Source: Candidatus Micrarchaeota archaeon (GTDB lineage Archaea > Micrarchaeota > Micrarchaeia > Anstonellales > Bilamarchaeaceae). Taken from it: 63,147 nt of DNA. A program made the position numbers and the translations under genes. Positions 1 to 63,147 of the stretch are shown here, piece after piece. The notes beneath the pieces are model-generated. The model was given only the letters and a program-made list of their open reading frames with translations. It did not search any database and was not told the origin of the DNA. Location of the stretch: contig JAHJDH010000012.1 in NCBI GenBank assembly GCA_018812625.1, positions 1-63,147 on the forward strand. The letters are read 5' to 3'. The number at the start of each line of letters is the position of its first letter. Positions within the stretch are counted from its first letter, which is position 1.

Positions 1-111
1 CAAGGCGCCTTTGACAACCTCTGGAAGGTTTGTTAAGACGAACACGGATTTATCCATGTTTGTTACAAATGGCTCTAATAATCTCCTCTCTTCTTCACTA
101 AACTCGTCCAT
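1..111 (-). CDS. thyX: FAD-dependent thymidylate synthase (long-form ThyX), N-terminal part only, runs off the window
   Basis: Manual translation [37 protein letters not shown] matches the N-terminus I recall for long two-domain ThyX. The catalytic motif is outside the window. Confidence 0.7.
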
Positions 112-155
112 GGATTTTTCTTTCTCAAAAACCCTTTTTATTGTATTGTAAAAAA

Positions 156-1376
156 TTAGGATTTGCCTGGAAGCAAGGCACTGAGCACTCCAAGCATCTG
201 CGGTCTTGTTGCAACCACTTTTGCAACTACTCCTGCAAAGTTACCATCCATAACGTGCATAAGGTCAGTATCATTTATGCAATTGAATATGTGGTTAAAG
301 TCATCATCACTGATCTTTTCAGTAACTTTTCGAAGAAGAAGTCTCTTATCAACTGTTGAGCCAGGCTCAATTCTCCACTGCTTTTCATATTCAAAGAGAG
401 TTTCCTTGCTGTAATCTTTCTTTTCCTTTGCCTTAATTGCGACCTTTGCAGCCATGATCCCAGTTTGCATTGCAAGTCCTATTCCACCGCCGTGAATTGG
501 ATCAACTTGTTTTGCTGCAGTTCCAATAACCATACAATTATCCTTTACGAATTCGTTGATTGGAGCTCCGACTGAAATAACCCCGCCAAAATCAAGAAGG
601 CTGCTTGAATCTTTTAGCTGATCATGATCCTGAATAAATCTATCGAGGTACTCTTTTGGAGTTGCACCTTTCATTCCGCCTCTTTTTTCACCACTTTCAA
701 GCTGCCCGCCAATACCAATACCAACATTTGCCTTTCGGTGTGATTTTGGGAAAATCCAAACATAGCCTCGTGGGGCAATTGCATTTCCAAAGTACAATTC
801 AATCAAGTTCTCATGATCATATGGCTTCATTTCATACTGGTAGCATGTATCAACATCATAGAGCTGATGCACTGTTTTGAATCCCATATCTCTTGCCATA
901 AATGATTCCATACCCTCGGCAGAAACGATTAATGGAGCATGAACTTCATACGAATCTCTTCCGCCGTGGCTAAGCTTTACTCCGTTTGGTTTTCCATGCT
1001 CATCCCTGAGAACTTCAGTTGCTCTGGTGTATGTTTTTACCTTTGCTCCTTTATTGATTGCAAGCTCGCAAAGCCATTTGTCAAATATCTTTCTCTCAAG
1101 AACATACCCCTTGGTATCCTCAGTTTTCCAGACTATTGATTTTCCGTTTGGAGCAATCACTTTAGCCCCGTCAACTTGTGTGGAATAGCATTCTCGTGGA
1201 ATATCAAGCCCTTCTTTGATCAAATCTCCGACTCCAAGTCCTTCTCCGCATCTGACCGGCACTCCTATCTCTTTCCTCTTGTCAACTACAAGAACGTCCA
1301 GTCCAGCACCTGCTGCAATTCTGGCAAAACTGCTTCCTGCTGGTCCTCCTCCAATAACAATTACATCGTGATCCAT
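156..1376 (-). CDS. Geranylgeranyl reductase family (digeranylgeranylglycerophospholipid reductase)
   Basis: [11 protein letters not shown] Rossmann motif, [24 protein letters not shown]. Start moved to MDHDV (1376) because the longer ORF overlaps the ferredoxin. Confidence 0.9.
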
Positions 1377-1377
1377 G

Positions 1378-1587
1378 TTAATCATCCTTTGGCAGGTCTG
1401 CACAATTTTTGATGCCTTTATGTAGGCAAATAACATTTGCAGGACATACCCGTACACACAATCCACAGTCAATGCATTTCTCTGGATAATGCTGTATCCT
1501 AGTTCCAACTGCTTCAAGTGCATTCACTGGACATACTGATGAACATCCAACACAAAAGATACAGCCTTCATGCTTAATAGTAATCAT
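1378..1587 (-). CDS. 2x[4Fe-4S] ferredoxin
   Basis: CIFCVGCSSVCP and CIDCGLCVRVCP; directly upstream of GGR. Confidence 0.93.
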   Translation of the reverse strand: MITIKHEGCIFCVGCSSVCPVNALEAVGTRIQHYPEKCIDCGLCVRVCPANVICLHKGIKNCADLPKDD

Positions 1588-1619
1588 AGGACTTCATCTA
1601 TTAACAAAATAATTAAAAT

Positions 1620-2135
1620 CTAATCTTTGAGCATTTTGATGATTTCACTTGCAAAATTGCCTGCACTTTGTGGGCTATCGCCTGTAATTATCTTTCCGCT
1701 AACAATTACTGGTTTTGCCTTATAGAGCGCTCCTCCTGCTCGAAGTGCTTCTAATCCATTTTTACTTGGGTAAACTGTTGCTACTTTTTCAGACAAAATT
1801 CCTGCCTTGGCAAGTGTCATTGGTCCAAGACATATCGCTGCAATGATCTTTCCTGCTTTGTATGCATTTGCAATAAGTTCAACAACTTCCTTTGTTTCTG
1901 CCAGTTTTGGTGATCCCGGGCCTCCAATAACTACATAACAATCAAAGTACTCTGGATTTGCTTCAAAAAATGCCATATCTGGCAGAATGGTTCCTCCCAT
2001 TGATCCTGTTGCCTTTGATCTGCTTGAGCTTGCAACCTTAACAACATGTCCTTCTTTCTCCAGCATTTCCTTTGGAACTAACAGCTCTTCGTCTCTAAAG
2101 CCCTCCTGAGCGACTATCATAAGCACTTTTGACAT
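1620..2135 (-). CDS. DJ-1/PfpI family protein
   Basis: GFRDEE, VIGGPGS, AAICLGP nucleophile elbow. Confidence 0.9.
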   Translation of the reverse strand: MSKVLMIVAQEGFRDEELLVPKEMLEKEGHVVKVASSSRSKATGSMGGTILPDMAFFEANPEYFDCYVVIGGPGSPKLAETKEVVELIANAYKAGKIIAAICLGPMTLAKAGILSEKVATVYPSKNGLEALRAGGALYKAKPVIVSGKIITGDSPQSAGNFASEIIKMLKD

Positions 2136-2185
2136 AAATACATTTCGAATCCAACATTTATATTGATTTTCTCCATATCATTATC

Positions 2186-3025
2186 ATGAACCTAGTCAGT
2201 CCAAATTTCTCAGATTTAATGGAACCTAATATCGAGTTCAAAAACTTCCCAGATGGTGACAGCTATGTCAGAATTGAAAACCTATCCGGCTGCCAGGGCG
2301 AAGAAGTCAACCTGTTTCACAGATTATATCCAGATCAAAACAATAATATCTTTCACGCGATTCTCCTGCTTGATACTCTAAAGAGAGTAGGGGCAAGAAC
2401 AACCTTAGTTACTCCATATCTCCCATACTCCCGTCAGGACAAAACATTTAAGGAAGGAGAATCTCTCAGTGCCCAGGTTCTCTGTTCCATGTTAGCTCAT
2501 GCAGGTGCCCAAATGCTCATTACTCTTGACTGTCACTTTTTGAAAAAAGAGGGCGAGTTTGAATATGGAGGACTCAAAATCAAAAACATCAGCGCAAACA
2601 AATTGCTAATTGAACATGCAAAGAAAATTCTTGGAGAAGATGAACTTGAAATTATTTCTCCAGATCAGGGTGCAAACTATCTTGTAACTGAATTTGGAGG
2701 CAAGAGCATGACTAAAGTCCGCGGCGAATATCAAAAGGGAGATGAAGCCTACAGGACAATTGACAAAGTCGAGGGAAACTTTGATGTCGAAGGCAAAAAT
2801 GTTCTAATTATTGATGATATGATTTCAACTGGTGGAACAATGATCCGGGCAGTTGGCAATGTTAGAAATGGAAAGGCAAAAAAAGTTCTTTGTGCTGCAA
2901 CTCACGGATTCTTTCTCAAGGGATCTCTTGAGAAACTGCTGGATGTTTCTGATGGTGTTTTTACTACTAATTCAATTCCAAATGAAGCTGCCAAAGTGGA
3001 TGTAATGCAATTGCTCAAGTTGTAA
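2186..3025 (+). CDS. prs: Ribose-phosphate pyrophosphokinase
   Basis: FPDGDSYVRI, PYLPYSRQDK, VLIIDDMISTGGTM PRPP loop. Confidence 0.93.
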   Translation: MNLVSPNFSDLMEPNIEFKNFPDGDSYVRIENLSGCQGEEVNLFHRLYPDQNNNIFHAILLLDTLKRVGARTTLVTPYLPYSRQDKTFKEGESLSAQVLCSMLAHAGAQMLITLDCHFLKKEGEFEYGGLKIKNISANKLLIEHAKKILGEDELEIISPDQGANYLVTEFGGKSMTKVRGEYQKGDEAYRTIDKVEGNFDVEGKNVLIIDDMISTGGTMIRAVGNVRNGKAKKVLCAATHGFFLKGSLEKLLDVSDGVFTTNSIPNEAAKVDVMQLLKL

Positions 3026-3036
3026 CTGTAGAAGCA

Positions 3037-4329
3037 TCATTTGATTATTTTTTCATATTCAGCAACTAGTTTTTCTGCTTCTTCTATTGTTTTTGCCTCA
3101 GCAAAAATTCTGACATAGTCCTCAGTTCCAGAAGCCCGGACAATTACCCATGAATTTTCAAGATTAATACGAACTCCATCAACATCAAGATAATTGAGTT
3201 TGTTTGTTTTTGCATGCTCAAGAACCTTTGCAACTATCTGTTTTTTCTCTTCTGAATTTGCTGGAATTTTATGCTTTACATTATGATATTCTGGAACTTC
3301 TTCAAGCCATTTGCTGAGTTTTTTTTCAGAGAGTTTTTTTAGTAGAACTGCTCCGGTCATAAAGCCGTCTTTTGCAAGGCAAAGTTCTGGCCATATAACC
3401 CCGCCAACTTCTTCTCCTCCCATTACTGCTTCTTTTTTGACCATCTCTTCACAGAGGTATGGAGCGCCTATTGCAGTGTATCTGACATTTTCTGAAACAT
3501 CCTCAATTGCTTTGCTGGTTGCAACTGTAGTAACAACATCTCCCTTTTTTTCATTCCAAAGAATAGAAAGTGCAAATACTTTGTCCCCAATAACATATTC
3601 TCCAGTCTCATCAACAAAAATTACCCGGTCTCCATCAGCATCCCATGCAATTCCAGCATCTGCATTTGTTGATTTTACTGTTATTATCAATTCTTTGACA
3701 TTGTCTTTGGTTGGCTCAGATGGCCTTCCAGGAAACTTTCCATCGAGGTGTGAGTTTAGTGTAACAATTTCTGCTCCAAGTTCTTTGAAAAGTGCTGGTG
3801 CAATAACTGCTGCAGTTCCATTTCCGCAATCCAGTACAATCTTCTTTTTTTCAACTGCTCCAACTAGCTTTTTAATTGCATTAATGTGATCCTTTGTTGC
3901 ATTTTCATAGCGTGTTATTCTCCCAACCTTATCCCAAGGAGCAAGAACTCCTTCCATTAGTTTTTCAATTTTCTCTCCACGCTCTTTTGAAATGGCAATC
4001 CCATTTCCATCAACTACTTTTATTGCATTCCATTCTGGAGGATTATGGGATGCGGTAATAATTACGCATCCTTCTGCTTTGAGCTTTTTTATCATAAATT
4101 CGGCTGTTGGTGAGCTTACTATCCCAAGATCTATTACATCACATCCAACACTTGCAAGTCCTGAAACAACACTTGCCTTGAGAGTTCCTCCTGTTAATCT
4201 GCAATCCCGAGCAACAATTATTTTTCCTTTTAAGTATCGTCCTATTGCTTGTGCTAGTTTCATGGCAAGAGCAGGATCAAGTTCATTGAAAAGTCCCCTC
4301 ACGCCGTTTGTTCCGAAATATTTCGCCAT
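3037..4329 (-). CDS. glmM: Phosphohexomutase (phosphoglucosamine mutase / PMM-PGM)
   Basis: FGTNGVRG, ITASHNP phosphoserine loop, DADGDR metal loop, VRASGTE. Substrate specificity is not resolvable. Confidence 0.85.
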   Translation of the reverse strand: MAKYFGTNGVRGLFNELDPALAMKLAQAIGRYLKGKIIVARDCRLTGGTLKASVVSGLASVGCDVIDLGIVSSPTAEFMIKKLKAEGCVIITASHNPPEWNAIKVVDGNGIAISKERGEKIEKLMEGVLAPWDKVGRITRYENATKDHINAIKKLVGAVEKKKIVLDCGNGTAAVIAPALFKELGAEIVTLNSHLDGKFPGRPSEPTKDNVKELIITVKSTNADAGIAWDADGDRVIFVDETGEYVIGDKVFALSILWNEKKGDVVTTVATSKAIEDVSENVRYTAIGAPYLCEEMVKKEAVMGGEEVGGVIWPELCLAKDGFMTGAVLLKKLSEKKLSKWLEEVPEYHNVKHKIPANSEEKKQIVAKVLEHAKTNKLNYLDVDGVRINLENSWVIVRASGTEDYVRIFAEAKTIEEAEKLVAEYEKIIK

Positions 4330-4452
4330 ATACTAGATTTAGTTTCGAGGTTTAAAATGCTTCCGAAGTCGTTATTTTTGGTCTGTTATTTTTCCAATTG
4401 GAAAAAATGAAACTTTTTAACTCTTAACTCGAAGTCTTCATACGGTGATACT

Positions 4453-4758
4453 ATAGGAATCATATCTGAATTTAAGGATTTTTTGAAAGAATACAAAGTA
4501 GCTGGCCTTGCTGTTGCATTCATTATGGGTGTTGCAACAACCGCTCTTGTGAAGTCGCTTGTAGATAATATTATCATGCCATTTGTTGCTGTTCTTCTCC
4601 CCGATGGGTCATGGCAGGAAGCAACTGCTCAGATAGGGCCGGCAATAATTGGCTGGGGTCCGTTCCTCGCTGAACTTATAAATTTCTTGATAATAGCATT
4701 AGTTGTCTTCATGATTGCTAAACTTGTGCTCAAGGAACAGAAAGTCACAAAGAAATAG
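4453..4758 (+). CDS. mscL: Large-conductance mechanosensitive channel, probable ATA start
   Basis: EFKDFLKEYKVAGLAVAFIMG, LVDNIIMPF, FLAELINFLIIALVVF. GGTGA SD at 4444-4448 precedes the in-frame ATA at 4453; there is no in-frame ATG (TGA at 4408). Confidence 0.88.
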   Translation: MGIISEFKDFLKEYKVAGLAVAFIMGVATTALVKSLVDNIIMPFVAVLLPDGSWQEATAQIGPAIIGWGPFLAELINFLIIALVVFMIAKLVLKEQKVTKK

Positions 4759-4789
4759 CCTTTTCTTTTTTATCCTTTATTCTATAATC

Positions 4790-5308
4790 ATGGAAATTCA
4801 TATTCTTCGTCTTGGTCACAGGCTTCCTCGTGATGAGCGAATCTCAACACATGTTGCACTTGTTGCCCGTGCCTTTGGAGCTGGAAAAATTACATATTGC
4901 GGTCAGCATGATTCTGGTCTTGAGGACAGTATCTCTAGAATTTGCGCACGCTGGGGCGGAGACTTTGCAATTGAATATTCTTCTAGCTATAAGAAAGTTA
5001 TTTCTCAGTATAAAAAGCACGGTTATTCTCTGGTTCATCTTACAATGTATGGTCTTCCGGTTCAGGATGTCCTCTCAAAACTCAAGCTTGAAGAAAAAAT
5101 TCTTCTGATTGTTGGTTCTGAAGCGGTTCCCGGGGATGTTTACGAGTCATCGAATTACAATGTCTCTATCACTAATCAACCACATAGCGAGGTAGCTGCA
5201 CTTGCAATAACTCTTGATAGAATCTGCTCTGGAGCAGAACTTGAAGGCATTGATTTTGGCGGAAAGATTCGGATAAAGCCGTCAGCAAAAGGGAAAGAAT
5301 TTGTTTAG
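4790..5308 (+). CDS. trm56: tRNA (cytidine(56)-2'-O)-methyltransferase (SPOUT)
   Basis: LRLGHRLPRDERISTHVALVARAFGA, VHLTMYG, VGSEAVP, NQPHSEVAALA. Confidence 0.93.
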   Translation: MEIHILRLGHRLPRDERISTHVALVARAFGAGKITYCGQHDSGLEDSISRICARWGGDFAIEYSSSYKKVISQYKKHGYSLVHLTMYGLPVQDVLSKLKLEEKILLIVGSEAVPGDVYESSNYNVSITNQPHSEVAALAITLDRICSGAELEGIDFGGKIRIKPSAKGKEFV

Positions 5309-5401
5309 CACTTTCAAATTTTATTTTTATTGTATTTTTTCCAAAATTCCTCAAACAGAAAACTTTATATTTGATGCCTAATTGTATCTCTCGGGATTAA
5401 T

Positions 5402-5833
5402 ATGATGAAACTTATGGGTCTTGTTTTAACCGGAGCAGATGTGAAAAAGGCAACTAGCAGCATTCCAAAGAGTGTTAATGTTGATCTTGCAGTTACAAAA
5501 ATCACGAAAAAAGATGCAACAACAATTACTCTTGATTTTGCATATATTATTGATTATCTGCCAAAAATCGCAAGAGTAAGGTTGACTGGCCATGCATATT
5601 GTCAGGATAGTGCTCCTAACATCAGAAAAGCACTTTTAACCTATAAGAAAACCAAGAAACTTCCATTTGAAGTTTCAGGCGAAGTTTTGAATATGATCAA
5701 TGCCAATGCTGGAATGAATGCAATTTTCTTAATTAGGCCATTTAACTTGCTTCCACCATTTATGCCTCCTTTAATTACATCTGAGTCACTTGAGCCAAAA
5801 CGAGTTCAAATGAAATCAAAGAAGAAAAAATAA
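5402..5833 (+). CDS. Conserved hypothetical protein, probable SecB-like fold
   Basis: Four beta-strands then helices, ending FNLLPPFMPPL, like the SecB C-terminal motif. Recognised by pattern only. Confidence 0.45.
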   Translation: MMKLMGLVLTGADVKKATSSIPKSVNVDLAVTKITKKDATTITLDFAYIIDYLPKIARVRLTGHAYCQDSAPNIRKALLTYKKTKKLPFEVSGEVLNMINANAGMNAIFLIRPFNLLPPFMPPLITSESLEPKRVQMKSKKKK

Positions 5834-5873
5834 TTTTTTCTCACTATTTTTTTTAAAAAAATAAAAAAAAGAA
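5834..5873. terminator. Bidirectional T-rich terminator between convergent genes
   Basis: T-runs on the + strand followed by A-runs (T-runs on the - strand) in a 40-bp gap. Confidence 0.5.
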
Positions 5874-8800
5874 TCACCACATCACTCTAAAGTTACCCAT
5901 GATTCCCCATCCCATAGGAGCATTCATAATTCCAGTAACGCTTTCTTCTTGTCCTGCCCATGGACTGAGTTGTTCTGGGGATGTAACTGAACCTGGTGCT
6001 GTTGGCCAGCTTCCTGAGTATCCCATAATATGACCAGAGATTATCGTTCCTGGGTCACTGCTTCCTGGATCCTGCCTTTCATAGGTTACTCCAAGGCCTC
6101 CTCTTAGAACTGGATATGTTTCGTATTCTGCTGCTGGATGAAGGGACCCTTCAGGCTCTGGACTTGTGGATGCATCCTCAAGCATTCTCCTTCTCTCAGC
6201 TCCTCCTTCAAAGAAGAAATGGAGACTAAGAGATTCACCTGTAGTGATGTTTGTTCTTGCCCATGTGAGTCCAACTCCCGCAGTGGTTCTTTGAAGCTCA
6301 TTTAAGTCTGAACACTCCCCTCCGCTTAGCCTTGAACAAACCTGAGCCATTTCATCAGCATTTTCAAAGACATCATCACTTGCAAATACTACTTGTCTTG
6401 TTGTCTGGTTGAAGAACACGTATGAGTATAGCTGTTCGTTTACCCTTTCAGTATTAAGCAGTGTAAGGCGATGACTTAATCCAACCTGCCAATTGGTCCA
6501 TTGCTCGTTTCCATATGTTCTCTGACCATACAATACACCTGCAAGAAGATCCTGTCTGTGATCTTGCAATAACTGTGCAAGTGCACCTATTGTCCAATTG
6601 CCCCCTGGGCTATACTGCTCATGACCTGCTTCGGTAAGAGGTATTGTTAGTCCTCCCATGAGTCTAAATGCTGTCAGTGTTCGAAGTCTTCGATCTCCTG
6701 AGAATGTAAATTCGTAGTCTTCGCCTTCTGTTGAAATGTCCAGTCTGCTAACTCCATGTCCAATGTAGTTGCCAGATTCTTCCCATTCATCAAGGTCTTC
6801 CTGAGTTCCAATCATGATAGAACCTCTTGAATTTGGACCTGTTCCAATTCGGGTTACCATGATGAAATATCTATTTCTTCTCTCTGGACTGCCTCCTTCC
6901 ATTTCTGCATTGAGGTGGCTTCCATAGATAACATCATATCGCTCTGCCTGCTGTCTTCCATGCGAGTTCAATGCTGCTGCAAGGCAAGGTCTTATGTTCT
7001 GCTCAATTATTCTTCGAACTTCGTCTCCAGTTAATTCTGCTCTTGCTGGCGGCTGTCTAATATTGACTTCAGATAAACTTGCTTCAACGCTTCCGCTTGT
7101 TCCTGCTCTTCGTACAAATTCAGTTTCTACTTCTTCAGGAGTTCTCAATACCCATCCAAGAGAATGAACATTATTTTCAATGAGCTGTACCAGTTCTTCT
7201 CCATATGCAGTAGCAATGCGTTCTCTGTTTGGATTAACTCTTCTAAGTTCTCTATATATGTCTACAATTGCTTCTGCAGTTTCGCTGCTTCTTCTTGAAG
7301 AAATTAACATTGCAAGGGGATCTTCATCCTCTTCAATCATTCTTGCAAGTTCAGTTCTCACTTGTGCAACAGGGCGAATCATCCACTCAAGACCATTTCC
7401 TCTTTGTGCATGAACAATATCTGCAAATCCTTCGCCATAAATTCTTTCCATTCTATCATGGCTGTATGCAACACTTCCAAGCCTGATATATGCATCACGA
7501 GCAGCGGCTGGATGATCTGAAGTTCTATGAAGCGTAACATTGCGCTCATATCTTGACAGTTCAATTGAAGGCCAATCAAGAACTCCAAAACCCATATATG
7601 CATCAAGATATGGATTTGCCCTCTCACTTCTTTGTACCTGGAATCCTCCTGTTGAATCAGCATCTTCTACAATCATTATTGATGAATGGGTGTACCCATG
7701 ACCAAGAAGGTCGATGTATGCACGAGCCGGCCTTCCAAATATAAACATTCCATAAAGATTTGCATATGCTGTTTCATCATCGGTCCACTGTCCTGTTGCA
7801 ATTGTGTAAATCCTTAATCGCTCTCCATCATATCCATAACCAAGTGCAAATCTCCAAATATCACTTGTAAAGTCATTTTGAAGACTTGTTGATAATCCTT
7901 GTAGAATCTGTTCTTCGTTTGTTGGATTTTGCTGAATGTCTAACATTGCCTGGTCTATCCTGTCATACAGTCTACTAAATCCAGGAACTCTTTGCACTCC
8001 AGCAAGAATTCCATGTCTCCTTGCCCAGTATGCCATAAGTAAACTTGCATAATGTTCATTCGGTGTTTCTGGCTGATCTTCTGCTGTTCCTTGCCAGCCC
8101 TCCATTCTTCCATACATGTATGTTCCAGCTACTAACCATCCAGTATCACGAGCCTCGTCCTCTCCCCAACCATACATGCTGACAAGAACATTTCTCATTG
8201 TTGCAAAAACTTCCTCTGATTCCTGATCTACTGCTCTGAATTCTCGCAGCAGATCTACTTCAGTATATCCACCAGTAAGTCCATGCCCATATGATCTGTG
8301 CGCGCCTGTCTGCCTTTCATATCTCCATCTGGCACCAGCTGTTAGTGGATATCCACCAACTGCACGGAATTCCATTGATGCTTGTCTTGGAGCAATTGCC
8401 ATTCTTCTCCACATGAATTCTCCAGAGCCCTCTGCCCAATGCGATCCATCTATACTTGTAGAATCCTCAGGATTCATTTCAAGAATCTGTGCTCCCCTAT
8501 AGAATCCTGCATAAATATCTCGAGCTCGTCCATCACTGAGAATGTGGGTTATTGCTTGTCCCATGGCCTCTTCAGCATGTTGTGGAGTCATAGTTCCCAT
8601 ATCCCGAACAACCTGTCCAAGTGCGAGAGTAGTTGAAGTATCTCCCCTAGTAGTTGGAATAGTAAAACCTACTGCAGCGCCATCAAAACCAGCAAGAGCA
8701 GATTCTCCGTTAATCTCATTCCAAACTCCCTGCTCGCGCGCAAGTCTCTCAATTTCTGCTTCGCCGGTTTGAGCTTGCTGCTCTGCATTTAGCCCAAGAT

Positions 8801-11800
8801 GTCTTTCTATTAATCTAGTTCTCTCTGCACCTGAAAGTGCTGGTGCAACTGCACTATTTCTTCCTGCAAATCTAAGGCCTGCCAGAATATTTCTGGTATC
8901 TGTACTTCCATATAAGTAATTGAGTATCTGTGCGTGCGTATCAATTCCATATGCAAGATCATATGCATTTCCAGTTGATCCATCAATGTAGAACAGCCTT
9001 GTTCTAAGCTGGCTTCTCTCATCCTGCAATAACTCACCAACTGTGCCTGCAGGAGCACCTTCTGGAACTGGCGCGCGAAGCTCTGGCGCATGTTCTCCGC
9101 CGACTATAACAAGCATATCTCCTCCAGAGTCTCTTGCAATTCTGGAATATGTTTCAAGAAGTCCAGTGTATCTTTCTCTACTTTGTACCTCTCCAGTTTC
9201 TTCAGTTGTTTGGTTAGCTCCTTCATAGTTGAATCGTATATTTCCTCGCTGCAATCCAACTCCCTGTCCAAATGCAACTGGAATAACTCCAGCAACTCCA
9301 ACTGGAAGTCCTGCTGCCTGAGCTTCAATATCAACATCAGTTTCAGCTGTTTCACTATCTCCTGAATCCTCTGATTCTACTGCTGTTCTTCTATGAGTTA
9401 CAACCCCCCGGCCTCGAACTCCTCCGGTAATTGTTCTTCCCTGTCCAACTCCTCCAACTGCTACTGCGTCTGTTGAAGTTGTATCTGAGTCTGTTGCAGT
9501 TGGGATGGTTCCCTCATGACCGTAATAGCCACCAACTTCCCAATCATGACGAAGCCAATAGCTACTATAGTCTATTGGCATCTCACCAAATAATCTTGTT
9601 ATTTCTCTTATAATAGTTGACGCGCCAAGGGCTCCGATTCTATATCTTTGCGGAATTCCGTGTATCATATGTCTTCCAAGTGTTGGGTGCAGCATGTCAT
9701 ACCTTCTTGAGAAATATTCAGTTGCACCAGAATCAAGTCCAAATCTGCTTGGAGGCTCAATCAAACTTCTTGGCATTGTTGGAGATGGGATTAAATTCCA
9801 AGGTTGTGCTGCTTGTCCATAAAGTTGTGGAAGTGGTTCCATTCCTTCCATTTGCAGGAAGTGGGGCCTGTACCTATATCCTTGAGGATTCCATGGGCTT
9901 TCCATAAGTTGCCTTTCCGGAACTCTTCTAAGTTCATCCTCCATTCTATTGTGATCATATGTTGCAGTAACTCCTGGAAGTCTCTGTCCAATTCTGGCAA
10001 ACACTTCAAGGAAGTATTCTCTGTTTCTATGTGTGCTGTAAGAAAGAGTAGCTCCTGCTGTTGAGTACATCCTGCTGAATATTGTATTGAACGCTTCAAT
10101 TCCGGCAACAAGTGTTCTTTCATCCTGTGCAACGCTGATTATTGCTGGAAGAACCTGCAGAATGAATGGACCAACTAAGTATGGATCTCTTTGACTAATC
10201 AATAATAGAGAATTCATTGTTGCCCGCGCGGCACTTGTTCCAAATTCTGAGCCCAGGCTTCCAATTCTGCCAAGTCCAACTCCAAGATAAAGTGCATCAA
10301 TAATTGAGAGCTGGTTTCTAAGATTTGTTGCTTCTCCTTCAGTAAACCCTCGTGCATCTTCTGCATCAGCAGCTATTCCGCTCTCACGTCTTCCCTGGAG
10401 ATATGTGCTCTCAAGCTGCCCGTAGAATGTTCTTCCTGCAGTAATCAAATCTCTTCCTGATTCACTGCCAAGGAAACGTGCAAGGTCTTCTGGAGTTTGA
10501 AGTCCGCTTTCTGCAGTTCCTGGCGGAAGACTGATACTGTATCTTCTTGCAAGTGTTTGCAGTTGTGAATTTAGAAGGTCCAGATTAATGAAATTTCTAA
10601 ACAGATAATCGTTTGATCCAAACTGGTCTCTGTAATGGTTAATTGCAAGAGTTAAGTTCGCACCAAGATCATCACTGGTTGCAGTTGCAAAAACAAGAAC
10701 TCCTTTGAGTCTGGAATAAACTCCTGGAAGAACATCTGCAACGTGCCTGAAGTTTTGCATAAATTCTCCACGTGCAACTCCATCTCCTGCTTCAAAGCTT
10801 CTTTGTAGCTGCTCTAATGCAGCCGCATCAACTTGTCTTAGGTGCTCAAGATCACTAGTGCTCAGGTTTTCAAGGAACCTAAGTTGCGCTCTGTTTCTCT
10901 CAACCATTTGCACAAATGCTGCTCCATATATTTGTCTCAGTCCTGCAATTCTTGCAGTTCTTGCTTCTGATGCCGGAGTGTTCAAAGCTCCATAAACAGA
11001 ACCAAGTGCATAAAGCAGTTGTTCGTCTTGGTGTCTGTATGCTCTGTGAAGCGCAGTAACTACTCTGGTATATGCTTGTGGATATGCGCGGTATAATGAT
11101 TGTCTTACTGATTCTGGAAGTGCAGTTACTTCTTCAAGTCCTGCTCTTGCCTCTGCAAGCGGAGCTAAATGTTCTCTTTGTCTTTCCACTGCACTGACAA
11201 ATCTATCGCCATAAAGCTCTACCATTCTCTCTCTCGTCTCAGTTCCATCAGGACGAGCTATTGCACGATAAACTCTGATAGTTATATTTGCAAACAATAC
11301 GTTTTGGCCCATTCTCAAATTTTGTTCGCTGATGCCAGTTAAATTTTCAAGGAACCCAAGAACTGGTCTGTGATCATTTATCAATCTGACAAATTCAGTT
11401 CCATGTCTTCTTTGCACATCAGCTACATTCCCGCTTCCTCTTGAAATTGCATTGTATGCAGTTCCAAGGTCTCTGCTAAATCCACGGTCTCCCATGCTGG
11501 AAATAAATGCTCTAAGCTCTGGATCAGCTCTGCCAAGTACAGCAAAAATAATATCTCCGATTACTGCTTGTTTGTCTGGATTTGTAACTCCACTATACCA
11601 GGCCATTCCACTTCGAAGCGATCCAACATCGCTTGAGCTTGCAATTGTTTCTGAAAATCCATCAATACTGCCTGCAGTTCTTGAAAGGTCTCCTCCAGTT
11701 TCTGCAAGATGAATCATTGAAAATGCAAGTTCAACTGATCTTCTAAGTTCAGTTCCACTAATCATGCTTTCTTGCAGTGCTCGCTGTTCTTGAAGAAGAG

Positions 11801-14498
11801 TTTGTATTTCTGCTTGATCAGCACCACCTGCTGCAAGTCTTATTCTTCTACTTTCTTCTTCCCACCTATTGATTCTTTCTTCAAGCATTGGACGTGCAGG
11901 TGCAAGCATAGGATCTTCAAGCTGCCTTCTCATGCTCTCAAGATCACGTTCAATTGTACTGGAATTTGCTGTGATCTCGCCTCGGCTTCCTTCAAGAGCT
12001 TCTCCTGATATTCCCCTTGTTCTTGCTGCTTCTCTGCTTGCAACTGGAGTTAGGAAAAATCTTCCAAGCGAATCAATTCCATCCATTCTGGCAAGTCCGC
12101 CTCTAGTCAAAGCTTCTCTTCCACTGGCATATGACAGAATGAATTGTACTGGAGTAAATGGAAATAGTAATTCTTTTGCTGATCTTGTTATTTGGTCTTG
12201 TCCTCGCAAAAGTCGTTGTTCAATACTTGCAACATTTCCGCCTAGCCATTCTAATTGCGCTCTGTTTTGAGTAACAAAATCTACTGCGGCTTGCCCATAC
12301 TGAGTAACTAATTCTGCTGTAGTTGGACTTGCCTGTCCATGAGCTGCATAAATTGCATGAAGTGCTCTTGCAAGACCTCCAATTGAATATCCAATTGCAG
12401 GTGCTCCTCCTTGAGTAGTCAGTGTATCAGCGTCACGAACAAAAACATCAGATGTTCTTGTTGTCATCTCATGTTCTATTTGCCCTACTGGTCGAACTGC
12501 CCAGTGTAATGTATCAAGATTTTGTGAAACATAATTCACAAATTCACTACCATATCTTGTAGCAAGCAATTCTCTTGTTTGCCTGAATAATGTAATCTGT
12601 GCGTATGCTGCAGATAATGTAGTTCCGCCGTCTTGTGGGAAAAGCGCCTTTAGCTGAACTGCAACTTCATCTGATTCTGCTCCTCTTCCAGGTGCTGATC
12701 TTCGATCAAGTTCGGCCTGTACCTGTTCTGGAGTTCCTGCAAGCCAGGATAGTTCAGCATAATGTTCAGTGATAATTGAGCCTGCCGGAACAGCACCTAT
12801 TGCAAGTCGCTCTGTTGCAAGCTGTCCATAAACATCTGCAAGTGCAGCGCCTCTGTCAAGTCTTTCTCCGGCTTCCACTCTAATTGTCATTGAAGAAATA
12901 CGTCTTGCATGTATGTCTTCTTCGCGTGCTCTATCTGTTAATACTCTGTTTAGATCAGTGGCAGTTCTTATCATCCAGGTTGGTCTTCTTGCTGAAACAA
13001 GTGCTATCAATTCAGGACTGTATGCTCCTCTGAGTCTATCCATATTTGGAGGGCTTCTGAGAAGTTCTATGTAAATATCCCTGATTGCAATTGATCTCAC
13101 ATTTCTTCTGAAATTCATTTCAATACTTGAGACTGTGCTGTTGCCCTGGATTTGCGCTCTATATAATCTTACAAATTCATTGAAGAAAGTATCATTTCTC
13201 TCAAGCGGTACTCTAGTGTATGTTCGAGATCCGATTTCACCTGCACCAGCAACAAAATTCCCACTATAAATTCTGATAAATTCATCTCTTGCAGTTGTAC
13301 TTCCAGTTGCAAGCACCTGCTCCATTAAAGTTGCACATCTTCTGGCTAGTCCAAGCGAAATAATGTCAACAAATCTGTCAACTGTTTCATTTCCATGTGC
13401 CTGCCTAAGCTCTTGAAGCCTTGAGACATTGCCTGTACTTGCAGCTTCATACATTTGCGAAACTGCAGTTGCAAATGCTTCTGGATCTACCTGGTTATTG
13501 TGGTGAGTATAATATGATCTGTAAACAAGGGAAATTGGTGATGGCTGTCTATGGCCTTCCTCTCCAACCTGGTCTCTTGTTATGCGCTCCAGAAATAATC
13601 TTTGGAATCCGGTCCAGAATTCTCCTGATGTACTGTGCGCTCCAAATATTCTTCTAAATTCATCTCGCTGTGCAGTATCTCCAGTGAGCATAAAGTTTCG
13701 AAGAGAATCAACACATCTTGTTGCTTGCTGGTTTGGCAATTCTCCAGATAAAAGATTAGTTAAATTTTCTCCATGTCGCTCTCTTATTTCAGCAAGTCCT
13801 GTTCCTTCGAGTACATGTCTTGCAGCATCTTCTGCAGTAGCATCTGTATGAGCTCTTCTATATGCTCTGAATCTTCCAATTTCACTTTCTGCTGGAGCCT
13901 CTGTTTCTCCTGCTCTCTCTACTCGCTGAACCACTGCATCTATAAGTGCCCATGTAGTTGCATTGGCAGCAAGCCGTGTTCTAATCTCACGAACTTTGGT
14001 AATAAAATCTTCCATAATAGAAGGTTCCATTCGAATTCCAATAACATGATCAAGATCAGCTTCATATGCTTCAAGAATTGGACGAACTTGAGCATCACTT
14101 CTCATTGTTGTCATTCTGCTATGAAGCTCATCCATAAATTCTCTGTTTTCAGTTACCGGCTGCTCCTGAAATTGACTTGTGATAAGAGCCCTGTATCTTG
14201 TATAATCAGCTTCATTTCCTGTTAAAATATAACTTTGATATGCGGTTGCAGCATCCCTAGCTCTTTGCTGAAGGCCTGCTACTTCTTCCTGTTCCGCGTG
14301 GGTAGCTCCCCTACGTCGAGTTGCCGGTTGTGCCATAACAGAATTTACCCCGAGATAATTTATATTATTACCGCCTAAGAAAACTGAGACTGCAACTACA
14401 GGTGCAAGCAAATATTTTCCAAAAATAGAAATTTTTCTGCGGCGCGGTAGCTCCCCATGATCCCCCTTTTGATCATGTTTTATTTTGGATCCAACCAT
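5874..14498 (-). CDS. Giant exported protein (2874 aa): signal peptide, alpha-helical repeats, Gly/aromatic beta-rich C-terminus ending in Trp
   Basis: Uninterrupted 8.6-kb ORF with AGGAGA SD. Basic n-region + LLAPVVAVSVFLGG h-region + VMA/Q cleavage-like site. Codon usage resembles the host's. Confidence 0.9.
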   Translation of the reverse strand: MVGSKIKHDQKGDHGELPRRRKISIFGKYLLAPVVAVSVFLGGNNINYLGVNSVMAQPATRRRGATHAEQEEVAGLQQRARDAATAYQSYILTGNEADYTRYRALITSQFQEQPVTENREFMDELHSRMTTMRSDAQVRPILEAYEADLDHVIGIRMEPSIMEDFITKVREIRTRLAANATTWALIDAVVQRVERAGETEAPAESEIGRFRAYRRAHTDATAEDAARHVLEGTGLAEIRERHGENLTNLLSGELPNQQATRCVDSLRNFMLTGDTAQRDEFRRIFGAHSTSGEFWTGFQRLFLERITRDQVGEEGHRQPSPISLVYRSYYTHHNNQVDPEAFATAVSQMYEAASTGNVSRLQELRQAHGNETVDRFVDIISLGLARRCATLMEQVLATGSTTARDEFIRIYSGNFVAGAGEIGSRTYTRVPLERNDTFFNEFVRLYRAQIQGNSTVSSIEMNFRRNVRSIAIRDIYIELLRSPPNMDRLRGAYSPELIALVSARRPTWMIRTATDLNRVLTDRAREEDIHARRISSMTIRVEAGERLDRGAALADVYGQLATERLAIGAVPAGSIITEHYAELSWLAGTPEQVQAELDRRSAPGRGAESDEVAVQLKALFPQDGGTTLSAAYAQITLFRQTRELLATRYGSEFVNYVSQNLDTLHWAVRPVGQIEHEMTTRTSDVFVRDADTLTTQGGAPAIGYSIGGLARALHAIYAAHGQASPTTAELVTQYGQAAVDFVTQNRAQLEWLGGNVASIEQRLLRGQDQITRSAKELLFPFTPVQFILSYASGREALTRGGLARMDGIDSLGRFFLTPVASREAARTRGISGEALEGSRGEITANSSTIERDLESMRRQLEDPMLAPARPMLEERINRWEEESRRIRLAAGGADQAEIQTLLQEQRALQESMISGTELRRSVELAFSMIHLAETGGDLSRTAGSIDGFSETIASSSDVGSLRSGMAWYSGVTNPDKQAVIGDIIFAVLGRADPELRAFISSMGDRGFSRDLGTAYNAISRGSGNVADVQRRHGTEFVRLINDHRPVLGFLENLTGISEQNLRMGQNVLFANITIRVYRAIARPDGTETRERMVELYGDRFVSAVERQREHLAPLAEARAGLEEVTALPESVRQSLYRAYPQAYTRVVTALHRAYRHQDEQLLYALGSVYGALNTPASEARTARIAGLRQIYGAAFVQMVERNRAQLRFLENLSTSDLEHLRQVDAAALEQLQRSFEAGDGVARGEFMQNFRHVADVLPGVYSRLKGVLVFATATSDDLGANLTLAINHYRDQFGSNDYLFRNFINLDLLNSQLQTLARRYSISLPPGTAESGLQTPEDLARFLGSESGRDLITAGRTFYGQLESTYLQGRRESGIAADAEDARGFTEGEATNLRNQLSIIDALYLGVGLGRIGSLGSEFGTSAARATMNSLLLISQRDPYLVGPFILQVLPAIISVAQDERTLVAGIEAFNTIFSRMYSTAGATLSYSTHRNREYFLEVFARIGQRLPGVTATYDHNRMEDELRRVPERQLMESPWNPQGYRYRPHFLQMEGMEPLPQLYGQAAQPWNLIPSPTMPRSLIEPPSRFGLDSGATEYFSRRYDMLHPTLGRHMIHGIPQRYRIGALGASTIIREITRLFGEMPIDYSSYWLRHDWEVGGYYGHEGTIPTATDSDTTSTDAVAVGGVGQGRTITGGVRGRGVVTHRRTAVESEDSGDSETAETDVDIEAQAAGLPVGVAGVIPVAFGQGVGLQRGNIRFNYEGANQTTEETGEVQSRERYTGLLETYSRIARDSGGDMLVIVGGEHAPELRAPVPEGAPAGTVGELLQDERSQLRTRLFYIDGSTGNAYDLAYGIDTHAQILNYLYGSTDTRNILAGLRFAGRNSAVAPALSGAERTRLIERHLGLNAEQQAQTGEAEIERLAREQGVWNEINGESALAGFDGAAVGFTIPTTRGDTSTTLALGQVVRDMGTMTPQHAEEAMGQAITHILSDGRARDIYAGFYRGAQILEMNPEDSTSIDGSHWAEGSGEFMWRRMAIAPRQASMEFRAVGGYPLTAGARWRYERQTGAHRSYGHGLTGGYTEVDLLREFRAVDQESEEVFATMRNVLVSMYGWGEDEARDTGWLVAGTYMYGRMEGWQGTAEDQPETPNEHYASLLMAYWARRHGILAGVQRVPGFSRLYDRIDQAMLDIQQNPTNEEQILQGLSTSLQNDFTSDIWRFALGYGYDGERLRIYTIATGQWTDDETAYANLYGMFIFGRPARAYIDLLGHGYTHSSIMIVEDADSTGGFQVQRSERANPYLDAYMGFGVLDWPSIELSRYERNVTLHRTSDHPAAARDAYIRLGSVAYSHDRMERIYGEGFADIVHAQRGNGLEWMIRPVAQVRTELARMIEEDEDPLAMLISSRRSSETAEAIVDIYRELRRVNPNRERIATAYGEELVQLIENNVHSLGWVLRTPEEVETEFVRRAGTSGSVEASLSEVNIRQPPARAELTGDEVRRIIEQNIRPCLAAALNSHGRQQAERYDVIYGSHLNAEMEGGSPERRNRYFIMVTRIGTGPNSRGSIMIGTQEDLDEWEESGNYIGHGVSRLDISTEGEDYEFTFSGDRRLRTLTAFRLMGGLTIPLTEAGHEQYSPGGNWTIGALAQLLQDHRQDLLAGVLYGQRTYGNEQWTNWQVGLSHRLTLLNTERVNEQLYSYVFFNQTTRQVVFASDDVFENADEMAQVCSRLSGGECSDLNELQRTTAGVGLTWARTNITTGESLSLHFFFEGGAERRRMLEDASTSPEPEGSLHPAAEYETYPVLRGGLGVTYERQDPGSSDPGTIISGHIMGYSGSWPTAPGSVTSPEQLSPWAGQEESVTGIMNAPMGWGIMGNFRVMW

Positions 14499-14573
14499 TT
14501 CCTGATTCTCCTATTCGGTTTGCACTTGTAGATTATAGTCGCCAATATTATTACAATCCTAATTACAGTTGCC

Positions 14574-14630
14574 TATACTGATTACAACACATCTAATATT
14601 TAACATCGCGTATCCCCCCAAGGGGATTCA
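14574..14630 (-). promoter_or_regulatory. Promoter of the 2874-aa gene: palindrome ATCCCC-N4-GGGGAT, TATA-like TTAAATA, GTATA initiator-like element
   Basis: Same architecture and spacing recur at 49814-49871 and 51210-51264. Confidence 0.55.
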
Positions 14631-14885
14631 CTAAACTTGTATGGATCGGACTGTAATTATTTTACGATAACTTATCTATACTAGTTGTGTTAAGAAAAAT
14701 TAAAAAAGGGTTGTTTCAGAAAGTGACTATCAAAGGTCAAAGTCTGCCTTTGCACAAAATCCAGTTTATTAAAATGCAAAAAAGCTCCACAGATGTTTTG
14801 TCTCCTTAACCTTATCTTTGTTTTCAGTATTCTGTAACTCAAGGATTAAATAATTCTCATGAGTAGCAATGCTTGAGGTTAAAAT

Positions 14886-15539
14886 ATGGCTGATGGAATA
14901 GTCGGAACAATCTCCTGCTGGGGATATGGGTATTCTGTGAAGATGCTTGTCAATGGTAAGGATATAGGCTTATCAGGTGGAAAGTCAGAGGGCAAACGGA
15001 TATTTGGCACTGACCACCCCATGTATGATGAGGCACCTCCTGAAATGCGGGAAAAGTTTTTTGTTCTGAAAAATGGTGCAAATGAGATATCGCTCGAGTT
15101 TAGCAAAACATCTGCCAATGAAAGAGATTATCTGCAAATCTCAATGGAACTGGAAGGTTTTCCTGCGCCGGTTTTTCTGCTACATAGCAGAACAAAAGCT
15201 TCATCTAAAATAAAAAGCTCCATTCAGATCCCTTCTGAAGGTGAGTTCATGCCAGTATTTGTTTCGGATGCAGGAGAGAACAAGCTCGTATTCATCCATG
15301 TGCAGAGTATGAATTGTAATGTCACTCCAATATTGAACGGCAAGGAGGGGATGAGCCTAAATGGCACGCCTGGTCAGGTTGTGCTTGAGAATGTGAAAAC
15401 TGGCAAAAACGAGCTGGTAATTCAATATCAGACTCAAGAGAGACTGAAAATCGCTCTGATAACTCCTGAATGGGTGAAATATCTGGAAACTGCTGATGGC
15501 TCTGAAAAAACAGAGACATTTACATTTAATTCTAAGTGA
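14886..15539 (+). CDS. Hypothetical all-beta protein with an internal duplication
   Basis: GAGGT SD. The halves VKMLVNGKDIG...LKNGANEISLEF and VTPILNGKEG...VKTGKNELVIQY resemble each other. Confidence 0.7.
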   Translation: MADGIVGTISCWGYGYSVKMLVNGKDIGLSGGKSEGKRIFGTDHPMYDEAPPEMREKFFVLKNGANEISLEFSKTSANERDYLQISMELEGFPAPVFLLHSRTKASSKIKSSIQIPSEGEFMPVFVSDAGENKLVFIHVQSMNCNVTPILNGKEGMSLNGTPGQVVLENVKTGKNELVIQYQTQERLKIALITPEWVKYLETADGSEKTETFTFNSK

Positions 15540-15544
15540 GAATC

Positions 15545-16597
15545 ATGAATGACCTGCTTGAAAAGCTGAAAAGCCCGGACATTGCACAGAGGAGGAAGGC
15601 TGCTAATAATCTTTCGGAATCCGGTATGGATATAGCTCAGGCATTGCCTGCAATAAAGGAGGCGTTCGGTAAAGAGAAGGACACCTGGATCAAAGGAATT
15701 TTGGCAGGGGCTCTTGCCGCGCATTATGTTCAAAAAGGCATGACAGATGAGGCAGTCAAGTTTCTTGATGATAAGAATGAACGGGTTAGATACTACACTG
15801 CAAAGGAATTGCGAAATGCCAGCATGGCCGGAGCTGACATAACAGCTGCTCTTGTGCCTCTTATGAAAGTGCTAATTGGCATGGATGTGGATGTTCGGCG
15901 TGTGGCTGGCCAGGCGATAGTTGCCTATTATGCCAAAAGAAAACAATGGAATGATATAAATGCAATTCTGGTTGCCAAGGGAGCGCGGGGCAAATATGAA
16001 ATTATCGTTGCCCTGCAGGATTTTGTCAGTGGGGTTATTGAGCTTCCAAGTCTCTTGAGCATGCTCAAAGATGGCGACTTTGACTCAAGGAAAGAGGCGG
16101 CTTCGGTTCTTAGAAAAGCATCAGAAACTGGTATTGATATTTCTTTTGCTGTTCCTGCGCTAAAATCAGTGCTCTCAGATAACTCAGCCGGAGAGGAGGC
16201 CCTCAATGCGCTGAAGATATATGATTTGAGAGCAAGCGGCAAATGCAGCAGATGCCTGGAGGGCCTTTTTGAAGGGGATGTTCTGGAGAAACTGGCTACT
16301 ATCATAAAAGGAATGTCCTGCTGTGGCGGGGATGTCTCGCACAATATTTTCCGCTGTCCTGACTGTGGCAAATACTATCTGACAACTTTCTTTGACCATT
16401 CTGATTTCGATCACGGGCAGTTTTATGTTTATGGGATAAGCGAAAAGGACGCTAAGATGGTAGTTGTTGAAATTGGGAAGTGCCCGGCAAATGGGAATCG
16501 GCATTGCGACTGTCAGGTTCACATGGTGTTTTTGAAGGATGAGAAAGTGCCTGTTGATGGTAAGCTGAAACACTCTGTCGAAAAGATATCTACATAG
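15545..16597 (+). CDS. HEAT-repeat protein with Cys-rich (putative Zn-binding) C-terminal domain
   Basis: HEAT-like units (RRKAANNL, VRYYTAKEL, VRRVAGQAI, SRKEAASVL) followed by CSRC, CC, CPDC, CPANGNRHCDC. Confidence 0.75.
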   Translation: MNDLLEKLKSPDIAQRRKAANNLSESGMDIAQALPAIKEAFGKEKDTWIKGILAGALAAHYVQKGMTDEAVKFLDDKNERVRYYTAKELRNASMAGADITAALVPLMKVLIGMDVDVRRVAGQAIVAYYAKRKQWNDINAILVAKGARGKYEIIVALQDFVSGVIELPSLLSMLKDGDFDSRKEAASVLRKASETGIDISFAVPALKSVLSDNSAGEEALNALKIYDLRASGKCSRCLEGLFEGDVLEKLATIIKGMSCCGGDVSHNIFRCPDCGKYYLTTFFDHSDFDHGQFYVYGISEKDAKMVVVEIGKCPANGNRHCDCQVHMVFLKDEKVPVDGKLKHSVEKIST

Positions 16598-16606
16598 GGG
16601 GATAGC

Positions 16607-16957
16607 ATGGATACTATATTTGATTACAGCCTTATTTTAGCAGGAATTTGCCTTGCCTTTTTCATTTTGATTTCCATAATAGGCTCGGTTCTTGAGAAAA
16701 AAATGGACAAGGCTAAGCATAAAAGGGCAGGAAAACTCATGATAAAAATTTATTTTGTCCTTTTCATTGTTTTTGGATTTTCTTTGGTTCCAATTATGGC
16801 AGGGATGATTTTTGGATTCATTAAAGATGTGCTCCAGGCCGATCTCTCGGAGTTTGAACTGCCTATAATCCTTTTATTTTGGGGACTTTACATTGTTGGC
16901 TTGGCTATAGCATACCCTGTGATGAAAAGAAGCAGCTTCTTCGAACCAGGAAAATAA
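16607..16957 (+). CDS. Small 3-TM membrane protein
   Basis: Three hydrophobic segments; GGGGGA SD. Confidence 0.75.
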   Translation: MDTIFDYSLILAGICLAFFILISIIGSVLEKKMDKAKHKRAGKLMIKIYFVLFIVFGFSLVPIMAGMIFGFIKDVLQADLSEFELPIILLFWGLYIVGLAIAYPVMKRSSFFEPGK

Positions 16958-16992
16958 TTATTGGATATTCAGAGAATCACTATACAAAGCAG

Positions 16993-19392
16993 TTACAGTC
17001 CTCTTAGTACTCTTCGCTGTTGTCCTCTTTCTGGTTGTACTGGCGCAGTTTGAGCTGGTGCTTGTTGCTCTTCAAGAGTTATTCCTTCAATTCCGCGTGC
17101 CCAATGTCCTGCTGGCCTTGTTCTATTTCTTTGTCTCCATGAATACACTGCAAGAGCTGTAAGTGCTTGCGCACTTTCACGTCCGTCTGCTGTTAGTGTA
17201 TCTGTTGTTCCTGGAAACACTTGTCTATTTAATATTCTCAAATCTTCTGCAAGTCTTTGATTTGTTTCTCCAGTAAGTCCTGCAACATGATTGACAAATG
17301 CTACCATTGCTTCAATCATTATTCTTCGATCTCCAGCAGGTGTAGTTTCGCTGAGTCTGACAGATGGTCTTGTTACTGGTTGATATCTTGTCTGTCCTGA
17401 TGCCCAAGCATGAAATGCTCGTCCTACTGGAGTACTTGTATCATGGAAAAGTTCATTGAATACTCTATCAAATGCTCGTGGAAGGTCATCTCTGTTAAGG
17501 TGTCTCAGTGCTCTTTCAAAGACTGGTGTAGTCGCACTTCCTGGAACAGTTGAGGCAACATCAGTAGGAAGCCTTAAGATAGATACAATCCCTTCTGGCC
17601 TTCCGGTTTGCACTGCCCTAAACAATTCGACCTGAAGGTTTTGCCAATGCCTGTGCGCATGTTCTTCAAGCGGGGTTCTTTGTGGTTGTGCCGGCTGTGC
17701 AGTTCTTGTTACTGCTCTTTGCCAGACTGCCTGCTGGATCATTCTTCCAATTTCATTTCTTCCTCTTAAATTTGGATGAAGATGATCTCCTCCGTCATAT
17801 TCAGGTCTTAGCGTTGCCGGGGTTCCGGTTCCAAGCGATGACAAGTCAACAAATATGATATCTGTTCTCTGGCGAAGCCATGCGTCAATTGCATCTGCTC
17901 TTCTTTGAGCACCTGCACTCCATGTGGGATATGTTGCATAAGGAGGACTCCCCCAAACAACTGGCAACACTCCTGCACTATGAGCCCTTGCAATCATTGT
18001 CTCTAAATTGGCTTGAACTGTTTCAAGTGATCTTCCGTCATTTACAATTACTGCTCCTGATATTACTACTATGTTCGGCCGTCCACGTCCGCCGATTCTA
18101 TGGCCATTATATCTTCTTAAAACTCCTGACATTGCCTCTCCTGAAACACCGTCAGATTCAACGCGTGCGCTTGGAGCATCTCTTCTAAGAAGTCTTTGCA
18201 GCTCCCTTCCAATTGCCCCTCCCTCAGTAAGTGAAGCTCCAACAATTAGTACATTTGGATTTGCAAGAGCAGCTGCGTATCTGCTCATATCCAAACCAGT
18301 TTGTGCTTCTGCAACTCTTGTTGTTTCTGCTGGTTGTGCCCCTGGAATCTCAAGAACTTCAGGAGCTTGCCATGTTGCAATTCTGCTTTGCGCTCTTCCT
18401 CTTCCGCGTGCCGGATGCTCCTGATACCATCTTCTCATATATAGTGATGAGCTTGTTACTGTATCTGCATCTATTGGACTGCTAAGGTATGCTCTTTGGA
18501 AAACCAATCTCACTTCTTCTCTATCTGCATCTTGCTCTGGAGTTCGAACTAAATCAACATGTGCAAGTCTTCCATGTTCTGTATCCTGATTGGTTAGGAG
18601 TTGGCTTATTTCTTGTCTGAATCTCGTGTTTCCACCATTTGGACGCGCTTCAAAATGCATCAAGTAATATCTAATATAGAAATTAGCAGCTCTAATTACA
18701 GGATCACTTGCATCTGCTGCAATAGTTCCACTGCTTGCAGTAATTGCACTTTGAAGTCTTGTGAAATCCGCATTAGTTCCAGCTTGTGATGAGAGATATA
18801 ATCTGAATCTTGGAATCTGCAATAATTCATTGAAAACAGAAACTGTTGTTGCTCTTTGATTAGGTGTTCCGGCGGCGCTTCCTGCTCTTTCTCCTGTAGT
18901 TAGGAACTGCTCAACATACCTGCTATTTGTGTGAAGTGCGCTTGCAGCACCTGTGGAAGCTCTGTCAGATCCCCTGGAATGTCTAAGCTGTGTTTCTATC
19001 CACTGTGCAGAAATTGTTGGTCTTGGAGCCTCTCGTGGAGGTGGAGTTGGTGGCCTTGCTGCTGGAGTTCTTTCTCGTGGAGGTCTGCTTCTTGGGGGAC
19101 GGGATCTTGGAGTGGTCCTTGGTGCTGTTCCCCCACCTGTTTCTTCTCTTGCGCCTGGATGTAATTGTCCATGAATTCCACTTGCAATTCCTCTGGCACC
19201 TAGCCGTTCAAATGCAGCTGCATCAGCCTCAGGAGCTCCTCCAATTCCTACATTAATTGCTCTTCTGACTTTTCCAGTCAATATTGCAATAGTATCATCT
19301 GCACTAACAGTAATTCCAGTAACTCTTCTCCATCCACTTGGTCCAACTACGACCAATGTGTTTCCCTGAAGTTCTACTCTTGCGCCTGCCAT
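16993..19392 (-). CDS. 799-aa protein with central SGNH/GDSL hydrolase domain and Pro/Arg-rich linker
   Basis: Block I VLIVGASLTEG, block III VIVNDG, block V DHLHPN. Start overlaps the upstream stop (TAATG). Confidence 0.82.
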   Translation of the reverse strand: MAGARVELQGNTLVVVGPSGWRRVTGITVSADDTIAILTGKVRRAINVGIGGAPEADAAAFERLGARGIASGIHGQLHPGAREETGGGTAPRTTPRSRPPRSRPPRERTPAARPPTPPPREAPRPTISAQWIETQLRHSRGSDRASTGAASALHTNSRYVEQFLTTGERAGSAAGTPNQRATTVSVFNELLQIPRFRLYLSSQAGTNADFTRLQSAITASSGTIAADASDPVIRAANFYIRYYLMHFEARPNGGNTRFRQEISQLLTNQDTEHGRLAHVDLVRTPEQDADREEVRLVFQRAYLSSPIDADTVTSSSLYMRRWYQEHPARGRGRAQSRIATWQAPEVLEIPGAQPAETTRVAEAQTGLDMSRYAAALANPNVLIVGASLTEGGAIGRELQRLLRRDAPSARVESDGVSGEAMSGVLRRYNGHRIGGRGRPNIVVISGAVIVNDGRSLETVQANLETMIARAHSAGVLPVVWGSPPYATYPTWSAGAQRRADAIDAWLRQRTDIIFVDLSSLGTGTPATLRPEYDGGDHLHPNLRGRNEIGRMIQQAVWQRAVTRTAQPAQPQRTPLEEHAHRHWQNLQVELFRAVQTGRPEGIVSILRLPTDVASTVPGSATTPVFERALRHLNRDDLPRAFDRVFNELFHDTSTPVGRAFHAWASGQTRYQPVTRPSVRLSETTPAGDRRIMIEAMVAFVNHVAGLTGETNQRLAEDLRILNRQVFPGTTDTLTADGRESAQALTALAVYSWRQRNRTRPAGHWARGIEGITLEEQQAPAQTAPVQPERGQQRRVLRGL

Positions 19393-22300
19393 TATTGCCG
19401 CCTCGTTCTATGTGCTCTTGCATATCCGTGGATATGATTTCTGTATGCAGTTCTAGCTCCTCTTGCGCTAAATGAAACTGTCATATTCGCTCCTTCTCCT
19501 TCAACTGTTATTCCAAGAGATCTCCTTAGCCTAGCTGATCTCTCAGATGTTCCAGTAATTATTCTGTATAAATCTGCTTTTATTTCTGTTCTAGCGCGCT
19601 GTCTGTTTGGCTGCTGTCTTGCTTCGATGCCTTCCTGATCCTCTCCAAATGCTGCTCTCATCACAACACCATCGCCGGTTCTACGTGTGCCTTCACCTTC
19701 AATATCATTAAACAGTGCGTCAACTCTAGCATCAACGAACTCAGCTATTTGAACTCCGCCGCGCTCTTCACTTTGATAAAAGCTTTGCGCCTCTGCACTA
19801 AGTCCAACTGTTGGAGTTCTCTCTACTTCTGCTGGCTCATCTGGTGCTTCATCCTGCACTTCTGCAGGTTGCCTTGTTTCAAAGCCTGGTCTTCTTGGAT
19901 ATACTGGAGTTTCTTCATGCTCAAGTACTTCTGCCCGCGTTCTGCCAGCTCCTGTTCTTGGTGGAGTTGCGCTTCTTGCATCTCCTCTGCCTCTTCGTTC
20001 TGCTCCACCTGCCTGTTCTCTTATTTCAACTGGGGTTGATCCGCTCCACCAGCCTCTTGATCTATAATAGCCTGATTGCCTATCGAGATACTCATAGATT
20101 GCTTGCGGAGCCATGTCTTGAGTTTGTGCATTTGCTTGAATATGTCTTAGAATTTCATGTAAATTTTCGATCTGATGGCTATTGTCTGCCATCCACTTCA
20201 TCACTCCATTTGTAGCTCGTCCTCCGCGCATTTCAGTATGAGTTATTGCAAATGCAATTGCTTCTGCATATTCACTGCCTCGAAGTGCTCCATCCATCTG
20301 AGCAAATATTCTAGGTGCAACTTGTCCGCTTTCTCTTGCAGTTGCAAGTGCTGTTCCTGGGTTTTCTGCAATCAATGTTGCAAGTGCATTTAAGTCTCCG
20401 TAAATCTCTTCACCAAATTCTCCTTCAGTAAGATTGAATCTGTTGAATGCACGAAGAGCAGCAGTGTTGCTTCCATATGTTCGAATCAGTGATTCAAGTG
20501 TTGATCTAATTTCTGGATCAGTGCAAGCTCTTCGGTCAAGATTTCCTAAGAATGAATTCTGTGCAATTGCTGTTGCGAGGTATAAATGCTGCTCGGTTAA
20601 CCTCTGTTGCAACACCTCATCTGAAGTTTCTCGTCCGTATCTTTGTGAAGAAAATTGTGAAATTGCATTATCTATATATACTACAGGTATATGTCCCTGC
20701 TGAACCTGCATCCAGATAAATGCAAATATGTTTGGATTATCACTGAGGAATGAAACCATATTTGCGTGTTCCTCGCTGATTTGTCCTGATCGAAGCTCAG
20801 AAGTTGAAATAACTCCTGCATCAACAAGCATCTGAGTTGCAACTCCCTGTGCAAATGACATAACAATTCCGCGTGATCTCCAGTTTGGCATTCTAAGGTC
20901 TGCCAGATCAGTTATGTCAAGCTGCTGCTTATGCTCATTTAATAAAATCACATCAACTGCTTCAAGACTCATTCCCCATGGCTGGATTATTGCAAGCAAT
21001 TGTCTTTCTGCTTCAGTGCGGTCTGCACTTCCTTCTGCAGCAGTTCTTCTGGTTGTTAATAATTCATTGATCTCTTCAAGCTGTCCTGCCATTTCTCGTC
21101 CATCTGTGATGAACTCATTCATCATCCTTGGATTCAGGTAATGTCCGCTTCCTTCAAGAAGACTTTGCAATTGTTGCTGGTTTCCTGGTCTTCTGTCAGT
21201 TGATTGTGGAAGTGTGTTTGGCAAATGGTAATAAAATTGCCTTCCACCGTCATCATTGATTATCCAAAGCGCATTTTCTTCTGATATAGAAATTCCAAAG
21301 TCTCTTTGTGCTGCTGCAATACCTTGTCTGATTTCATCTTCATCAGAAAGCATGTCATGAAGCGGCTGATATACAAAATTCCATCCGATATATCCAAGTC
21401 CTGCCCAAGCTGCAATTTGAGGCACCATTCTCAGAGAGTTTGATGGGCGAAGCGCTGCATAAGGTGTTGATCCACCAGCTCCTCTTGATGCTCGAACTGC
21501 TCTATAATATTGAAGTCCTCCCCAATGCACACCTGGTTCATGTGCCAAAAACCATCTACCTGCTCCGCTTACAGATTCACGGACTGTTCCACGTACTGTC
21601 AGGGAAGCGTCTCTTGCAAGTATTCCTGCCTGCTCTGAAATTCCTGGTATTAGCTGCTCTATTCTTGGGTTTGATATTTCTATTGCATGGAAGTTTCCAC
21701 GCATCTCAGGAGTTCTAAATGATCTTAATACTCTTGATACTGGAGTTCCCATATCAAGAACTACCTCCATATTCCCTCCTTCGGCAATTGCATGTTCAAA
21801 TATTCTTCGTTGCTGTGGTCCATAATTTTCCCGAACTGCTCTTGCGACTCTATCGCTTCGAAGCACAGTTGTTATTGCCTCATCCAGGTTTCCCCCTTGT
21901 AGCATCTGCTCTGAAAGGCCTCTTCGAACTGCCTGTGCAACAGGATCCCCTTCTGCAGGGATTCTTCTAATCATGTCTCTTGTTGCATTTCTAAGTGTAA
22001 GTCCTTCTGCAATTATTGTATCTCCGGAAATTGCTCCTCTGCTTTCAAGTTGCAATAATAATGCAGTACGATCTCCAGCTCCAAATTCTGTTCCAAGAAG
22101 TCTTTCAGTTTGTGCAAGTGGCCTTAGTGCAGCTCTCTGTTCCCTTGTTTGATGAATCAATTGCTGATTTTGTTCAAATGCTGTTTCATGAGATGTGTTT
22201 GCCTGATCATGTGCCCTTTCAAGTCTTGCGAGTCTTCGTCCAGTCAATCCTCTTGTTCTTCCAGCTTCAAGATTTATTCGTGCTGTTTCAAGAGCTTGTC

Positions 22301-25300
22301 CTGTTCTCTCAACTACTGCTTCAGAACTTGCAACGCCACTTTCAAGCTCTGCAAGTCTTGCTGCTGCAGTGCGTTCTGTTGCTTCTAATATTAATGTCAT
22401 CTCCTCTCTTGAAAATGGTCTTGCATCAGTCAATTCCATATAAGCTTCTGCTGTTCCCCTGCTTCCAGCTGCGCTTCTAATTGATCCTTGTGTTCTTGCA
22501 AGTGCTCTTGCAAGTGCGGGGTCAGTTCTTGCTGCTGCTTCAAGATGCGGCCTCAGGTTTGGAGAAGAATACATTTTTCTCAAGACTCCTAGATACCCAT
22601 CTCTGGTTCCTCTGCCTGCACTTGTTGCCATTCTGTCTATTCTGGAAAATAATTCAACTGATCTCTGTACACTGTTACGAGCAACATTTCCAATTTCAGT
22701 TGCTTCTGCTCTTGCTTGAACTGCTGCACGTTCTGCTGCCTGAATTTCAGCTGATGGTGCTCCGCCTTGCCTTAATGTCTGGACATTTGCTTCTGCTCTA
22801 GCTGCTTCTGCGCTTGCTCTTCTAATTACAAGAGCTGTTTCTTCAGGACTCATAGTAATATCTGATAATATATCTCCCATTCTTGCTTGTGCATCTTCTA
22901 AAATTGCATCTGCGTTTGGAGGCTCAGCGCTTCTTCTTGCTGCTGCTCTTCTTTGTCTCCATCCACGAACTGCATCACGTGTTCTTCCATATGCACGTTC
23001 TATTACTCCGACTCTTGCAATTCTTTGAACTTCTGGAACAGGTGCTGGGGGTTCTTCAACTGGAGCAGGTTCTCTTACTCCAGTTGGTTCTCTAGGAGTT
23101 CCGCCTCTTCGTCTTCCGCCTTCTGATACTTGCCTGCTTGCTCCACCTGCTGGTGCTCCAGTTCCTATAGGAGGTCCTGATGGAGGAGTGGCACTTGCCC
23201 GAATTGGCGGCATAGTTGTTCCGGCAGTTACTTGTGGCTGTCCTGGAACTTCAATGACATATTCTGTTCCAGTACCTGTTCTTACGACCTCGAATTCCAT
23301 GGTTGCTTCTGCTGCATTTGCTTCAGTAATCACTTCATCCGGAACAAGTCTTCTAAGTGGTCCTGGTCTTTGCGGTGTTCCGAATTCTTGCTGTATTGCA
23401 CGAGTTGAAAATGGTGTATCTATTCCAGTATCAAGTGCATGTCTCACTGCTCTGTGCTGAAGAAGTGCATCTATTCTAGCACCTGCTTGTGGGTTTTCTG
23501 CTCTTATTGCTTCGAGTCTTGCCCGTGCTGCAATCATGCTGCTTGTTCTTGCTTCTGCAGGAGTTGCTTCAAACCTTGCAAGCTCTCCCAAAAATGATCT
23601 GAATCTCTCAGGGTTTGAAATAAATGACGCAAGATCACTAATTGCTACTCTTGCTCCTCCTCCTGGTCCTCTTGGAGGCGGGAATTCCAATCCTCTAATT
23701 CCGCGCACTAGTGCAGCTTCTGCAATTTGGTTTAGTTCTCCTCCGCGAAGTGCAGTTCGAATTGCACTTTGCCTCATAAGATGAGAAATTTGAGTTCTAA
23801 GTCTTGATGAGAATCCTCCGAAAATTTCAAGTGCAATCGGGTTCTGCGCACGAAGCAGTCTCATGAATCTAAACATTGTACTTGGGTTTCCAAGCTCACG
23901 CGCTCCCAATATCTCAGGTGGCGCTTCTCCAAATTCTAGTGCAAATTCTCTTGCATAAATTCTTGCTTGAGCTCTTCCAGATCCTGCAATGGCTGCTCTT
24001 CCCAGAGCAGATCCTCCCATTACTGCCCATGGGAAAACCGCAAGTGCAAACATAAGAGTTCCAGTAGTACTATCTCCTCTTTGGAATGCCTGGTATCCAT
24101 GATAACCTGCATATCCTGAGAAGAAGGTTGCAATTCCTAGATTTGCAATATTCAATCCAGTTGCAATTCTTGAGAGTCGTATTGCATGAGTAGTAGCGCC
24201 AGCTGCCCGGGCTGCAAGTGCGGCTCTGCCTACTCTTGCTGCTGCTCCCATCATTCCAAGGCTTACAACTACAAGTCCTGCCATTGCCCAGCTTTCTGCT
24301 GATGCATGGCCATGAACTCTATATTCAGTTACAATCTGTTCAGCTGCCATTCCAAGGAATATTGCTCCAGACACATACGGACCAACTACTGGGATAAATA
24401 CAGATACAAGTCCAGCTCCAATTAACGCCCACTGAAGCGCTTGCTGATTTGTAACAACTGTTTCCTGCATTACTCTAAGTATTGATTGTGCTCGCTCCAG
24501 TGAAGCAGTTGCTACTTCTCCTTGATGTTCGTAAGCATAGCGAAGCTGACTCATCACTTCACTTTGCGCTCTTGCATAATCAGTAGTTATCTGGGCTGCT
24601 CCACTTTGCGGTATTGCAAATATTGAAGTTTCAAGAAGAGTTGCAATTTGCCCTCTTCTATTGAGCTCATCATCACTGACATTTCCAAAGAGAATATTGT
24701 GGAATGTGCTCAAATGCGCAGATCTATAAAATTCAAAACCTTGCATTCTTCGCTGTTCATCATATGCAGTTCTAACTGCTTGTCTTCCCCCAAGAGCCTG
24801 CGCGAGTCCTGGCGCGTGTGCATGTATAATTTGTGTTGCCATTGGAGAGTTTTCTGCCAGGTATCCCATCAGGGCTTCCTCCCTGCTTGATACTGCCTGC
24901 ATATAGGACTGTTCTGCTGCTTCAAAGTTTCCAGCTAAGATCTGTCTTCTTGTAGTTTCAAGTTGTCCTGTACACTGAACTATCAGTGCTCCAGTTCGCG
25001 CTGCTACTTCTCCACTTGTAGTTAACACGACCTGTCTGTATTGTTCGTTAAGAGCAAGCTGTCCATTTAGAACTGAAAATGCACGTGCAATTCTTGCTTC
25101 TCTGCCCACTTCTCCAAGGAATTCTCCTAGTTGTTCTTCTGGGAATGCTCCATTTAATCCTTGCAATTGTTCAAAGAAAGCAAGTGCCTCTCCAGTCAGG
25201 TGTGGCATTACATATGTTGAAGTTGCCTGAAGCGAGCTGATATAATGAATAAGTGCAGTTCTTCTTGCTTCAAGTGTTACTAATGCTGTTCGCCTTGGTG

Positions 25301-28049
25301 CAAGTTCTCTTGCAGATGGTGCTGAAACTCCTTCTGGTAAATTATCATAAAGTCCAGTAATTTCTACGAGCATCCTATTTACTTCAAGAAGTCTTTCTCT
25401 TGCACTTTGAAGGTTTTCCTGCCTTACTGTTCCTGCTTTAACATGCCCAAGTCTGATATTGAATCTGTCAATTGCCCTGTTGAATTCTGTCATATTTCCT
25501 GTTGTAGCAGCACGTCTAACATCACCCATCAATTGCCTTAATGTTCTTTGTCCACGCAGTCTTGGATCAGTTCCAGCAAAGTCTCTTTCATATCTTCTCA
25601 CATCTGCAAGATCAACATATCCAGGATATCTTCCGCCAGCTCTTGTTCCAAGAGGCAATTGCCCTCTGGTATCTGTTTGTCCATCGACCCAATCCCGTCT
25701 TCCCATGATTCTGTCTTCAAGCTGCTGCGCTCTGGTTAGAAGAAGTTCTGTGTTTGCAATTCTTGCTGAACCTGAATCAAATCTTTCAGCTGCAGCAGTA
25801 TGCTGTTCTATTGTCTGTGCATTTATTTCCATTTCAATTGCTTCTAGCATCTCTTGTCTTCCTTCAACATAGCCAGGGGTTCTTTGTCCAAAGCTGGTTG
25901 AAAAAAGTCCGTATCTCCATCCTTCTCTTTGTCTGCTCTCTGCAGTTCCATAATAATCTCTGGCATATTGAAGAAGTATGTGCGCTCCATTAAAGTCTCC
26001 ATGACTAGCCCGTTCTCTTGCAGTTGCAAGTGCATCTCGTATTCCTTCTTGTCCAAGTTCTCTTCCTGCAATCGCTGTTTCAAGTCTTCCTGTCTCGCGC
26101 CTTATATATGCATTTTGTGCAGCTGCATAACTCTCTACGAATCTCTGTTCAATAGGCTCTCCTGCAAGAGTGAATCTTCCTCCTCTTGCATATTCCATTA
26201 TTCGTTCCATTCCTTGAAGGAAGGCTGCATCAGATTCTGCTACTGATGTTATTCTTCCGCTTCTTCGAACTCCAAGTCTTTCAACTGCTTCGCTATACAT
26301 TACAATGAATGTCAAAACTCTTCTTGCTCTTGTGAGGTTACCTTGTGCAATAAGCTCATCAACATGATTTAGTGTTTCAGTTGCAACTGTTTTTTGTGAA
26401 AACCTTCCCCAGGTTCCTATTCTTGTTCTAAGTTCGCTTGCTGTTGAAGCATATTCATGACGAAGTATTCCATCATGGAACATTTCACTGCCATCTGCTC
26501 CAGTAAGCTCTGCATCCATGGCAGCTTCCATCTGTTCTGAACCTGCAAATGTTCCCCATCTTCTCTGCTCACCAATTGCTGTATATGCGCTTACTATATC
26601 AAATAATCTTTCTGCTCCAGCAACATCTCCACTTTGGAGTCTAATTCGTGCAGCCTGAATTGCTGCTCGGATTCTTTCTCTTTTTGCTGCTGGGCCTCTG
26701 GTTCTATATCCTGCTTCAAGAGAATCCATGTCTGCTCTTAGTGTTGCAATATTGAGAGTATCTTGGAACCTATGGGCCATTGCTGGCGTGAATGGAATCC
26801 TTCCATCAATGATCCTGTTCATCTCTTCATAATTATCCAGGTATCTTCTTCCCTGTCCATTTGCAATCTGCTCAAGAAGACCCATCATCATTGAAAGTCT
26901 TGCAATTTGAACCTCACTCGAATCAAGTGCATCAAGCGCTCTTTGAGCATACCAAGCAGCACTATGTTCTGCTGGAGCTCTTCTCGAAGTTCCTCTAAGT
27001 TCAACTGCCCTTTGCCTCAACTGTTCAACTTGTTCAGTTTCAGTTCTTGGCTGCTCTGTTCCAGTTAATATGTGGTATCTTTGAATCAGTCCGCGAGCTT
27101 GCTCAAGATCAACTGTTCTTTGTCTTCTAAGTCTTGCGAGTAAGCTGTCCATATCCTGCTGAAGGCTTTGAATGGATGCTGCACGGATTCTATCTTGTGC
27201 AACATCTGCCGAAATCAGTTCCAATTGCTGCCTGTAATGTGTGATTGTTGCTATTGTTTCAGTTCTAATTGTTGTTTGTGCGCTTTGCAGATCCTCAGTA
27301 AATTGTTCAATGAACTGCTGGTCTGCTGTTGCATCGTCCTGTGAATATATTGCCCCTTCTCTGGCTTCTCGTCCTCTCTCAATAATAAATCTATATCCTC
27401 GATCTCGAATAACTGATGCCTCGGAACCTTCAATTCTGCTAAGCTGAGGACGGGCTGCAAGCAATCTTCCAACTGCTAAAATATTCATTCCTCTTTGATT
27501 GTTGCGTGTTCCAATATCGATAAGCGCTGATTCCAGTCCGTTTAATACCTCAGCTGGAATGTCTTCAATCTCAATTCCTGGAATCTGGACACTTGTTGGA
27601 GAGCCTGCAAGAAGCAGTCTCATTCCAATATCATAAACTTCTCCGATTCTTACAATCTTATCTCTTGCTTCTGCAAGGGATCTCACTGCATTTCCAAGTC
27701 TTCCTTCATTTGCTTCGGTTACTGATCTCGCAATCACTGTTTCTATCATTTCAAGCTCGTTTGTATATCTATCACCAAGGATAGGAACAGATGTAAGATT
27801 CATTCTTCTAACTGTTCTTCGAAGCATATCTGCATCTCTTTGAACTCCTTCTGATGTTCTTGCTCCAGGGCTTACTCTCATTTCTCCTGCGTATTCAAGC
27901 AGTTCACTGATCTGTGACTGAACTCGTGCAAGTCCTGCTCTAAGTTCCTGCTCTTGTCCTGGACTTACTACTGTTCGAATTGGTACAATAGAAATTGGAA
28001 GGTGACTTTCTTCTCTTGTTTCCGGTCTTCTTCTTTGACGTTCTGCCAT
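19392..28049 (-). CDS. Giant Arg/Ala/Glu-rich alpha-helical membrane protein (~2885 aa) of unknown family
   Basis: 8.66-kb ORF; GGTGA SD before MAERQ (28049). Four adjacent hydrophobic helices at 24000-24431, a further TM at ~21361-21428, TPR-like helical pairs. Confidence 0.9.
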   Translation of the reverse strand: MAERQRRRPETREESHLPISIVPIRTVVSPGQEQELRAGLARVQSQISELLEYAGEMRVSPGARTSEGVQRDADMLRRTVRRMNLTSVPILGDRYTNELEMIETVIARSVTEANEGRLGNAVRSLAEARDKIVRIGEVYDIGMRLLLAGSPTSVQIPGIEIEDIPAEVLNGLESALIDIGTRNNQRGMNILAVGRLLAARPQLSRIEGSEASVIRDRGYRFIIERGREAREGAIYSQDDATADQQFIEQFTEDLQSAQTTIRTETIATITHYRQQLELISADVAQDRIRAASIQSLQQDMDSLLARLRRQRTVDLEQARGLIQRYHILTGTEQPRTETEQVEQLRQRAVELRGTSRRAPAEHSAAWYAQRALDALDSSEVQIARLSMMMGLLEQIANGQGRRYLDNYEEMNRIIDGRIPFTPAMAHRFQDTLNIATLRADMDSLEAGYRTRGPAAKRERIRAAIQAARIRLQSGDVAGAERLFDIVSAYTAIGEQRRWGTFAGSEQMEAAMDAELTGADGSEMFHDGILRHEYASTASELRTRIGTWGRFSQKTVATETLNHVDELIAQGNLTRARRVLTFIVMYSEAVERLGVRRSGRITSVAESDAAFLQGMERIMEYARGGRFTLAGEPIEQRFVESYAAAQNAYIRRETGRLETAIAGRELGQEGIRDALATARERASHGDFNGAHILLQYARDYYGTAESRQREGWRYGLFSTSFGQRTPGYVEGRQEMLEAIEMEINAQTIEQHTAAAERFDSGSARIANTELLLTRAQQLEDRIMGRRDWVDGQTDTRGQLPLGTRAGGRYPGYVDLADVRRYERDFAGTDPRLRGQRTLRQLMGDVRRAATTGNMTEFNRAIDRFNIRLGHVKAGTVRQENLQSARERLLEVNRMLVEITGLYDNLPEGVSAPSARELAPRRTALVTLEARRTALIHYISSLQATSTYVMPHLTGEALAFFEQLQGLNGAFPEEQLGEFLGEVGREARIARAFSVLNGQLALNEQYRQVVLTTSGEVAARTGALIVQCTGQLETTRRQILAGNFEAAEQSYMQAVSSREEALMGYLAENSPMATQIIHAHAPGLAQALGGRQAVRTAYDEQRRMQGFEFYRSAHLSTFHNILFGNVSDDELNRRGQIATLLETSIFAIPQSGAAQITTDYARAQSEVMSQLRYAYEHQGEVATASLERAQSILRVMQETVVTNQQALQWALIGAGLVSVFIPVVGPYVSGAIFLGMAAEQIVTEYRVHGHASAESWAMAGLVVVSLGMMGAAARVGRAALAARAAGATTHAIRLSRIATGLNIANLGIATFFSGYAGYHGYQAFQRGDSTTGTLMFALAVFPWAVMGGSALGRAAIAGSGRAQARIYAREFALEFGEAPPEILGARELGNPSTMFRFMRLLRAQNPIALEIFGGFSSRLRTQISHLMRQSAIRTALRGGELNQIAEAALVRGIRGLEFPPPRGPGGGARVAISDLASFISNPERFRSFLGELARFEATPAEARTSSMIAARARLEAIRAENPQAGARIDALLQHRAVRHALDTGIDTPFSTRAIQQEFGTPQRPGPLRRLVPDEVITEANAAEATMEFEVVRTGTGTEYVIEVPGQPQVTAGTTMPPIRASATPPSGPPIGTGAPAGGASRQVSEGGRRRGGTPREPTGVREPAPVEEPPAPVPEVQRIARVGVIERAYGRTRDAVRGWRQRRAAARRSAEPPNADAILEDAQARMGDILSDITMSPEETALVIRRASAEAARAEANVQTLRQGGAPSAEIQAAERAAVQARAEATEIGNVARNSVQRSVELFSRIDRMATSAGRGTRDGYLGVLRKMYSSPNLRPHLEAAARTDPALARALARTQGSIRSAAGSRGTAEAYMELTDARPFSREEMTLILEATERTAAARLAELESGVASSEAVVERTGQALETARINLEAGRTRGLTGRRLARLERAHDQANTSHETAFEQNQQLIHQTREQRAALRPLAQTERLLGTEFGAGDRTALLLQLESRGAISGDTIIAEGLTLRNATRDMIRRIPAEGDPVAQAVRRGLSEQMLQGGNLDEAITTVLRSDRVARAVRENYGPQQRRIFEHAIAEGGNMEVVLDMGTPVSRVLRSFRTPEMRGNFHAIEISNPRIEQLIPGISEQAGILARDASLTVRGTVRESVSGAGRWFLAHEPGVHWGGLQYYRAVRASRGAGGSTPYAALRPSNSLRMVPQIAAWAGLGYIGWNFVYQPLHDMLSDEDEIRQGIAAAQRDFGISISEENALWIINDDGGRQFYYHLPNTLPQSTDRRPGNQQQLQSLLEGSGHYLNPRMMNEFITDGREMAGQLEEINELLTTRRTAAEGSADRTEAERQLLAIIQPWGMSLEAVDVILLNEHKQQLDITDLADLRMPNWRSRGIVMSFAQGVATQMLVDAGVISTSELRSGQISEEHANMVSFLSDNPNIFAFIWMQVQQGHIPVVYIDNAISQFSSQRYGRETSDEVLQQRLTEQHLYLATAIAQNSFLGNLDRRACTDPEIRSTLESLIRTYGSNTAALRAFNRFNLTEGEFGEEIYGDLNALATLIAENPGTALATARESGQVAPRIFAQMDGALRGSEYAEAIAFAITHTEMRGGRATNGVMKWMADNSHQIENLHEILRHIQANAQTQDMAPQAIYEYLDRQSGYYRSRGWWSGSTPVEIREQAGGAERRGRGDARSATPPRTGAGRTRAEVLEHEETPVYPRRPGFETRQPAEVQDEAPDEPAEVERTPTVGLSAEAQSFYQSEERGGVQIAEFVDARVDALFNDIEGEGTRRTGDGVVMRAAFGEDQEGIEARQQPNRQRARTEIKADLYRIITGTSERSARLRRSLGITVEGEGANMTVSFSARGARTAYRNHIHGYARAHRTRRQ

Positions 28050-28058
28050 AATCTTCAC

Positions 28059-28373
28059 CTATGAGTATGTTTGACAAATTAGAACAAAATCACGCAATCT
28101 GTCCATGCGAGCCCTTTCATCTTCTTTTCCCTTTGTCCGAAGCGCGTCTCTCTGCCAGCTTTCAAGAGCGCCATGGAAATTTCTGATCTTTACAACCTGC
28201 GGAAAAATATTGTCTGGTTTTGTTGGTGCAGCATCCCATTTTGCAAGGAAACTCTCCAGAGAATTAAGTGTGCGCCCCACACGTTTCATTGTTTCATCTT
28301 CAACAGAATTAATATCCAGTTTTTTTGGGATTTTTGTTACTTCTGATTTACGTGAAGGTTTCTTTTTAGACAT
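28059..28373 (-). CDS. Small helical hypothetical protein (~104 aa)
   Basis: GGTG SD, TTTATAAA box at 28407-28414; its stop overlaps the SD of the giant gene. Confidence 0.75.
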   Translation of the reverse strand: MSKKKPSRKSEVTKIPKKLDINSVEDETMKRVGRTLNSLESFLAKWDAAPTKPDNIFPQVVKIRNFHGALESWQRDALRTKGKEDERARMDRLRDFVLICQTYS

Positions 28374-28495
28374 AGACACACCTATAAAAAAGTATGCCGA
28401 AGCAACTTTATAAATGTGGCTTTGAGCCTATTGAATATTATTAGTATGGATTATGGCAGTAAAATTAGAAAAATAAATTAGAAAAAAGAAAAAAT

Positions 28496-31400
28496 TTATT
28501 CTGCATCTCTATTTGCACGAGCAAAAGTCATGATGTGTGATGAGAGTCCTTTTCGAGCGCGCCTTGCATCAAATGTAACTTCAGTTATCTCTTCATGCGC
28601 TTCTTCGCCCTCACCTGTACTTGCTTTTACTACTTCTACTCCCCAGCCTTTTCTTAACTGTGCGCTTCTTTTGCTGGTTCCCTCAAGCACTCTTAGAACT
28701 TCTCCTTTAACTGCAGTTTCAGCTCTAGCTCGGTCTCCGCCATATAGCTTTTGCAGGGACTCTTGGTCTTCATACAGTCTTTCAAATGTTATATCCACGA
28801 ATTCTGTCCATTCTGTGAATCTCTCATCAGCATAGAACTGGCTTGCTACCTTGGTTTGCTCTGCTTTTGTTGGGCCTGCTCTTGTCTCAGTAGATCTCAT
28901 ATCCTCTGCACTGAATATGTAACCGGCATTAATTGCACCCTGAGCGCTTTTTCCTCTTGGCTCTGTAAACGGATCATAATCACTTACTGATCCTCCAGAT
29001 TCCTTATGCCTTACAAGAAGCTGTACAAACTGATCTGATCTTCCAGTGTTTATCTTGTACAGTGCACCATTTTTGACGAACTTTTCAAGAAGTTCTCGAA
29101 CATCTGGCTGGGCAACAAACGCATCTTTTGAAGGTTGCAGTTGTAAGTTGAGCTGGGATATTGCTTTTTCTGCTTGATTCAGTCTATACTCGGTTGTACA
29201 GTCTTCGTCCCATCCGCTCTCTCCTGCCTTTGTCATAACCTTGGCAAATGTGCTTCTCATGGTTTCTTCTGGAACTTCATCTGAAAGTGGATTTGGAGTG
29301 CCTTCTCCTGTTGATATTTCGCTTCTCCAAGCTGCCAGGAATTCTTCTCTGTGTTCAGTCTTTACAAATCTCTCTGCTTCACCGCGATTTACAAGTGGAA
29401 GCATAAGTGTTGTTACCATTGTTTTCTGTGCAACTGCAAAGTCAACATTTTCATCTCCACTGATTCCGAATCTTTCCATAGCCTCATCCTGTTGTTCAGT
29501 GATAAGGAATCTTCGCTCGTTCCAGGTAATCATGTTCTTGGTATCTCGAAGGAATGCACCATCTATTTTTGCGCCTCCTTCTTCACCTTCCTCTCCCTGC
29601 TGAGTTCTAAGATAATTGACAAATTCATCTGCTTTTTGTCTGTTGAGCTTTAGTTTATCTGTAATTTGTTCAGTATCCATTTCAAGCAAACAACATACTG
29701 GCATTGCTTTGTTTGGTACCCATCCCTCATCAGTAACAAGGTCGGGTGCGCTAAATGCTGCAACATCATCATCATTTTCAAAACTGAATGGAGCAGCTTT
29801 GCAGCTTTCTGGAATATGTACCTTTTTCGTGCTGCATGTTTCAGGGGTATCAACTGGAAGTTCTCTTGGCTCACTCTTTACTCTGATAAGTGATCTTCTC
29901 TCCTGGAAGAATCTCAGAACTTCTGGATTCTCAGCAACCCACTCAAGATTTTCTTCACCTCGAACTCCATAATTGTCCCTGTAAAATTGTTCTCCTCTAC
30001 CAGCTAGTTTGGTGTAATCATCCTTACTGTCATTGATGAGTCTTCTATGAGTTTGTGGTGTGTCAACTGAAGTTATCCATGTCCATGGCTGATATAATCT
30101 GCTGTGTCCATCCAATGCAAACCTAGTATTTTGGGGAACAGTTGCAGTGTAATGCTGCCATACACTTGGAGATGCATAATTTCCATAAATTCCAGTTCCA
30201 ACTACATACCCCAATGTGATTGCATGTATAATTCCAACGTGCCATCTTTTGAGGTTGAACCATCCAAACATTTTGTATGTTTTTTTATTGTCATTTCCAA
30301 TTCTTGGAATAACCTGTCTTCTTTCTTTAATTAAATTCTTTACGAGTGTTCTGAGTGTTGTGATAGTGTATACTTTACCTGCTATCCATCCAATTACATC
30401 AAGGGTGAAGAATGTTCTATAGAAGCCATGTGCAATTCTGTCAAATAACCCCTCCACATTCATATGCAATGCTTCAACTTTTTCTCCAGTCTTTTCCCAA
30501 ATAGTTTTTGCAATAACCCACTGCGTTTCACTGATCTCTCCGATCTCCATGATAGAACCATCTTCAAGTTTCTTAATTGCAAGTTTAGCTGCTTCCCGAG
30601 CCGGGTATGCATACTTGTTCTTGAATTTTGTGCATTTTCCTTCAACATATCCTTTTGGAAGATTCATGTTTCTTGTTGCTTCAACTATTTTTTGAAGTTC
30701 TTTCTTTACTTCTTCAGGTAATTCTGAGGTTTCAACATCTTCTGCAAGCTTGTTGATTTTTGCATTAAATTCTTCCCATTCCTTTTCAAAAGATTCTTTT
30801 GCAACCTGCTCAATTGTTTTTGCAAATCCTCCAGTTTCTTTGATTTGTGGTCCTCTTTCATTTGCAAGTGCTTGCATCAATGACTCTTTTTCTGAAAGAG
30901 CTTCTTCAACATCATCTAATATCAATGTGATTTTTGGATATTCTGCCCATTTCATTGTTTCAGGCATTTCTTTCAAAAGTCCAGCATCATTTGCCTCAAG
31001 GAGTTTTCTTCTGAATGCTGTTTCAAATTCTGTAAGTTTTTTTACAAAGAATTTTCTTTTGCCAGAAGCTTCCTGATATGCTGCGCTTACTCCTTTTAAC
31101 AGACTGGTAAGGCGTGTAACATTTTGTTCTGCAATTTCAACTTCCTGATTAAGGTTCTCTTCAATTTGCCTTACCTGCTCTACCTTATCTCCAACAATCT
31201 CTCCTTTATCTCTTGCCTGCTTGATTTTTTCAGCTGCTTCTGATCTTTTTTGTTTTGCATCTTGCAATATTGCCTGAGCTTCTTTTACTTTAGGAATTAG
31301 AGTATTCATCGGCTCTGCTGCCTGTTCAACTGCTTCTTTGCTGACCTGCTCAAGTCCAAGACCTGGAACTCCTGTTTCGGCATGGATTTCATTTGAAGGA

Positions 31401-32260
31401 GTTTGCATAATCTCCCGAACCACTTTTCTAAACTCATCAACTGTTCTCTCTATTGGTTCATTTGATTTTTGCTCTAGATAAGTATCTACGTAATTAGGAT
31501 CAACAAGTCCTCTTTGAACTCTTAATTTTGCATCTGTAGTAAGGGACTTTCTCTCAGATAGCTGTTTAAGGACACTACCAATGTATTCACCCTCTGTACC
31601 CTGGCTCTCTGTTTTGGCAACATTTTCCAAAAATGCGAAAAATGCTTCTGGCGGTGATGGGCATTCTGCATTCCATCCTCCCCAAAATTCTGCGGCTCCT
31701 CCTCTTACCATTACTGATTTCAATCCTATTAATGTAACATATAATATATCAAGGTCATCTGCTGATAACTCCTCGACGGTACGTTTCTTAAGCATTCCAG
31801 CAAGTCTTTCTCTTACCTTAACCATCTGTTCTTTGTATTTTGGACTTGCTTCCTCTAGCGGAGTTGGAAGCTGGTCCTGATTTCTTACGATTGCAATGAA
31901 CTGATCCTGGCACATTACTGTTCGCATCAAATCGTCTGAAGTTTCATATCCTTCTGCTCTGACGTTTCCTCTTCGAAGTGCATTAATGAGTATCTTGTTA
32001 AAGCCATGAAGCCCTGCATTTGCAACGTCTGAGCTGTCTGCTCCTTTTGTTGCCTTTCCTTTTGCTTCTTCATGTTCATCTCGAGCAGCAAGCCTTGCCC
32101 GCTCTTCATCTGCGGCAATTAGGGTTTTTCTAGACCTTGAAAATGGTCTGGCTGCCCAACCTTTTTTTGCTGCTCCCCCTACTGCTCCAGCTGCTCTTCT
32201 AGCTACTCCAACTGCTGGATCTCTCGTCTGTGCTTGTTTCATACCTGTACTATCCGCCAT
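28496..32260 (-). CDS. 1254-aa coiled-coil membrane protein, paralogous at the C-terminus to the 2885-aa protein
   Basis: Long heptad region (~30700-31330), hydrophobic segments at ~30170-30415, shared C-terminal GTSxRSAxLR domain. Confidence 0.88.
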   Translation of the reverse strand: MADSTGMKQAQTRDPAVGVARRAAGAVGGAAKKGWAARPFSRSRKTLIAADEERARLAARDEHEEAKGKATKGADSSDVANAGLHGFNKILINALRRGNVRAEGYETSDDLMRTVMCQDQFIAIVRNQDQLPTPLEEASPKYKEQMVKVRERLAGMLKKRTVEELSADDLDILYVTLIGLKSVMVRGGAAEFWGGWNAECPSPPEAFFAFLENVAKTESQGTEGEYIGSVLKQLSERKSLTTDAKLRVQRGLVDPNYVDTYLEQKSNEPIERTVDEFRKVVREIMQTPSNEIHAETGVPGLGLEQVSKEAVEQAAEPMNTLIPKVKEAQAILQDAKQKRSEAAEKIKQARDKGEIVGDKVEQVRQIEENLNQEVEIAEQNVTRLTSLLKGVSAAYQEASGKRKFFVKKLTEFETAFRRKLLEANDAGLLKEMPETMKWAEYPKITLILDDVEEALSEKESLMQALANERGPQIKETGGFAKTIEQVAKESFEKEWEEFNAKINKLAEDVETSELPEEVKKELQKIVEATRNMNLPKGYVEGKCTKFKNKYAYPAREAAKLAIKKLEDGSIMEIGEISETQWVIAKTIWEKTGEKVEALHMNVEGLFDRIAHGFYRTFFTLDVIGWIAGKVYTITTLRTLVKNLIKERRQVIPRIGNDNKKTYKMFGWFNLKRWHVGIIHAITLGYVVGTGIYGNYASPSVWQHYTATVPQNTRFALDGHSRLYQPWTWITSVDTPQTHRRLINDSKDDYTKLAGRGEQFYRDNYGVRGEENLEWVAENPEVLRFFQERRSLIRVKSEPRELPVDTPETCSTKKVHIPESCKAAPFSFENDDDVAAFSAPDLVTDEGWVPNKAMPVCCLLEMDTEQITDKLKLNRQKADEFVNYLRTQQGEEGEEGGAKIDGAFLRDTKNMITWNERRFLITEQQDEAMERFGISGDENVDFAVAQKTMVTTLMLPLVNRGEAERFVKTEHREEFLAAWRSEISTGEGTPNPLSDEVPEETMRSTFAKVMTKAGESGWDEDCTTEYRLNQAEKAISQLNLQLQPSKDAFVAQPDVRELLEKFVKNGALYKINTGRSDQFVQLLVRHKESGGSVSDYDPFTEPRGKSAQGAINAGYIFSAEDMRSTETRAGPTKAEQTKVASQFYADERFTEWTEFVDITFERLYEDQESLQKLYGGDRARAETAVKGEVLRVLEGTSKRSAQLRKGWGVEVVKASTGEGEEAHEEITEVTFDARRARKGLSSHIMTFARANRDAE

Positions 32261-32467
32261 ATTTACACCTGATTATCATTATATTTCAATTATACTCAGT
32301 AGTATAATGTGTCTCCTATTCTTTTTAAATGTATTTATTTGTGGGGTTTCGTGCAAAGTCCAAATCCGCAGATTTCCACATGCCTATTTGATCGTAAATA
32401 GAAGAATATTTAGTGGAAATCTCCACCTGTCAAAATACAACTGCGGGCCTACTGAGCATTTTGACAA

Positions 32468-33928
32468 TCAGACAATCCTATCAATTATTTTCTTTGCATC
32501 AAAAGGCTCAAGATCTGTATATTGTTGTCCCATTCCAACATAAATAATAGGGATTCCTGTTGCCTTGTTTATTGAAAGCATAGTTCCTCCCTTAGGATCG
32601 CAATCTAGTTTTGTGAGAATTACCCCATCTATTCCAATTTCTTTGTTAAATGAAGAAATCTGTTCAATTATTGCATTTCCTGCAATGCTCTCTCCAATAT
32701 AAATTGTTAGATCAGGTTCAATTACCCTTGTCATTTTCTTCATTTCATTGATCAGGCTGATGTTTGTATCCTGCCGTCCTGCAGTATCAATTAAAACAGC
32801 ATTAATTCCATGAGCTTTTGCATAATTGGCCGCATCATAGGCAACAGAAGTAGGATCACTGCCATATTCTCTTTTTATCATCTTGACATTCAATCTGTCT
32901 GCGTGCACCTGCATCTGTTCAATTGCAGCTGCTCTAAAAGTATCTGCTGCAGCAAAAACAACCTTTTGATCATTGTCAAGAAGCAGTTTTGCAACCTTTG
33001 CAATAGTTGTTGTTTTTCCAGCGCCATTGATTCCAAGAAATATTATTTTTACTGGTTCGCTAGATGATTTGACACGTTCAAGTATGTCAAATATATTTTC
33101 ATTTTCAAGCATATCAACCAATGTTTCCTTCATTGTCTGATTGATAAAAGAATGAAGATCATCTTTTTTGATTTTGCTTCCAATCAATTTTTCGCTAAGC
33201 TCAGCGCGTATTGCTTCTGCAACAGACATTTCAACATCTGCTTCAAGCAATTCAAGCTCAAACTCTTCAAGAAGGTTTTCTACATCCTTTGAGCTTATCT
33301 CAACTTCTCTAGTGATAAAACTTTTAATTGCACCAAGAGCCCCAACTTTTATCCTTTCCTTTGGTTTTTCTTCAACAATTTTTTCAGGCTCTTTTTCAGG
33401 ACTTTTTTCTTCTACAATCCTTTCAGGTTCTTCTTTTGGAAAAACTATCTCTTCGGGTTTTTCAATTTTTGGCGTGGTGATTTCTTCAGGCTCAGACATT
33501 TCAACAGGTTCTTCAATAACTTCTTCAGGCTGAGAAATTTCATTTGCCTCTTCAATTATTTCTTCATATTGAACATCCTCTTCTTCATCAGTTATTTCTT
33601 GTTCTGGCGAAATAACTTCAACAGGTTCTTCAATTATTTCTTCTTTGATAATTGGTTTTTCTTGAGGAGTAGATTTTTCAATTTTCTTTTCTGGAGTTGT
33701 TTTAACCGGTTCTGGTTTTTTCTCTGACTTGGCTTCTGGTTTTTTTTCAATAACTGCCTTTGGTTTCTCTACAGGTTTGGTTTTTTTCTCTTGTTTTTTT
33801 ACAGGTTTACTTTCTTTCTTCTTTTCAACCTGGACTTTTTTCTTTTCTGGTTTTGGTTCTTTCTCTTCTTCGGTTTTAGTGAGTTTGTCAACAAACCCTC
33901 CGATTTTTTTCTTTAAGAAGTCAAACAT
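32468..33928 (-). CDS. ftsY: SRP receptor FtsY with long acidic/Lys-rich N-terminal domain
   Basis: GINGAGKTTTIAK, DTFRAAAIEQ, DTAGR, TKLD. Confidence 0.97.
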   Translation of the reverse strand: MFDFLKKKIGGFVDKLTKTEEEKEPKPEKKKVQVEKKKESKPVKKQEKKTKPVEKPKAVIEKKPEAKSEKKPEPVKTTPEKKIEKSTPQEKPIIKEEIIEEPVEVISPEQEITDEEEDVQYEEIIEEANEISQPEEVIEEPVEMSEPEEITTPKIEKPEEIVFPKEEPERIVEEKSPEKEPEKIVEEKPKERIKVGALGAIKSFITREVEISSKDVENLLEEFELELLEADVEMSVAEAIRAELSEKLIGSKIKKDDLHSFINQTMKETLVDMLENENIFDILERVKSSSEPVKIIFLGINGAGKTTTIAKVAKLLLDNDQKVVFAAADTFRAAAIEQMQVHADRLNVKMIKREYGSDPTSVAYDAANYAKAHGINAVLIDTAGRQDTNISLINEMKKMTRVIEPDLTIYIGESIAGNAIIEQISSFNKEIGIDGVILTKLDCDPKGGTMLSINKATGIPIIYVGMGQQYTDLEPFDAKKIIDRIV

Positions 33929-33969
33929 TTTTCAAAACCCTTTTTTTAAATAATTAAAAGGTTAAAAAA

Positions 33970-34416
33970 TTAGATATAATCCTCTCTAATATTATCATCT
34001 ACTCTCTGGCTAAGTCTGTTTTGCTCTTCCATTGTTTGAAGCTGTCCTGATGCGTCTTTGAGTTTGGTTACAATTTTGTTGAATTCTTCAGTCAATTTTG
34101 TAACTGCATTTTTAGTTGCTTCAATTCTTTTTTCAAGCTCAATTTTTGCATTTTCCTTTTTCATTTCCATTAAGTATTGAGCTCCAATTGGAATAAGTAC
34201 ATGTTCTCCTTCAAGTGATCCTCTAACAAGGGCGCCTCCTCCAATCGGGACAAGAGCCTTTTCATCTTTCAATCCTTCAACTGCTTTGAGTGCGTTTGTT
34301 AGATCTACAGTAGTGAGGCTGATTCGCTCAGTTTCACGCTTAATCATTTGGATTTGTTCTTTGTAAACTGCAAGTTCATAATTAAGTTGCATTCTGTTTT
34401 GTTCTGCTGTAGTCAT
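33970..34416 (-). CDS. pfdA: Prefoldin alpha subunit
   Basis: Coiled coil-LVPIGG..LIPIGA-coiled coil; conserved position upstream of ftsY. Confidence 0.92.
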   Translation of the reverse strand: MTTAEQNRMQLNYELAVYKEQIQMIKRETERISLTTVDLTNALKAVEGLKDEKALVPIGGGALVRGSLEGEHVLIPIGAQYLMEMKKENAKIELEKRIEATKNAVTKLTEEFNKIVTKLKDASGQLQTMEEQNRLSQRVDDNIREDYI

Positions 34417-34426
34417 ACAAATCAAC

Positions 34427-34600
34427 TTATGCCTTTTCTACCTTTTCAATGATTATCCTATTTCTCTTGATACCATTGTGCGATCCAAACAATCCATATG
34501 CCTTATCCCGTGCTGCATTTTCAGTTGGTGCTTCAATTGTTTTTGAAAATGGTCTCTTTTCTTTTCCGAGCATTATAGTTCCACTAATATTGAATTCCAT
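34427..34600 (-). CDS. rpl18a: 50S ribosomal protein L18Ae/LX (not in ORF track)
   Basis: Manual translation MEFNISGTIMLGKEKRPFSKTIEAPTENAARDKAYGLFGSHNGIKRNRIIIEKVEKA; conserved synteny. Confidence 0.9.
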   Translation of the reverse strand: MEFNISGTIMLGKEKRPFSKTIEAPTENAARDKAYGLFGSHNGIKRNRIIIEKVEKA

Positions 34601-34617
34601 TGTGAACCCTCCAAATA

Positions 34618-35280
34618 TTATTTTATTAAACCAAGTGCCTCTTCGACACGTCCAAGTTCAAATGCAGTTGTTGCTTCTCCAGCTACATAACCGTGGCTGT
34701 TAACAACAACTCCATAACTAACATATCCTGTTCCAGTATTAATTGTTCCTTTATTGCCACGTACTTTTAGTATATCTTTCAATTGCTCCATTTCATCACT
34801 GCTTGTTTTGAAATGAGTTAAGAATCCATTGTTGGTTGCTATGCAAGTGCTTCCAACAGTACTGTGTCCTGCAATCATCATAGGAACAAGTTCAACGTCA
34901 AGTGCATCTTCCATTTTTTTTACTTCCTTTTTATCAAGATGCGGATTTACTATCCCTGCTTTGTCGTTTGCTGCAATGTTGTTACCATTTGCATTTTGAC
35001 TGTCCTTTGAAACATAAACATTGAGACCGCTTTTTTTGATTTTGTCTGTCTCTTCTTGAGCTATGACATTTGGAAGAATTATTCCATTTGAATTCATAGC
35101 AAGATAAACTCCAAGAAGATTTGAATCAGAGATCCCAACCTTGATGATCTCTGTTTTTAGAGTTTCTTCAACAATTGTCTCAAGTTTTTTCATGCTGTCA
35201 ATCGGCAGCATGGTAAACTCATCATTTGTTTTAATGAACATCCCTATCCAGGGATTTCCAAAGTATGTGGTTTTTATCAT
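34618..35280 (-). CDS. eif6: Translation initiation factor 6
   Basis: GNPWIGMF, SNLLGVY, GNNIAAND, GSTCIATNNG, TTAFELGRVEEAL. Confidence 0.95.
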   Translation of the reverse strand: MIKTTYFGNPWIGMFIKTNDEFTMLPIDSMKKLETIVEETLKTEIIKVGISDSNLLGVYLAMNSNGIILPNVIAQEETDKIKKSGLNVYVSKDSQNANGNNIAANDKAGIVNPHLDKKEVKKMEDALDVELVPMMIAGHSTVGSTCIATNNGFLTHFKTSSDEMEQLKDILKVRGNKGTINTGTGYVSYGVVVNSHGYVAGEATTAFELGRVEEALGLIK

Positions 35281-35720
35281 TTTGTCTCAGCTTTAGCCTC
35301 TTTCTTTGGGTCTTCTTTTGCTGGCTTTTCCGTAGCTTCTGTCTTTTCATCTTTTTTAGCTACTTCTTTGGATTCTTTCTTTGGTTCTTCTTCGAGCTTT
35401 TTCACTGGAACTTTCTTCTCATCCTTCTTTGGTTCCTCTACTTTCTTTGGCTCTTCGATTTTTTCATCTGCCAGGTAGACTCTCGTATAATCTTTGCTTT
35501 TAATTGCCCGAATCTTTATTCTTCTTGGAGGCTTCTGAATGCTTCTTTGCCAAATAAAGCTGTTTAGCGAATTGCTAAGAATAACTCCGGTTTCCTCTTC
35601 TTTCATGTGTTTTGAGATAAATGATCGAAGTATTTTGACTGCTTTTGGAGCTCTCTTGTTTCTAACTGCCTTATATGCATCTCCAAGAGGAATAGTGTAA
35701 ATTCTTTCTAAATCTGCCAT
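35277..35720 (-). CDS. rpl31e: 50S ribosomal protein L31e with Lys/Glu-rich tail
   Basis: ERIYTIPL, RAPKAV, IWQRSIQKPPRRIKI. Confidence 0.95.
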   Translation of the reverse strand: MADLERIYTIPLGDAYKAVRNKRAPKAVKILRSFISKHMKEEETGVILSNSLNSFIWQRSIQKPPRRIKIRAIKSKDYTRVYLADEKIEEPKKVEEPKKDEKKVPVKKLEEEPKKESKEVAKKDEKTEATEKPAKEDPKKEAKAETK

Positions 35721-35725
35721 AATAA

Positions 35726-35881
35726 TCACTCTATCCTAAGTTTGTCGGTTCTCCAGTCTCTTCTATTTCTGTTCTGGGTGACCTTTCTCTCAGTTCTAAT
35801 CATAACAAACGCGGGTATCCGCTTGATCTTTCTCTTTGCTTTTGAAAGCCTCATCTTTTTTCCTAACTCTTTGCTTCCCAT
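35726..35881 (-). CDS. rpl39e: 50S ribosomal protein L39e (not in ORF track)
   Basis: Manual translation MGSKELGKKMRLSKAKRKIKRIPAFVMIRTERKVTQNRNRRDWRTDKLRIE. Confidence 0.93.
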   Translation of the reverse strand: MGSKELGKKMRLSKAKRKIKRIPAFVMIRTERKVTQNRNRRDWRTDKLRIE

Positions 35882-35891
35882 AAATATCAAC

Positions 35892-36173
35892 CTATTTTTT
35901 ATGAAACGTGATTTTGGTTTCTTTTTCTGTTTGGCCTTTTATTGCTCGAAGAAGAGAGAGCAATTCAACATCCCCAATTCTTCTTCCCATACGCTTATAC
36001 AGCATAAGGGCGTTTTTTGCTGCCATCAAATACATATCATTGTTGGCAACCGATACATTCATTATACGATCATAAGCATCTTCAGTCAAAGCAGTTCTTA
36101 ATGCTGATTTGAGTTGTTCCTGAATCCTTTTTGTTTCTTGACGCTTTTTTCTGATCTCTTCTTCATCATTCAT
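35892..36173 (-). CDS. PDCD5-like dsDNA-binding protein
   Basis: ALRTALTEDAYDRIMNV..., LLSLLRAI...KITFHKK; canonical position after rps19e. Confidence 0.85.
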   Translation of the reverse strand: MNDEEEIRKKRQETKRIQEQLKSALRTALTEDAYDRIMNVSVANNDMYLMAAKNALMLYKRMGRRIGDVELLSLLRAIKGQTEKETKITFHKK

Positions 36174-36174
36174 T

Positions 36175-36582
36175 TCAGACGCACTCTTTGGCAATACCAT
36201 CCATGAAAGCTCTTCCTTTTGCACTGAGCACTCTTCCTTGTTTTTCTTTTACAAGGAATCCTGCCTTTTCTAGTTGTTGCATTGCCTTTCTGATTGTAGA
36301 TCCGCCTGCATCAACGTGTTTTTCGGGTCTTACTCCCCTTCTCTTTCTTCCACCATAATGCTTTCGGAGCTTTTGAACTCCAACAGAATTGTGGACATAT
36401 ATTTGTCTGAGAACGGATGCACATCGAACATACCAGAAATCATCATCCTCTGGTGGTCTTTCTGCATGAGCCCCACTCTTAACAATGCCAACGAATGTTG
36501 GCTTCTCTATCTTCATCTCTTTCAATTTCAAAGCTGCATTTTCAATGAGCTTATTTGCTTCTACGTCAAATACTGTGACCAT
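36175..36582 (-). CDS. rps19e: 30S ribosomal protein S19e
   Basis: VKSGAHAERPP, WYVRCASVLR, GGSTIRKAMQQLE. Confidence 0.96.
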   Translation of the reverse strand: MVTVFDVEANKLIENAALKLKEMKIEKPTFVGIVKSGAHAERPPEDDDFWYVRCASVLRQIYVHNSVGVQKLRKHYGGRKRRGVRPEKHVDAGGSTIRKAMQQLEKAGFLVKEKQGRVLSAKGRAFMDGIAKECV

Positions 36583-36724
36583 GTATACACCTTACCTTGT
36601 TGAAACCCATGGTTTTAAATGTAAAATTTGGATGCAACGGTATCACTTTGGTATATACAATACTATTAAAAGCTATCTTTCGAGCCATCTGGGGTTTAAA
36701 ACTCTTCTTTTGAAAGAAACTTGT

Positions 36725-37375
36725 ATGTCTTATTATGGAGTTTATATTATTGGCAGATCATTTGCTACTATAAATGCAGAGCCTGGAAAAAAGGTCTACG
36801 GTGAGAAGCTGAGCAAAAAGGATGGGAAAGAATTTCGCCAATGGGATGCATTTCGAAGCAAACTCTGTGGTGCCATGAAAAAAGGCCTCAAAACATTTCC
36901 ATTTACAAGCGGAAGCAAAATTCTTTATCTTGGAGCATCTACAGGAACTACTATCTCTCATCTTTCTGATATTGTAGGCGTGGAAGGCGAAATTTATTCA
37001 GTTGAGATAGCCCATCAGTGCATGAAACTTTTTCTAAAAAATATGGAGAATCGTGAAAATGTCATTCCAATCCATGCCAATGCCAAAAAACCTGAGGAGT
37101 ATGAAGAGGTTGGGCAGGTTGAGATTATTTATCAGGATGTTGCGCAGCCTGATCAGGACGATATACTAATCCGAAATGCCAAAATGTTTTTGAAGCCTGG
37201 AGGAATTGCAATGTTTTGCATCAAAAGCCAAAGTATTGATGTAACAAAACCTCCAGACGTTGTGTTTTCCGAGGTTATAGCAAAACTTGAGGAGCATTTC
37301 GAGGTTTTGGAAAAAATGAAGCTTGAGCCCTATGATAAGGACCATCTTTTTGTGGTTCTCAAGTATAAAGGCTAG
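36725..37375 (+). CDS. flpA: Fibrillarin-like rRNA/tRNA 2'-O-methyltransferase
   Basis: PGKKVYGE, RQWDAFRSKL, LYLGASTGTTISHLSD, QDVAQPDQ. Start at ATG 36725. Confidence 0.95.
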   Translation: MSYYGVYIIGRSFATINAEPGKKVYGEKLSKKDGKEFRQWDAFRSKLCGAMKKGLKTFPFTSGSKILYLGASTGTTISHLSDIVGVEGEIYSVEIAHQCMKLFLKNMENRENVIPIHANAKKPEEYEEVGQVEIIYQDVAQPDQDDILIRNAKMFLKPGGIAMFCIKSQSIDVTKPPDVVFSEVIAKLEEHFEVLEKMKLEPYDKDHLFVVLKYKG

Positions 37376-37406
37376 ATTTATATTATTTAACTGGGTAATT
37401 TTATAC

Positions 37407-37509
37407 GGGGCAGACTGTCGGAAAGTGATACTTTCGCACATAGACCTCTTGGTCTTGGTGGCAAAATTTGTGTGTAACTTTTCGTACAGCGCTTCGGCGT
37501 TGCTGCCCC
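37407..37509 (+). ncRNA. Unclassified 103-nt structured RNA candidate
   Basis: GC-rich island between convergent genes. 7-bp terminal stem GGGGCAG/CTGCCCC, C(UUCG)G hairpin, two more hairpins, TATA-like TTTATATT ~25-30 nt upstream, T-rich tail. Strand is inferred. Confidence 0.5.
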
Positions 37510-37513
37510 TATT

Positions 37514-37945
37514 TTAAAATTTTGTTAGCATCAGCCCTGTTTTTTTATCTTTTTCTCTTCTGATCTGAGTTTCAAGAGGAAGCAATATTATCTCGCAGGT
37601 AGGCCCGACAATTCCGTTAACTAAATGTCCTCCTAATGTAGAAAAGTCAGACTTTCCAAGAACTATGTGGATATGTGCTATGTGTTTCTCTTCTGCCGTT
37701 GAAATATTGCCAGTCATGGAAGCAATCTCAAACATGCCCTCAAACATTCCCGATCCGTATTTTGCATAAACAGTGTCATAATGGGCAATTTCCACATTTT
37801 TCAGCGAACCAATGCCAGATAGATATGCACTTTTGATATTTTCTGCTTTGCAGACTTCTATTACTGATTTTTGGATTTCGTCTCCTTGATCCAGTCTTAT
37901 TACAACTTCATATTCTCCTTTTTTCCACTGCATATCTTGTTTCAC
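37514..37945 (-). CDS. PPC domain (DUF296) protein
   Basis: VIRLDQGDEI, SGIGSL, FEIASMTGNIS, HIHIVLG, GGHL, PTCEI. Confidence 0.9.
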   Translation of the reverse strand: MKQDMQWKKGEYEVVIRLDQGDEIQKSVIEVCKAENIKSAYLSGIGSLKNVEIAHYDTVYAKYGSGMFEGMFEIASMTGNISTAEEKHIAHIHIVLGKSDFSTLGGHLVNGIVGPTCEIILLPLETQIRREKDKKTGLMLTKF

Positions 37946-37950
37946 CTTAA

Positions 37951-38382
37951 CTATACTAATTCTTCTGCCTTGAAAATCCTCTCACAGTAATAACATCTGT
38001 AGCTTTCACTTTCTTTTTTGAATTTGTTGGTTGCCTTTTCGCTATTTGTTATGCAGTTAGGGTTTGGGCACTTTCCAGCGTTTTCAAGTTCATCTGGAAG
38101 TTCTACCTTGAATTTATCCGCGACTTTTTCTCCTTTGATAATATTGATTGTAGAGCCTGGAGAAATCAATGCAATAATGTCTGCAGCACTCTTGTCTACT
38201 ATTTTTCCCTCGATTTTTACAATATCTTTTGTTCCTCCTTGTTTGCTTGGAACATGCATCATCAAAGCAACTCTGTGAGGATAATCCTCAACAATGTTTA
38301 GAATCTCAAGAACCTTGTATCCTTTTCCTGGTTTAATGTGGTCAACTACTGTTCCCATTTCAATTGTATCTACTTTGAGCAT
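37951..38382 (-). CDS. pyrI: Aspartate carbamoyltransferase regulatory chain
   Basis: LKVDTIEMGTVVDHI, KDIVKIE, CPNPNCITN...CYYCE Zn site. Confidence 0.95.
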   Translation of the reverse strand: MLKVDTIEMGTVVDHIKPGKGYKVLEILNIVEDYPHRVALMMHVPSKQGGTKDIVKIEGKIVDKSAADIIALISPGSTINIIKGEKVADKFKVELPDELENAGKCPNPNCITNSEKATNKFKKESESYRCYYCERIFKAEELV

Positions 38383-38388
38383 TTCATA

Positions 38389-39276
38389 TCACCTTAGAAT
38401 ATAATCAAGAACTGCTTGCCTTAGCGGAATTCCGTAATGCGCCTGCTCGAAATATTTTGCCTGTGGCATCTCATCAATCGAGCTTTCAATTTCATTTATC
38501 TTTGGAAGTGGGTGCAAAATCACCAAATCTTCTTTTGCATCTTTCAAATCTGCTTTCTTTATTCTGAACTTTTCCATGACGCTTTGTGCTTCATATGGAT
38601 CTGCAAATCTCTCTGCCTGGATTCTGCAAACATAAAGAACATCAGCATCAGAATAATCTGGTTTGTTATCGATCTTTACATTAAGTCCGAATTTGTCATT
38701 TACTTCCTCGAGGTATTTTTTGTCCATCTCAAGACCAGATGGAGAAACCAAGGTTACATTTGCACCAAACATGCCAAGTCCATAAACAAGAGATCTCATT
38801 GTTCTTGCATGCTTCAGGTCTCCAAGAAGAGTGATGTTCAAATCTTTGATTCTTCCCTTTGTTTTCTTTATTGAAAATAAGTCAATCAGTGTTTGGGTTG
38901 GGTGCTGGTTTCCACCGTCTCCGCCATTTACTACTGGTTTTTTTATTACGGTAGATGCAAGCCTGACAGCACCTTCTTTTGGATGTCTGATTGCAAGTGC
39001 ATCTGCATACCCCTCGACTGTTTTCAAAGTGTCTGCAAAACTTTCTCCTTTTTTGAGAGAACTAGTTCCTGGTGAAAAATCCAGTACTTCCATTCCGCAT
39101 CTCATTGCTGCTGACTGGAATGATAATTTGGTTCTTGTCGATGGTTCAAAGAACATCGTTGCAAGTATTTTCCCGTCAAGATCAACCGTTGCTTTGCCGT
39201 TATCGATTTTTTCAGCGTGATCCAAAATCCCTTCAATGTCTTTACTGTCTATGTCTCTGATAGAAATCAGGTTCAT
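38389..39276 (-). CDS. pyrB: Aspartate carbamoyltransferase catalytic chain
   Basis: FFEPSTRTKLSF, KGES, NGGDGGNQHPTQTL, GDLKHART, LHPLP. Confidence 0.97.
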   Translation of the reverse strand: MNLISIRDIDSKDIEGILDHAEKIDNGKATVDLDGKILATMFFEPSTRTKLSFQSAAMRCGMEVLDFSPGTSSLKKGESFADTLKTVEGYADALAIRHPKEGAVRLASTVIKKPVVNGGDGGNQHPTQTLIDLFSIKKTKGRIKDLNITLLGDLKHARTMRSLVYGLGMFGANVTLVSPSGLEMDKKYLEEVNDKFGLNVKIDNKPDYSDADVLYVCRIQAERFADPYEAQSVMEKFRIKKADLKDAKEDLVILHPLPKINEIESSIDEMPQAKYFEQAHYGIPLRQAVLDYILR

Positions 39277-39409
39277 TTATTGCACCATAACCTATAGACA
39301 AATTAAGTTTAAAAAATAGGCGAACGCTGCTCCTATTTTTTTATGTTGGGCAGACAATCAAAAACAGTAGCTTTTTCTTCTTTTTCTTTTTAACTATCAA
39401 AAGAATCAT

Positions 39410-39973
39410 ATGCTAATCGTATTTGAAGGTGTGGATGGCTCTGGAAAAGGAACGCAGGTAAAGCTTCTTGCAAAAAAACTGGGTGCAGTTGTATTCAAAT
39501 ACCCAACATCCAAATTTCAGATGCTCAATGATTTCCTCGAGAAAAAAAGAACTATTGATCCAAAATCACTATTCCTGTTATTTCTGGCAGATATTGCTGA
39601 AGATCAGGAAAATGTGAAAAAGGCGCTTGATTCTGGAAAAAACGTAATTCTCGATCGCTACATATTTTCAACAATCTCCTATGAAGTAAATAGCATTGAT
39701 CATGAGCGCGGAAAGAAAATCGTTGAAGGAATCAATTTTATCAAACCCGATCTTGTGATCCTACTTGATATTGATTCTAAAACCTCTCAAGGCAGAAAAA
39801 CTGCACAAAAGAAGCTCGATCGCTACGAAGAAGATGCGCTCTATCTTGATAAAGTTCGGGCAAATTTTCAAAGGCTTGCAGAAGAAAGGTTTTTAACACC
39901 TAATTGGCACATGTTTGACGCTAATCGCGATATAGACACTATTCATGCTGAAATTGTGAAACTTTTATCTTAA
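39410..39973 (+). CDS. tmk: Thymidylate kinase
   Basis: FEGVDGSGKGTQ P-loop, ILDRYIFSTISY, KPDLVILLD. Confidence 0.93.
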   Translation: MLIVFEGVDGSGKGTQVKLLAKKLGAVVFKYPTSKFQMLNDFLEKKRTIDPKSLFLLFLADIAEDQENVKKALDSGKNVILDRYIFSTISYEVNSIDHERGKKIVEGINFIKPDLVILLDIDSKTSQGRKTAQKKLDRYEEDALYLDKVRANFQRLAEERFLTPNWHMFDANRDIDTIHAEIVKLLS

Positions 39974-40048
39974 GCTGCGTTCGTCTAGTCCGGTCAAGGA
40001 TTGTGGACTTTCACTCCATCGACCTGGGTTCGAATCCCAGACGCAGCA
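39974..40048 (+). tRNA. tRNA-Glu(UUC)
   Basis: Acceptor GCTGCGT/ACGCAGC, anticodon stem GTGGA/TCCAT with TTC at 40010-40012, T-arm CTGGG-TTCGAAT-CCCAG. No encoded CCA; begins immediately after the tmk stop. Confidence 0.96.
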
Positions 40049-40051
40049 ATT
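40029..40051 (+). repeat. 23-bp direct repeat copy 1 (tRNA-Glu 3' end, att-like)
   Basis: TTCGAATCCCAGACGCAGCAATT, identical at 41132-41154. Confidence 0.92.
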
Positions 40052-40097
40052 ATTTTTATTCCCATCATTTACCATAATTCATTTAGCTGCAATATTC

Positions 40098-41003
40098 TTA
40101 TTTATCAAAATTTGTATATTGTTCTAGTAATTGATTGGCAAGAAATATTGCAAATGGTTTTTCCTCTCCATTATCTGATGCTTCTATTACGTTGTAATAC
40201 TCCTCCTTATTTTGGACACTGATGATTACTGGTGGGAATTTCTTTTTCATTAGTATCCAGTTCATTACAAGTCTTGATGTTCTTCCATTTCCATCTGTAA
40301 ATGGATGTATTTGTACAAAATTATTGTGAAACCAACCGGCTAATTCAACTGGATGTAGTTTCATTTTTATTTTTTTGTATTTGCTAATCATTTTTCCCAT
40401 CTGGTTTTTGACTTCCTTAGCTTTGGGGGGTTTCCATTCAGATCCTCCTATTCGAACTTCTCCATCTCTGTATTTTCCCTGTATCCTACATTTCGTGTTT
40501 TTTGTAACTTCATACTGTAACTTCTGTAGAAACTTTTCATTGAGACTGCCATTGTATTTTTTGATAAAATTCCATGCATCCTTACCATTCATAACTTCTA
40601 TAACATCCTCTGTTTTGGTACCCTGAGGAGCAATATCATCTGATAAAATGAGTGCAGTTTGTCTTAAGCTAAGTGGATTCCCTTCTATTGCATTAGTGTT
40701 ATATGTAAACCGTACGAGGAAGTCTTTTGGGGCCAGATCACTAGGCAAACCTTTGAATATTGTTACAGTAGCATGAAGGTCCTCAATTCTTTCAATTGTT
40801 TCTTTGGGCAACCATTTGGCCGAATATGGTTTTGGTGCTTTTTTTTCAATTTCTTTGAATAATCCCTGTAATTTCTCATGTGGTGGAATTTTTTTACCAA
40901 GAAAAATCCTGACTTTTTTTACAACTGTTGGAGACATTCTTACATTTTTCACTAAGTAGTAATAGAAATTATCTCCGTGCCTTTGTTTTTCTATAAATGA
41001 CAT
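40098..41003 (-). CDS. fic: Fic-domain protein (AMPylase), class II-like with internal inhibitory helix
   Basis: HPFTDGNGRTSR catalytic motif; TNAIEGN matches the (S/T)xxxE(G/N) inhibitory motif. Confidence 0.93.
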   Translation of the reverse strand: MSFIEKQRHGDNFYYYLVKNVRMSPTVVKKVRIFLGKKIPPHEKLQGLFKEIEKKAPKPYSAKWLPKETIERIEDLHATVTIFKGLPSDLAPKDFLVRFTYNTNAIEGNPLSLRQTALILSDDIAPQGTKTEDVIEVMNGKDAWNFIKKYNGSLNEKFLQKLQYEVTKNTKCRIQGKYRDGEVRIGGSEWKPPKAKEVKNQMGKMISKYKKIKMKLHPVELAGWFHNNFVQIHPFTDGNGRTSRLVMNWILMKKKFPPVIISVQNKEEYYNVIEASDNGEEKPFAIFLANQLLEQYTNFDK

Positions 41004-41131
41004 AATATGGCTACAAGTTTAATCTTTATAAGTATTGTGGTCATAATGGCTACAGATCCACATTTTTATAATTTTGTAGCCATATACTCTCAAATTAAGA
41101 TCATGTTGCGAAAGAATTAACTCATCATAAA

Positions 41132-41154
41132 TTCGAATCCCAGACGCAGCAATT
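41132..41154 (+). repeat. 23-bp direct repeat copy 2 (attR-like partial tRNA)
   Basis: Exact copy of 40029-40051. Confidence 0.92.
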
Positions 41155-41181
41155 TATTCTTCAATAGCCTCATTCCTAACC

Positions 41182-42231
41182 TTATTTATTCCAAATCGCG
41201 TCAATGCTACTTCTGCTCATTATAGAAGCATCCTGGAGAATTTGATTATATCTGCTCATAGCATCATCCATGGTTCTTCTGTGCAATCTACCAAGTGAAT
41301 CTCTCATTGGATCGTCCTGTTCAGTATAGTCAATCGTCTCACTGACATTTGAGAGAAGAACATCTGATGATCGCGAGTCAAGCTCTGAAATATCTGCACT
41401 TAGAATAGCCTCTCTTATTTCAGGATCAAGATTCTCAAGAGCTGCAATTGTCTCTTCCCCAGAAAAGTTTTCATTAGCAAAAATCCTGCTCTGCATATGA
41501 GTGAGCATAATGTCTATCATGCTTAGCGGAAGCCTTTCCATAATCAGCGCAGCATCAATGTTTCCATCTAAAATCTCATCTGCAATTCTCATCATACCCC
41601 TTGCCATTGCAAGAGTTGCTTCTCCAAGAAGCCTTAGGCATTCTGCATCATAGCTTTCATGAGAATTGCCAATCGTACTTCTCAAATACTGAAGAACAAG
41701 TGGGGAAAAACCTTCACTGTTTTCAATCATCACTCCGGCATCTGCAAGCATTTCAAGTGCGCGCATAACCTCTTCAATACTAGAGCTTTCCATAAGATCA
41801 AGAAGTCTATAATCTGGTGAATGGGACTCTGGAACATTATTTTCAGGATTCTGCAATCCCTTTGATGAAACTGGATTAAAATAATCCTGATATCCCTTTA
41901 CTGAATAGTCTGCTGGTCGTGCTATTTTTTCACATGTTATTTCACTATCATCTGGAAAATCTCTGGAGAGCCTTTTCAGCAGCGGTCTTGTCTTTTCTGC
42001 ACTTCTCACCATTACTTTAACTCTTATATTGGATTCAGCTTCATTGTTTTCTGGCTCTGCAATTTGATGTACTATGGGAGGCCTTACAGTTATCTCTGGT
42101 TCTCTTGGCCTATCGCACATGCTATACATTAATCCTGCCACTATCAGTGTTGCGGATGCTGTTGCAAATATACGTAGCTTCTTAGAAATGTTTTTTGTTT
42201 CTCCTCTCTGGGACTTCAACTGTCTAACCAT
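41182..42231 (-). CDS. N-terminally membrane-anchored hypothetical protein
   Basis: Basic n-region + IFATASATLIVAGLMYSMC; acidic helical C-terminus. Confidence 0.8.
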   Translation of the reverse strand: MVRQLKSQRGETKNISKKLRIFATASATLIVAGLMYSMCDRPREPEITVRPPIVHQIAEPENNEAESNIRVKVMVRSAEKTRPLLKRLSRDFPDDSEITCEKIARPADYSVKGYQDYFNPVSSKGLQNPENNVPESHSPDYRLLDLMESSSIEEVMRALEMLADAGVMIENSEGFSPLVLQYLRSTIGNSHESYDAECLRLLGEATLAMARGMMRIADEILDGNIDAALIMERLPLSMIDIMLTHMQSRIFANENFSGEETIAALENLDPEIREAILSADISELDSRSSDVLLSNVSETIDYTEQDDPMRDSLGRLHRRTMDDAMSRYNQILQDASIMSRSSIDAIWNK

Positions 42232-42324
42232 AATATATCACTTTTGACCAATTGCCCTTATATTACTATCTGTGTTAAACAAGGTATTTTAAAGGCAATT
42301 ATCAATCAACTACTTGATACTTTT

Positions 42325-42936
42325 ATGTCTAGACTTTCTACTGTTCCAGGAGTTTTCAATTTTGCTGATGCCATGGCACAAGAAAAAAAAGGGAAAAGGC
42401 TTGTCCCAAACAGCCTTGTTTCAAAAGTTATTGCTGAAGGCATTCAGGACTCTAGTCCAGGCAGCAAGGTCTGGACAAGAACAATCATTGCATTTCCTGC
42501 TCCTGGTCTTGCATTTGGCTATGAAGTTTGTTTTACAAATCGTCCCTATTCTTTTGTTCTTGATACAAGTCAATTTAGTGGAGAGAAAAAGATTGCCCTG
42601 GCGTTTGATGATTTTTCTGTTCATAGGGATGGAAGGAGAGTGGAATTCATTCCACGAAGCATTGATATTATAACTGACTTTCCGCAGGAGAGTGGCTGGT
42701 GTGGTTCGAGCAAAAACGGGATCCCCCAGCATAACTCCAAATATGATCTTTATCTGTGGAGATGGGCATGTGAGATGATAGTTCCGGTCGTTCGTTTCCC
42801 CGGAAGCACAGGGTCTTTTGGACAAAAAGATTTTTTCCTAAACCATCGTCATTCTGATCGCTTTGGTGTTTTATTGTCATCTGATGAAATCCAAAAGGAC
42901 CAGATTGTTCCTATTCGCCTTGTCCAATCAGTTTAA
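42325..42936 (+). CDS. Hypothetical protein, possible C-type-lectin/FGE-like fold
   Basis: FNFADA..., WTRTIIAF, YLWR...PVVR...SDRFGVL pattern; fold is a guess. Confidence 0.55.
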   Translation: MSRLSTVPGVFNFADAMAQEKKGKRLVPNSLVSKVIAEGIQDSSPGSKVWTRTIIAFPAPGLAFGYEVCFTNRPYSFVLDTSQFSGEKKIALAFDDFSVHRDGRRVEFIPRSIDIITDFPQESGWCGSSKNGIPQHNSKYDLYLWRWACEMIVPVVRFPGSTGSFGQKDFFLNHRHSDRFGVLLSSDEIQKDQIVPIRLVQSV

Positions 42937-42960
42937 TTTCTTTTTTATCTGAAGTAACTC

Positions 42961-43896
42961 ATGAGGATTTTCTTATTCCTGTTTCTTCTGTCTGCTTTTT
43001 CATTTTCACTAAATGTAACTCATTTTCTCAATATCGAGACCGAAATAATCTGTCCGGATAATGATCTTGTTATGACTGCAATTGCATCAAATGGATCTCC
43101 TGCTCCAGCAGTAGAGCTTCGGGTTGTTTTACATTCTCCATATCAGGGTCTTCGTGCTGTCAAAACAACGGATAAGGATGGCATTGCGGTTGCAGAATTA
43201 ACCAAGACCGGATTATATAGAATCTACATAAACACAGAATTTTACAATCACGATGACTTTGTTGAATTTAATTATTCAGAACTTTGTCCAGCTCCTCCAC
43301 CAAAACAATTCAATATTTCTGTTATTCCTCTTTGCAATCAAAGTCAGTTGATGGTTCAGGTTGCTGAAGATGATGTTCCTTTGCAGGATGTTTTTGTCAG
43401 GACTCTCAATTGGTCATCTACAACAAACAACTATGGGCAGGTTATTCTTCCTCTTGATGAAGGGTATGTTTACATAGTTGCAAACAAGTCTGGATTTGTC
43501 CGCCAGGAATTCTGGATTGATATCAATTGCACACCTGCACCACCTCCTCCTTCGCCAGAATGTTTGCAAAATCCAGATTGCGCGCCCAATCAGATTTGCG
43601 AAAATGAAACATGCGTAAATATTTCAGGAACATGTGGATATGCAGAAAATCATAGCTGGATAGACTACGCGTGCTGCGAGGATAATGACTGCGGCTACAA
43701 GATGATCTGCGAAAACAACAGCTGTATAATCAAGCCTGCTCCCAAGCCAAATATCACAGAAAATATTTCTTCGAACGATTCAAACAAATCAACTTTGGCT
43801 GAAGATGAGGGCCCTTCGCAAATCCAACTTGGTATTATTGCTGCTATTCTCATTTTGCTAATTATTACTGGATATTTTGTTCTAAAGAAAAAATAG
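42961..43896 (+). CDS. Secreted surface glycoprotein: signal peptide, two small beta-sandwich domains, Cys-rich module, C-terminal TM
   Basis: MRIFLFLFLLSAFSFS signal, several N-x-S/T sequons, poly-Pro linker, ~10-Cys module, TM + KKK. Confidence 0.85.
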   Translation: MRIFLFLFLLSAFSFSLNVTHFLNIETEIICPDNDLVMTAIASNGSPAPAVELRVVLHSPYQGLRAVKTTDKDGIAVAELTKTGLYRIYINTEFYNHDDFVEFNYSELCPAPPPKQFNISVIPLCNQSQLMVQVAEDDVPLQDVFVRTLNWSSTTNNYGQVILPLDEGYVYIVANKSGFVRQEFWIDINCTPAPPPPSPECLQNPDCAPNQICENETCVNISGTCGYAENHSWIDYACCEDNDCGYKMICENNSCIIKPAPKPNITENISSNDSNKSTLAEDEGPSQIQLGIIAAILILLIITGYFVLKKK

Positions 43897-44152
43897 GTGG
43901 GCTTCCCGGTTAGCTTTTAGCAAACATACAAGGAGCCAACCCAATCCACTCAATCCTGGATCTTACAAGCATGGAATAAAATGTTTAGGGCTGCTTCTTT
44001 CGATCTGACCCGGTTCACACAGTATCCCACCATATAAGGCAGGACGTCAACGCTTCAAGAGGCTGGGCATGCATATTTACCAAAACGCCCCGGGCATTCG
44101 AGTCACCTAAGGGGATTTGTGAAGCCGGGACCCCTAGCCCCGCTCTAGCCCA
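43896..44152 (-). ncRNA. ffs: Signal recognition particle (7S) RNA
   Basis: Helix 8 GGGUCAG-AUC-GAAA-GA-AGCAGCCC (SRP54 motif), helix 1 UGGGCU/AGCCCA, Alu loop-loop UAGGGG/CCCCUUA, long helix 5, TTTAAAA box ~25 nt upstream. Confidence 0.92.
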
Positions 44153-44263
44153 TTAATATAATGCAATTGGCGCTTTTAAATTATGCTGCTAGGAGCGAAG
44201 AGTGGTAAACTACTAATGCCAAAGACCCAATATTGTTTCGCTCTGCTTCTTTTAGTGTTTACT

Positions 44264-44836
44264 TCAGATCGCATATCTAACTCTTTTTTCTACTTTTGCA
44301 ACTCTCTTTAGAACTGACTCTGCTTTAGAATAAGTTTTGTATCCATCTATGAATGCATCTTTTTCTGATATTGCCCGAAGCATTGTAAAAACATCAACTG
44401 CCTTATCCTCAATATCTGCTGAAATAAAACCAAGGCCAAAATCAATCACATAAAAGGAATCTGCTGTTCCTTTTGAGCCTCCCTTTTTGATAATGTTCGC
44501 TGGAGTATAATCTCCATGGATTATGTCTGCCTTGTGCAGTCTGGCAAGAATCCTGCCGGCCTCCCTGCATTCTTCAGCATCCATATCAGGCCTTTTTCCA
44601 TCTAAGAAGCTCATAACAATTTCAAACTCTTCAACCTGCAGAACTGTTGGGCACTTTACTCCAGCAAGTTTAGCCTTGTGAAGAAGCCTTGCTTCGCTTC
44701 TTGTCCTCTCTCTTCTTAGTTTTTCATCAATCTCTTTGAGCCTGTAGCTTTTTGCAATTCGATTTTTCACAATTGCATTATTTCCAATAATCTCAGTTTT
44801 TGAAAGAACTGCTTCTGCTCCTCTCAATTCATTCAC
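44264..44836 (-). CDS. bud32: KEOPS complex kinase/ATPase Bud32 (stand-alone)
   Basis: KNRIAKSYR, RTRSEARLL, HGDYTPANI, IDFGL, DKAVD. Confidence 0.92.
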   Translation of the reverse strand: MNELRGAEAVLSKTEIIGNNAIVKNRIAKSYRLKEIDEKLRRERTRSEARLLHKAKLAGVKCPTVLQVEEFEIVMSFLDGKRPDMDAEECREAGRILARLHKADIIHGDYTPANIIKKGGSKGTADSFYVIDFGLGFISADIEDKAVDVFTMLRAISEKDAFIDGYKTYSKAESVLKRVAKVEKRVRYAI

Positions 44837-45561
44837 CCAAAGAGTAATTTTGAGAATACTATTATTATGACAAACATTATCACAAAGTTTATCATTATCG
44901 CAGGACCTATTATTATCCCTCCAACAAAAAGCAAAAATCCAACGCTAAGCAGCCAGATCATTCTTTTCCAGGCATATACCTTGCTTCCATCAAGTGGGAA
45001 TGCCGGAATCATGTTGAACAGAGCAAGAATCAGATTCATTGCAGCTCCAAATTGCCATACATTTAGTATTCCGTATGCAATTCCAAATCCTGCAAACCCG
45101 CCTTGAAACTTTGCTAGAAATGAATAATATTGTTCTATTGGGGCAATTGAATTCAGGGCAACAAAGAAAGCAACTAATATGATATTAAGTGCAGGCCCTG
45201 CTAGAAAAATAATCCCATTTTCTTTTCTTGTGATATGTCTTGCTTCAATATATACTGCGCCTGGAGCTGCAAACAACACCCCTAACATTGAAGTTGCGAG
45301 CATGAATATTAGTCCCTGAGTCCACATTTTGAATCTTGCGTGTGCGCCATAGTATATTGCAACTAATTTGTGTGCCATTTCATGGAGTATGAATCCGCTT
45401 CCAACTGTCACAAACAGCGGCGCTAGAAATACTAAAAATTCCGTTGGTGAATCAAGTATTCCTTCTGGCCTTGCAAATACTATTCCAAGTGCAACTGAAA
45501 TAGCAACAACACTAATCGCAATCTGTATTATTTCGTCTTTTTCTAGATATAATCTGTACAA
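44833..45561 (-). CDS. Site-2 protease (M50 family) Zn metalloprotease
   Basis: HEMAH, AGPALN, NMIPAFPLDG; TTG start after GGTGA. Confidence 0.92.
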   Translation of the reverse strand: MYRLYLEKDEIIQIAISVVAISVALGIVFARPEGILDSPTEFLVFLAPLFVTVGSGFILHEMAHKLVAIYYGAHARFKMWTQGLIFMLATSMLGVLFAAPGAVYIEARHITRKENGIIFLAGPALNIILVAFFVALNSIAPIEQYYSFLAKFQGGFAGFGIAYGILNVWQFGAAMNLILALFNMIPAFPLDGSKVYAWKRMIWLLSVGFLLFVGGIIIGPAIMINFVIMFVIIIVFSKLLFG

Positions 45562-45565
45562 TCAT

Positions 45566-47700
<2,135 letters not shown>

Positions 47701-47713
<13 letters not shown>

Positions 47714-48657
47714 CTTCTCACCTCGCCGGATTCCACCTTAAGCGCTATTCTATTATTTAATAACTCATCTTTTTTAAGCGTGACAACTGTCGAGAGCAAA
47801 ATATCATTTGAAACTTCAACTCCAAGAAGCCGAAGTGCATTTCCCCTCTCCAGTGTTAGTTCCTGCTCTCCAACTACGGCAACTAGAACGTCTCCGTCAC
47901 ACTCAAGTTTTGTAAGGTTTCCAATTACCATATTTCTTCTAGCAAAGATTCTGGCATCCGAGCTTAGATCAATATTGTCATTGTTGACAAGACCATCTTC
48001 TATTAGAACTTCATCTCCTTCTTTGAGAAGCTCTCCCCGCTCTGCAATTTCCCATATTACTACTCTGCGCTCTGCTCCCTCATCCTTAATCATAAATGAA
48101 AATGCCTTGGAAGTGTTTGTTCCATGTACAAAAGAATCAAAGCCTTCTATTTTGCTGATCTTTCCTCTGATGTGTACATTTTCGCCATTTTTTAGCTCGT
48201 TCAATTTTGTAAATGGGGCCGCCTCAGTAATATTTAGTTTTCCACTATAGCTAAAGTTCAATTCTCCATTGCGTTCATATGCTCCCTTTACTTCTAATTG
48301 ATCCTTTGATCGAAGTCCATTTGCAAGCTTCACATCATCATTCCAGAGAATCAATGGTTTTGAACATGTATCATCTTCAACTTCAATAACTCGTGATTGT
48401 TTTCCCGAAGAGTATGTTGCAACTGGCCAGATTCGCTTTATCTTTGCAGTAAAAGAAATCTTTTTCTCTCCCTTTGGGATTTCAGAAAGTTTGTATATTT
48501 TTTCCTTTTCTTTGAGAAGTCCGTTTTCTTTTGCAATGAGGCGAAGCGCTACATCTCGCGTTAAAAATCCATGAAACGATAAGATTTTTTGCTTGATCTG
48601 AATCTCAAGATCATCACTATTGATAATCTCAAGTAGCTTCGCTTCTATGTCCATCAC
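47701..48657 (-). CDS. Replication protein A-like OB-fold ssDNA-binding protein
   Basis: N-terminal helical domain (GFLTRDVALRLIA) and two OB folds (LILWND, VVIWE). Confidence 0.75.
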
Positions 48658-48918
48658 TTCCTTTCACAGCGAACCGATTTAAACTTGTTTTTAGAAAAGC
48701 ACCAGCATTGGAATTTTTTTACAAAAATTTGGTGACAATGGAACATCGTCTGTTTTTGAGGCTTAGCCAATGCCGATACTTAAGAAATGCTTGGCATGCT
48801 TTTTTTTCTAGGGGTAGAAGATACGGCACACCAAGTCACTTCCTTGTATCATTTAACACAGACCTAGTTAATTAAAGTTATTCCTGAATTTTATTCAAAA
48901 CATGAAAAGAAGAAGAAG

Positions 48919-48939
48919 AATTGCCTGTTTTTGGCAATT
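48919..48939 (-). terminator. Hairpin terminator candidate
   Basis: AATTGCC-N7-GGCAATT just past the 48956 stop, followed by a pyrimidine tract on the minus strand. Confidence 0.4.
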
Positions 48940-48955
48940 TACAGACAAAAGAAAA

Positions 48956-49792
48956 TTATTGCTGACTCACTACAACAACTGATGTCGTTGCACCATACTC
49001 AATTACTCTATCCACGGGAGAAGCTCTCTGTCTTACTGATTCAGAAAGATTCTCTACAAAAGGACCGGTCAACTGGGGGTTCAAGCCTCCAGTTTCAAGC
49101 TGATGGAGAACATTCTCAGGTCTTACTCTACCATCTTTTTCAACTATTGGTGAAAATTCACTTACTTCAAGTGGTCCTGTTCTATTCCCATAAACCCTGA
49201 CAACAAAGTCTCCATTAGTGCCATCCGTAAGTGTAATATTTCGCATTACAGCTCCAATGTATCTTGGCTGACTTGTTTCTGTGTATCTTGGATTTAGAAG
49301 AAGATTTTTATCAACTCCAATCTTCTGATAATGCATCCAATAAAATATTTTGTTTTCTCCAGAAACATTTGCAGTTGCTTTAATCAATCTCATTCCATCT
49401 ACCATTGTTCTTTCATAATCAATTTGAGGTTGTTTACCTGTTCCTCCTGCCAGTGGGATTACGAATACTGCAGCAGTTCCTTTAAGGCCAGAAGCCATTT
49501 CATTTAGTTTTTTGAGAACCGCGTCCCCTCTTCTTCCAGTTGTTAGTACACTCGCAGAAACACCAAGTGTACTTGTGGCTGGCGCCATTTTTGCCTTTGT
49601 TGTTCTTTTTATTTCTGTGTAGCCCTGCTTGGACGAATCGGCTGTAGCCGGTTCCTTTGTTTTCATTCCCGATCCGCAACCAGTAAGCAAACCAACTGTT
49701 CCCAAAACAATTAATCCTTCACTAACTGTCTTTGGAAGTTTAGGCAATTTGTTAATTAGTCTCCTATTTTTTTCTACAATCTTTCTATTCAT
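48956..49792 (-). CDS. Putative lipoprotein, paralog of 49931-51193
   Basis: Lipobox-like LTGC (Cys39); conserved C-terminal domain LLLNPRYTETSQPRY. Confidence 0.85.
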   Translation of the reverse strand: MNRKIVEKNRRLINKLPKLPKTVSEGLIVLGTVGLLTGCGSGMKTKEPATADSSKQGYTEIKRTTKAKMAPATSTLGVSASVLTTGRRGDAVLKKLNEMASGLKGTAAVFVIPLAGGTGKQPQIDYERTMVDGMRLIKATANVSGENKIFYWMHYQKIGVDKNLLLNPRYTETSQPRYIGAVMRNITLTDGTNGDFVVRVYGNRTGPLEVSEFSPIVEKDGRVRPENVLHQLETGGLNPQLTGPFVENLSESVRQRASPVDRVIEYGATTSVVVVSQQ

Positions 49793-49813
49793 TCTACCCC
49801 TCTTTAACTTTTT

Positions 49814-49871
49814 TATACATTATGTATAACTCAATCTATTTAATACAAATGTCCCCCCTTATGGGGACTCA
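49814..49871 (-). promoter_or_regulatory. Palindrome-TATA promoter (GTCCCC-N6-GGGGAC; TTAAATA; GTATA)
   Basis: Matches the elements at 14574-14630 and 51210-51264; 18-nt TATA-GTATA spacer. Confidence 0.55.
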
Positions 49872-49930
49872 TTTTACTTTCGGGGCTTTAAAAAAGTTCA
49901 AAAAATAAGAAAAATAAAAGAAAATTATTG

Positions 49931-51193
49931 CTAGCGTATCAGAACAACTGATGTTGTTGCGCCATACTCATGCACTGTGTCAGTTGGAGAATTTCTTACT
50001 CTTGCTGACTGAGAAAGGTTTCCTGAAAATGGACTGTTTATTTCTGGAACCAAACCTCCTGCTTCAAGCTGATAGAGAACATTCTCAGCTCTTACTCTGC
50101 CATCACTTTCAACTATTGGCGAAAATTCTCTTGTCTGCGAAGGTCTTGTGTTATTCCCATAGACTCTGACAACAAAGTCTCCAGTAGTGCCATCGGTAAG
50201 TGTAACATTCCTCATGACCATTCCACTATATCTTGGTTGGCTTGTTTCTGTGTATCTTGGATTTAGAAGAAGCTGATCATTTCCAACGCTCTGGTAGTGA
50301 AGCCACAAATATGTGCCTTCTCCAGTTACATTTGCAGATATTCTAAGCATCCTCTCCCCATCTACTGAAATTCTCTCATGGTCGATCTGAACCTGCCCGC
50401 CAGATACTACTCCTGATTGAAGTACCATCATTGCTGCGGTTCCTCGAATGTATGGAAGCCTTGAATCTAATTGATCAAGTTCCTGCTCGCTCATTTCAAG
50501 TGTTCGGCCTGCTGCAACAAGAGAATCTGCAATTCTTCTTCCTTCTGCAACATCCCCAGCTGCTCTTTCTGCAGCAGTTCCTTGAAGATTCAAAATTTCA
50601 TGCTGTGCTAAACTTGCTATCACTTCCTCTGTTCCGATAAATCTTACTCTGATCATTCCTGGCGCCAGGTTTGAGATATCACATTCATTTTCCCTGACCA
50701 GTCCCATTGAATTTAATGACTCCCATTCGCCGGTTTCCCTGTTATAATATTCGAATTCCAAGGTAGGGTTTTCCAATCGTATTATCCCAACTGTCATAAC
50801 TGCTTCAATTGCTCTATCGTTTATGCACTCATTCATACTTCCAGATCCTCTACAATCCTCTACTATTCCTTCCATAACCTCTCTGATACTTTCTCCGCCT
50901 GTGCTGGAAGCTGGTTCAAATACAATGACTTCTGCACTCAATGTTCTGCCATCAGCACTTGGAGCAAGTACGACCTGGCTCTCAAGAAGTGCTTCTCTTT
51001 CAGTTAGTGTTGCACCGGATGCTTGCTCTACTCTAGCTGCTGTTGCCATCTTGGCACCACAAGCACCTAGACTTCCAACCATTCCCAAAACAAGCAATCC
51101 TTCACCAATAACTTTTGGAATTTTAGGAAATCGTTTTTTTGATTTCTCTGCATTATTATTCCTTCTACTTTGTTCTAGTTCTCTTCTACCCAT
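49931..51193 (-). CDS. Putative lipoprotein with extra N-terminal domain
   Basis: Lipobox-like LGAC (Cys45); C-terminal ~170 aa paralogous to the downstream gene. Confidence 0.85.
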   Translation of the reverse strand: MGRRELEQSRRNNNAEKSKKRFPKIPKVIGEGLLVLGMVGSLGACGAKMATAARVEQASGATLTEREALLESQVVLAPSADGRTLSAEVIVFEPASSTGGESIREVMEGIVEDCRGSGSMNECINDRAIEAVMTVGIIRLENPTLEFEYYNRETGEWESLNSMGLVRENECDISNLAPGMIRVRFIGTEEVIASLAQHEILNLQGTAAERAAGDVAEGRRIADSLVAAGRTLEMSEQELDQLDSRLPYIRGTAAMMVLQSGVVSGGQVQIDHERISVDGERMLRISANVTGEGTYLWLHYQSVGNDQLLLNPRYTETSQPRYSGMVMRNVTLTDGTTGDFVVRVYGNNTRPSQTREFSPIVESDGRVRAENVLYQLEAGGLVPEINSPFSGNLSQSARVRNSPTDTVHEYGATTSVVLIR

Positions 51194-51209
51194 AATATTC
51201 CCTCTCTTT

Positions 51210-51264
51210 TATACACTACCTATAACCTAACTCTTATTTAATGGGGTGCTTCCCACCAGTGGGA
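51210..51264 (-). promoter_or_regulatory. Palindrome-TATA promoter (TCCCAC-CA-GTGGGA; TTAAATA; GTATA)
   Basis: Third copy of the architecture; 20-nt spacer. Confidence 0.5.
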
Positions 51265-51340
51265 TACAGAGCACCTTCTATTTCTGGTTTCTCCCTGGCT
51301 TTTCGCAAATCTTAAAACAAGCAACATTCATCTTTACCTT

Positions 51341-52312
51341 ATGCACAAGATGACAAACCTCGAATATTCATTCATAACTTCTGAACTATCAGCACTAGTA
51401 GTTGGAAAACACTTTTCCAGGATCAGAAAAGTTGGTGATGGGATTTACCGAATGAAAATAGGAACCTTCGAAATTCTTTGCGAGCTTGGAGTTCGTCTTC
51501 ATACTACTAAATATATGGAAGATCCACAGCCTCATGACAAGTTTGTTCAAAAACTGGAAAAAGAACTTGATAATGCAAAACTCCTTGAAATAAAACAAAT
51601 CAACAGCGACAGAATAATCTCATTCGATTTCGATCGTGCAAGTTTAGTATTTGAAATGTTTGGAAAGGGCAATATTATTCTCGTTAAAGAAGGAACAACT
51701 GTTGCTGCATTCAAATATGAAACCTGGTCAGATCGTGAAATTAAAGTTGGCAGCCCCTACAAGTCTCCAAGTAATGTCCCAATGGAAAAACTAGTTCCAT
51801 CTGATAAGTACATCATTGTATCGCTAATGAAGCTTCCTCTTGGAAAGGAATATGTTCAGGAAGCTCTTCTTCGATCTAGCATTGAAGAGAAAACCCCCGG
51901 ATCCAAACTTACCCCAGAGCAACTAGCCGAGCTTGAGAAACAACTTGAGATTATAAAATCCTCAACTTCTCCTCATCTTTACAAAAGTGGAGAAAAACCA
52001 ATCGCATTTTCATTGACTAGTATAACGCCTCTCTCTGAATTTACTTGCGAAGAAACAAACTCTTTGAGCGAGGCTGCAGATGAATATTACAAGAATGTGG
52101 ATGCTCCAAATGTAGATCTTGAAAAACTACAAAAGCGCCTTGAAAAGCAAAATGAGCGGGTAGAGCTTCTAAAGCAGGAAGAGATCGCCTATAAAGAAAA
52201 AGGCGATTACATATACGCTCATTATATGGAAGTCCAGCAAGTGCTCGAAGAAGCTAAAGCTGGAAAAGGAGAATTAAATAAAAAAGAAAAATCAGTTGAA
52301 GCAGAAATCTAA
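51341..52312 (+). CDS. rqcH: NFACT-N (Rqc2/RqcH) protein, N-terminal half only
   Basis: SDRII and EMFGKGNIIL motifs, HhH region, coiled coil KLQKRLEKQ; stops before the NFACT-R domain. Confidence 0.8.
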   Translation: MHKMTNLEYSFITSELSALVVGKHFSRIRKVGDGIYRMKIGTFEILCELGVRLHTTKYMEDPQPHDKFVQKLEKELDNAKLLEIKQINSDRIISFDFDRASLVFEMFGKGNIILVKEGTTVAAFKYETWSDREIKVGSPYKSPSNVPMEKLVPSDKYIIVSLMKLPLGKEYVQEALLRSSIEEKTPGSKLTPEQLAELEKQLEIIKSSTSPHLYKSGEKPIAFSLTSITPLSEFTCEETNSLSEAADEYYKNVDAPNVDLEKLQKRLEKQNERVELLKQEEIAYKEKGDYIYAHYMEVQQVLEEAKAGKGELNKKEKSVEAEI

Positions 52313-52704
52313 TATGCTTCATTAGTAACCAATTTCTCAGCAAGAATAGTTGATGCTCTCTTTGGCTTATCGACCTTTATTGAAACAAGAGCATGCTTGT
52401 CATCCTTTGCAATAGTTTTTGAAGTTTCAACTGTCACTCCCTCATGAGCAAGCTTTTCAAGCAATCCGCCCATTTCTGCAAGATTAAGTTTCACAATTAA
52501 GCTATGTAGCTCAATCTCATATCCAGCAGCAGTCAGAACTTTCTTGCTTTTTTCTGGATCTGATACCTCCATGCAAATTACTGCTTTTTTTGATACTACT
52601 GCGACATTGATCGAATCAATGTTTATTTTTGATTTAGCAAGAACATATGATATGTCTGCAAGCAATCCTACCTTATCTTCTGAAATAATCGCGATTGATC
52701 TCAT
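52309..52704 (-). CDS. ACT-domain protein
   Basis: EDKVGLLADISYVLAKSKINIDSI; tandem ACT pattern. Confidence 0.85.
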   Translation of the reverse strand: MRSIAIISEDKVGLLADISYVLAKSKINIDSINVAVVSKKAVICMEVSDPEKSKKVLTAAGYEIELHSLIVKLNLAEMGGLLEKLAHEGVTVETSKTIAKDDKHALVSIKVDKPKRASTILAEKLVTNEAY

Positions 52705-52715
52705 ATTTTCCACCC

Positions 52716-53012
52716 CTAAATTTTGTAAATTTGGATATATGGCGTTTCTTTTATATACATGACGTCTTCCTCATTGATCATGCCAAGCTCAAGTGCAACC
52801 CCTACTGCTTTGGTTCCAACCAAATTAGCTGATTGAAAATCCCCAAGAATTTTGCGAACGCCATTCTCATCGGTTTGCTCTCCTACATAAAATCTCTTGT
52901 GTGTCTCCAGATCAAGATATTTGTCCCCTTCCTCAAGAACCTTTCCAATAAGTTCCCTATCGCAGATTGCAATGACCTTTCCATTTGCATTTTCGTGTAT
53001 TTTTAAGTACAT
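52716..53012 (-). CDS. DUF424 family protein
   Basis: VIAICDRELIGK, FYVGE, ANLVGTKAV. Confidence 0.85.
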   Translation of the reverse strand: MYLKIHENANGKVIAICDRELIGKVLEEGDKYLDLETHKRFYVGEQTDENGVRKILGDFQSANLVGTKAVGVALELGMINEEDVMYIKETPYIQIYKI

Positions 53013-53022
53013 AAACATCACC

Positions 53023-54120
53023 TTACAGATATTTCATTGCTATTTCCTGATAAATATCTTTCCATAAATATATTTCATCAACCGGAACGAATTCGTTCTT
53101 TCTATGAAGGGTTCTCTCTCCTTTTTCATCAATTCCGCATGGTCCACCTTTTACAGTTGGAATATCCAGTTTTGTAAAATATCTTCCATCACATGCTCCA
53201 AGTGAGTATCTGAGTTCTAGCTTTTTTCCATATGCCTTTTCAGCAACTTTGAGGGATGTTTGAACCAGTTCATGATTTGGTGCAGTATACATCCCATTGC
53301 TCCTGTGCAATATATTTATTTCATCAAAATGTTTTTTGAGATATTCTATTACCTCTTGAGGATCCCTTTCTCTTGGCATTCTTATATCAAGCTTCGCAGA
53401 ACATTCTGCAGGGATTATGTTGGGTGCCTTTCCACCTGATATCACTCCGACATTACAGCTTGTAACAGATTCAATTTCTTCTTTTTTGCATGTAAATTTC
53501 AGGTACCCCTCAACAGCAAGTCTCTGAAGCGTTCTGCTCATTTTCATAATTGCATTGCTTCCAGTATAAACTCTTGAGCCATGAGCACTTTTTCCATACA
53601 TAATTGCATCGACTCTCATCAATGACTTGTGCTCATTACTGATACTCATTCCACTGGGCTCTCCAATAAACATACGTTTTGCGAATTTCTTTTTCTCAAC
53701 TAAAACCTTGGTTCCATTGGTCCCCTGGATCTCTTCATCACCAACTGCCTGGAAAATGATCTTTTTCTTTGGATTTAGCTTTCCAATATCAATAAACGCA
53801 CAAAGCATTGCAGCAAGGCCTCCCTTCATATCAGTTGAACCTAGTCCATAGAGTTTGCCATGTTTAACTGTTGGTTGCAGTGGATCACGCGCCCAGTCAT
53901 CATCCGGAGGAACTGTATCATAGTGTCCATTGAATCCAAAAACCGCAGTTCCTTTTCCATATTCTGCATGGATGTTCTTTACGCCTTCATGTTCTATGAC
54001 CTCGACTTTAGCACCAGCAGAATCAAGAATTTCTTTAAGATAATAAAACGGCTCATCTGCTCCATCATAGCTCTTTAGCGAAATTAGTTTTTCTGTGATT
54101 TTCAATGGATCATGCTTCAT
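53023..54120 (-). CDS. M20 family metallopeptidase/deacylase (ArgE/DapE-like)
   Basis: NGHYDTVP, GLGSTDMKGG, DEE, GEPS, SAHGS, LHRKNE. Confidence 0.9.
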   Translation of the reverse strand: MKHDPLKITEKLISLKSYDGADEPFYYLKEILDSAGAKVEVIEHEGVKNIHAEYGKGTAVFGFNGHYDTVPPDDDWARDPLQPTVKHGKLYGLGSTDMKGGLAAMLCAFIDIGKLNPKKKIIFQAVGDEEIQGTNGTKVLVEKKKFAKRMFIGEPSGMSISNEHKSLMRVDAIMYGKSAHGSRVYTGSNAIMKMSRTLQRLAVEGYLKFTCKKEEIESVTSCNVGVISGGKAPNIIPAECSAKLDIRMPRERDPQEVIEYLKKHFDEINILHRSNGMYTAPNHELVQTSLKVAEKAYGKKLELRYSLGACDGRYFTKLDIPTVKGGPCGIDEKGERTLHRKNEFVPVDEIYLWKDIYQEIAMKYL

Positions 54121-54155
54121 GAAATAAATTTATTCATGTACTGTTTTATAGCTAT

Positions 54156-54974
54156 ATGAAATATGTCATTTTACTTACCCTGATGCTTATTCTAGGATGC
54201 ACTACGCAGTCATTACCCGAGCCCAACACAACAATCAACGATACATCTAACATAACCATAAATGATACTCGACTTAGCAACATCTCATCATTTGAAGAAT
54301 GCGTAGCAGCTGGCAATCCTGTTATGGAATCATATCCAAGGCAATGCCGCTCTGGAGCCCAAACATTTGTCTCACTCGATGATTTATTCCAGGTCAACAA
54401 AGATACGCGCTGCAATGAAAATCCAGACTGCATTCTTGTCGACGAATCCTTGGGATTCCCATGCTGCTGGGTAGGCGCCTGTGCTCAAATCAACTACTCT
54501 CAGGACAAATGGATTGCAGTAAACGGCACCTGGTTTGGGCTTCAGAAAAACAAATATTGCACAAATGACTGTGGACCTGCACCTGGCTGTCCGATCCAAT
54601 TAGTCAATGACAGCTTTGAGGCAATTTGCAGTAATGGCTTCTGTGAAAAAGTCGAATCATCACTTATGAATCAGTCGAACCTATCTGAAGTGCCTGAGAA
54701 TGCATCGAATAAAACCATGAGGATAGAAGAATTGAAATTCGGCCAATACTCACTTGTTCTTGACGATGTGGTTCTGCCTGCATATGACGCAACATGCGGT
54801 GCATTCCGTGTGATTGATAAAAATGGTTCGACTATAGATAACCTGCTAATTTGCGAGCAGCGCTCAAAGAACTGGGTTTCTCCAGACGGCCACCAGTATC
54901 GTATCCTAGTTGTTAAAGTAGCTGCAGGATATTCACATCAGGCAGCATGGGCAGATGTGAGAATCTACGGCTAA
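54156..54974 (+). CDS. Cys-rich putative lipoprotein/surface protein
   Basis: LILGC lipobox-like signal; SFEECVAAGNPVMESYPRQC module and further Cys-rich module; N-glycosylation sequons. Confidence 0.82.
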   Translation: MKYVILLTLMLILGCTTQSLPEPNTTINDTSNITINDTRLSNISSFEECVAAGNPVMESYPRQCRSGAQTFVSLDDLFQVNKDTRCNENPDCILVDESLGFPCCWVGACAQINYSQDKWIAVNGTWFGLQKNKYCTNDCGPAPGCPIQLVNDSFEAICSNGFCEKVESSLMNQSNLSEVPENASNKTMRIEELKFGQYSLVLDDVVLPAYDATCGAFRVIDKNGSTIDNLLICEQRSKNWVSPDGHQYRILVVKVAAGYSHQAAWADVRIYG

Positions 54975-55633
54975 AGCAAACCTGCAATTGAGTTCAAGCT
55001 CAGCATGAAGAACATGCTTACAACAACCAGGAAGAATAGCAAGTTTGCAATCTTCATCAGGCCCATTACGTCCTGAACCGTCTTTTTAGTTTGTCCAAGC
55101 TCAAACCTTTGCGTTTCAATGTCATTTTTCATTTGCGATATCGAATCTTTGAGGTCAAAAATATTTTCCTTATGCTCATCAAAATCAGTCGAATCCAACT
55201 CTGATGAGGATTCTTTTAGAGAATCAGCTGCACTGTCAAGCTCGCTTGTATCAATGCCAATGGATATCCCAGGAATGCTAAGAATTGCAAGGGAATCTGA
55301 AATTCCTATAAGAGCATCAGCAGTGGAAGAGAGGCCATCAGAAAGCGGTCTTAGAGAGTCATCCAAATCCCCAATGGTTTTGTCTGCAGCATCAAGCTCG
55401 TTTTCTATTCCTCCCAATGTCTCTTCCACATCAACAAGGCTTTGTTGTATGCCTTCAATATTCTTTGTTATCGACTGCTCTGTCTTGTCAAGCGCATCAT
55501 GGATAAGAAACGTGAAAATCATAAGTATGAATGAGCCTACAAGAGCTATTACTAGTGAAAGTGCTCTAAGTGGTTTTTTCCACCTGCTAATCCAATTATC
55601 GTTCTGCTCCGGCTCCAGTTTCTTCTTGGCCAT
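54971..55633 (-). CDS. Coiled-coil protein with N- and C-terminal TM helices
   Basis: Two hydrophobic ends around an acidic heptad region. Confidence 0.8.
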   Translation of the reverse strand: MAKKKLEPEQNDNWISRWKKPLRALSLVIALVGSFILMIFTFLIHDALDKTEQSITKNIEGIQQSLVDVEETLGGIENELDAADKTIGDLDDSLRPLSDGLSSTADALIGISDSLAILSIPGISIGIDTSELDSAADSLKESSSELDSTDFDEHKENIFDLKDSISQMKNDIETQRFELGQTKKTVQDVMGLMKIANLLFFLVVVSMFFMLSLNSIAGLL

Positions 55634-55733
55634 ATCAGGGATACGACTGCATTTCTTTTATTTCTTACTTTATGCAGGTATTACTATTGTTTTGGAGCAC
55701 AAAACACAGTTAATTAGATAAAAAAAGAAAAAA

Positions 55734-57554
55734 TTATTCTTCATTCAGGAAAAGAACATCGTCCCATGGATGCCTATATAGCGGAGCTTTCAGTCTCTTT
55801 TGATCAAGCACATGGCCAATAAGTCCTATGCTTCTAGCAAGAACAAAAAGCCCATTCAGATAGCCTATTTCAACAATTTCATCCGTATCCTTTTTGCTGA
55901 AGCATTCACAGCTTGACATCATATCAAGGAACAAAATCCCGATACACCCATCAACATTGAGAATAAGGTTATTTGCTTTTTTGAGTGTTTCTGCCTCAAC
56001 CGAAAGTGCAAAATCAAGATACTTTGTTTCTGGGAAATTCTTCTTTGCATAATCCTTGAGCAGTTCAACTCTCTTGTCTGGGTTCTTTGCACTTTTGATT
56101 CTGTGACCGATTCCAGGAATCCTTTTGTTCTTGTTTTTCATTTCAGCTACAAATTCATCTGCACTAAGTCCCCTGTCGCATGCATCCTTGAAGTATCTTG
56201 CAGCATCATCAATAGCTCCTCCAAATCTTGGTCCAATAGTAAGAAGTCCGCTGGCAACTGATGAAACCAAATCTTTTCCTGCTCTGGAAGCTACTATTGC
56301 ATTGTGCGCTCCAGAAACACATGGCCCGTGTTCTGCTGCAATAATAAGGACCAGTTCAATGAATTTTGAACCGTATCTCGGTATTTTTTTCTTAAACCAA
56401 AGAAGTGAAATCACATCTCCGATTCCAGAATCGTTCTCGATAATTTCACTGATCGGAACCCCGCCATATGTAACTTCCTCCCCACGGTCATCTGAAATTG
56501 TACAAACAAAATTTGATGGTTTTCTGACTATCCCGGCAGATACTGCTGCTTTATAGTCCATTGGAAGCATTGGCGGCTCAACCTCTTTTGCCGGGCTTAT
56601 CGTCCCATCTTTTACAAGTTCCTGATATACTTCTGCGATTTTTTTATCAAGATCCTCAAATGAATTTGGAACAGCAATTCCAGCTTCTGCAAGAGCTTTG
56701 TTCTTTGCTTCTGCAGTTTCAAGCTCTGCTCCGCTTTTAGCTCCTGCATGGCCAAATTGAACATCGCTTGGGAATACCTTTGCACATGTTCCAGTAACCC
56801 ATGCAACCATTGGCTTTTTCAGTTTTCCTTGTTTTTTGGCTTCAACAATTGTGTATTCATCCTTTCCGCCAAGCTCTCCCAGCATTACTATCATTTTTAC
56901 TTCTGGCATTTGTTCAAAGCGAAGGGCATGTTCAAGAAGTGTGCTTCCAGGGTATGCATCTCCTCCAACTGCAATTCCTTCAAAAAGTCCATCTGTTGTC
57001 ATTGCAAGCATGTTGTACATTTCATTAGATAGTCCACCTGATTTTGATACAAATCCAACAGAACCGGGTCTATGCAATTTGCATGCAATAATATTGTCAA
57101 CAGTTCCGGCAGTGTTCCCAATCTTAAATGCCCCTGCCTGAATTCCTCCAACTGTTGCGGGGCCAATAATCATCTTATTTCTCTTCTTTGAGTAATCAAT
57201 CAGCTCACGAGCCATTCTCTCTGGAATTCCCTCAGCAATAATTACCACAGTATTGATAGTGTCCTGTTCCAGTGCCTTTTTTGAAGAATCATAAGCACTT
57301 CTAAATGATGCAAAGTTGATCAGTACATCTGCATCAGTTTGATCTTTACATGCTTCTTCTATTGATGGATAAATTGGCAACAGTATTTCCACTCCTCCGA
57401 AAAATGCCTTGTGAAGTCCTGTGCTTCCAGGGGTAATCAATCCTGCAATGCTGGGTTTTTCTCTTTTGCAAATATAGTCAAAATCAAGCATTCTCTGAAC
57501 TGGGTTTGCCTTGAAATTATATATCAAAGCACGAGTGTCTTTTGTAAATTTCAT
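55734..57554 (-). CDS. aclA: ATP-citrate lyase alpha subunit
   Basis: IAEGIPE, SKSGG, FGHAGA phospho-His, citrate-synthase-like AEHGP, PRFGGA, PGIGHR, LNVDG. Confidence 0.95.
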   Translation of the reverse strand: MKFTKDTRALIYNFKANPVQRMLDFDYICKREKPSIAGLITPGSTGLHKAFFGGVEILLPIYPSIEEACKDQTDADVLINFASFRSAYDSSKKALEQDTINTVVIIAEGIPERMARELIDYSKKRNKMIIGPATVGGIQAGAFKIGNTAGTVDNIIACKLHRPGSVGFVSKSGGLSNEMYNMLAMTTDGLFEGIAVGGDAYPGSTLLEHALRFEQMPEVKMIVMLGELGGKDEYTIVEAKKQGKLKKPMVAWVTGTCAKVFPSDVQFGHAGAKSGAELETAEAKNKALAEAGIAVPNSFEDLDKKIAEVYQELVKDGTISPAKEVEPPMLPMDYKAAVSAGIVRKPSNFVCTISDDRGEEVTYGGVPISEIIENDSGIGDVISLLWFKKKIPRYGSKFIELVLIIAAEHGPCVSGAHNAIVASRAGKDLVSSVASGLLTIGPRFGGAIDDAARYFKDACDRGLSADEFVAEMKNKNKRIPGIGHRIKSAKNPDKRVELLKDYAKKNFPETKYLDFALSVEAETLKKANNLILNVDGCIGILFLDMMSSCECFSKKDTDEIVEIGYLNGLFVLARSIGLIGHVLDQKRLKAPLYRHPWDDVLFLNEE

Positions 57555-57555
57555 A

Positions 57556-58836
57556 TTATGCACCTTTTACATATTCCATGGCCAGCGGAACAATTTTTGT
57601 CATGTGAGTCTCTGGTCCATAAACTTCAATTGGGATACCAAGTTCCTCTCCAAGTGCGCGCATAAGCGCCAAGCCTTTTTGATAATTGGGTCCACCACGC
57701 CTTACATATATCCGAACTCCGGCTTTCTTCATTTTGTCTTTGTATTCTCTTAGAGCCTGGATGATTCCTTTGAATGTTTTTGCAACATCTGTAAAGTTTG
57801 CAATTCCGCCGCCAATAATAAGTGCACGTGGTTTTCCATCTTCATTTCTTGTTGCAAGATCAAGAATGGTTTTTGCATAAAGATATGTTTCTTCAGTATT
57901 TGGATTTCCACTATATTCGCCATAGTTTGCAAGTTCTGCCTCCATTCCAAGATCTACTATTGTATCTGCATAAATTACACTTGCGCCTCCTCCAGCAACC
58001 ATTGTCCAGATTCTTCCTTCTGGATTCAATATGGTGAGCTTTAGTGAAGCGCCGCTTTTGCTATCAAGATCAGATATGAACTGTTCTTCAGGATATAATT
58101 TCCTTCCAAATGGCCTTGGGAATTCAATATCCCCCCACTTTTTTTCTGATTTGTATGCTGCAGTGTCATCAAGCTCTCCCCTCGCATCAAGCGGGAACGG
58201 ATTTCCATCTGCATCATATGTAAATGGGTTGAACTCGAGTAATGTGAAATCAAGTTCCTTGAAAACCTTGTACACAGCTTCAATGAATTCTGCTGTTTTT
58301 ATCTTCTGCTCTGCAGGGATATTTCCAGGAAGTTTTTCTTCAATCTCCTTTGCAGATAATTCTGCTTCTGTTGGAACTTGGAATGTTATAACTTTGTCCC
58401 AATTCTCCTCGATTGCAACCCCACCGGCTGGTGAGAAATTAATCGTATCTTCATTTCGTCCAGGTGTGATCGAAAGGTAGTGCTCCTCTGTATGCTTGAC
58501 AAATGGTTCAACAATAAAATGAGTGATTGCCCCCTTTGCTTTTCCAATTTCTATATCCTGTCCCATTTTTTCTTTGATAAAAGCTTTGGCATCGTTCCAT
58601 GTTCCATCAAGCAAAACAAGTTTGTTTGCACCACGTTTTCCAAACAGCATATCTGGTTTTACAACTAATGATGTTTCTGCTAGCCAGCTATTCTCCTTTA
58701 GTAGTGCTTCCATATCAGTGTTTGGAGATATTTGAGCGCATTTGCCGTTGTACTTCACTTTCCCATTGCTCACTATCTCTAAATATTTTGCAAGCAACTT
58801 TTTCGAATTGAATTCACGAATTTTTCTTCTTGCCAT
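57556..58836 (-). CDS. aclB: ATP-citrate lyase beta subunit
   Basis: ATP-grasp VVKPDMLFGKRG, AGGGASVIYADT, NYGEYSGNP, GGGIANFTDVA, RRGGPNY. Confidence 0.95.
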   Translation of the reverse strand: MARRKIREFNSKKLLAKYLEIVSNGKVKYNGKCAQISPNTDMEALLKENSWLAETSLVVKPDMLFGKRGANKLVLLDGTWNDAKAFIKEKMGQDIEIGKAKGAITHFIVEPFVKHTEEHYLSITPGRNEDTINFSPAGGVAIEENWDKVITFQVPTEAELSAKEIEEKLPGNIPAEQKIKTAEFIEAVYKVFKELDFTLLEFNPFTYDADGNPFPLDARGELDDTAAYKSEKKWGDIEFPRPFGRKLYPEEQFISDLDSKSGASLKLTILNPEGRIWTMVAGGGASVIYADTIVDLGMEAELANYGEYSGNPNTEETYLYAKTILDLATRNEDGKPRALIIGGGIANFTDVAKTFKGIIQALREYKDKMKKAGVRIYVRRGGPNYQKGLALMRALGEELGIPIEVYGPETHMTKIVPLAMEYVKGA

Positions 58837-58841
58837 AAAAT

Positions 58842-60062
58842 TCACATGTTCTTGATTATTTCGTCTCCAAACTCAGAGCATTTGAGGAGTGTTGCTCCAT
58901 CGATCTGTCTCTCAAGATCATAGGTTACTCTCTTTGAGCTGATTGCTTTTTCAATGCCTTTTTCAACAAGCTTTGATGCTTCTTCCCATCCAAGATATTG
59001 AAGCATCATAGATGCAGATAAGATTAATGATCCTGGGTTGACCTTATCAAGTCCTGCATGCTTTGGTGCAGTTCCATGAGTTGCCTCAAAGAGAGCAACA
59101 CCAGTAGTATAATTGATGTTAGCTCCTGGAGCCATGCCAAGGCCTCCAACTTGTGCAGCGCATGCATCTGATATATAGTCCCCGTTCAGGTTAGGTGTTG
59201 CAAGTATATCATACTCATCAGGTCGAAGGAGGATCTGCTGGAACATTGCATCTGCAATTCTGTCATTTATGAGTATCTTTCCTTCAGGGATCTTGCCGTC
59301 ATAATTTTCTGCAACTTCTTTTTCAGTTATTGTCTTGTCTCCAAATTGCTCTTTTGCAACCTGGTAACCCCATTCCCTGAAAGCACCTTCAGTAAACTTC
59401 ATGATGTTTCCTTTGTGAACAAGTGTTACTGATCTTCTCTTGTGATCAATTGCATATTGGATGGCTGAAGCGACAAGCCTTTTTGTTCCAGTAATTGAGA
59501 TTGGCTTAACACCGATTCCAGAATCCTCGCGAACGTGCTTTCCCATTTCATTATTAAGGAAGTTGATTACTTTTTTGGCATCGTCAGTGCCTTCTTTCCA
59601 TTCAATTCCTGCATAAACATCTTCAGTATTCTCTCTGAAGACAATAACATCAAGCTTGTTGGGTTCTTTCACAGGCGCAGGAGTTCCTTCAAACCATCGA
59701 ACAGGCCTGACACATGAGTACAGTTCCATAACCTGGCGCATTGTTACGTTTAGGCTTCTGATTCCTCCACCAACAGGAGTTGTAAGAGGCCCTTTGATTG
59801 CTACTAAATGATCTTTGATTGCTTGGATTGTCTCATCTGGTAGGTAGTTGTCAACACTCTTCTTTGCCTCTTCACCTGCAAGAATCTTTTTCCAGACTAT
59901 TCTCTTCTTGCCTCCATATGCCTTTTCTACAGCCGCATCAACGACCTTGCGCATAACTGGCGAAATATCGACTCCAACACCATCTCCATCGATGTGTGGT
60001 ATAATTGGCATATCCGGTACTACAAGTTTCCCATCTTTCATTTCGATTTTTGTTCCTTCCAT
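58842..60062 (-). CDS. icd: Isocitrate dehydrogenase (NADP, E. coli-type)
   Basis: [49 protein letters not shown]. Confidence 0.96.
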
Positions 60063-60070
60063 GTTTTCAC

Positions 60071-61978
60071 CTATTTAGCATACATTATACTTCCACCAGC
60101 AAGAAGCACGTCTTTTGATTTTTCTCCAAGCTCGCAAAGTGCAACAAATTCATTTCCTTTTGTTTTATTCAAAACCTTTACTTTTCCATTTTTTATTCCA
60201 TCTCGAAGATTTTCTAAAACTAGTACATCTCCTTGATCCACATTGTCATAGTCCTCTGGTTTTTCAAACTCAAGAGGAACAATTCCCCAATTCACAAGAT
60301 TTGCCTTGTGAATTCTGGCAAAGTTCTTTGCAATTACTGCCTTGAGGCCAAGATAAAGCGGAGCAATTGCAGCATGTTCTCTTGAAGAACCCTGTCCATA
60401 ATTTTCTCCACCAATTATGAATCCTCCATGTTTTTCCTTTGCTCTCTTTGGGAATTCCGGATCAACATTCACATACACAAATTCACTAATTGCAGGAATA
60501 TTGCTTCGAAGGGGAAGTATCTTTGCTCCAGCTGGCATAATATGGTCTGTTGTAATATTATCTCCTGTCTTTAGCAAAACTTCCTTTTCAATCCTGTCTT
60601 CAACTGCCTTTAGATCCGGAAGCGGTGCAATATTAGGTCCTCGGACAATTTCAATATTTGATCCATCTTCTGGCGGTCTGATGATCATTCCATCATCAAT
60701 TACTGGGCTGGCTGCAGGAATTTCTACAGCATCTCCCAGTTTTCTTGGATCTGTGAATACTCCATTCAGTGCAATTGCAGCTGCTGTTTCTGGCGAAACA
60801 AGATATGCTTCAGCATCTTGCGTTCCGCATCTTCCTTTGAAGTTTCTGTTGAATGTTCTGACTGTGATCGCACCGCTTCTTGGTGCCTGGCCCATACCAA
60901 TGCAAGGCCCGCAAGCAGACTCAAGGATTCTGGCTCCAGAAGAAATAAGATCTGCAAGAGCTCCATTTCTTGCAATTGTTTCATAAACTTGTCTTGAGCC
61001 TGGAAGTACGCAAAATGAAATTCCTGGGTGCACTTTTCTTCCTTTTAGTGCAAGTGCAACTGTCATAAGATCTCTATATGATGAATTAGTACAGCTTCCA
61101 ACAATTACCTGATTTACTTTCTTTCCTTCAAGCTCTGTTACTTTGCAAACCTGGTCTGGCATATGTGGCTTTGCAACATTCGGCTCGATTTTTGAGAGGT
61201 CCAGCTCAATAATTTCTGCAAAGTCTGCTTCTGAATCTGCTTTAAGCTCAACATAATCAGATTCTCTCTTTTGCATTTTCAAATATTCTCTTGTTTTATC
61301 ATCTGATGGGAATACCGATGTAGTCGCCCCAAGTTCCGCTCCCATATTCGTGATGGTTGCACGCTCAGGAACGCTTAATGTTGGGACTCCATCTCCGAAA
61401 TATTCGAATACTTTTCCAACTCCTCCTTTGACCTTGAGCATATTCAAAAGTTCTAGTATTACGTCTTTTGCACTAACCCATGGCTGAAGTTTTCCACTGA
61501 GTTTCACTCCAATAATCTTTGGAGTATTGAAAGTAAATGGAGCGCCTCCCATTGCAAGGGCAACATCAAGACCTCCTGCTCCCATGGCAAGAGAACCTAC
61601 CCCTCCAGCAGTTGGGGTATGAGAATCAGAGCCCAGAAGGGTTTTTCCCGGTGCTGCAAATCGCTCAAGATGCACCTGATGACAAATTCCATTTCCAGGC
61701 CTTGAGAATAAAACTCCAAATTTTGCTGCAACGCTTTTCAGGTAATCATGATCATCTGCATTTCTAAAGTCTGTCTGAAGCATATTATGGTCAACATAAC
61801 TGACTGAAAGTTCTGTTTTTACTCTAGGAACTCCAAGCGCTTCAAATTCCAGGTATGCCATGGTGCCAGTTGCATCCTGGGTCAGTGTTTGGTCGATTTT
61901 TATTGAGATTTCTTTGCCAGATTCTAATTCACCTTCCTTCAAATGTTCCTTTAATATTTTTTCAGTTACACTTGCCAT
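60071..61978 (-). CDS. acn: Aconitate hydratase
   Basis: [46 protein letters not shown]. Confidence 0.94.
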
Positions 61979-62133
61979 CAAAATCACTTTGAAAACTAGA
62001 ACTTCGTATCCCTAGTAGCCCTTATAAAAGGCTTCTTTCTGCCTGAAAAAGTACGGCAATTGCAGAATTTTGCCATATTCGAAACGCATGCTTATATCCT
62101 TCTATGATCAAAACTAATATAGGGTGGTAAATT

Positions 62134-62607
62134 ATGAAAACGCTAATTGTTTATGTCTCTGAGCATAAGAAAAATACTGAAAAAATAGCAAAAGCTTTTG
62201 CCGAAGTTATTGATGCTGATTTAATCAAGCCAATTTCATGTGAGCTAAATTCTTTTGACAATTACGATCTTGTTGGTTTTGGGTCTGGAATCTATCATTC
62301 AAAATTTCATGCTTCTCTATACAGATTACTTGATCATTGCAGTCCAATCAAAGGGAAGAAGGCATTTATCTTCTCAACAAGCGGACACCCTGAGCACAAG
62401 CATCTAAACAACTATAACAAAGAACTTGAAGCAAAACTTGTTTCTTTGGGCTTTACTGTTATCGGAAACTTTTCCTGCCGCGGCCATGATGCTTGGGGTC
62501 CTCTTCGATTGGTTGGAGGAATCAACCAGAACAAGCCTGATTCTACTGATATTGAGAATGCAAAACAATTTGCTAAAAACCTCAAAAGTAAATTTTCTGA
62601 TATCTGA
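62134..62607 (+). CDS. Flavodoxin family protein
   Basis: YVSEHKKNTEKIA, GFGSGIY, FSTSG, FSCRG. Confidence 0.88.
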   Translation: MKTLIVYVSEHKKNTEKIAKAFAEVIDADLIKPISCELNSFDNYDLVGFGSGIYHSKFHASLYRLLDHCSPIKGKKAFIFSTSGHPEHKHLNNYNKELEAKLVSLGFTVIGNFSCRGHDAWGPLRLVGGINQNKPDSTDIENAKQFAKNLKSKFSDI

Positions 62608-62693
62608 TTTTTCAATAAAATCGCTAGTGCATTTTTTTCCAAATTCTGCACTCTTTCAATTGATTTATATCTTCCTCGATCCTCTCTCTTCTT

Positions 62694-63147
62694 ATGGAGC
62701 TAAAAAACCTCAGAAAATTCTTCTGGATTTTAATTCCGATTATTGCAATTGGCGGAATGTTCTACCCCCTTCTTGGACTTCTTATGGCCCCAATGATGAT
62801 TGCTTTACTTATAATTTCATATTCCAAAGCAAGATATTGGTGTGCCAATATCTGCCCCCGCGGAAGCTTTCTTGACCTTATAATTCGTCCTTTATCTGGT
62901 TTTGGAAAATCTCCAGGATTTCTAAATTCAAAATTATTTCGCTATGTTTTCATGATTTTGTTTCTAGTGCTATTCATCTACAGGATTACTACTGCAGCTC
63001 TGGAAGTTGAAGCATGGATTCTACTTGAAAAAATCGGATTTGTATTTGCCAGCATTTGTCTTATAACAACTGTTGCAGCAACTATCCTTGGGTTTTTTTA
63101 CTCTCCAAGAACGTGGTGCACGTTTTGTCCTATGGGGACGTTGCAGA
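62694..63147 (+). CDS. Membrane 4Fe-4S-binding (NosR/YccM-type CxxxCP) protein, truncated by window end (not in ORF track)
   Basis: Manual translation MELKNLRKFFWILIPII...RYWCANICPRGSFLD...PRTWCTFCPMGTLQ. Confidence 0.85.
   Translation, partial: MELKNLRKFFWILIPIIAIGGMFYPLLGLLMAPMMIALLIISYSKARYWCANICPRGSFLDLIIRPLSGFGKSPGFLNSKLFRYVFMILFLVLFIYRITTAALEVEAWILLEKIGFVFASICLITTVAATILGFFYSPRTWCTFCPMGTLQ

Follow-up and report, generated by a model that had tools for sequence, protein, structure and literature searches.

What do five co-oriented genes build when two of them encode proteins of almost 2,900 residues and just one carries a known family? The question arises from a 63,147-nt stretch of contig JAHJDH010000012.1 (the window). 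Its source is a tiny groundwater archaeon, Candidatus Bilamarchaeum (Micrarchaeota, Anstonellales). The reading that we favour, and hold tentatively, is that the genes build an assembly outside the cytoplasmic membrane. This assembly would most likely be lineage-specific and extracytoplasmic, consisting of an anchor, a giant-specific partner, a helical giant, and a stalk-and-barrel giant. Such a machine would be previously undescribed, and its proteins are orphans.

The five genes form a resident, fast-evolving cluster

The minus-strand order is P0003-P0005-P0002-P0004-P0001, and the gene sizes agree with the initial annotation.

28496-32260 (-): P0003, 1254 aa (ORF list)
28059-28379 (-): P0005, 106 aa from GTG, or 104 aa from ATG at 28373
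19392-28049 (-): P0002, 2885 aa from ATG at 28049
16993-19392 (-): P0004, 799 aa (ORF list)
14886-16957 (+): three-gene cassette between P0004 and P0001, outside the system
5874-14498 (-): P0001, 2874 aa (ORF list)

The P0002 reading frame, 19392-28058(-), would encode 2888 aa if started at GTG. Since its orthologs begin with MAERQRRR, the start was set at the ATG at 28049, which gives 2885 aa. A TATA-like TTTATAAA lies upstream of P0005. The P0005 stop codon TAG is inside tcataGGTGAagattATG and overlaps a Shine-Dalgarno-like GGTGA, and the stop of P0002 and the start of P0004 overlap in TAATG; the translational coupling noted earlier for these three middle genes was thus borne out.

In the cluster, Pfam recognised GDSL/SGNH in P0004 as the sole family, as had been stated before, and none of the proteins mapped to an S-layer or phage family, a match that would have spoken against the machine. 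Integrase, capsid, and terminase domains were not found by Pfam and PHROGs in the cluster and its flanks, also in line with the earlier claim. The codon usage of the giants is close to that of the housekeeping genes, as previously proposed (AGA 0.68 vs 0.60, GCA 0.71 vs 0.65, GGA 0.72 vs 0.62, CTT 0.53 vs 0.47, and GAA 0.75 vs 0.74), and their GC3 is 0.22-0.25.

The cluster occupies the same slot in the same order in 10/10 other Bilamarchaeum genomes examined, bounded by the archaeal housekeeping genes FtsY/prefoldin/eIF6/L31e on one side and orf143/aTrm56/PGM on the other. The genes therefore travel together across the genus, and the locus is resident, as had been supposed. Across these 10 genomes, the cluster proteins share 25-45% identity, compared with 60-80% for the flanking housekeeping proteins. 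Conservation is highest, not lowest, in the C-terminal parts. P0001 was present in 30/61 related genomes at 28-97% identity; within the genus, it was present in 29/37 genomes (the window genome counted), and its C-terminal module is detectably absent from 8/37. P0002 was present in 35/40 and P0003 in 30/40 genus genomes, and P0004 had orthologs in 10/10 other genomes examined. The homologs carry the labels Candidatus Bilamarchaeum or Micrarchaeota. In Candidatus Bilamarchaeum, the cluster is chromosomal, present in one copy, inherited vertically, and quick to evolve; divergence at this pace is consistent with surface exposure or an arms race.

P0001 is a signal-peptide giant with a predicted barrel-like end

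14331..14498 (-): P0001 signal peptide (residues 1-56), with the conserved NxNNLG...AMA at its end, followed by QP
9477..14330 (-): P0001 'stalk', a region of helical repeats with a recurring YG..FV..V..N...L.W module
5877..9476 (-): P0001 C-terminal region (residues 1675-2874), barrel-like and rich in beta hairpins, with ...GWGIMGNFRVMW at its end

The signal peptide that had been assigned to P0001 is present, with a hydropathy of 1.98 at residues 23-41 and an AxA site (VMA before QP) that is conserved in the family. P0001 would thus be exported by Sec. The YG..FV..V..N...L.W motif is visible in the translation, and the helical modules are predicted to form a stalk. A profile of the module's C-terminal copy also matches residues ~457-720, both in the window protein and in its orthologs.

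When the C-terminal region was modelled by AlphaFold2 (27 sequences), ~40 long strands were obtained with a moderate mean pLDDT of 62, rising to 75-90 over the last ~580 residues. All Foldseek matches of this model were giant outer-membrane barrels (SlpA, LptD, MtrB, TonB-dependent transporters, BamA, and SprA among them), although weak and non-significant ones (best E 1.4e-3, TM <= 0.15); the top match was the Deinococcus SlpA/SDBC S-layer-anchoring barrel. Even the most distant relatives retain the terminal aromatic strand. A clear alternation of hydrophobic and polar residues is seen in only about half of the strands, and Arg or Glu occurs in many of them. The surface pore of the initial annotation thus gained indirect support from the modelled distal end, whose ~1,100-aa beta-hairpin region may form a very large barrel-like pore or platform.

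Like the giant bacterial outer-membrane barrels (Deinococcus SlpA/SDBC, LptD, MtrB, and TonB-dependent transporters), which are the sole kind of fold retrieved by Foldseek, P0001 has long antiparallel beta hairpins and a C-terminal amphipathic strand with an aromatic last residue. However, the E-values are 1e-3 to 0.1 at TM-scores of <=0.15, Arg and Glu abound in the strands, and the beta region is broken by large helical inserts and preceded by a 1,600-aa helical stalk. Nor does P0001 have sequence relatives outside Micrarchaeota: its family makes up 65 clusters among 1.84 billion proteins, and every named one is Micrarchaeota. Omp85 was not found in this genome, and we know of no outer membrane in Micrarchaeota. 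The SprA translocon of the Bacteroidota type 9 secretion system (8gl6 and 8gl8, Foldseek ranks 10 and 15) is likewise a giant of >2,000 aa with a barrel-like part, and cargo proteins of that system carry a ~100-aa C-terminal domain, reminiscent of the domain shared by P0002 and P0003 (CTD, below). In contrast to type 9 secretion, there is neither sequence homology nor a match to the T9SS CTD family, the CTD occurs in two proteins only, one of them the proposed membrane anchor, and the organism is an archaeon lacking a known outer membrane and Omp85.

P0003 and P0002 share a C-terminal domain

30182..30238 (-): hydrophobic segment of P0003, residues 675-693, Kyte-Doolittle 1.42
28499..28894 (-): CTD of P0003, ~120 aa, common to P0002 (BLASTP, hhalign)
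24000..24440 (-): Gly/Ala-rich hydrophobic helix cluster of P0002, residues 1207-1353
19395..19790 (-): CTD of P0002 (BLASTP, hhalign, AlphaFold2 model)
17725..18270 (-): SGNH/GDSL hydrolase domain of P0004, residues ~375-556

P0003 comprises a coiled-coil N-terminal part of ~670 aa, a hydrophobic segment, a part with four conserved cysteines (Cys 809/820/856/857, invariant among the orthologs), and the CTD. Of the coiled coil and transmembrane region described earlier, the former stands, and the latter comes down to one weak hydrophobic segment. Its aligned counterparts have Kyte-Doolittle values of about 1.3-1.75, and that of G024 only 0.96. The CTDs of P0003 and P0002 matched each other by BLASTP (E 2e-12) and hhalign (probability 99.9%, E 2e-32, 120 columns), and homology between the two proteins beyond this domain was not found. 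The CTD is found in just these two ORFs of the genome and is confined to the genus; in the P0002 model, it consists of two helices, a beta hairpin, and a long terminal helix.

P0002 is leaderless and starts with the MAERQRRR motif, and a Pfam search that included 9 relatives assigned no family to any of them. The AlphaFold2 model of residues 1689-2888 was all-helical (pLDDT 71.5, also moderate) and gave no significant Foldseek match (best E 0.38). The hydrophobic helices, with hydropathy peaks of 1.6-2.0, are conserved in sequence across the family. Therefore, the multiple transmembrane helices claimed for P0002 exist as hydrophobic helices, but are confined to a single cluster. P0002 is modelled as an all-alpha rod of 2,885 aa with four central hydrophobic helices; it would exit the cytoplasm, and its CTD may dock to P0003 or to a partner common to both.

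P0004 is leaderless as well and has a central SGNH esterase domain (PF13472, E 1.6e-10, residues 384-544) with the motifs GASL, GVSGE, VND, and DHLHP. The closest solved structures are TesA-like SGNH esterases (7c2d, E 1.4e-4). The whole domain is missing in the G024 and G027 orthologs (2/11), so it is not core, and the hydrolase effector of the initial annotation was not upheld as an essential part. P0004 is co-produced with P0002 through translational coupling, with the esterase as an optional add-on. No export route is known for the leaderless P0002 and P0004.

P0005 belongs to a family that precedes giants

P0005 is small, basic, Lys-rich, and helical, and of the five proteins it has changed least (46-63% identity). 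Its family is multi-copy and occurs in 33/301 genomes of the phylum; in the same genome, paralogs lie directly upstream of giants of 8599 aa and 6342 aa. A family gene precedes a large leaderless ORF in 16/16 sampled loci, and in 15 of these the next ORF begins <=70 nt away, 13 of the 15 being at least 2,699 aa. An N-terminal motif is common to P0002, mature P0001, and other giants. We propose that P0005 is a giant-specific partner, either a chaperone or an export adaptor; the upstream position in all sampled loci lends indirect support to the chaperone suggested earlier. As a small basic cytoplasmic protein, P0005 would bind the giant while it is being made, probably through the MA(E/Q)..RR..acidic N-terminus of the giant, and keep it competent for a non-Sec export route.

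The type 3 secretion translocators with small dedicated chaperones (IpaB/IpgC type) offer a likeness: small, helical P0005 is upstream of and coupled to P0002, and the client in both cases is leaderless and helical, with central hydrophobic helices. However, there is no homology, the client here is 5-20 times larger, injectisome genes are absent, and the P0005 family serves many different giants.

Lysine depletion follows the predicted membrane topology

P0001, P0002, and P0004 hold 0.1-0.4% Lys, jointly, in 7/11 species (genome median, 8.3%); in the remaining 4/11, all three have 3.4-10.7% alike. P0005 is Lys-rich in every case. P0001 contains 10 Lys, 5 of them ahead of the hydrophobic core of the signal peptide, P0002 contains 8 Lys vs 331 Arg, and P0004 contains 1 Lys vs 96 Arg. 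At the genome rate, a 2874-aa protein would have <=10 Lys with a probability of 3e-91; a rate of 2% would still give just 1e-14. Lys is likewise retained in the n-region of six further Lys-free/Arg-rich ORFs that carry signal peptides.

In P0003 of G033, G021, and G024, Lys is normal before the hydrophobic segment (24-37 in the coiled coil) and nearly absent after it; past the segment of the G033 protein, the counts are Lys 1, 1, and 2 vs Arg 23, 31, and 15. The ectodomain of the window's own P0003 is not Lys-purged. This boundary in three species indirectly supports the resident membrane anchor proposed at first. Judged from it, P0003 would be a bitopic anchor, with ~670 aa of coiled coil in the cytoplasm, one membrane segment, and a ~560-aa Cys-containing ectodomain ending in the 120-aa CTD. 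The near-total replacement of Lys by Arg may mark the parts working outside the cytoplasm, where any lysine-directed activity would do harm.

As in the lysine-poor catalytic chains of AB toxins and the proteins of Pup-proteasome organisms, Arg replaces Lys in selected proteins only, and GC content gives no explanation (PMC13696103, PMC10665810). Unlike in those systems, the purge extends to whole proteins, the largest of 8,599 aa, and takes place in an archaeon, and the pattern tracks membrane topology and switches on or off between species of one genus.

Weighing the alternative readings

The depletion could also be read from inside the cell. P0002, P0004, and perhaps other leaderless Lys-free proteins would then remain in the cytoplasm and avoid Lys to escape the cell's own modification (SAMP tagging or acetylation), the link to P0001 being only genomic. 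The missing signal peptides of P0002 and P0004 agree with this, as do the ~14/21 Lys-free/Arg-rich ORFs of the genome that are leaderless (~6/21 have an N-terminal signal) and the P0003 proteins of G023 and G025, where the Lys-poor part is the cytoplasmic coil instead. However, the Lys state of P0002 and P0004 always equals that of Sec-exported P0001, the P0003 purge boundary coincides with the membrane segment in three species, and the four hydrophobic helices of P0002 argue for membrane contact, which makes this reading quite improbable. P0002 is Lys-free on both sides of these helices, which fits a protein leaving its producer entirely; P0002, taken as a helical bundle whose hydrophobic head is like that of alpha-pore-forming toxins, and the P0001 barrel could accordingly be released and enter the membrane of a competitor, host, or prey cell, with the SGNH esterase helping to breach the target surface and the Lys avoidance ensuring survival of lysine-directed tagging or proteolysis. 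Such an attack or defence is the strongest form of the delivery model of the initial annotation. The lysine-poor AB toxin chains are a precedent for evading lysine-directed degradation (PMC13696103), the cluster evolves fast, and the top Foldseek matches of P0002 are the tripartite alpha-pore-forming toxins SmhB and AhlB. Nevertheless, these matches are non-significant and at chance level (E 0.38), a conserved immunity gene is lacking, conservation and not variation peaks in the C-terminal parts, and the SGNH domain is dispensable. Archaeal ether lipids are not known to be esterase substrates. There is also no known host, and the lineage may be self-sufficient (PMC12892359). We therefore regard a secreted weapon as unlikely.

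A scaffold of the cell's own envelope, i.e., a sheath, S-layer anchor, or pseudo-periplasmic skeleton without contact with other cells, is rather unlikely as well, but accounts for the SlpA/SDBC top match, the core, single-copy position among housekeeping genes, and an order with broad biosynthetic capacity that may depend less on hosts (PMC12892359). Against it, divergence to 25-45% identity inside one genus is very rapid for structural core proteins, there are few N-glycosylation sequons (0.1-0.6 per 100 aa), the genome also encodes typical N/S/T-rich signal-peptide giants that suit a surface-layer role better, and the P0001 module is lacking in some genus genomes. That the locus is what is left of an integrated virus or mobile element, or that unrelated genes came to lie side by side by chance, is barely conceivable and effectively refuted by the synteny in 10/10 genomes. 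The cluster GC is slightly above that of the flanks (0.42-0.46 vs 0.36-0.41), but this stems from Arg/Ala/Gly content, with native GC3. The PHROGs search of the cluster proteins yielded nothing reproducible; one match (E 4e-4) occurs in just 1/10 orthologs. The matches of P0001 to BFVD folds are as weak as those to the PDB (best E 2e-4, TM <= 0.14; the top two nameless).

The extracytoplasmic assembly that we favour likely serves to make contact with another cell or surface, or to carry material to or from it. A contact-dependent delivery into host cells stays at the level of inference because Anstonellales may depend less on hosts. Giant surface proteins of other small-genome symbionts are represented by the SPEARE proteins of Nanohaloarchaeota. 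Giant1-5 of Apilactobacillus kunkeei (PMC12863079) belong beside these. In both, as here, several percent of a ~1.3-Mb genome is given over to giant extracellular genes that are consecutive or prominent, and a role in cell interaction is suspected. Their protease, adhesin, and nuclease domains and Ig-like repeats were not found in this cluster, and composition and predicted folds differ.

The inverted cassette (217 aa; a 353-aa HEAT/Cys protein; a 116-aa membrane protein) was rejected as a component of the system. It is missing even in the sister genome G002, whose P0001 ortholog is 97% identical, as well as in 9 other genomes examined, and its codon usage is foreign (CGG 0.26, GGC 0.33, and CTG 0.31, with GC3 of 0.39-0.46). 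The cassette is a strain-specific foreign insertion.

Organization and conservation of the gene cluster

The five minus-strand genes reported in the initial annotation were recovered at the same coordinates in a six-frame ORF list:

28496-32260, minus strand, P0003, the proposed anchor, 1254 aa
28059-28379, minus strand, P0005, a small basic protein, 104-106 aa
19392-28058, minus strand, P0002, the helical giant, 2885 aa counted from the ATG at 28049
16993-19392, minus strand, P0004, the SGNH-bearing protein, 799 aa
14886-16957, plus strand, a three-gene cassette separating P0004 from P0001
5874-14498, minus strand, P0001, the signal-peptide giant, 2874 aa

The coupled junctions of P0005, P0002 and P0004 were also as described. 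The P0002 start is the ATG at 28049, as in its orthologs; the P0005 stop lies inside a GGTGA Shine-Dalgarno-like element 6 nt upstream of this ATG, and a TAATG overlap joins P0002 and P0004. With an oligo-T tract after the stop codon of P0003 and a TTTATAAA box upstream of P0005, P0005-P0002-P0004 may be a separate transcription unit.

The whole region was fetched from 10 other Bilamarchaeum genomes, and ORFs were called there by a crude procedure. The order P0003-P0005-P0002-P0004-P0001 was kept in all 10, and in all 10 the cluster was bounded by a FtsY/prefoldin/eIF6/L31e block and an orf143/aTrm56/PGM block. Independent occurrence of the genes, which the initial annotation had held would speak against a common machine, was thus not what we observed. 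Within the genus, 29 of 37 genomes (counting the window genome) had P0001; for P0002 and P0003 the figures were 35 of 40 and 30 of 40, respectively. The cluster proteins were only 25-45% identical, compared with 60-80% for the flank proteins. Two variants were seen: P0002 was duplicated in G033, and in G035 P0001 was inverted and accompanied by a few inserted genes. Moreover, the P0001 ortholog of G031 was split into four ORFs by three TGA and one TAA codons (L023/L024, G031:C4), and the P0002 ortholog of G002 was split into three ORFs (L041/L042, G002:C2), which reflects either a cluster decaying in some lineages or misassembly of long repetitive genes. A 143-aa Lys-rich ORF (5402-5833, plus strand) adjoins the 3' end of P0001 and occurs in most related genomes examined, with 21-98% identity among relatives; it was missing from the fetched G033 region and has no Pfam family. 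It may be a mere neighbour or a sixth component.

The flanks consist of archaeal housekeeping genes (FtsY, prefoldin, eIF6, L31e, aTrm56, PGM, PRPP synthase and Cdc48), and the homologs were labelled Candidatus Bilamarchaeum or Micrarchaeota. The G+C content of the locus is slightly above that of the flanks because of its Arg, Ala and Gly content; its GC3 is 0.22-0.25 and its synonymous codon choice is like that of housekeeping genes. An integrated virus or mobile element was rejected, since the slot is fixed and the codon usage native, and no integrase, capsid or terminase gene was found in the locus or the flanks. The cassette has a foreign codon usage (CGG, GGC, CTG, GAG) and encodes a 217-aa protein without a family, a 353-aa HEAT-repeat Cys-rich protein and a 116-aa membrane protein. 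It was missing from all 10 other genomes, even from G002 with its P0001 ortholog of 97% identity; therefore, the cassette is a recent insertion and stands outside the system.

Near-total replacement of lysine by arginine

P0001, P0002 and P0004 contain 10 Lys in 2874 residues, 8 in 2885 and 1 in 799, respectively, with 10-12% Arg; the genome median for Lys is 8.3%. At the genome rate, such low counts have a binomial probability of 1e-29 to 1e-94; at 2% Lys, a value typical of high-GC proteomes, it is still 1e-6 to 1e-16. This lysine purge is coordinated among the three proteins, which were jointly purged in the window genome (G000), G002, G031, G033, G021, G034 and G024, and jointly unpurged (3.4-10.7% Lys) in G027, G035, G023 and G025. 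P0005 was Lys-rich in every genome of the comparison. A P0001 ortholog of 55% identity has 65 Lys and more distant orthologs have 2-11, so the lysine state changes repeatedly. A species tree built for mapping the purge had too little resolution to serve this purpose.

Several features suggest, although not in a watertight manner, that the purge hits extracytoplasmic parts. In G033, G021 and G024, P0003 is purged too, but only C-terminal to its one conserved hydrophobic segment; in G033 the Lys/Arg counts are 24/23 in the coiled coil and 1/23, 1/31 and 2/15 past the segment. Five of the 10 Lys of P0001 precede the signal-peptide core. The genome has another six Lys-free/Arg-rich ORFs with signal peptides, and in these most of the few Lys cluster in the n-region. 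However, about two thirds of 21 Lys-free/Arg-rich ORFs are leaderless, the P0003 ectodomain in the window itself is unpurged, and the Lys-poor part of P0003 in G023 and G025 is the cytoplasmic coil.

The window genome holds a class of 21-23 such ORFs (Lys <2%, Arg >7%), making up about 5.9% of the encoded residues. The largest, on another contig, has 8,599 aa with 15 Lys and 929 Arg. Ordinary N/S/T-rich surface giants with signal peptides differ from this class in being low in both Lys and Arg. Class loci are as follows:

49931-51193, minus strand, window
41182-42231, minus strand, window
C32:26504-52303, minus strand, another contig of the window genome
C8:4446-9529, another contig of the window genome
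C28:213-8711, another contig of the window genome
C34:2778-3671, another contig of the window genome
C4:211-1020, another contig of the window genome
C14:17474-18247, another contig of the window genome

A high-GC origin of the purge was rejected because of the GC3 of 0.22-0.25 and the native codons. Protein length or poly-A slippage was likewise rejected, since some Lys-free proteins have only 149-330 aa and Lys reaches 6.3% in a giant of 6,342 aa. As the order synthesizes lysine (PMC8561730, PMC12892359), starvation for this amino acid is an unlikely cause, and the groundwater source gives no support to an alkaline adaptation. Selective avoidance of Lys has a precedent in lysine-poor toxin chains and in Pup-proteasome organisms (PMC13696103). 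Coordinated, linked to topology and switchable between species, the lysine loss could serve as a natural marker for listing the protein set of a compartment, about 6% of the encoded residues, and could be used in a comparative search for the selective agent.

P0005-family genes precede leaderless giants

Among the cluster proteins, P0005 is the most conserved (46-63% identity). Its profile matched in 33 of the 301 phylum genomes, belonging to 9 genera and usually with multiple copies; nine copies were found in G022. Two paralogs in the window genome lie directly upstream of leaderless giants:

C32:52290-52625, minus strand, P0005 paralog
C6:14386-14745, plus strand, P0005 paralog

The giants that they precede are the Lys-free one of 8,599 aa and the one of 6,342 aa. 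When 16 further copies (L052-L067) were sampled from seven genomes, five of them of other genera or another family, a same-strand leaderless ORF was located downstream in 16 of 16, starting no more than 70 nt away in 15. These ORFs were at least 2,699 aa long in 13 cases, 10 running past the 12 kb fetched, and 8 had at most 0.8% Lys. The constant position of the family in front of leaderless ORFs argues that P0005 is a partner dedicated to giants.

An N-terminal MA(Q/E)..RR..acidic motif was noticed in P0002, the giants of 8,599 and 6,342 aa, two smaller Lys-free proteins and mature P0001, where it comes directly past the cleavage site. It was present in 5 of 23 Lys-free ORFs and 1 of 1,130 others (Fisher p 1e-8, indicative since the motif was defined post hoc).

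P0002, P0003 and P0004

P0002 and P0001 showed no BLASTP similarity, and we rejected the idea that they are paralogs. P0002 has Gly/Ala-rich hydrophobic helices at residues 1207-1353. The model of its C-terminal 1200 residues (pLDDT 71.5) consists of long helical bundles, a helical globular domain, a low-confidence segment holding a further hydrophobic helix, and a C-terminal domain (CTD) of about 120 aa. No significant structural neighbour was found with Foldseek, the best being SmhB (E 0.38, TM 0.08-0.23), and nine P0002 relatives had no Pfam match. The CTD is common to P0002 and P0003 (BLASTP E 2e-12; hhalign probability 99.9%, E 2e-32). It is modelled as helices plus a hairpin, is limited to the genus and was not found in other ORFs of the genome. 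A 'post-TM motif' common to the two proteins was rejected, as hhalign without the CTD found nothing (best E 0.17). Pfam, PHROGs and PDB-sequence searches with the five proteins and family profiles gave nothing beyond SGNH; a PHROG 21416 match on P0003 (E 4e-4) was considered chance, being seen in only 1 of 10 orthologs.

P0004 is a member of the SGNH/GDSL hydrolases (PF13472, 42.2 bits against a cutoff of 32.9). The block criteria (I, Ser in GDS(L); II, Gly; III, Asn in GxND; V, Asp-x-x-His), which were applied to P0004 only, found intact catalytic motifs in the window: GASL, GVSGE, VND and DHLHP. Block V is variable in G035 and G023, and the entire SGNH domain is lost in the orthologs of G024 (521 aa) and G027 (655 aa). 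What is conserved in the family is an N-terminal beta-hairpin-like segment and helical parts. With the domain lost in these two and the other parts kept, the esterase is an accessory and not the core.

P0001 has a signal peptide and a predicted barrel-like C-terminal region

P0001-family proteins begin with a basic n-region and a hydrophobic core, which are followed by a conserved NxNNLG...AMA|QP, an AxA signal-peptidase site. Helical modules with a YG..FV..V..N...L.W motif come after the signal peptide, and the profile of the C-terminal module copy also matched residues ~457-720.

AlphaFold2 modelling of residues 1675-2874 from a 27-sequence alignment gave a mean pLDDT of 62, with 75-90 across the final ~580 residues. 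In the model, some 40 strands, each 10-27 residues long, form hairpins, with helical inserts between them. In a Foldseek search against the PDB, it matched only giant outer-membrane barrels (SlpA/SDBC, LptD, MtrB, TonB-dependent transporters, BamA, SprA) plus ApoB100/MTP, all weakly (best E 1.4e-3, TM-scores <=0.15). Matches in a viral structure library were equally weak (best E 2e-4, TM <=0.14), the top two being nameless. Clear alternation was seen in about half of the strands, so that amphipathicity is mixed. The last strand has alternating hydrophobic residues and an aromatic end, and is kept in the most distant relatives; the window sequence ends in ...GNFRVMW, and a terminal W, F or Y is present in nearly all members, even the most distant. 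This resembles, as a likeness only, the terminal aromatic beta-signal of bacterial outer-membrane proteins (OMPs). Omp85 (PF01103) was not found in the 85% complete window genome, and seven control bacteria were positive. P0001 and eight distant relatives gave no Pfam match and so fell in no known OMP family. Taken together, the hairpins, the weak matches with barrels, the mixed amphipathicity and the missing Omp85 leave the barrel a prediction, for which the fold signal is consistent but weak.

The C-terminal third is the best conserved part of P0001 (~50% versus ~43% identity). A profile of the C-terminal 946 aa matched in 22 of 301 phylum genomes. These belong to the genus, to three more genera of its family (where the proteins are shorter, 1.4-2.1 kaa), and to one further family and one further order. 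Only 65 related clusters were found among 1.84 billion representative proteins, all named ones being Micrarchaeota. One unnamed distant member has RtcB and a DUF7343 domain protein among its neighbours, and its context is likely archaeal. Eight distant relatives of the module had no Pfam domains.

Comparison with known systems and possible function

Type 9 secretion would bring a Por_Secre_tail-type CTD and Por/Spr components, which had no Pfam match here (E <= 0.1-1); the CTD of P0002 and P0003 differs in consisting of helices plus a hairpin and in occurring in one genus only. In polymorphic toxin or CDI systems, a variable C-terminal toxin tip and a cognate immunity gene are expected, whereas P0001 is most conserved in its C-terminal third and there is no conserved small downstream gene. 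P0002 lacked a fold match to ClyA-type or tripartite alpha-pore-forming toxins (SmhB, E 0.38). Compared with archaeal S-layer glycoproteins, the cluster has no S-layer domains, a signal peptide only on P0001, and 0.1-0.6 sequons per 100 aa instead of dense ones. For bridge-like lipid transfer proteins (VPS13, TamB/AsmA), expected to show a continuous beta-groove and Chorein_N, AsmA or DUF490 domains, the comparison was mixed: ApoB100 and MTP stood among the weak P0001 matches (ranks 4 and 48), the first 1,600 aa of P0001 are helical, and none of these domains had a Pfam match here.

The cluster fits an extracytoplasmic assembly. In such an assembly, P0003 would be the membrane anchor, the CTD might serve in docking, and P0002 would be a leaderless helical giant, exported with P0005 as its chaperone. 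P0004 would be an accessory coupled to P0002, and P0001 a Sec-exported stalk-and-barrel giant. The initial annotation had proposed an envelope or host-interaction machine. We rank an envelope or surface assembly above host-directed delivery because Anstonellales have a broad biosynthetic capacity and are perhaps less host-dependent (PMC12892359). The conservation, the coupling, the joint lysine state, the CTD common to P0002 and P0003 and the position of P0005-family genes in front of giants were observed directly, whereas topology, export of the leaderless proteins, CTD docking, barrel formation and any role in host contact are inferred. Contacts of DPANN archaea in another lineage involve proteinaceous tubes and a large barrel-shaped platform below the S-layer, seen by cryo-tomography and without assigned genes (PMC11329633).

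We consider it improbable, but worth stating, that Bilamarchaeaceae have a dedicated non-Sec export route for giants, with the MA(Q/E)..RR..acidic motif as signal and P0005-type chaperones, which places lysine-free giants outside. There the giants, together with a true membrane beta-barrel, would build a stalk-and-barrel structure that bridges to another cell, and the purge would protect them from a lysine-directed protease or defence.

The molecular basis of envelope building and cell contact in DPANN archaea is largely unknown. The cluster supplies conserved candidate parts: a membrane anchor, small partners that go with all leaderless giants sampled, a helical giant carrying putative membrane-active helices, and a giant with an outer-membrane-barrel-like end in an organism expected to have none. 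To our knowledge, membrane-type beta-barrels have so far been described from the outer membranes of bacteria and organelles only; a real barrel here would extend them to Archaea.

Other features of the window

A short GC palindrome of the TCCCCTTGGGGGGA type, followed 6-13 nt on by ATTAAATA, was observed upstream of P0001 and of two paralogous exported genes (48956-49792 and 49931-51193, the latter being the Lys-poor one). The combination may be the site of a shared regulator. The sites are:

14574-14630, minus-strand promoter, window
49814-49871, minus-strand promoter, window
51210-51264, minus-strand promoter, window
C31:~19750, plus strand, fourth site, in the window genome

An SRP RNA is encoded at 43897-44153 (minus strand), for which the best model in the clan was Rfam Bacteria_large_SRP (66.7 bits, threshold 60). 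Next to tRNA-Glu, at 40098-41003 (minus strand), is a gene for a Fic/DOC-domain protein (PF02661, E 3e-21).

Follow-up and report, generated by a model that had tools for sequence, protein, structure and literature searches.

A cohort of large proteins held near lysine-free by selection in a Micrarchaeota archaeon, with a lysine state that switches between congeneric genomes

In a tiny, probably symbiotic, Bilamarchaeum-like Candidatus Micrarchaeota archaeon, a cohort of large envelope- or effector-like proteins is held near Lys-free by purifying selection, with Lys being replaced about one-for-one by Arg (and in part by Gln and Thr), and the total charge remaining unchanged. This Lys state is a property of the organism, each family of the cohort being purged in some species and of normal Lys content in others, with repeated flips. 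Three of the proteins are encoded in a gene cluster of the window considered here, that is, the whole stretch of DNA that was analyzed (63,147 nucleotides of contig JAHJDH010000012.1), in which coordinates followed by (-) lie on the reverse strand.

The first of the three, a giant of 2874 aa (P0001; 5874-14498 (-)) with a Sec-type signal, contains 10 Lys and 280 Arg. Five of these Lys (residues 5, 7, 11, 22, and 28) lie in the n-region of the signal region, which spans residues 1-56 (14331-14498 (-)). The mature part holds the other 5 Lys (residues 168, 617, 775, 976, and 1265) and 280 Arg, with no Lys over the final 1,609 aa (56% of the whole length), and conservation is highest in its C-terminal ~950 aa. 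The second giant, of 2885 aa (19392-28049 (-)), is leaderless and contains 8 Lys and 331 Arg when counted from the ATG, being purged of Lys on either side of a central cluster of hydrophobic helices (~residues 1200-1360). The third protein, also leaderless, has 799 aa (P0003; 16993-19392 (-)), with 96 Arg and a single Lys, K41, and none thereafter. Lys represents 7.8% of the remaining proteome, and the binomial probability of such low counts, against a genome background of 7.8% Lys and 4.3% Arg, is 2e-85, 1e-88, and 3e-27 for the 2874-, 2885-, and 799-aa proteins, respectively. The near-total exclusion of Lys put forward in the original prediction, with Arg in its place, is thus real, and is stronger than had been noted.

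The neighboring genes are rich in Lys, as had also been claimed. The cluster is headed by a 1254-aa membrane protein (28496-32260 (-)), with 97 Lys and 83 Arg, and the housekeeping neighbors have K/(K+R) ratios of 0.5-0.9. The membrane protein ends in ~90 aa that have their homologue at the end of the 2885-aa giant, with Lys in the membrane protein vs. Arg in the giant. Together with this Lys-normal protein, the operon of the purged giants includes a Lys-rich partner gene of 106 aa (28059-28379 (-)), which abuts the start of the 2885-aa giant, and paralogues of it immediately precede the genes of three further large leaderless proteins of this genome. Elsewhere in the window, a 420-aa lipobox protein (49931-51193 (-)) has 6 Lys, five in the n-region and the sixth just past the lipobox Cys, the part counted as mature having no Lys and 31 Arg. 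Its adjoining paralogue of 278 aa (48956-49792 (-)), which is 57% identical, is Lys-normal, with 13 Lys and 15 Arg in the mature part, and serves as an internal contrast that shares the cell surface with the purged protein.

The proposed genome-wide test for bimodality, run on the 1,146 ORFs with a length of 100 aa or more, gives a bimodal distribution of K/(K+R), with a main mode near 0.65 and 11 ORFs below 0.05. These 11 ORFs total 18,267 aa, one of them being a giant of 8,599 aa, and the cohort represents ~5% of the coding capacity. As a flag, the ratio adds the 8,599-aa giant, a second cluster (contigs C28 and C8), a SprT-like zincin, and a HEAT protein. The depletion is confined to this cohort, whereas ~140 candidate exported or lipobox proteins have ratios mostly of 0.4-0.9, and the two ordinary exported proteins selected for comparison (0.67 at 42961-43896 and 0.55 at 54156-54974) are both Lys-normal, which rules out a generic surface adaptation affecting all exports. 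In the cohort members with a signal peptide, the scarce Lys are located in the cytoplasmic n-region, where they are clustered in P0001, C28:5631, C8:6426, C13:26058, and the lipobox protein at 49931-51193. A giant of 6,342 aa in this genome has the N-terminal motif and small partner gene found in the cohort, yet is Lys-normal, so the purge is predicted by neither of these features. Cys is also near-absent from the cohort (0.07% vs. 1.21%), and, being just as low in the Lys-normal orthologues, its depletion is a separate property.

The signal region of the 2874-aa protein consists, in order, of the n-region, a hydrophobic core, N-I-N-N-L-G, and V-M-A/Q-P, these motifs being conserved in the homologues. 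The latter is, judging from its sequence, likely a signal-peptidase site (the slash marking the cut), and cleavage would leave an N-terminal Gln. The signal and N-terminal motif are shared by Lys-free and Lys-normal orthologues and Tat is absent, so an export route that disfavors Lys, which the original prediction had offered as an alternative, is unlikely. Tat export of the cohort is ruled out, given that a search of 25 genomes found TatC (PF00902) in none of them, with control genomes being positive.

The cohort genes have GC contents of 0.61, 0.50, and 0.24 at the three codon positions, vs. 0.50, 0.37, and 0.31 elsewhere in the genome, and AGA, from which AAA is one transition away, makes up 63% of their Arg codons. 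The synonymous sites and codon choice are thus native, which indicates that selection acts on the amino acid, as had been predicted. Between this genome (G000) and G001, only 2 of the 136 substitutions that touch Arg in the three proteins are exchanges between Lys and Arg, and in the flanking housekeeping genes such exchanges represent 8 of 12.

Orthologues of the 2874-aa protein are found in about 17 of the 24 congeners, and its family includes 27 full-length homologues, with 66 representative matches in a profile search; a related-locus search started from a single protein reached no genomes beyond the two nearest ones. Five families that are unrelated and encoded at unlinked loci share one state per genome, Lys-free in ~12 of the congeners and Lys-normal in ~10, each of them splitting the genomes in the same way, with a maximum K/(K+R) of 0.21 in 12 genomes and a minimum of 0.27 in 10. 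The distribution is bimodal, with few intermediates. The Lys state is independent of GC content (0.37-0.68), the purge itself being found at 0.39-0.68, and a control genome (G023) similar to G000 in GC content (0.40) has ORFs below 0.06 totaling 127 aa, vs. 18,267 aa in G000. At least six changes of state are found on a tree of 34 homologues recoded from Lys to Arg, and five on the RpoB tree (bootstrap range 5-6), at least three of which are forced by strong branches. The P0007 lineage is caught mid-transition between the two states, with all three cluster proteins at intermediate Lys, and 27 of 65 Lys found where both Lys-free sisters have Arg, vs. none in the control sister.

The Lys-free state differs from the Lys-normal one by -4.5% Lys, +4.2% Arg, +0.9% Gln, and little else, which indicates an agent that discriminates the amine from the guanidinium group, and not charge. 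The original prediction had held a normal Lys content in the orthologues to count against it, and ~40% of the congeneric genomes are in fact Lys-normal. As all of the cohort families switch jointly in each organism, however, the hazard appears to be lineage-specific, and the Lys-normal orthologues do not refute selection. The on/off switching of the whole set in close relatives shows strong selection and provides a marker, read from sequence alone, of the proteins that probably come into contact with the host. No Lys-directed enzyme was found to track the Lys state, and the transglutaminase core, ThiF/E1-like, and proteasome genes were rejected as the determinant, each being present in both classes. 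The gene contents of G000 and G023 (432 ORFs without a match) are too divergent to indicate one.

Pfam searches of ~20 cohort proteins returned almost nothing other than SGNH, Metallophos, and HEAT, the latter as repeats in one protein. The 799-aa protein scores 42.2 bits against PF13472 (cut-off 32.9), and its catalytic blocks I (GxS), III (GxND), and V (DxxH) read as VGASLTEGG, VIVNDG, and GGDHLHP, which together identify it as a predicted SGNH/GDSL hydrolase. The 8,599-aa giant scores 32.6 bits against Metallophos (PF00149; cut-off 21.5), with the motifs GDxHG, GDxxDRG, and GNHE reading as GDIHG, GDYIDRG, and GNHE, and the BSU1 Ser/Thr phosphatase is its nearest match among PDB sequences (E = 4e-4). 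The predicted domain is a PPP-type metallophosphoesterase, although it could instead be an extracellular phosphodiesterase. Searches of PDB sequences with the 2874- and 2885-aa giants gave no match. The AF2 model of the C-terminus of the former has a mean pLDDT of 56, with long beta-hairpins of low confidence and a best Foldseek E of 0.24, outer-membrane barrels being found only among the non-significant matches, and the structure models of the cohort proteins provided no functional anchor.

The explanation favored here, with a confidence a little short of an even chance, is that the cohort acts on or within another cell, in which free epsilon-amino groups become targets for tagging, cleavage, or cross-linking. 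The host-cell action and the evasion of Lys-directed tagging or proteolysis that the original prediction put forward could both be part of this. The proteins would leave the producer for this cell, a putative host, and act at its envelope, within it, or across it, where the epsilon-amino group of Lys would be the target of ubiquitin-like or SAMP-type tagging and proteolysis, a Lys-specific protease, or covalent cross-linking. An exposed Lys would be a liability, and would be purged, and any Lys that never reaches the site could be kept, as in the signal n-regions, the chaperone-like partner, and the 1254-aa protein, as a possible dock. A functionally indispensable Lys would also be kept, such as K976 of the 2874-aa protein, whose codon (11571-11573 (-)) lies in the motif NPDKQ, and which is present in 33 of the 34 family members, Lys-free and Lys-normal alike. 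In lineages with a hazard-free partner, selection would be relaxed, and Arg-to-Lys changes would return en masse. The cytosol-type domains of cohort proteins that have no signal peptide (metallophosphoesterase, HEAT, and SprT-like zincin) suggest that these may be delivered effectors. The purge of the 2885-aa giant on both flanks of its hydrophobic bundle fits poorly with either flank staying in the cytoplasm of the producer. Against this explanation stand the Lys-normal 6,342-aa giant, the presence of the candidate Lys-directed genes in both classes, the alternative reading of the metallophosphoesterase, and the structure models without a functional anchor. A narrower version, which seems rather unlikely as a whole, is that the purge marks proteins inserted into, or injected through, the host envelope, where the hazard would be a host immunity that tags foreign Lys by ubiquitin-like conjugation, archaeal or bacterial, feeding a protease, and the flips would track this immunity.

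An unlikely account is that the hazard is self-inflicted, the archaeon using a Lys-directed enzyme of its own (a Lys-specific protease, acyltransferase, or cross-linker) on the host, and the co-deployed proteins being Lys-free for self-immunity. The switch does operate at the level of the organism, and the cohort includes a confidently modeled (pLDDT 84), unclassifiable zincin, in tandem multiple copies with invariant HExxH and HEGxxE (HExxH...HEGxxE), which occurs in 11 of the 12 Lys-free genomes vs. 2 of the 11 Lys-normal ones. This zincin is, however, Lys-normal in its two Lys-normal genomes and missing from the Lys-free G013, which indicates that it is a member of the cohort and not its determinant, following the state rather than setting it. 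Nine of its 21 members match the Pfam SprT-like family weakly (best E 7.6e-5), its fold has no significant Foldseek match that would point to a specificity (best E 0.065), and the Lys-rich lipoproteins of the same surface would suffer from such an enzyme too.

It is decidedly doubtful that the cause is physicochemical, with Arg being favored because it binds anionic host surfaces or membranes better or adds stability, or because Lys is made useless by the pH outside the cell or by chemicals that react with amines (quinones or aldehydes). Favoring Arg where it has a function cannot explain near-zero Lys over ~2,800 positions, nor does this reading account for the scarcity of exchanges between Lys and Arg or for the bimodal distribution, and pH or small molecules would also reach the ordinary proteins on the surface of this cell, which retain Lys. 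In its favor, charge is conserved in the swap, and the secreted enzymes of alkaline adaptation show Lys-to-Arg shifts. Arg-rich peptides are also reported to be better than Lys-rich ones at binding and crossing membranes (10.1101/2025.04.14.648709).

A designated nucleophile, with covalent assembly or anchoring on one Lys (K976) and the nearby proteins purged against mis-ligation, is improbable. The near-invariance of the NPDKQ Lys and the recurrence of the residual Lys of the family at a few alignment columns are what such a role would lead one to find, but K976 is equally conserved in the Lys-normal orthologues, some members have no Lys at all (C28:858 of this cohort, and the SGNH protein of G003 and barrel-like protein of G006 among the relatives), and no sortase-like or isopeptide-forming partner was found. 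That a Lys-starved symbiont saves Lys in its bulky proteins, for all their share of the coding capacity, is highly improbable, given that abundant proteins, the ribosomal ones included, are rich in Lys (up to 20%), Lys is used freely in the signal n-regions, Lys-normal giants occur alongside the purged ones in the one genome, and near-zero counts in low-copy giants are not expected from sparing. There is next to no probability that selection on the protein is absent, and that a GC-rich foreign donor or AAA/AAG avoidance (A-tract slippage, or tRNA-Lys depletion during expression) is responsible: the make-up of the cohort (high Ala, Arg, and Gly; low Lys, Asn, and Ile) is like that of a GC-rich organism, and its genes have a slightly higher GC content (0.43-0.45) than the genome (0.39), but foreign origin and GC bias are ruled out by GC3, codon use, the GC-matched G023, and the range of GC contents at which the purge is found, and codon or tRNA avoidance by the 5-7 Lys codons clustered at the 5' ends of several cohort genes, with other A-rich codons (AGA, GAA, CAA, and ACA) in free use.

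In the mostly uncultured DPANN archaea, whose means of attaching to and exploiting their hosts are in question, K/(K+R) could single out those proteins that act beyond their own cell, independently of homology or annotation. The candidates marked in this way are the three giants, the SGNH hydrolase, the phosphatase-bearing 8,599-aa protein, the zincins, and the barrel-like proteins. The binary, flipping state represents a replicated natural experiment with at least five contrasts, in which the hazard may be sought through co-occurring hosts and genes. If the host-immunity reading were true, the ratio would be a sequence-only read-out of the interface proteome and of an ongoing arms race.

Among the known systems, the A chains of AB toxins that translocate from the ER, the analogy drawn in the original prediction, are Lys-poor, which has been proposed to avoid ubiquitination (PMC9327129, PMC13696103). 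In ricin A, cholera A1, and pertussis S1, Arg is kept and Lys is lost, as in the cohort, and the toxins act in a foreign cell, which is a proposal for the cohort. These chains are small enzymes that enter the eukaryotic cytosol through ERAD, whereas the cohort proteins have 200-8,600 aa and are both structural and enzymatic, with no sign of a eukaryotic host, no recognized A-B architecture, and no homology to AB toxins in the Pfam or PDB searches. The Lys depletion of Actinobacteria and mycobacteriophages has been attributed, as a hypothesis, to the Pup-proteasome system (PMC13696103), in which a prokaryotic Lys-directed tag is the proposed selective agent on invaders, as it is here. That effect is proteome-wide and confounded by high GC, whereas the present one is restricted and GC-controlled, with a SAMP/Urm1-like archaeal tag, or another one, as the candidate in place of Pup.

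Another close parallel is the lysine desert (Szulc et al. 2023, PMC10665810; reviewed in PMC13696103), which is defined in the review as 150 or more consecutive residues without Lys, or the lack of Lys over half of the sequence or more. Like the cohort, lysine deserts include long Lys-free stretches or whole proteins, and are read as a shield against Lys-directed conjugation, as proposed here; P0001 is Lys-free over 1,609 aa (56%), the longest stretch here, and P0003 beyond residue 41. The confounding effect of GC bias named in PMC13696103 is excluded, with a genome GC of 0.39, a cohort GC3 of 0.24, and no purge in G023 (GC 0.40). Archaea are named once in PMC13696103, for the GC-driven loss of Lys in halophiles, with no mention of secreted or symbiont proteins, and no published description of a switching, Lys-purged cohort was found in the literature. 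The present case is the cleanest example of selected Lys loss, being free of the GC confound of the actinobacterial and halophile examples. The lysine deserts described are components of the eukaryotic ubiquitin-proteasome system, toxins, and the proteins of Actinobacteria and their phages, whereas the cohort consists of the giants of an AT-rich DPANN archaeon, and its trait, unlike theirs, spans a whole set of proteins and switches between congeners, which makes it a variant of the lysine desert that is itself new.

Lysine is nearly absent from three proteins of the window, as the original prediction had claimed, with 10 Lys against 280 Arg in the 2874-aa protein (5874-14498, minus strand), where five lie in the signal n-region and five, down to Lys1265, in the mature chain, 8 against 331 in the 2885-aa protein (19392-28049), and 1 against 96 in the 799-aa protein (16993-19392). 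Given the genome's own composition, the probability of such counts is 1e-27 to 1e-88; the 1254-aa protein upstream contains 97 Lys, and the Lys content of the housekeeping neighbours is 7-20%. The genome that includes this contig (C35) spans 1.27 Mb, with 39% GC and 85% completeness. Its closest assemblies are one Microflora Danica MAG and one Bin Chicken co-assembly MAG, and one homologue bears the name Candidatus Bilamarchaeum. A pair of Lys-normal genes, one of them encoding HEAT repeats, lies antisense (14886-16597, plus strand) between the 799-aa and 2874-aa genes, and is missing at that position in G001, a congeneric genome, and in other relatives.

The Lys share of Lys plus Arg, K/(K+R), is bimodal among the 1,146 ORFs of the genome, in the test that the original prediction had proposed, with 11 ORFs below 0.05, far from the main mode of about 0.65. 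The low mode includes a leaderless 8,599-aa protein (C32:26504-52303, minus strand; 15 Lys, 929 Arg), a second cluster divided between two contigs, C28 and C8 (one protein of about 1,300 aa, a beta-strand-rich 700/641-aa pair, and a further two proteins of roughly 200 aa), a 297-aa protein on C34, a HEAT-repeat protein on C14, and a HExxH protein on C15/C4. A lipobox protein (49931-51193) lies slightly above this mode, at 0.14 over its whole length, because five of its six Lys are in the n-region; none is in the part counted as mature. A 349-aa lipoprotein-like protein (41182-42231, minus strand), with 11 Lys, four of them in the n-region, 28 Arg, and an intermediate ratio, may be a marginal member of the cohort. 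Two pairs of contig ends overlap (the C28 and C8 ends, and the C15 end with the C4 start) through 46-aa stretches of 100% and 98% identity. Both assembly breaks fall within cohort genes, and given the overlap of C28 and C8 inside such a gene, the 1026-aa and 327-aa ORFs therefore form the single protein of about 1,300 aa.

Of all the results, the comparison of orthologues is the most telling. It traced five unrelated families (both giants, the SGNH hydrolase, the HExxH zincin, and, from an unlinked locus, the barrel-like pair of C8) through up to 24 congeneric genomes, which fall into two classes. The expectation that orthologues would also be Lys-poor held for 12 genomes, in which every family present is Lys-free, and failed for 10, in which every family is Lys-normal (0.27-0.69), and the families change state together. 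Both classes span GC contents of 0.37-0.68. In G023, a GC-matched Lys-normal assembly (0.40), of which 97% was covered, the distribution is unimodal, and ORFs below 0.06 amount to 127 aa, versus 18,267 aa in the genome carrying the window. In the 2874-aa family, the Lys-free state differs from the Lys-normal one almost solely in Lys (-4.5%), Arg (+4.2%), and Gln (+0.9%), with Cys and the charge sum unchanged. The 2885-aa orthologue of a 97%-identical sister genome (G002:C2:151824-160576) is split into three ORFs of 2370, 420, and 175 aa, through either frameshifts or assembly errors. The drift of base composition within the genus is also unusually wide, given that the RpoB sequences of these genomes are very similar, with end branches mostly below 0.15.

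The state has changed repeatedly. With Lys recoded as Arg beforehand, the maximum-likelihood tree of 34 homologues requires at least six changes, with opposite states in well-supported sister pairs, such as P0022 (8 Lys) versus P0024 (155 Lys). The independent RpoB tree of 23 genomes requires five (bootstrap range 5-6), of which its strong branches force at least three, and G020, the nearest relative of the species pair, is Lys-normal. In the lineage of the homologue P0007 (JGI sample 3300039093), all three cluster proteins are intermediate together (0.21, 0.33, and 0.20), alongside normal housekeeping genes. Here, 27 of the 65 Lys of P0007 occupy positions with Arg in both Lys-free sisters (0 in the control sister), and Arg to Lys is the dominant change once the constraint lifts. 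More distant relatives proved mostly Lys-rich in a profile search covering 1.84 billion representatives, and the purge therefore looks derived; the same search found two distant assemblies with the entire syntenic trio (giant, SGNH, giant, near Trm56) purged. The purge is not absolute, and Lys is tolerated where needed: Lys976 (NPDKQ) is retained in 33 of the 34 sequences, spanning both states, and the remaining residual Lys recur at few columns.

Compared with the rest of the genome, GC1 and GC2 are higher in the cohort and GC3 is lower (0.24 versus 0.31), with identical synonymous preferences, and AGA, one transition from AAA, provides 63% of the Arg codons. Between this genome and G001 (73-86% identity), only 2 of the 136 substitutions involving Arg in the three proteins are exchanges with Lys, versus 8 of 12 in the housekeeping genes on either side, which shows active avoidance of Lys as a replacement. 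The GC3, the AGA use, and the rarity of this exchange bear out the selection originally proposed, at the level of the amino acid. Nor are ordinary exported proteins equally Lys-free, given ratios of 0.4-0.9 in approximately 140 proteins, most of them with a lipobox, that carry a hydrophobic signal at the N-terminus, which rules out a general trait of export. TatC was not found in any of the 25 genomes, so the signal-bearing members of the cohort are Sec substrates.

Several other members lack signal peptides and carry domains usual inside cells; overall, few features of the cohort proteins are recognisable. The 799-aa member has an SGNH/GDSL domain, one member has HEAT repeats, and the 8,599-aa protein has a PPP-type metallophosphoesterase domain (GDIHG, GDYIDRG, GNHE) near residue 7,340, with no recognisable features in the remainder. 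In the 2885-aa member, hydrophobic helices rich in Gly and Ala form a central bundle, and Lys is purged on either side of it. The leaderless zincin, of about 370 aa (C15:73166-end and C4:4-1020; loci L121-L149), has an invariant HExxH...HEGxxE and occurs in Lys-free genomes as tandem arrays of 2-6 copies; it matches Pfam SprT-like weakly, and its confident AF2 model (pLDDT 84) has no significant neighbour among PDB folds.

At the start of every leaderless giant, and likewise of the zincin, there is an abutting Lys-rich gene of about 106 aa. The copies of this family (about 106-115 aa; window 28059-28379, minus strand, C32:52290-52625, C6:14371-14745, and C15:72809-73087) are 37-44% identical to that of C32, lie directly upstream of, or abut, the 2885-aa, 8,599-aa, and 6,342-aa giants and the zincin, and may encode a chaperone or export adaptor. 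The motif MA[QE][PRTA], with RR and acidic residues as its usual continuation, stands at the N-terminus or immediately behind the signal of 8 of 19 Lys-poor proteins, versus 7 of 950 others; it is N-terminal in leaderless members and directly follows the signal in two signal-bearing ones, as in VMA/QP (14331-14340 region). Predicted cleavage at the motif would leave an N-terminal Gln, possibly converted to pyroglutamate, with no free alpha-amine. The 6,342-aa giant (C6:14750-33778, plus strand), weakly homologous to the 8,599-aa protein, has the same motif and partner, yet is Lys-normal (0.51), and the motif therefore marks a class broader than the purged proteins, which form only part of it; this giant represents a probably paralogous system, outside the purge.

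The responsible agent distinguishes the amine of Lys from the guanidinium of Arg and acts per residue, spares proteins that stay in the producer cell, applies to a defined set, and operates in some species but not in their close relatives. In the simplest model, which we hold at slightly less than an even chance, the cohort would work at or inside another cell, where Lys would be tagged, cut, or cross-linked; a host immunity based on ubiquitin-like tagging is an unlikely version of it. The determinant was not found: the distribution of transglutaminase-core, E1-like, and proteasome genes does not match the Lys state, and the difference in gene content between two genomes was too big to help pinpoint it. 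The zincin is rejected as a determinant, given that it conforms to the state rather than setting it. Next to this other-cell model, self-immunity to a deployed Lys-directed enzyme is doubtful, followed by a physicochemical preference for Arg, which we consider rather improbable, and the protection of a designated nucleophile, for which we see little likelihood. Lysine economy is very improbable, and causes not at the protein level are close to negligible: in signal-bearing members, the few Lys are concentrated in the n-region, a part that remains cytoplasmic and is removed by cleavage, ruling out Lys-codon or tRNA-Lys explanations. Full-text literature searches turned up the work on lysine deserts, with no description for archaeal symbionts or secreted cohorts.

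Follow-up and report, generated by a model that had tools for sequence, protein, structure and literature searches.

Membrane beta-barrels, with the aromatic sorting signal at their end, are regarded as a hallmark of the outer membranes of bacteria, mitochondria, and plastids. The locus described here, from a tiny symbiotic archaeon of the Micrarchaeota, raises the question of whether an archaeon could encode a protein of this kind. In the window, i.e., the whole stretch of 63,147 nucleotides that was analyzed, an open reading frame at 5874..14498 encodes a protein of 2874 aa, P0001 (minus strand, as for all features given below; stop codon at 5874-5876). An initial annotation, made from the letters of the DNA, had read the last ~1,230 residues as a very large barrel or pore inserted in a second membrane of this cell or in the membrane of a partner. 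As a whole, this reading is partly supported by our analysis, in which the tail of P0001 is predicted to be a new barrel-like module ending a helical stalk.

We identified 16 full-length homologues of P0001 and 19 genome loci, all from Micrarchaeota. The features of the tail, both its motifs and its ending, are conserved in ~40 homologues, which all fall within one Micrarchaeota family. Because the P0001 family was present in 16 of the 301 Micrarchaeota genomes sampled, from two genera, it cannot be a structure general to Micrarchaeota. Profile searches (Pfam, NCBIfam, and PDB) returned no matches to outer-membrane families, whether with P0001, with 18 homologues scanned singly, or with family profiles.

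A signal peptide and a predicted helical stalk precede the tail

P0001 starts with a Sec-type signal peptide (residues 1-56; 14331..14498), assigned by inspection, in which a basic n-region is followed by the hydrophobic stretch ISIFGKYLLAPVVAVSVFLGG. A putative cleavage site, NIN.LG.N.(A/V)MA|QP (VMA|QP), is conserved among the homologues, and in 19-residue windows the signal peptide is the hydrophobicity maximum of the protein (KD 1.98). The next hydrophobic windows (KD 1.74-1.37) are located at residues 1397-1457 and 1731-1749; there is none at the C terminus, nor was a C-terminal TM helix, a PGF-CTERM anchor, or an Ig-type domain found in P0001. Residues 57-1640 (9579..14330) form an alpha-helical repeat region of YG..FV..V..N...L.W modules, presumed to be a stalk. 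Upon cleavage of the signal peptide, ~1580 residues of helical repeats would act as the stalk, and the last 1230 residues would constitute a new module.

This order of signal peptide, long passenger, and C-terminal beta domain with a terminal aromatic residue resembles that of autotransporters (type V secretion), a likeness already drawn in the initial annotation. The likeness holds as a predicted architecture, but it does not extend to the parts: autotransporters combine a 12-strand barrel (PF03797) with a beta-helix passenger, whereas PF03797 was not detected in P0001 and its passenger is alpha-helical. The beta region of P0001 is also ~4-10 times the size of an autotransporter barrel and contains helical inserts.

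Layout of the last ~1230 residues

The seven Gly/aromatic strand motifs on which the barrel reading was built were all located in P0001: WEVGGYYG (residues 1653-1660), GNIRFNYEG (1752-1760), WRFALGYGYDG (2215-2225), LLAGVLYGQR (2651-2660), WQVGLSHRL (2670-2678), AGVGLTWAR (2740-2748), and LRGGLGVTYER (2798-2808). The description of the tail as strand-rich was borne out insofar as long strands are predicted, but the region is not uniform, as residues 2329-2510 are helical and residues 2511-2580 are alpha/beta.

In the AlphaFold model, the tail begins with Gly/Thr-rich beta-hairpins and a short helical part (residues 1643-1930; 8709..9572), of which residues 1695-1840 were modeled with moderate confidence (pLDDT 60-80); some homologues carry an additional helical repeat module inserted in this region. 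The adjoining ~240 residues (1931-2173; 7980..8708) are the most conserved core in the wider family, as judged from invariant alignment columns, with the motifs FDGAAVGF, YAGFYRG, MWRR, EDEARDTGW, and QRVPG, and were modeled at pLDDT <50 only. Distant relatives match the profile mainly at positions 100-600. Eight beta-strands, S1-S8, are predicted at residues 2215-2324 (7527..7856; pLDDT mostly 72-92), and this block includes the hairpin WRFALGYGYDG-ERLRIYTIATGQW. Repeats and model both place two helical YG..FV repeats within the beta region (residues 2329-2510; 6969..7514). These ~180 residues are copies of the N-terminal helical repeat and are missing from the distant relatives P0042 and P0075. 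A small alpha/beta subdomain (residues 2511-2580; 6759..6968) and ~12 long (11-18 residues), amphipathic, antiparallel strands (residues 2581-2874; 5877..6758) complete the modeled tail.

Predicted strands with a hydrophobic belt and a conserved aromatic end

Structure prediction, proposed earlier as a check, gave a confident result for part of the tail. The AF2 model of the last 701 residues (2174-2874), built with 40 sequences, reached a pLDDT of 82.5 and a pTM of 0.62, with all five models at pLDDT 80.5-82.5, but a ~1200-residue model was poor (pLDDT 57) and predicted about 38-40 strands. By DSSP on the confident model, residues 2174-2874 contain ~20 long amphipathic antiparallel strands, mostly of 10-18 residues. 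We examined these strand by strand across 40 homologues and found in each a run of ~5 alternate positions, hydrophobic in 85-100% of the sequences and charged in none. These runs are bordered by conserved charged and aromatic residues, and on the opposite face Arg, Glu, Asp, and Gly are conserved. In several strands, hydrophobic residues are conserved on both faces, a pattern suggestive of protein-protein packing. The strand pattern by itself is not diagnostic, since Escherichia coli outer-membrane proteins could not be told apart from fimbrial or cytoplasmic ones by a simple count of dyad-hydrophobic windows.

Between the strands, turns fixed at 3-4 residues alternate with acidic loops that are long and variable (8-26, 20-30, and 25-33 residues). 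The acidic character noted initially was evident in the long loops, which have 2-7 Asp and Glu versus 0-1 Lys and Arg. One of them, a 30-residue interstrand loop, holds the pair Cys2721...Cys2729 (6312..6338), identified in the alignment and invariant in 17 full-length homologues. The two residues likely form a disulfide, which would imply an extracytoplasmic location.

The protein ends, as first reported, in GWGIMGNFRVMW (residues 2863-2874; 5877..5912), a strand of alternating hydrophobic residues with a C-terminal Trp that resembles a beta-signal. All 22 loci with an intact C terminus encode a terminal W or F; in an exhaustive search the terminal W or F was retained in 35 of 64 representatives, many of the others being fragments, and 34 of the 64 show the beta-signal-like pattern. 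For comparison, 7% of the ORFs in the source genome end in F, W, or Y. By this sequence comparison, the aromatic terminus of the family is more than chance. The aromatic end and the alternating hydrophobic residues persist at 20-25% identity, as in WGFMIYGGWVW, DWSLRGDFKLTF, and RYGLVVGGFTF.

Nearest folds and known systems

In Foldseek searches against the PDB, the top 50 matches of both models were almost exclusively membrane beta-barrels, among them SprA, TonB-dependent receptors (BtuB), BamA, Deinococcus SlpA, LptD, MtrB, Sam50/Tom40, FadL, and porins. The one non-barrel among them was ApoB100, with its lipid-wrapping beta-belt, and no propellers, sandwiches, or beta-helices appeared in these lists. 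The outcome that the initial annotation had set against its own reading, a soluble fold of propeller or sandwich-array type lacking a hydrophobic belt, was not obtained. The matches are weak, with at most one per search at E ≤ 1e-3, TM scores of 0.06-0.31, and rmsd values of 10-38 Å. Such low TM scores and large deviations mean that the predicted model superposes on no closed barrel.

The best match of the 1200-residue model was SprA (PDB 8gl6 and 8gl8), the T9SS translocon, which is a single-chain barrel of 36 strands (E 1.9e-3), at a TM score of just 0.06-0.09 (0.08 to 8gl6 for this model of pLDDT 57). P0001 is, like SprA, a very large single chain with dozens of predicted long antiparallel strands; unlike P0001, SprA is bacterial, Bam-dependent, and without a helical-repeat stalk, and the two share no sequence similarity. 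No Pfam or NCBIfam domains, T9SS-related or otherwise, were found in the neighboring genes scanned. SlpA of Deinococcus radiodurans (PDB 8ae1, 7zgx, and 8agd), which consists of an SLH domain, a coiled-coil stalk, and a 30-strand outer-membrane barrel, recurred in the lists of both models (TM 0.09-0.15). Like SlpA, P0001 combines a long helical part, its presumed stalk, with a large beta-barrel-like region at the C terminus, but it is archaeal, its stalk consists of helical repeats, Pfam detected no SLH domain in it, and its genome lacks Omp85. For the confident model, the best Foldseek probabilities were those of the 22-strand TonB-dependent receptors and 16-strand BamA (BtuB 2guf, probability 0.96; a BamA model, E 8e-3; TM 0.13-0.22). 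Plug, POTRA, and TonB-box features of these proteins are absent from P0001, and profile matches to them were not obtained.

Genome and envelope context

A gene for a BamA/Omp85-like assembly factor, which the initial annotation suggested looking for, was found neither in the source genome nor in the 15 others carrying the P0001 family: Omp85 (PF01103) was absent in 16/16 genomes, with diderm controls positive in 7/7. No other ORF in the source genome combines a signal peptide with a P0001-like terminus, and surface proteins of the usual archaeal kind, anchored by a C-terminal TM segment, are encoded in the genome. The premise of a double membrane in ARMAN cells proved to be contested. Two membranes were read from TEM of ARM-1 (PMC8784108), and Micrarchaeota with two membranes also appear elsewhere in the literature (PMC4243693), but in the two cultured Micrarchaeota that have been studied in detail an S-layer was seen, above the cytoplasmic membrane of "Ca. 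Micrarchaeum harzensis" (10.1101/2021.04.28.441871) and by cryo-ET of ARM-1 (PMC11329633). The latter study also found, beneath the S-layer, a 21-nm barrel-shaped complex of unidentified composition. In the literature searched there was no archaeal membrane beta-barrel; the only mention was of a protein in Altiarchaeales that may be distantly related (PMC12228718).

P0001 is encoded last in a conserved gene trio. The first gene (19392..28058) encodes P0002, a 2888-aa protein with mid-sequence hydrophobic helices that we read as polytopic, and the second (16993..19392) encodes a 799-aa SGNH/GDSL-domain protein; in relatives, the SGNH gene lies directly upstream of the P0001-like giant gene. The majority of the 19 loci, including some at an identity as low as 33%, have the order P0002-like, SGNH, P0001-like.

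Proposed role of P0001 and alternative explanations

We favor a reading, to which we give a little less than an even chance, in which P0001 is a Sec-exported giant of the envelope whose tail forms a barrel-type beta wall. Its module of about 35-40 predicted long, amphipathic, antiparallel strands is interrupted by helical-repeat inserts and the conserved core and ends in a Trp strand as in bacterial outer-membrane proteins, and the conserved uncharged hydrophobic belt would be buried in lipid. The module may then serve as anchor or pore at the distal end of an apparatus composed of the polytopic giant in the cytoplasmic membrane, the SGNH-domain protein, and the stalk-and-barrel P0001. The analysis establishes the sequence features with their conservation, the predicted secondary structure and topology, a resemblance in fold that is weak but points one way, and the synteny, whereas closure of the barrel, insertion in lipid, the choice of membrane, and the function are inferred. 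Since the genome lacks both Omp85 and any other P0001-type protein, the membrane of a partner cell seems more likely as the target than a second membrane of the cell itself.

A stronger version, a possibility that we consider doubtful, is that the tail closes into a genuine lipid-embedded archaeal beta-barrel, assembled independently of Omp85 and carried by its 1600-residue stalk as a pore into a partner's membrane or an own second membrane, with the trio as a machine for tapping the host. A real barrel, if true, would be informative about the Omp85-independent folding of such proteins, the disputed architecture of the Micrarchaeota envelope, and the physical tapping of hosts by DPANN symbionts. 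At 300-700 residues and well conserved, the module is amenable to expression and assay.

Rather unlikely, in our estimate, is a barrel or wall made of protein only, in which the amphipathic sheets of several copies would stack on one another or on the S-layer, forming a very large envelope complex between cytoplasmic membrane and S-layer, secretin-like in shape and not in sequence. The strands that are hydrophobic on both faces, the failure of the monomer model to superpose on closed barrels, the lack of Omp85 or another outer-membrane-like protein, and the typical TM-anchored surface proteins of the genome are all consistent with it, as is the 21-nm complex of ARM-1, likewise a large barrel-shaped envelope structure from the same phylum. 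This complex, however, belongs to another lineage and lies beneath the S-layer rather than in a membrane, and with a family restricted to 16 of 301 genomes it is a candidate link only. The strict aromatic terminus and the charge-flanked, uncharged five-position belts are more typical of lipid-embedded strands. If the module is not embedded in lipid, it would still add a fold family to those known and be a candidate component of large barrel-shaped envelope complexes.

Giant adhesins are frequent in DPANN archaea, and P0001 could carry a soluble beta-rich head of such an adhesin, its likeness to outer-membrane proteins being superficial and due to extended meander sheets and the burial of its C-terminal Trp. 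Foldseek scores below significance and the nondiagnostic strand pattern fit this explanation, which we nonetheless judge improbable given zero soluble beta folds among the top 50 PDB matches, strands of 10-18 residues, an aromatic at exactly the last position even in very divergent relatives, and no Ig, cadherin, or beta-helix domains detected with Pfam. Least probable of all is an open lipid-binding sheet without a pore, a belt or groove with which a host-dependent symbiont would grip or shuttle host lipids in the manner of ApoB or lipid-transfer proteins: the amphipathic strands, the esterase/lipase-type SGNH domain in the same operon, and ApoB100 as best match of the confident model (E 8.8e-4), found with the larger model too, speak for it, but that match has a probability of 0.14 and TM scores of 0.07/0.02, the bridge-like lipid-transfer proteins VPS13, ATG2, and TamB are absent from the matches, and these families feature neither short turns alternating with long loops nor a terminal aromatic.

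We also note the amino acid composition at this locus. The last 1232 aa of P0001 contain 140 Gly, 109 aromatic residues, and zero Lys, and all three proteins of the trio are nearly lysine-free.

Layout of P0001

The best-supported reading of our data is that the C-terminal region of P0001, the 2874-aa product of the ORF at 5874..14498 (-), is a new barrel-type beta module, predicted to form the distal tip of a helical stalk, and that this module is part of an envelope apparatus encoded by a conserved trio of genes (those for P0001, an SGNH-domain protein and a second giant, P0002). The region studied corresponds to the 3′ third of the ORF. The initial annotation had proposed a giant barrel or pore with an aromatic beta-signal, inserted in a second membrane of the cell or in that of a partner, and this interpretation was partly supported. 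All the strand motifs that it quoted were located in P0001 where it had placed them, and the protein ends in GWGIMGNFRVMW as it had given. Its account of the layout, strands and terminus was likewise borne out; what it had missed were helical inserts and a core at residues 1931-2173 that was modelled with low confidence.

At the N-terminus of P0001 we found a predicted Sec-type signal peptide whose VMA|QP site is conserved. Hydrophobicity windows revealed no C-terminal hydrophobic helix or obvious TM anchor after the signal peptide, the only hydrophobic windows beyond it being residues 1397-1457 and 1731-1749. Residues 1931-2173 (window positions 7980-8708) form the best conserved stretch of the whole superfamily and are rich in invariant Arg, Glu and Trp (FDGAAVGF, YAGFYRG, MWRR, EDEARDTGW, QRVPG). 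This stretch was modelled with a pLDDT of <50, and it may represent a plug or a catalytic core.

Barrel-like features of the sequence

In an alignment of 40 homologues, approximately five alternate positions per strand were 85-100% hydrophobic and 0% charged, for example, W-F-L-Y-Y, W-I-A-A-L, W-V-L-x-L, L-L-F-F, L-G-L-V-Y, and W-I-G-F-V-W, and conserved residues, charged or aromatic, bordered these belt runs. On the other face of the strands Arg, Glu, Asp and Gly were conserved, and in several strands Leu, Phe or Val were conserved there as well. With regard to these two faces, we also considered a giant barrel or wall made of protein only and housed within the envelope, which we judge to be rather unlikely. 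Turns of invariant length (3, 3, 3 and 4 residues) alternated with loops of variable length (8-26, 20-30 and 25-33 residues); of these long, acidic loops, one contains a conserved Cys pair. Such alternation of short turns and long loops is the topology rule of outer-membrane proteins.

The last residue was W or F in 22 of 22 intact loci; an aromatic last residue was present in only 7% of ORFs of the same genome. Both the alternating hydrophobics and the terminal aromatic are kept in a divergent subfamily of 1750-2100 aa, with C-termini such as WGFMIYGGWVW, DWSLRGDFKLTF, WWVGAYVQLKF and RYGLVVGGFTF. We also computed what share of residues falls in dyad-hydrophobic windows of 10 residues, a measure that we calibrated on 98 E. 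coli K-12 proteins. Scores of 16-30% were obtained for outer-membrane proteins and for fimbrial, cytoplasmic and inner-membrane proteins alike, so that the 25-28% of the P0001 beta blocks is uninformative, and dyad-window density was discarded as evidence for a barrel because it did not separate these classes.

Envelope context

The initial annotation had named Omp85/BamA genes as a check; none was found in the 16 family-carrying genomes, this genome included, and diderm controls were positive. No second ORF in the 1.27-Mb genome paired a signal peptide with a terminus of the P0001 kind. Several ordinary archaeal surface proteins of this genome combine a signal peptide with a TM anchor at the C-terminus. 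Taken together, these findings weigh against P0001 being an outer-membrane protein of the classical type. We tentatively regard the barrel-type module as embedded in lipid, the membrane of a partner being more probable than a second membrane of the cell itself. Published accounts of the Micrarchaeota envelope conflict: in ARMAN and ARM-1, two layers were interpreted as two membranes (PMC4243693, PMC8784108), an S-layer was described in Ca. Micrarchaeum harzensis (10.1101/2021.04.28.441871), and cryo-ET of ARM-1 showed an S-layer with a 21-nm barrel-shaped complex of undefined composition beneath it (PMC11329633). These organisms all lie outside the lineage of the present DNA.

Predicted structure of the C-terminal region

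An AF2 model of residues 1675-2874, built with 29 sequences, was poor (pLDDT 57, pTM 0.36); it contained many long strands with helical segments between them, and overall topology was not taken from it because this pLDDT is too low. From 40 sequences, some of them from relatives with 20-25% identity, residues 2174-2874 were modelled confidently (pLDDT 82.5, pTM 0.62; 80.5-82.5 across the five models). This model comprises eight predicted strands (residues 2215-2324), followed by two YG..FV helical repeats (2329-2510), a small alpha/beta unit, and approximately twelve strands of 11-18 residues each (2581-2874). The repeats at 2329-2510 are homologous to those of the predicted N-terminal stalk of P0001 and are missing in distant relatives. 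About half of the homologues (L011, L012, L014-L018, L022 and L024; alignment A3, columns ~160-245) have an additional YG..FV copy within one of the loops of the first beta block, and from their sequences the helical module thus appears to behave as a mobile insert in the beta region.

When both models were compared with the PDB by Foldseek, the top 50 matches were almost wholly membrane beta-barrels, namely, SprA, TonB-dependent receptors, BamA, Deinococcus SlpA, LptD, MtrB, Sam50/Tom40, FadL and porins. No propeller, sandwich or beta-helix was among the top 50 for either model; that the region is an ordinary soluble adhesin head seems improbable to us. The sole non-barrel kind was the lipid-wrapping beta-belt of ApoB100, and we assign an open lipid-binding sheet the lowest probability of all. 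The matches were weak (E 1e-3 to 0.3, TM 0.06-0.31, rmsd 10-38 A). The P0001 model thus resembles the barrels in local geometry, with long and tilted meander sheets, but superposes on none of those matched. A viral fold library yielded no better match than the PDB; its matches were maturation proteins of leviviruses together with a small number of outer-membrane-like proteins carried by phages, with low TM throughout.

Distribution of the family

A word-indexed search recovered 16 full-length relatives of P0001 with identities of 35-97%. When one genome per species was scanned, 19 loci were identified, every one in Micrarchaeota, and a metagenome scan added 5 further loci and no more; the names in the homologue records are those of Micrarchaeota, among them Ca. 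Bilamarchaeum and Bilamarchaeaceae. An exhaustive HMM search with the C-terminal profile against 1.84 billion representative proteins returned just 68 matches, and the C-terminal module was present in 16 of 301 sampled genomes of the phylum, in two genera of one family. No significant match was obtained in Pfam, NCBIfam or PDB with whole P0001, with 1200- and 400-residue profiles, or with 18 homologues scanned singly. The best match, CSS-motif (E 0.006-0.04), fails its own cut-off. Given this narrow spread and the lack of database matches, P0001 belongs, as judged by sequence, to a narrow orphan family.

The 1750-2100-aa subfamily (P0038, P0042, P0044, P0049, P0050 and P0052, all outside the window; P0044, the single member with a named source, comes from Bilamarchaeaceae) is Lys-rich (7-10%). 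Its members have the core and the terminal aromatic motif, and their beta region is without helical inserts. In two loci, L004 and L018, the giant gene does not form a single open frame, the longest frames being 1737 and 1687 aa despite a full-length tblastn match; a frameshift or an error in assembly could be the cause, or the gene could be a pseudogene.

Gene neighbourhood and lysine scarcity

The order P0002-like giant, SGNH protein, P0001-like giant, all on the same strand, was found in most of the 19 loci, down to 33% identity. P0002 has several mid-sequence hydrophobic helices. In the window, a three-gene cassette at 14886-16957 (+), encoding a 217-aa protein, a HEAT-repeat protein and a small membrane protein, lies between the SGNH and P0001 genes. 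By tblastn, two of the three genes, those for the 217-aa and HEAT-repeat proteins, had a counterpart in 0 of 24 related loci, a 97% identical relative included; in these loci the SGNH and P0001-like genes adjoin, and the cassette appears to have been inserted recently.

The trio proteins are nearly without lysine, having 10, 9 and 1 Lys, against a genome median of 7.9%. Approximately ten proteins of the genome are nearly Lys-free (0-0.6% Lys, 8-16% Arg), among them the trio (5874-14498, 16993-19392 and 19392-28058) and the product of an 8599-aa ORF on contig C32; those outside the window lie on contigs C32, C28, C8, C34 and C4. AGA, which is a single step away from AAA (Lys), encodes most of their Arg and likewise that of several other window genes, and Lys is present in more distant P0001 homologues. 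We considered a foreign origin of the P0001 gene and rejected it, since its Arg codon usage (AGA 67-71%) fits that of several host genes in the window, and in 19 genomes its neighbours are archaeal housekeeping genes. The window is archaeal, with nearby genes for aTrm56, fibrillarin, eIF-6, L31e, prefoldin and geranylgeranyl reductase.

The P0001 gene is adjoined by a gene for a 143-aa Lys-rich protein (5402-5833, +) with no domain match and no signal peptide. In nearly all loci, the rearranged L008, L012 and L017 among them, it lies beside the giant gene. Being Lys-rich and without signal peptide or domain match, it looks unrelated. P0002 (19392-28058, -) and P0003, a 1254-aa protein encoded at 28496-32260 (-), have a C-terminal domain in common: the last ~90-130 residues of P0003, which unlike P0002 is Lys-rich (7.7%), match the C-terminal end of the P0002 homologues at L002, L005 and L007.

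Follow-up and report, generated by a model that had tools for sequence, protein, structure and literature searches.

A palindromic motif directly upstream of BRE/TATA in Micrarchaeota and the TrmB-family regulator that probably binds it

Three promoters in the window analysed here (the whole stretch of 63,147 nt, which is contig C35 of a 43-contig, 1.27-Mb Candidatus Micrarchaeota assembly and carries the archaeal genes CDC48, NFACT, fibrillarin and eIF-6) share a G/C-rich palindrome ahead of the TATA box. These palindromes, called here S1, S2 and S3, are likely to be the operators of a TrmB-family winged-helix regulator that is encoded outside the window, by two paralogous genes on contig C31. 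TrmB-family regulons are a known class, to which the Micrarchaeota system, taken with its predicted regulator, adds a new member; as a regulatory system it is of an ordinary kind, and it is the first regulon worked out in Micrarchaeota. To our knowledge, hardly any work has addressed how DPANN archaea regulate their genes, and the literature on Micrarchaeota in which promoter and TATA appear offered passing mentions only. In this case the factor, the operator, the promoter geometry and the list of targets are all legible from sequence alone, and the regulon ties together several puzzling genes, namely those of a surface giant of 2874 aa and of lineage-specific lipoproteins, along with a repeat-protein family of many members. 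It would provide a handle on which signal turns on the surface proteins of these symbionts, and its invariant 9-bp spacing would make a clean case for contact of an archaeal regulator with TFB/TBP.

An earlier note on this DNA had described three palindrome-TATA promoters on the minus strand, and the sequence read at each site matches that description in all letters. S1 reads tgaATCCCCttggGGGGAT-acgcgatg-TTAAATA-19 nt-GTATAGG and precedes the gene of the 2874-aa giant (ATG at 14498), S2 reads tgaGTCCCCataaggGGGGAC-atttgta-TTAAATA-19 nt-GTATAAA (ATG at 49792) and S3 reads TCCCACtgGTGGGA-agcacccca-TTAAATA-21 nt-GTATAAA (ATG at 51193). The layout is the same throughout: a G/C-rich inverted repeat with 6-bp arms, a spacer of 7-9 nt, TTAAATA, 19-21 nt, GTATA, a leader with a Shine-Dalgarno sequence, and the ATG. 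When measured from the core GGGA to the TATA box the spacer is 8-9 nt (S1 9, S2 8, S3 9). Duplication had been named as a possible reason for the motif at S2 and S3 but not at the giant gene, taken to be unrelated, and indeed the two lipoproteins are paralogous while the giant bears no relation to them. The features in the window are:

14612..14627, minus strand: candidate S1 operator ATCCCCTTGGGGGGAT (core TCCC-N6-GGGA, 14626-14613), changed but kept in orthologous promoters
14597..14603, minus strand: S1 TATA box TTAAATA, with GGGA 9 nt upstream
14574..14578, minus strand: S1 GTATA, initiator region predicted from spacing alone, 19 nt past the TATA box
49851..49868, minus strand: candidate S2 operator GTCCCCATAAGGGGGGAC (core TCCC-N8-GGGA, 49867-49852)
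49837..49843, minus strand: S2 TATA box TTAAATA, with GGGA 8 nt upstream
51251..51264, minus strand: candidate S3 operator TCCCACTGGTGGGA, with orthologous sites in genomes G002, G001 and G052
51235..51241, minus strand: S3 TATA box TTAAATA, with GGGA 9 nt upstream
5874..14498, minus strand: target gene 1, exported giant of 2874 aa, 98-nt leader with a GGAG Shine-Dalgarno sequence
48956..49792, minus strand: target gene 2, 278-aa lipoprotein with lipobox LLTGC, paralog of target 3, missing at the locus in G001 and G002
49931..51193, minus strand: target gene 3, 420-aa lipoprotein with lipobox LGAC, leader of about 19 nt with a GAGAGGG Shine-Dalgarno sequence
51341..52312, plus strand: divergent NFACT-domain gene with a leaderless promoter (cTTAAAA) at about 51311
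14685..14735, minus strand: distal element GTCAC..CCCTTTTTTAAT..AACACAAC upstream of the giant gene, conserved across the genus

These matches are far above the chance level. The pattern TCCC-N6-8-GGGA-N5-12-TTAAATA has three matches in the window versus 0.00 expected (none of 100 dinucleotide shuffles gave a match). The genome-wide scan for the palindrome near TTAAATA that had been proposed returned 23 occurrences of TCCC-N6-8-GGGA in 1.27 Mb, and only the three of S1-S3 adjoin TTAAATA. A position weight matrix (PWM) built from related sites gave eight genome matches above 26 bits, compared to 0-1 in shuffled genomes, these barely above 12 bits. The S1-S3 palindromes are real binding-site-like elements and form a shared cis element.

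The same motif recurs across the genus. Scanning 40 genus genomes for TCCC-N6-8-GGGA-N5-12-TTWWATA returned 37 matches versus 5 for the reversed control pattern, and a scan for the TCCT variant added 13 further clear consensus-type sites (TCCTCCYRGGGGGAY). For the description of the geometry, 38 consensus-type sites were pooled from these two genus scans (gap permitted by the patterns 5-12 nt), an order-level scan (8-10 nt) and one extra fetched site. The composite consensus is TG-nn-TCC[C/T][A/C]C[C/T]-n-GGGGGA-[C/T/A][G/A]C-n6-TTWWATA, with a moderately conserved GTTGTAA 7-9 nt past the TATA box. Of the 38 pooled sites, 35 have a gap of 9 nt between GGGA and the TATA heptamer. The idea of a shared cis element just upstream of BRE/TATA is borne out. 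In most sites a single helical turn separates the half-sites (N6 28 times, N7 4 times, N8 6 times, S2 being of the N8 type) and the motif is slightly asymmetric, with a near-invariant right half (mostly GGGGGA or GGGGA) and a variable left half. Where the left position 4 is T it faces G in 10/10 cases (0/10 compensated), and where position 5 is A it faces G in 10/12, with 1/12 compensated. At least six perfect arm pairs are found in only 6/38 sites, S1-S3 being among the few perfect palindromes. Since there are no compensatory changes that would keep the arms paired, the pattern is that of a protein site and not of a hairpin. Outside the genus the pattern stays at background, save for single consensus-like sites in G066, G145, G157 and G070. 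These precede exported beta-rich proteins of 220-250 aa, and in three of the four the C-terminal residue is aromatic, as it is in small outer-membrane proteins of bacteria.

The closest relatives by identity of the giant protein are G002 (97%) and G001 (88%), and in both of them the palindrome is kept, with changes, at S1 (ATCCCCttagGGGGAT in G002, ACCCCCaaGGGGGA in G001) and at S3 (ACCCACtgGTGGGA and tgcaTCCCACttgCGGGAtgca, respectively), though the flanks have diverged. At S1 of G001 a stretch of 38 nt, from the TATA box to GTATAGGCAACTG, is nearly unchanged while the flanks on both sides have diverged, and the stretch between TATA and GTATA is nearly identical in the promoters of G001 and G002. 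S3 has a positional ortholog as far as G052, beside the NFACT gene (62% identical), which reads TCCCCtcctaGGGGGA, 9 nt, TTTTTATA and precedes the positional ortholog of the 420-aa lipoprotein. S2 and its 278-aa gene are absent at the locus in G001 and G002.

TATA-like heptamers in this genome peak 21-30 nt ahead of start codons, indicating that most genes are leaderless and that (T)TTAAATA is the general TATA consensus. The S1-S3 promoters, with their leaders, are atypical for this genome. At many motif targets of G052, the distance from TATA to ATG is 22-29 nt. These distances match those of the leaderless promoters described here, so that TTWWATA is a functional TATA box, and both the orientation of the motif and its promoter function are confirmed. 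The use of GTATA as the transcription start at S1-S3 is plausible from spacing and conservation. The NFACT gene has a divergent promoter of its own, which places S3 in untranscribed DNA between two promoters.

No regulator gene was found by Pfam among the about 30 proteins of the window. The candidates are two paralogs, TF-A and TF-B, both located on contig C31:

C31:9895-10656, plus strand: TF-A, candidate regulator of 254 aa, outside the window
C31:18953-19714, minus strand: TF-B, paralog of TF-A; a variant palindrome specific to it is separated from the TATA box by 3-4 nt

TF-A matches the Pfam family PF01978 (TrmB) with 63 bits (E=2.4e-17, cut-off 25.6); the same family is found in all 120 homologs listed, and TrmB is the source name of many. 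A protein of about 255 aa with the N-terminus MDxxxLExxGLTxGExKAYLALLKLGSSSTGP is encoded on the far side of the motif in G066, G145, G157, G012, G021 and G044, and the arrangement at TF-A is the same. The AlphaFold model of the regulator (pLDDT 90.1) consists of a winged helix, a long helix of the dimerisation type (73-106) and a beta-rich alpha/beta domain (113-249) that is PLD-like. Foldseek aligned the model over its full length with TrmBL2 (5bqt, E=2.8e-15, 271 columns), and it also matched the C-terminal effector domain of TrmB (2f5t, E=2.4e-5) and nucleases of the PLD fold (E~1e-6). Pfam shows no C-terminal family, and 147 columns of the regulator align to the 233-residue sugar-binding domain of TrmB. 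The best NCBIfam equivalog score, to TrmBL1, was 45.6 bits versus a cut-off of 650, with about 100 N-terminal residues aligned. The sequence match to TrmB, TrmBL1 and TrmBL2 is thus N-terminal only and far under the equivalog cut-offs, which points to a separate subfamily.

The association between this protein and the motif is seen at several levels. Close orthologs of the regulator were found in 20 of 91 genomes in a family-wide search, and the regulator gene adjoins a motif site, back to back, in at least 12 genomes, among them G000, G001, G012, G018, G021, G022, G044 (at two loci), G066, G145, G157 and G172. The genes beside the motif sites yielded no further DNA-binding protein. When 36 regulators are arranged in a maximum-likelihood tree, the palindrome found at one and the same promoter position differs from clade to clade: CCCC..GGGG types in the core clade, CACCA..TGGTG for the regulators of G017, G155, G164 and G174, TCCCCCTAGGGGGTCGTAG in a clade of paralogs with 30-40% identity and TACTAC..GTAGTA in the outgroup clade (G149/G170). 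Within a sample of 26 genus genomes the motif occurs in six of the seven that have a core-clade regulator and in none of the 19 that lack it (hypergeometric p ~3e-5). G002 has motif sites while both regulator paralogs are absent from its 65%-complete assembly, and no third paralog that would fit the S1/S2 type of site was found in the assembled parts of G000 or G001. A single transcription factor had been proposed to act on the giant and the two lipoprotein genes, and it is very probable that one family of transcription factors does so.

It had also been suggested that the motif could reveal further members of the regulon, and it did: with the relaxed and PWM scans the total for this genome comes to about 10 sites, and related genomes have 1-13. 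The sites outside the window are:

C12:12550-12579: precedes the gene of a 362-aa repeat protein
C20:7467-7496: precedes an operon of five tandem paralogs of the 362-aa protein of C12
C43:21174: precedes another paralog of the same 362-aa repeat protein
C13:24004: precedes the gene of a 163-aa protein
C2:11398-11427: antisense, between two tandem genes of aspartate-rich lipoproteins; kept in G001 and G002
C31:9832-9861: divergent from the TF-A gene (C31:9895-10656)

The targets on C12, C20 and C43 are soluble proteins with repeats of about 50 aa. The sites C2:11398-11427 and C31:9832-9861 and the site of TF-B have no gene to drive, as they have no downstream ORF or are aimed at the 3' ends of convergent genes. 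These three geneless modules imply that the motif plus a TATA box need not always drive a gene. In the case of the C31 module the lipoprotein gene has been lost here and is retained in G001. Pfam gave no match for the giant or the 163-aa protein, the C12/C20 repeat proteins had sub-threshold matches only (Pfam, PHROGs, PDB), and P0001, P0002 and P0004/P0005 had no matches in the libraries each was searched against. An N-terminal pattern, P..P..[GS]EG[LI], is common to P0001, P0002 and a HEAT-repeat protein of G052.

The original proposal is right in kind, with one factor and its site just upstream of BRE/TATA, and too narrow in defining the regulon by exported proteins, which is not supported as stated. 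Across species the downstream proteins include lipoproteins and small proteins with a signal peptide, but also soluble proteins built of HEAT, ankyrin or other repeats, and the regulator is a target as well. A signal peptide or a lipobox-like hydrophobic N-terminus is present in 8-10 of 32 downstream proteins across the genus, versus a background of 27.6% of the predicted proteins of this genome; the exported share, about 30%, is no higher than background, and no enrichment across the genus is seen. In this genome the exported targets are three of about nine. A milder form of the claim holds for the genes located back to back with the regulator gene, which are probably the oldest targets: 8 of these 13 code for exported proteins (lipoproteins or small proteins that resemble outer-membrane proteins).

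Several archaeal regulators provide a reference for this system. TrmBL1 (Tgr) of Thermococcales has the operator TGM (TATCAC-N5-GTGATA), and its sites upstream of BRE/TATA lead to activation, those downstream to repression, while at one divergent promoter pair it can do both (PMC4706686). Both proteins have a TrmB-family winged helix, a coiled coil and a C-terminal alpha/beta domain, the operators are palindromic with two half-sites, and the regulons, defined by the motif, comprise tens of promoters. By analogy, the effect in Micrarchaeota may also be set by the position of the site relative to BRE/TATA, and one site may serve divergent genes. The differences are nonetheless considerable. The Micrarchaeota motif (TCCYMCY-n-GGGGGA) is G/C-rich, asymmetric and unrelated in sequence to TGM, its spacing is fixed at 9 bp while that of TGM sites varies and can reach 156 bp upstream, the regulator is shorter (254 aa instead of about 340) and shows no evident sugar-binding subdomain, and the targets are surface and repeat proteins, not sugar metabolism. 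The best match for the promoter architecture is TFB-RF1 (PF1088) of Pyrococcus furiosus, whose palindrome (TCTGAANTTCAGA) directly precedes a weak BRE, the distance being conserved (PMC5937170). In both systems the palindrome at its conserved distance is followed by BRE and a bona fide TATA box, an arrangement that for TFB-RF1 is kept across the whole order (PMC5937170). TFB-RF1, however, belongs to another protein family, its regulon is tiny (two operons), and activation by recruitment of TFB is experimental there and our prediction here.

The closest solved structure over the full length is that of TrmBL2 (5bqt, 5box, 5bpd), with about 260 residues in both proteins, although the sequence identity is just 18-19%. 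TrmBL2, which is abundant and chromatin-like, coats DNA and has little preference for sequence, whereas the Micrarchaeota protein appears to go with a single specific motif, and protein and motif co-vary. Finally, classical TrmB of Thermococcus litoralis and P. furiosus (operator TACTNNNAGTA; structures 3qph and 2f5t) aligns in the N-terminal DNA-binding region (3qph residues 11-107, E=1.6e-5), and the TACTAC..GTAGTA of the G149/G170 clade resembles the TrmB site. Classical TrmB is a repressor that acts on BRE/TATA and is released by sugar, while the Micrarchaeota protein has no evident subdomain for binding sugar.

We propose that a dimer of the regulator would occupy the two half-sites, at about -57 to -42 at the targets, directly upstream of BRE. 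The N6-N8 range of half-site distances is odd for a rigid dimer. The right half of the motif is 9 bp from TATA, which leaves only the BRE position in between, and a distance fixed to the base pair at this place suggests contact with TFB/TBP. The bound dimer would thus touch TFB/TBP and set the activity of about ten promoters, those of the giant, the two lipoproteins, three of the soluble repeat-protein family, the 163-aa protein and the regulator's own genes. With an operator that directly precedes BRE/TATA and keeps its distance, the motif promoters share the layout of the archaeal upstream activating sites of TFB-RF1, Ptr2 and the upstream TGM sites. The upstream position, the rigid spacing and a less A-rich BRE favour activation by recruitment of TFB/TBP, in the manner of TrmBL1 at its upstream sites or of TFB-RF1, and the analogy suggests it as the likelier mode at S1-S3, with repression as a sizeable second option. 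The A content at positions -6 to -4 is about 33% in the motif promoters versus 42-50% (about 45%) in generic leaderless ones, a slight difference derived from few sites and a weak generic signal. In the promoters of the regulator genes, 3-5 bp separate the site from TATA, and in G012, G021, G006 and G050 it is between TATA and the start, a placement that suggests autorepression.

The most serious competing explanation, which we consider possible but doubtful, keeps the same regulator and sites and makes the protein a repressor at S1-S3, its footprint over the BRE barring TFB until a signal releases it. Classical TrmB does repress by covering BRE/TATA (PMC4706686), the targets have near-consensus TATA boxes, which would suit promoters of high activity in the unrepressed state, and the regulator's own promoters have a repressing geometry. 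Occlusion, however, needs no base-pair-exact spacing like the one found here, sites upstream of BRE/TATA activate in the best-studied relative (PMC4706686), and at its BRE positions the target set has less A than generic promoters do. It is also conceivable, although improbable, that the operator is real and belongs to a different factor, the adjoining TrmB-like gene being merely one more target. The palindrome follows the adjacent regulator from clade to clade, genomes that have the motif tend to have the regulator, a divergent regulator-target pair with a shared operator is standard for autoregulated factors, and the sites have no other DNA-binding protein as neighbor; all of this speaks against such a factor, even if TrmBL2 as the closest structural relative binds DNA with low specificity and G002 has the sites while its incomplete assembly lacks the gene.

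The two remaining explanations dispense with a regulatory protein or with regulation altogether. The palindromes might form hairpins, either as a DNA cruciform, as an RNA stem-loop in a long 5' leader that begins at the giant gene's distal promoter, or as a terminator or insulator that serves the upstream gene. The perfect 6-bp G/C arms of S1-S3 (single strands fold at -4.6 to -6.4 kcal/mol), the location of S2 65-80 nt past the stop codon of the upstream gene and the conserved promoter-like element upstream of S1 would all suit this reading. We have rejected it as very improbable given that over the 38 sites the arms are mostly imperfect, with variants that go uncompensated, that the right half is near-invariant while the left varies, that the folding z-scores are weak (-1.0 to -2.5), that there is no Rfam match and that a number of sites, S3 included, have divergent promoters on either side and should therefore escape transcription. 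Least credible of all is common descent, in which a promoter cassette was copied along with gene duplications and no regulation is shared. It would account for the tandem paralogs behind S2 and S3, for the promoters of C12 and C20 (89% identity across 110 nt) and for the N-terminal pattern shared by P0001, P0002 and the G052 HEAT-repeat protein. The gene behind S1 is unrelated, however, and with the exception of C12/C20 blastn between the sites detected no homology past the 17-22 nt of the motif. Common descent of the promoters therefore does not account for these sites, and a duplicated cassette is rejected for S1 versus S2/S3, where blastn matches the motif only. The preservation of motif and spacing in orthologous promoters with diverged flanks is equally at odds with it.

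Returning to the TrmB-family regulator, a broader role can be put forward only tentatively. It might be the master switch of a cell-surface and host-contact programme in symbiotic Micrarchaeota, docking with base-pair exactness on TFB/TBP through the 9-bp spacer, with a regulon that grew from one divergent pair of regulator and envelope genes to 10-13 promoters in some species. With similar reserve, such a programme could contain the giant surface proteins, lipoproteins, small outer-membrane-protein-like barrels and the 'effector-like' HEAT, ankyrin and other repeat proteins.

The giant gene has one more conserved feature, the distal element (CCCTTTTTTAAT..AACACA), about 115 nt further upstream. 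It precedes the orthologs of the giant gene in 11 further genomes, most of them without the palindrome module, and is the sole promoter-like sequence at this gene in most species. The palindrome module at the giant gene is thus a clade-specific addition. As read from its conservation, the distal element is a putative ancestral promoter and/or the T-rich terminator of a former upstream gene. It is possible that the giant gene has tandem promoters, or that the palindrome acts as a roadblock within a longer transcript. In this genome, a cassette of about 2.4 kb is now located between the giant gene and its former upstream neighbor.

The two lipoproteins encoded in the window at 48956-49792 and 49931-51193 (both on the minus strand) have in common an N-terminal motif, P..P..[GS]EG[LI], located right before the signal-peptide core and absent from all other proteins of G000, the genome of the window. 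The motif appeared also in a soluble HEAT-repeat protein (locus L094) of G052, a more distant genome of the same genus, and the promoter of this gene carries the operator (the TCCC..GGGA-type palindrome) too. A related sequence, KEPLAEGLQ, is found in a large paralog family of soluble proteins of ~350 aa, encoded in G000 at the following positions:

C4:6697-7899, one paralog
C12:12629-13717, one paralog
C20:7545-12808, five tandem paralogs
C37:15830-16870, one paralog
C43:21251-22312, one paralog

These proteins have the N-terminus M(R)KxQKxPAEELRKKKQEPLAEGLQ, are composed of ~50-aa repeats (SWKD..EE.V.FA.K....IT....L...D.GLY..L..RGL...VGF) and matched nothing significantly when compared with Pfam, PHROGs and PDB sequences. 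The operator is present in three promoters of the family. Within G052, 10 of the 13 motif sites, including three near-identical tandem copies (3008, 4642, 9609), were located on a single contig of 132 kb (C5), which points to an island in which regulon genes evolve fast.

Two complete modules (operator and TATA box) of G000 are directed into the 3' ends of neighboring genes:

C2:11398-11427, module L100, between two tandem aspartate-rich lipoprotein genes
C2:11454-12203, minus strand, lipoprotein gene P0005
C2:10580-11281, minus strand, lipoprotein gene P0004
C31:9832-9861, module L099, adjoining the gene of the TrmB-like candidate regulator
C31:8849-9784, HPr-kinase-like P-loop gene

The C2 module runs antisense into P0005 with no ORF downstream, and the same orientation is kept in the closest relatives, G001 and G002; possible roles of the module are the production of an antisense RNA or an action at a distance on P0004. 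The C31 module, directed into the P-loop gene and with an oligo-T stretch ~190 nt beyond it, looks like an orphan promoter left behind by recent gene loss, since its counterpart in G001 drives an aspartate-rich lipoprotein.

In four of six genomes an exported beta-rich protein is encoded divergently from the TrmB-like gene. The exported proteins (221-343 aa) at L124-L127, L080 and L066, in other genomes of the family, contain much alternating beta-strand-like sequence and, in five of the six, a C-terminal phenylalanine (...GYSF, ...VGVRF, ...VSKTF, ...LGLTF), features reminiscent of bacterial outer-membrane barrels. Distant homologs are encoded in G000 at C8:4524-4922 and 6483-7163.

Upstream of the giant gene lies a conserved element, and a cassette of ~2.4 kb (14740-16990) separates the giant gene from a 799-aa SGNH-hydrolase gene:

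14685-14735, minus strand, element GTGACA-n-CCTTTTTWAT-n9-AACACA
14886-15539, plus strand, cassette gene 1
15536-16597, plus strand, cassette gene 2, HEAT repeats
16607-16957, plus strand, cassette gene 3

The genus has 11 further genomes in which this element is kept upstream of the giant-gene ortholog; it probably represents the ancestral promoter, the oligo-T terminator of the gene before it, or both. The SGNH-like gene (C-terminal end ...RRVLRGL*) stops right in front of the element in G001 and G002. An imperfect direct repeat of ~30 bp lies on both sides of the cassette (gactgtaactgctttgtatagtgattctctga vs gactttgacctttgatagtcactttctga). Elsewhere in the window, a Fic/DOC-family protein of 301 aa (40098-41003, minus strand; Pfam PF02661, E=3e-21) is encoded among housekeeping genes.
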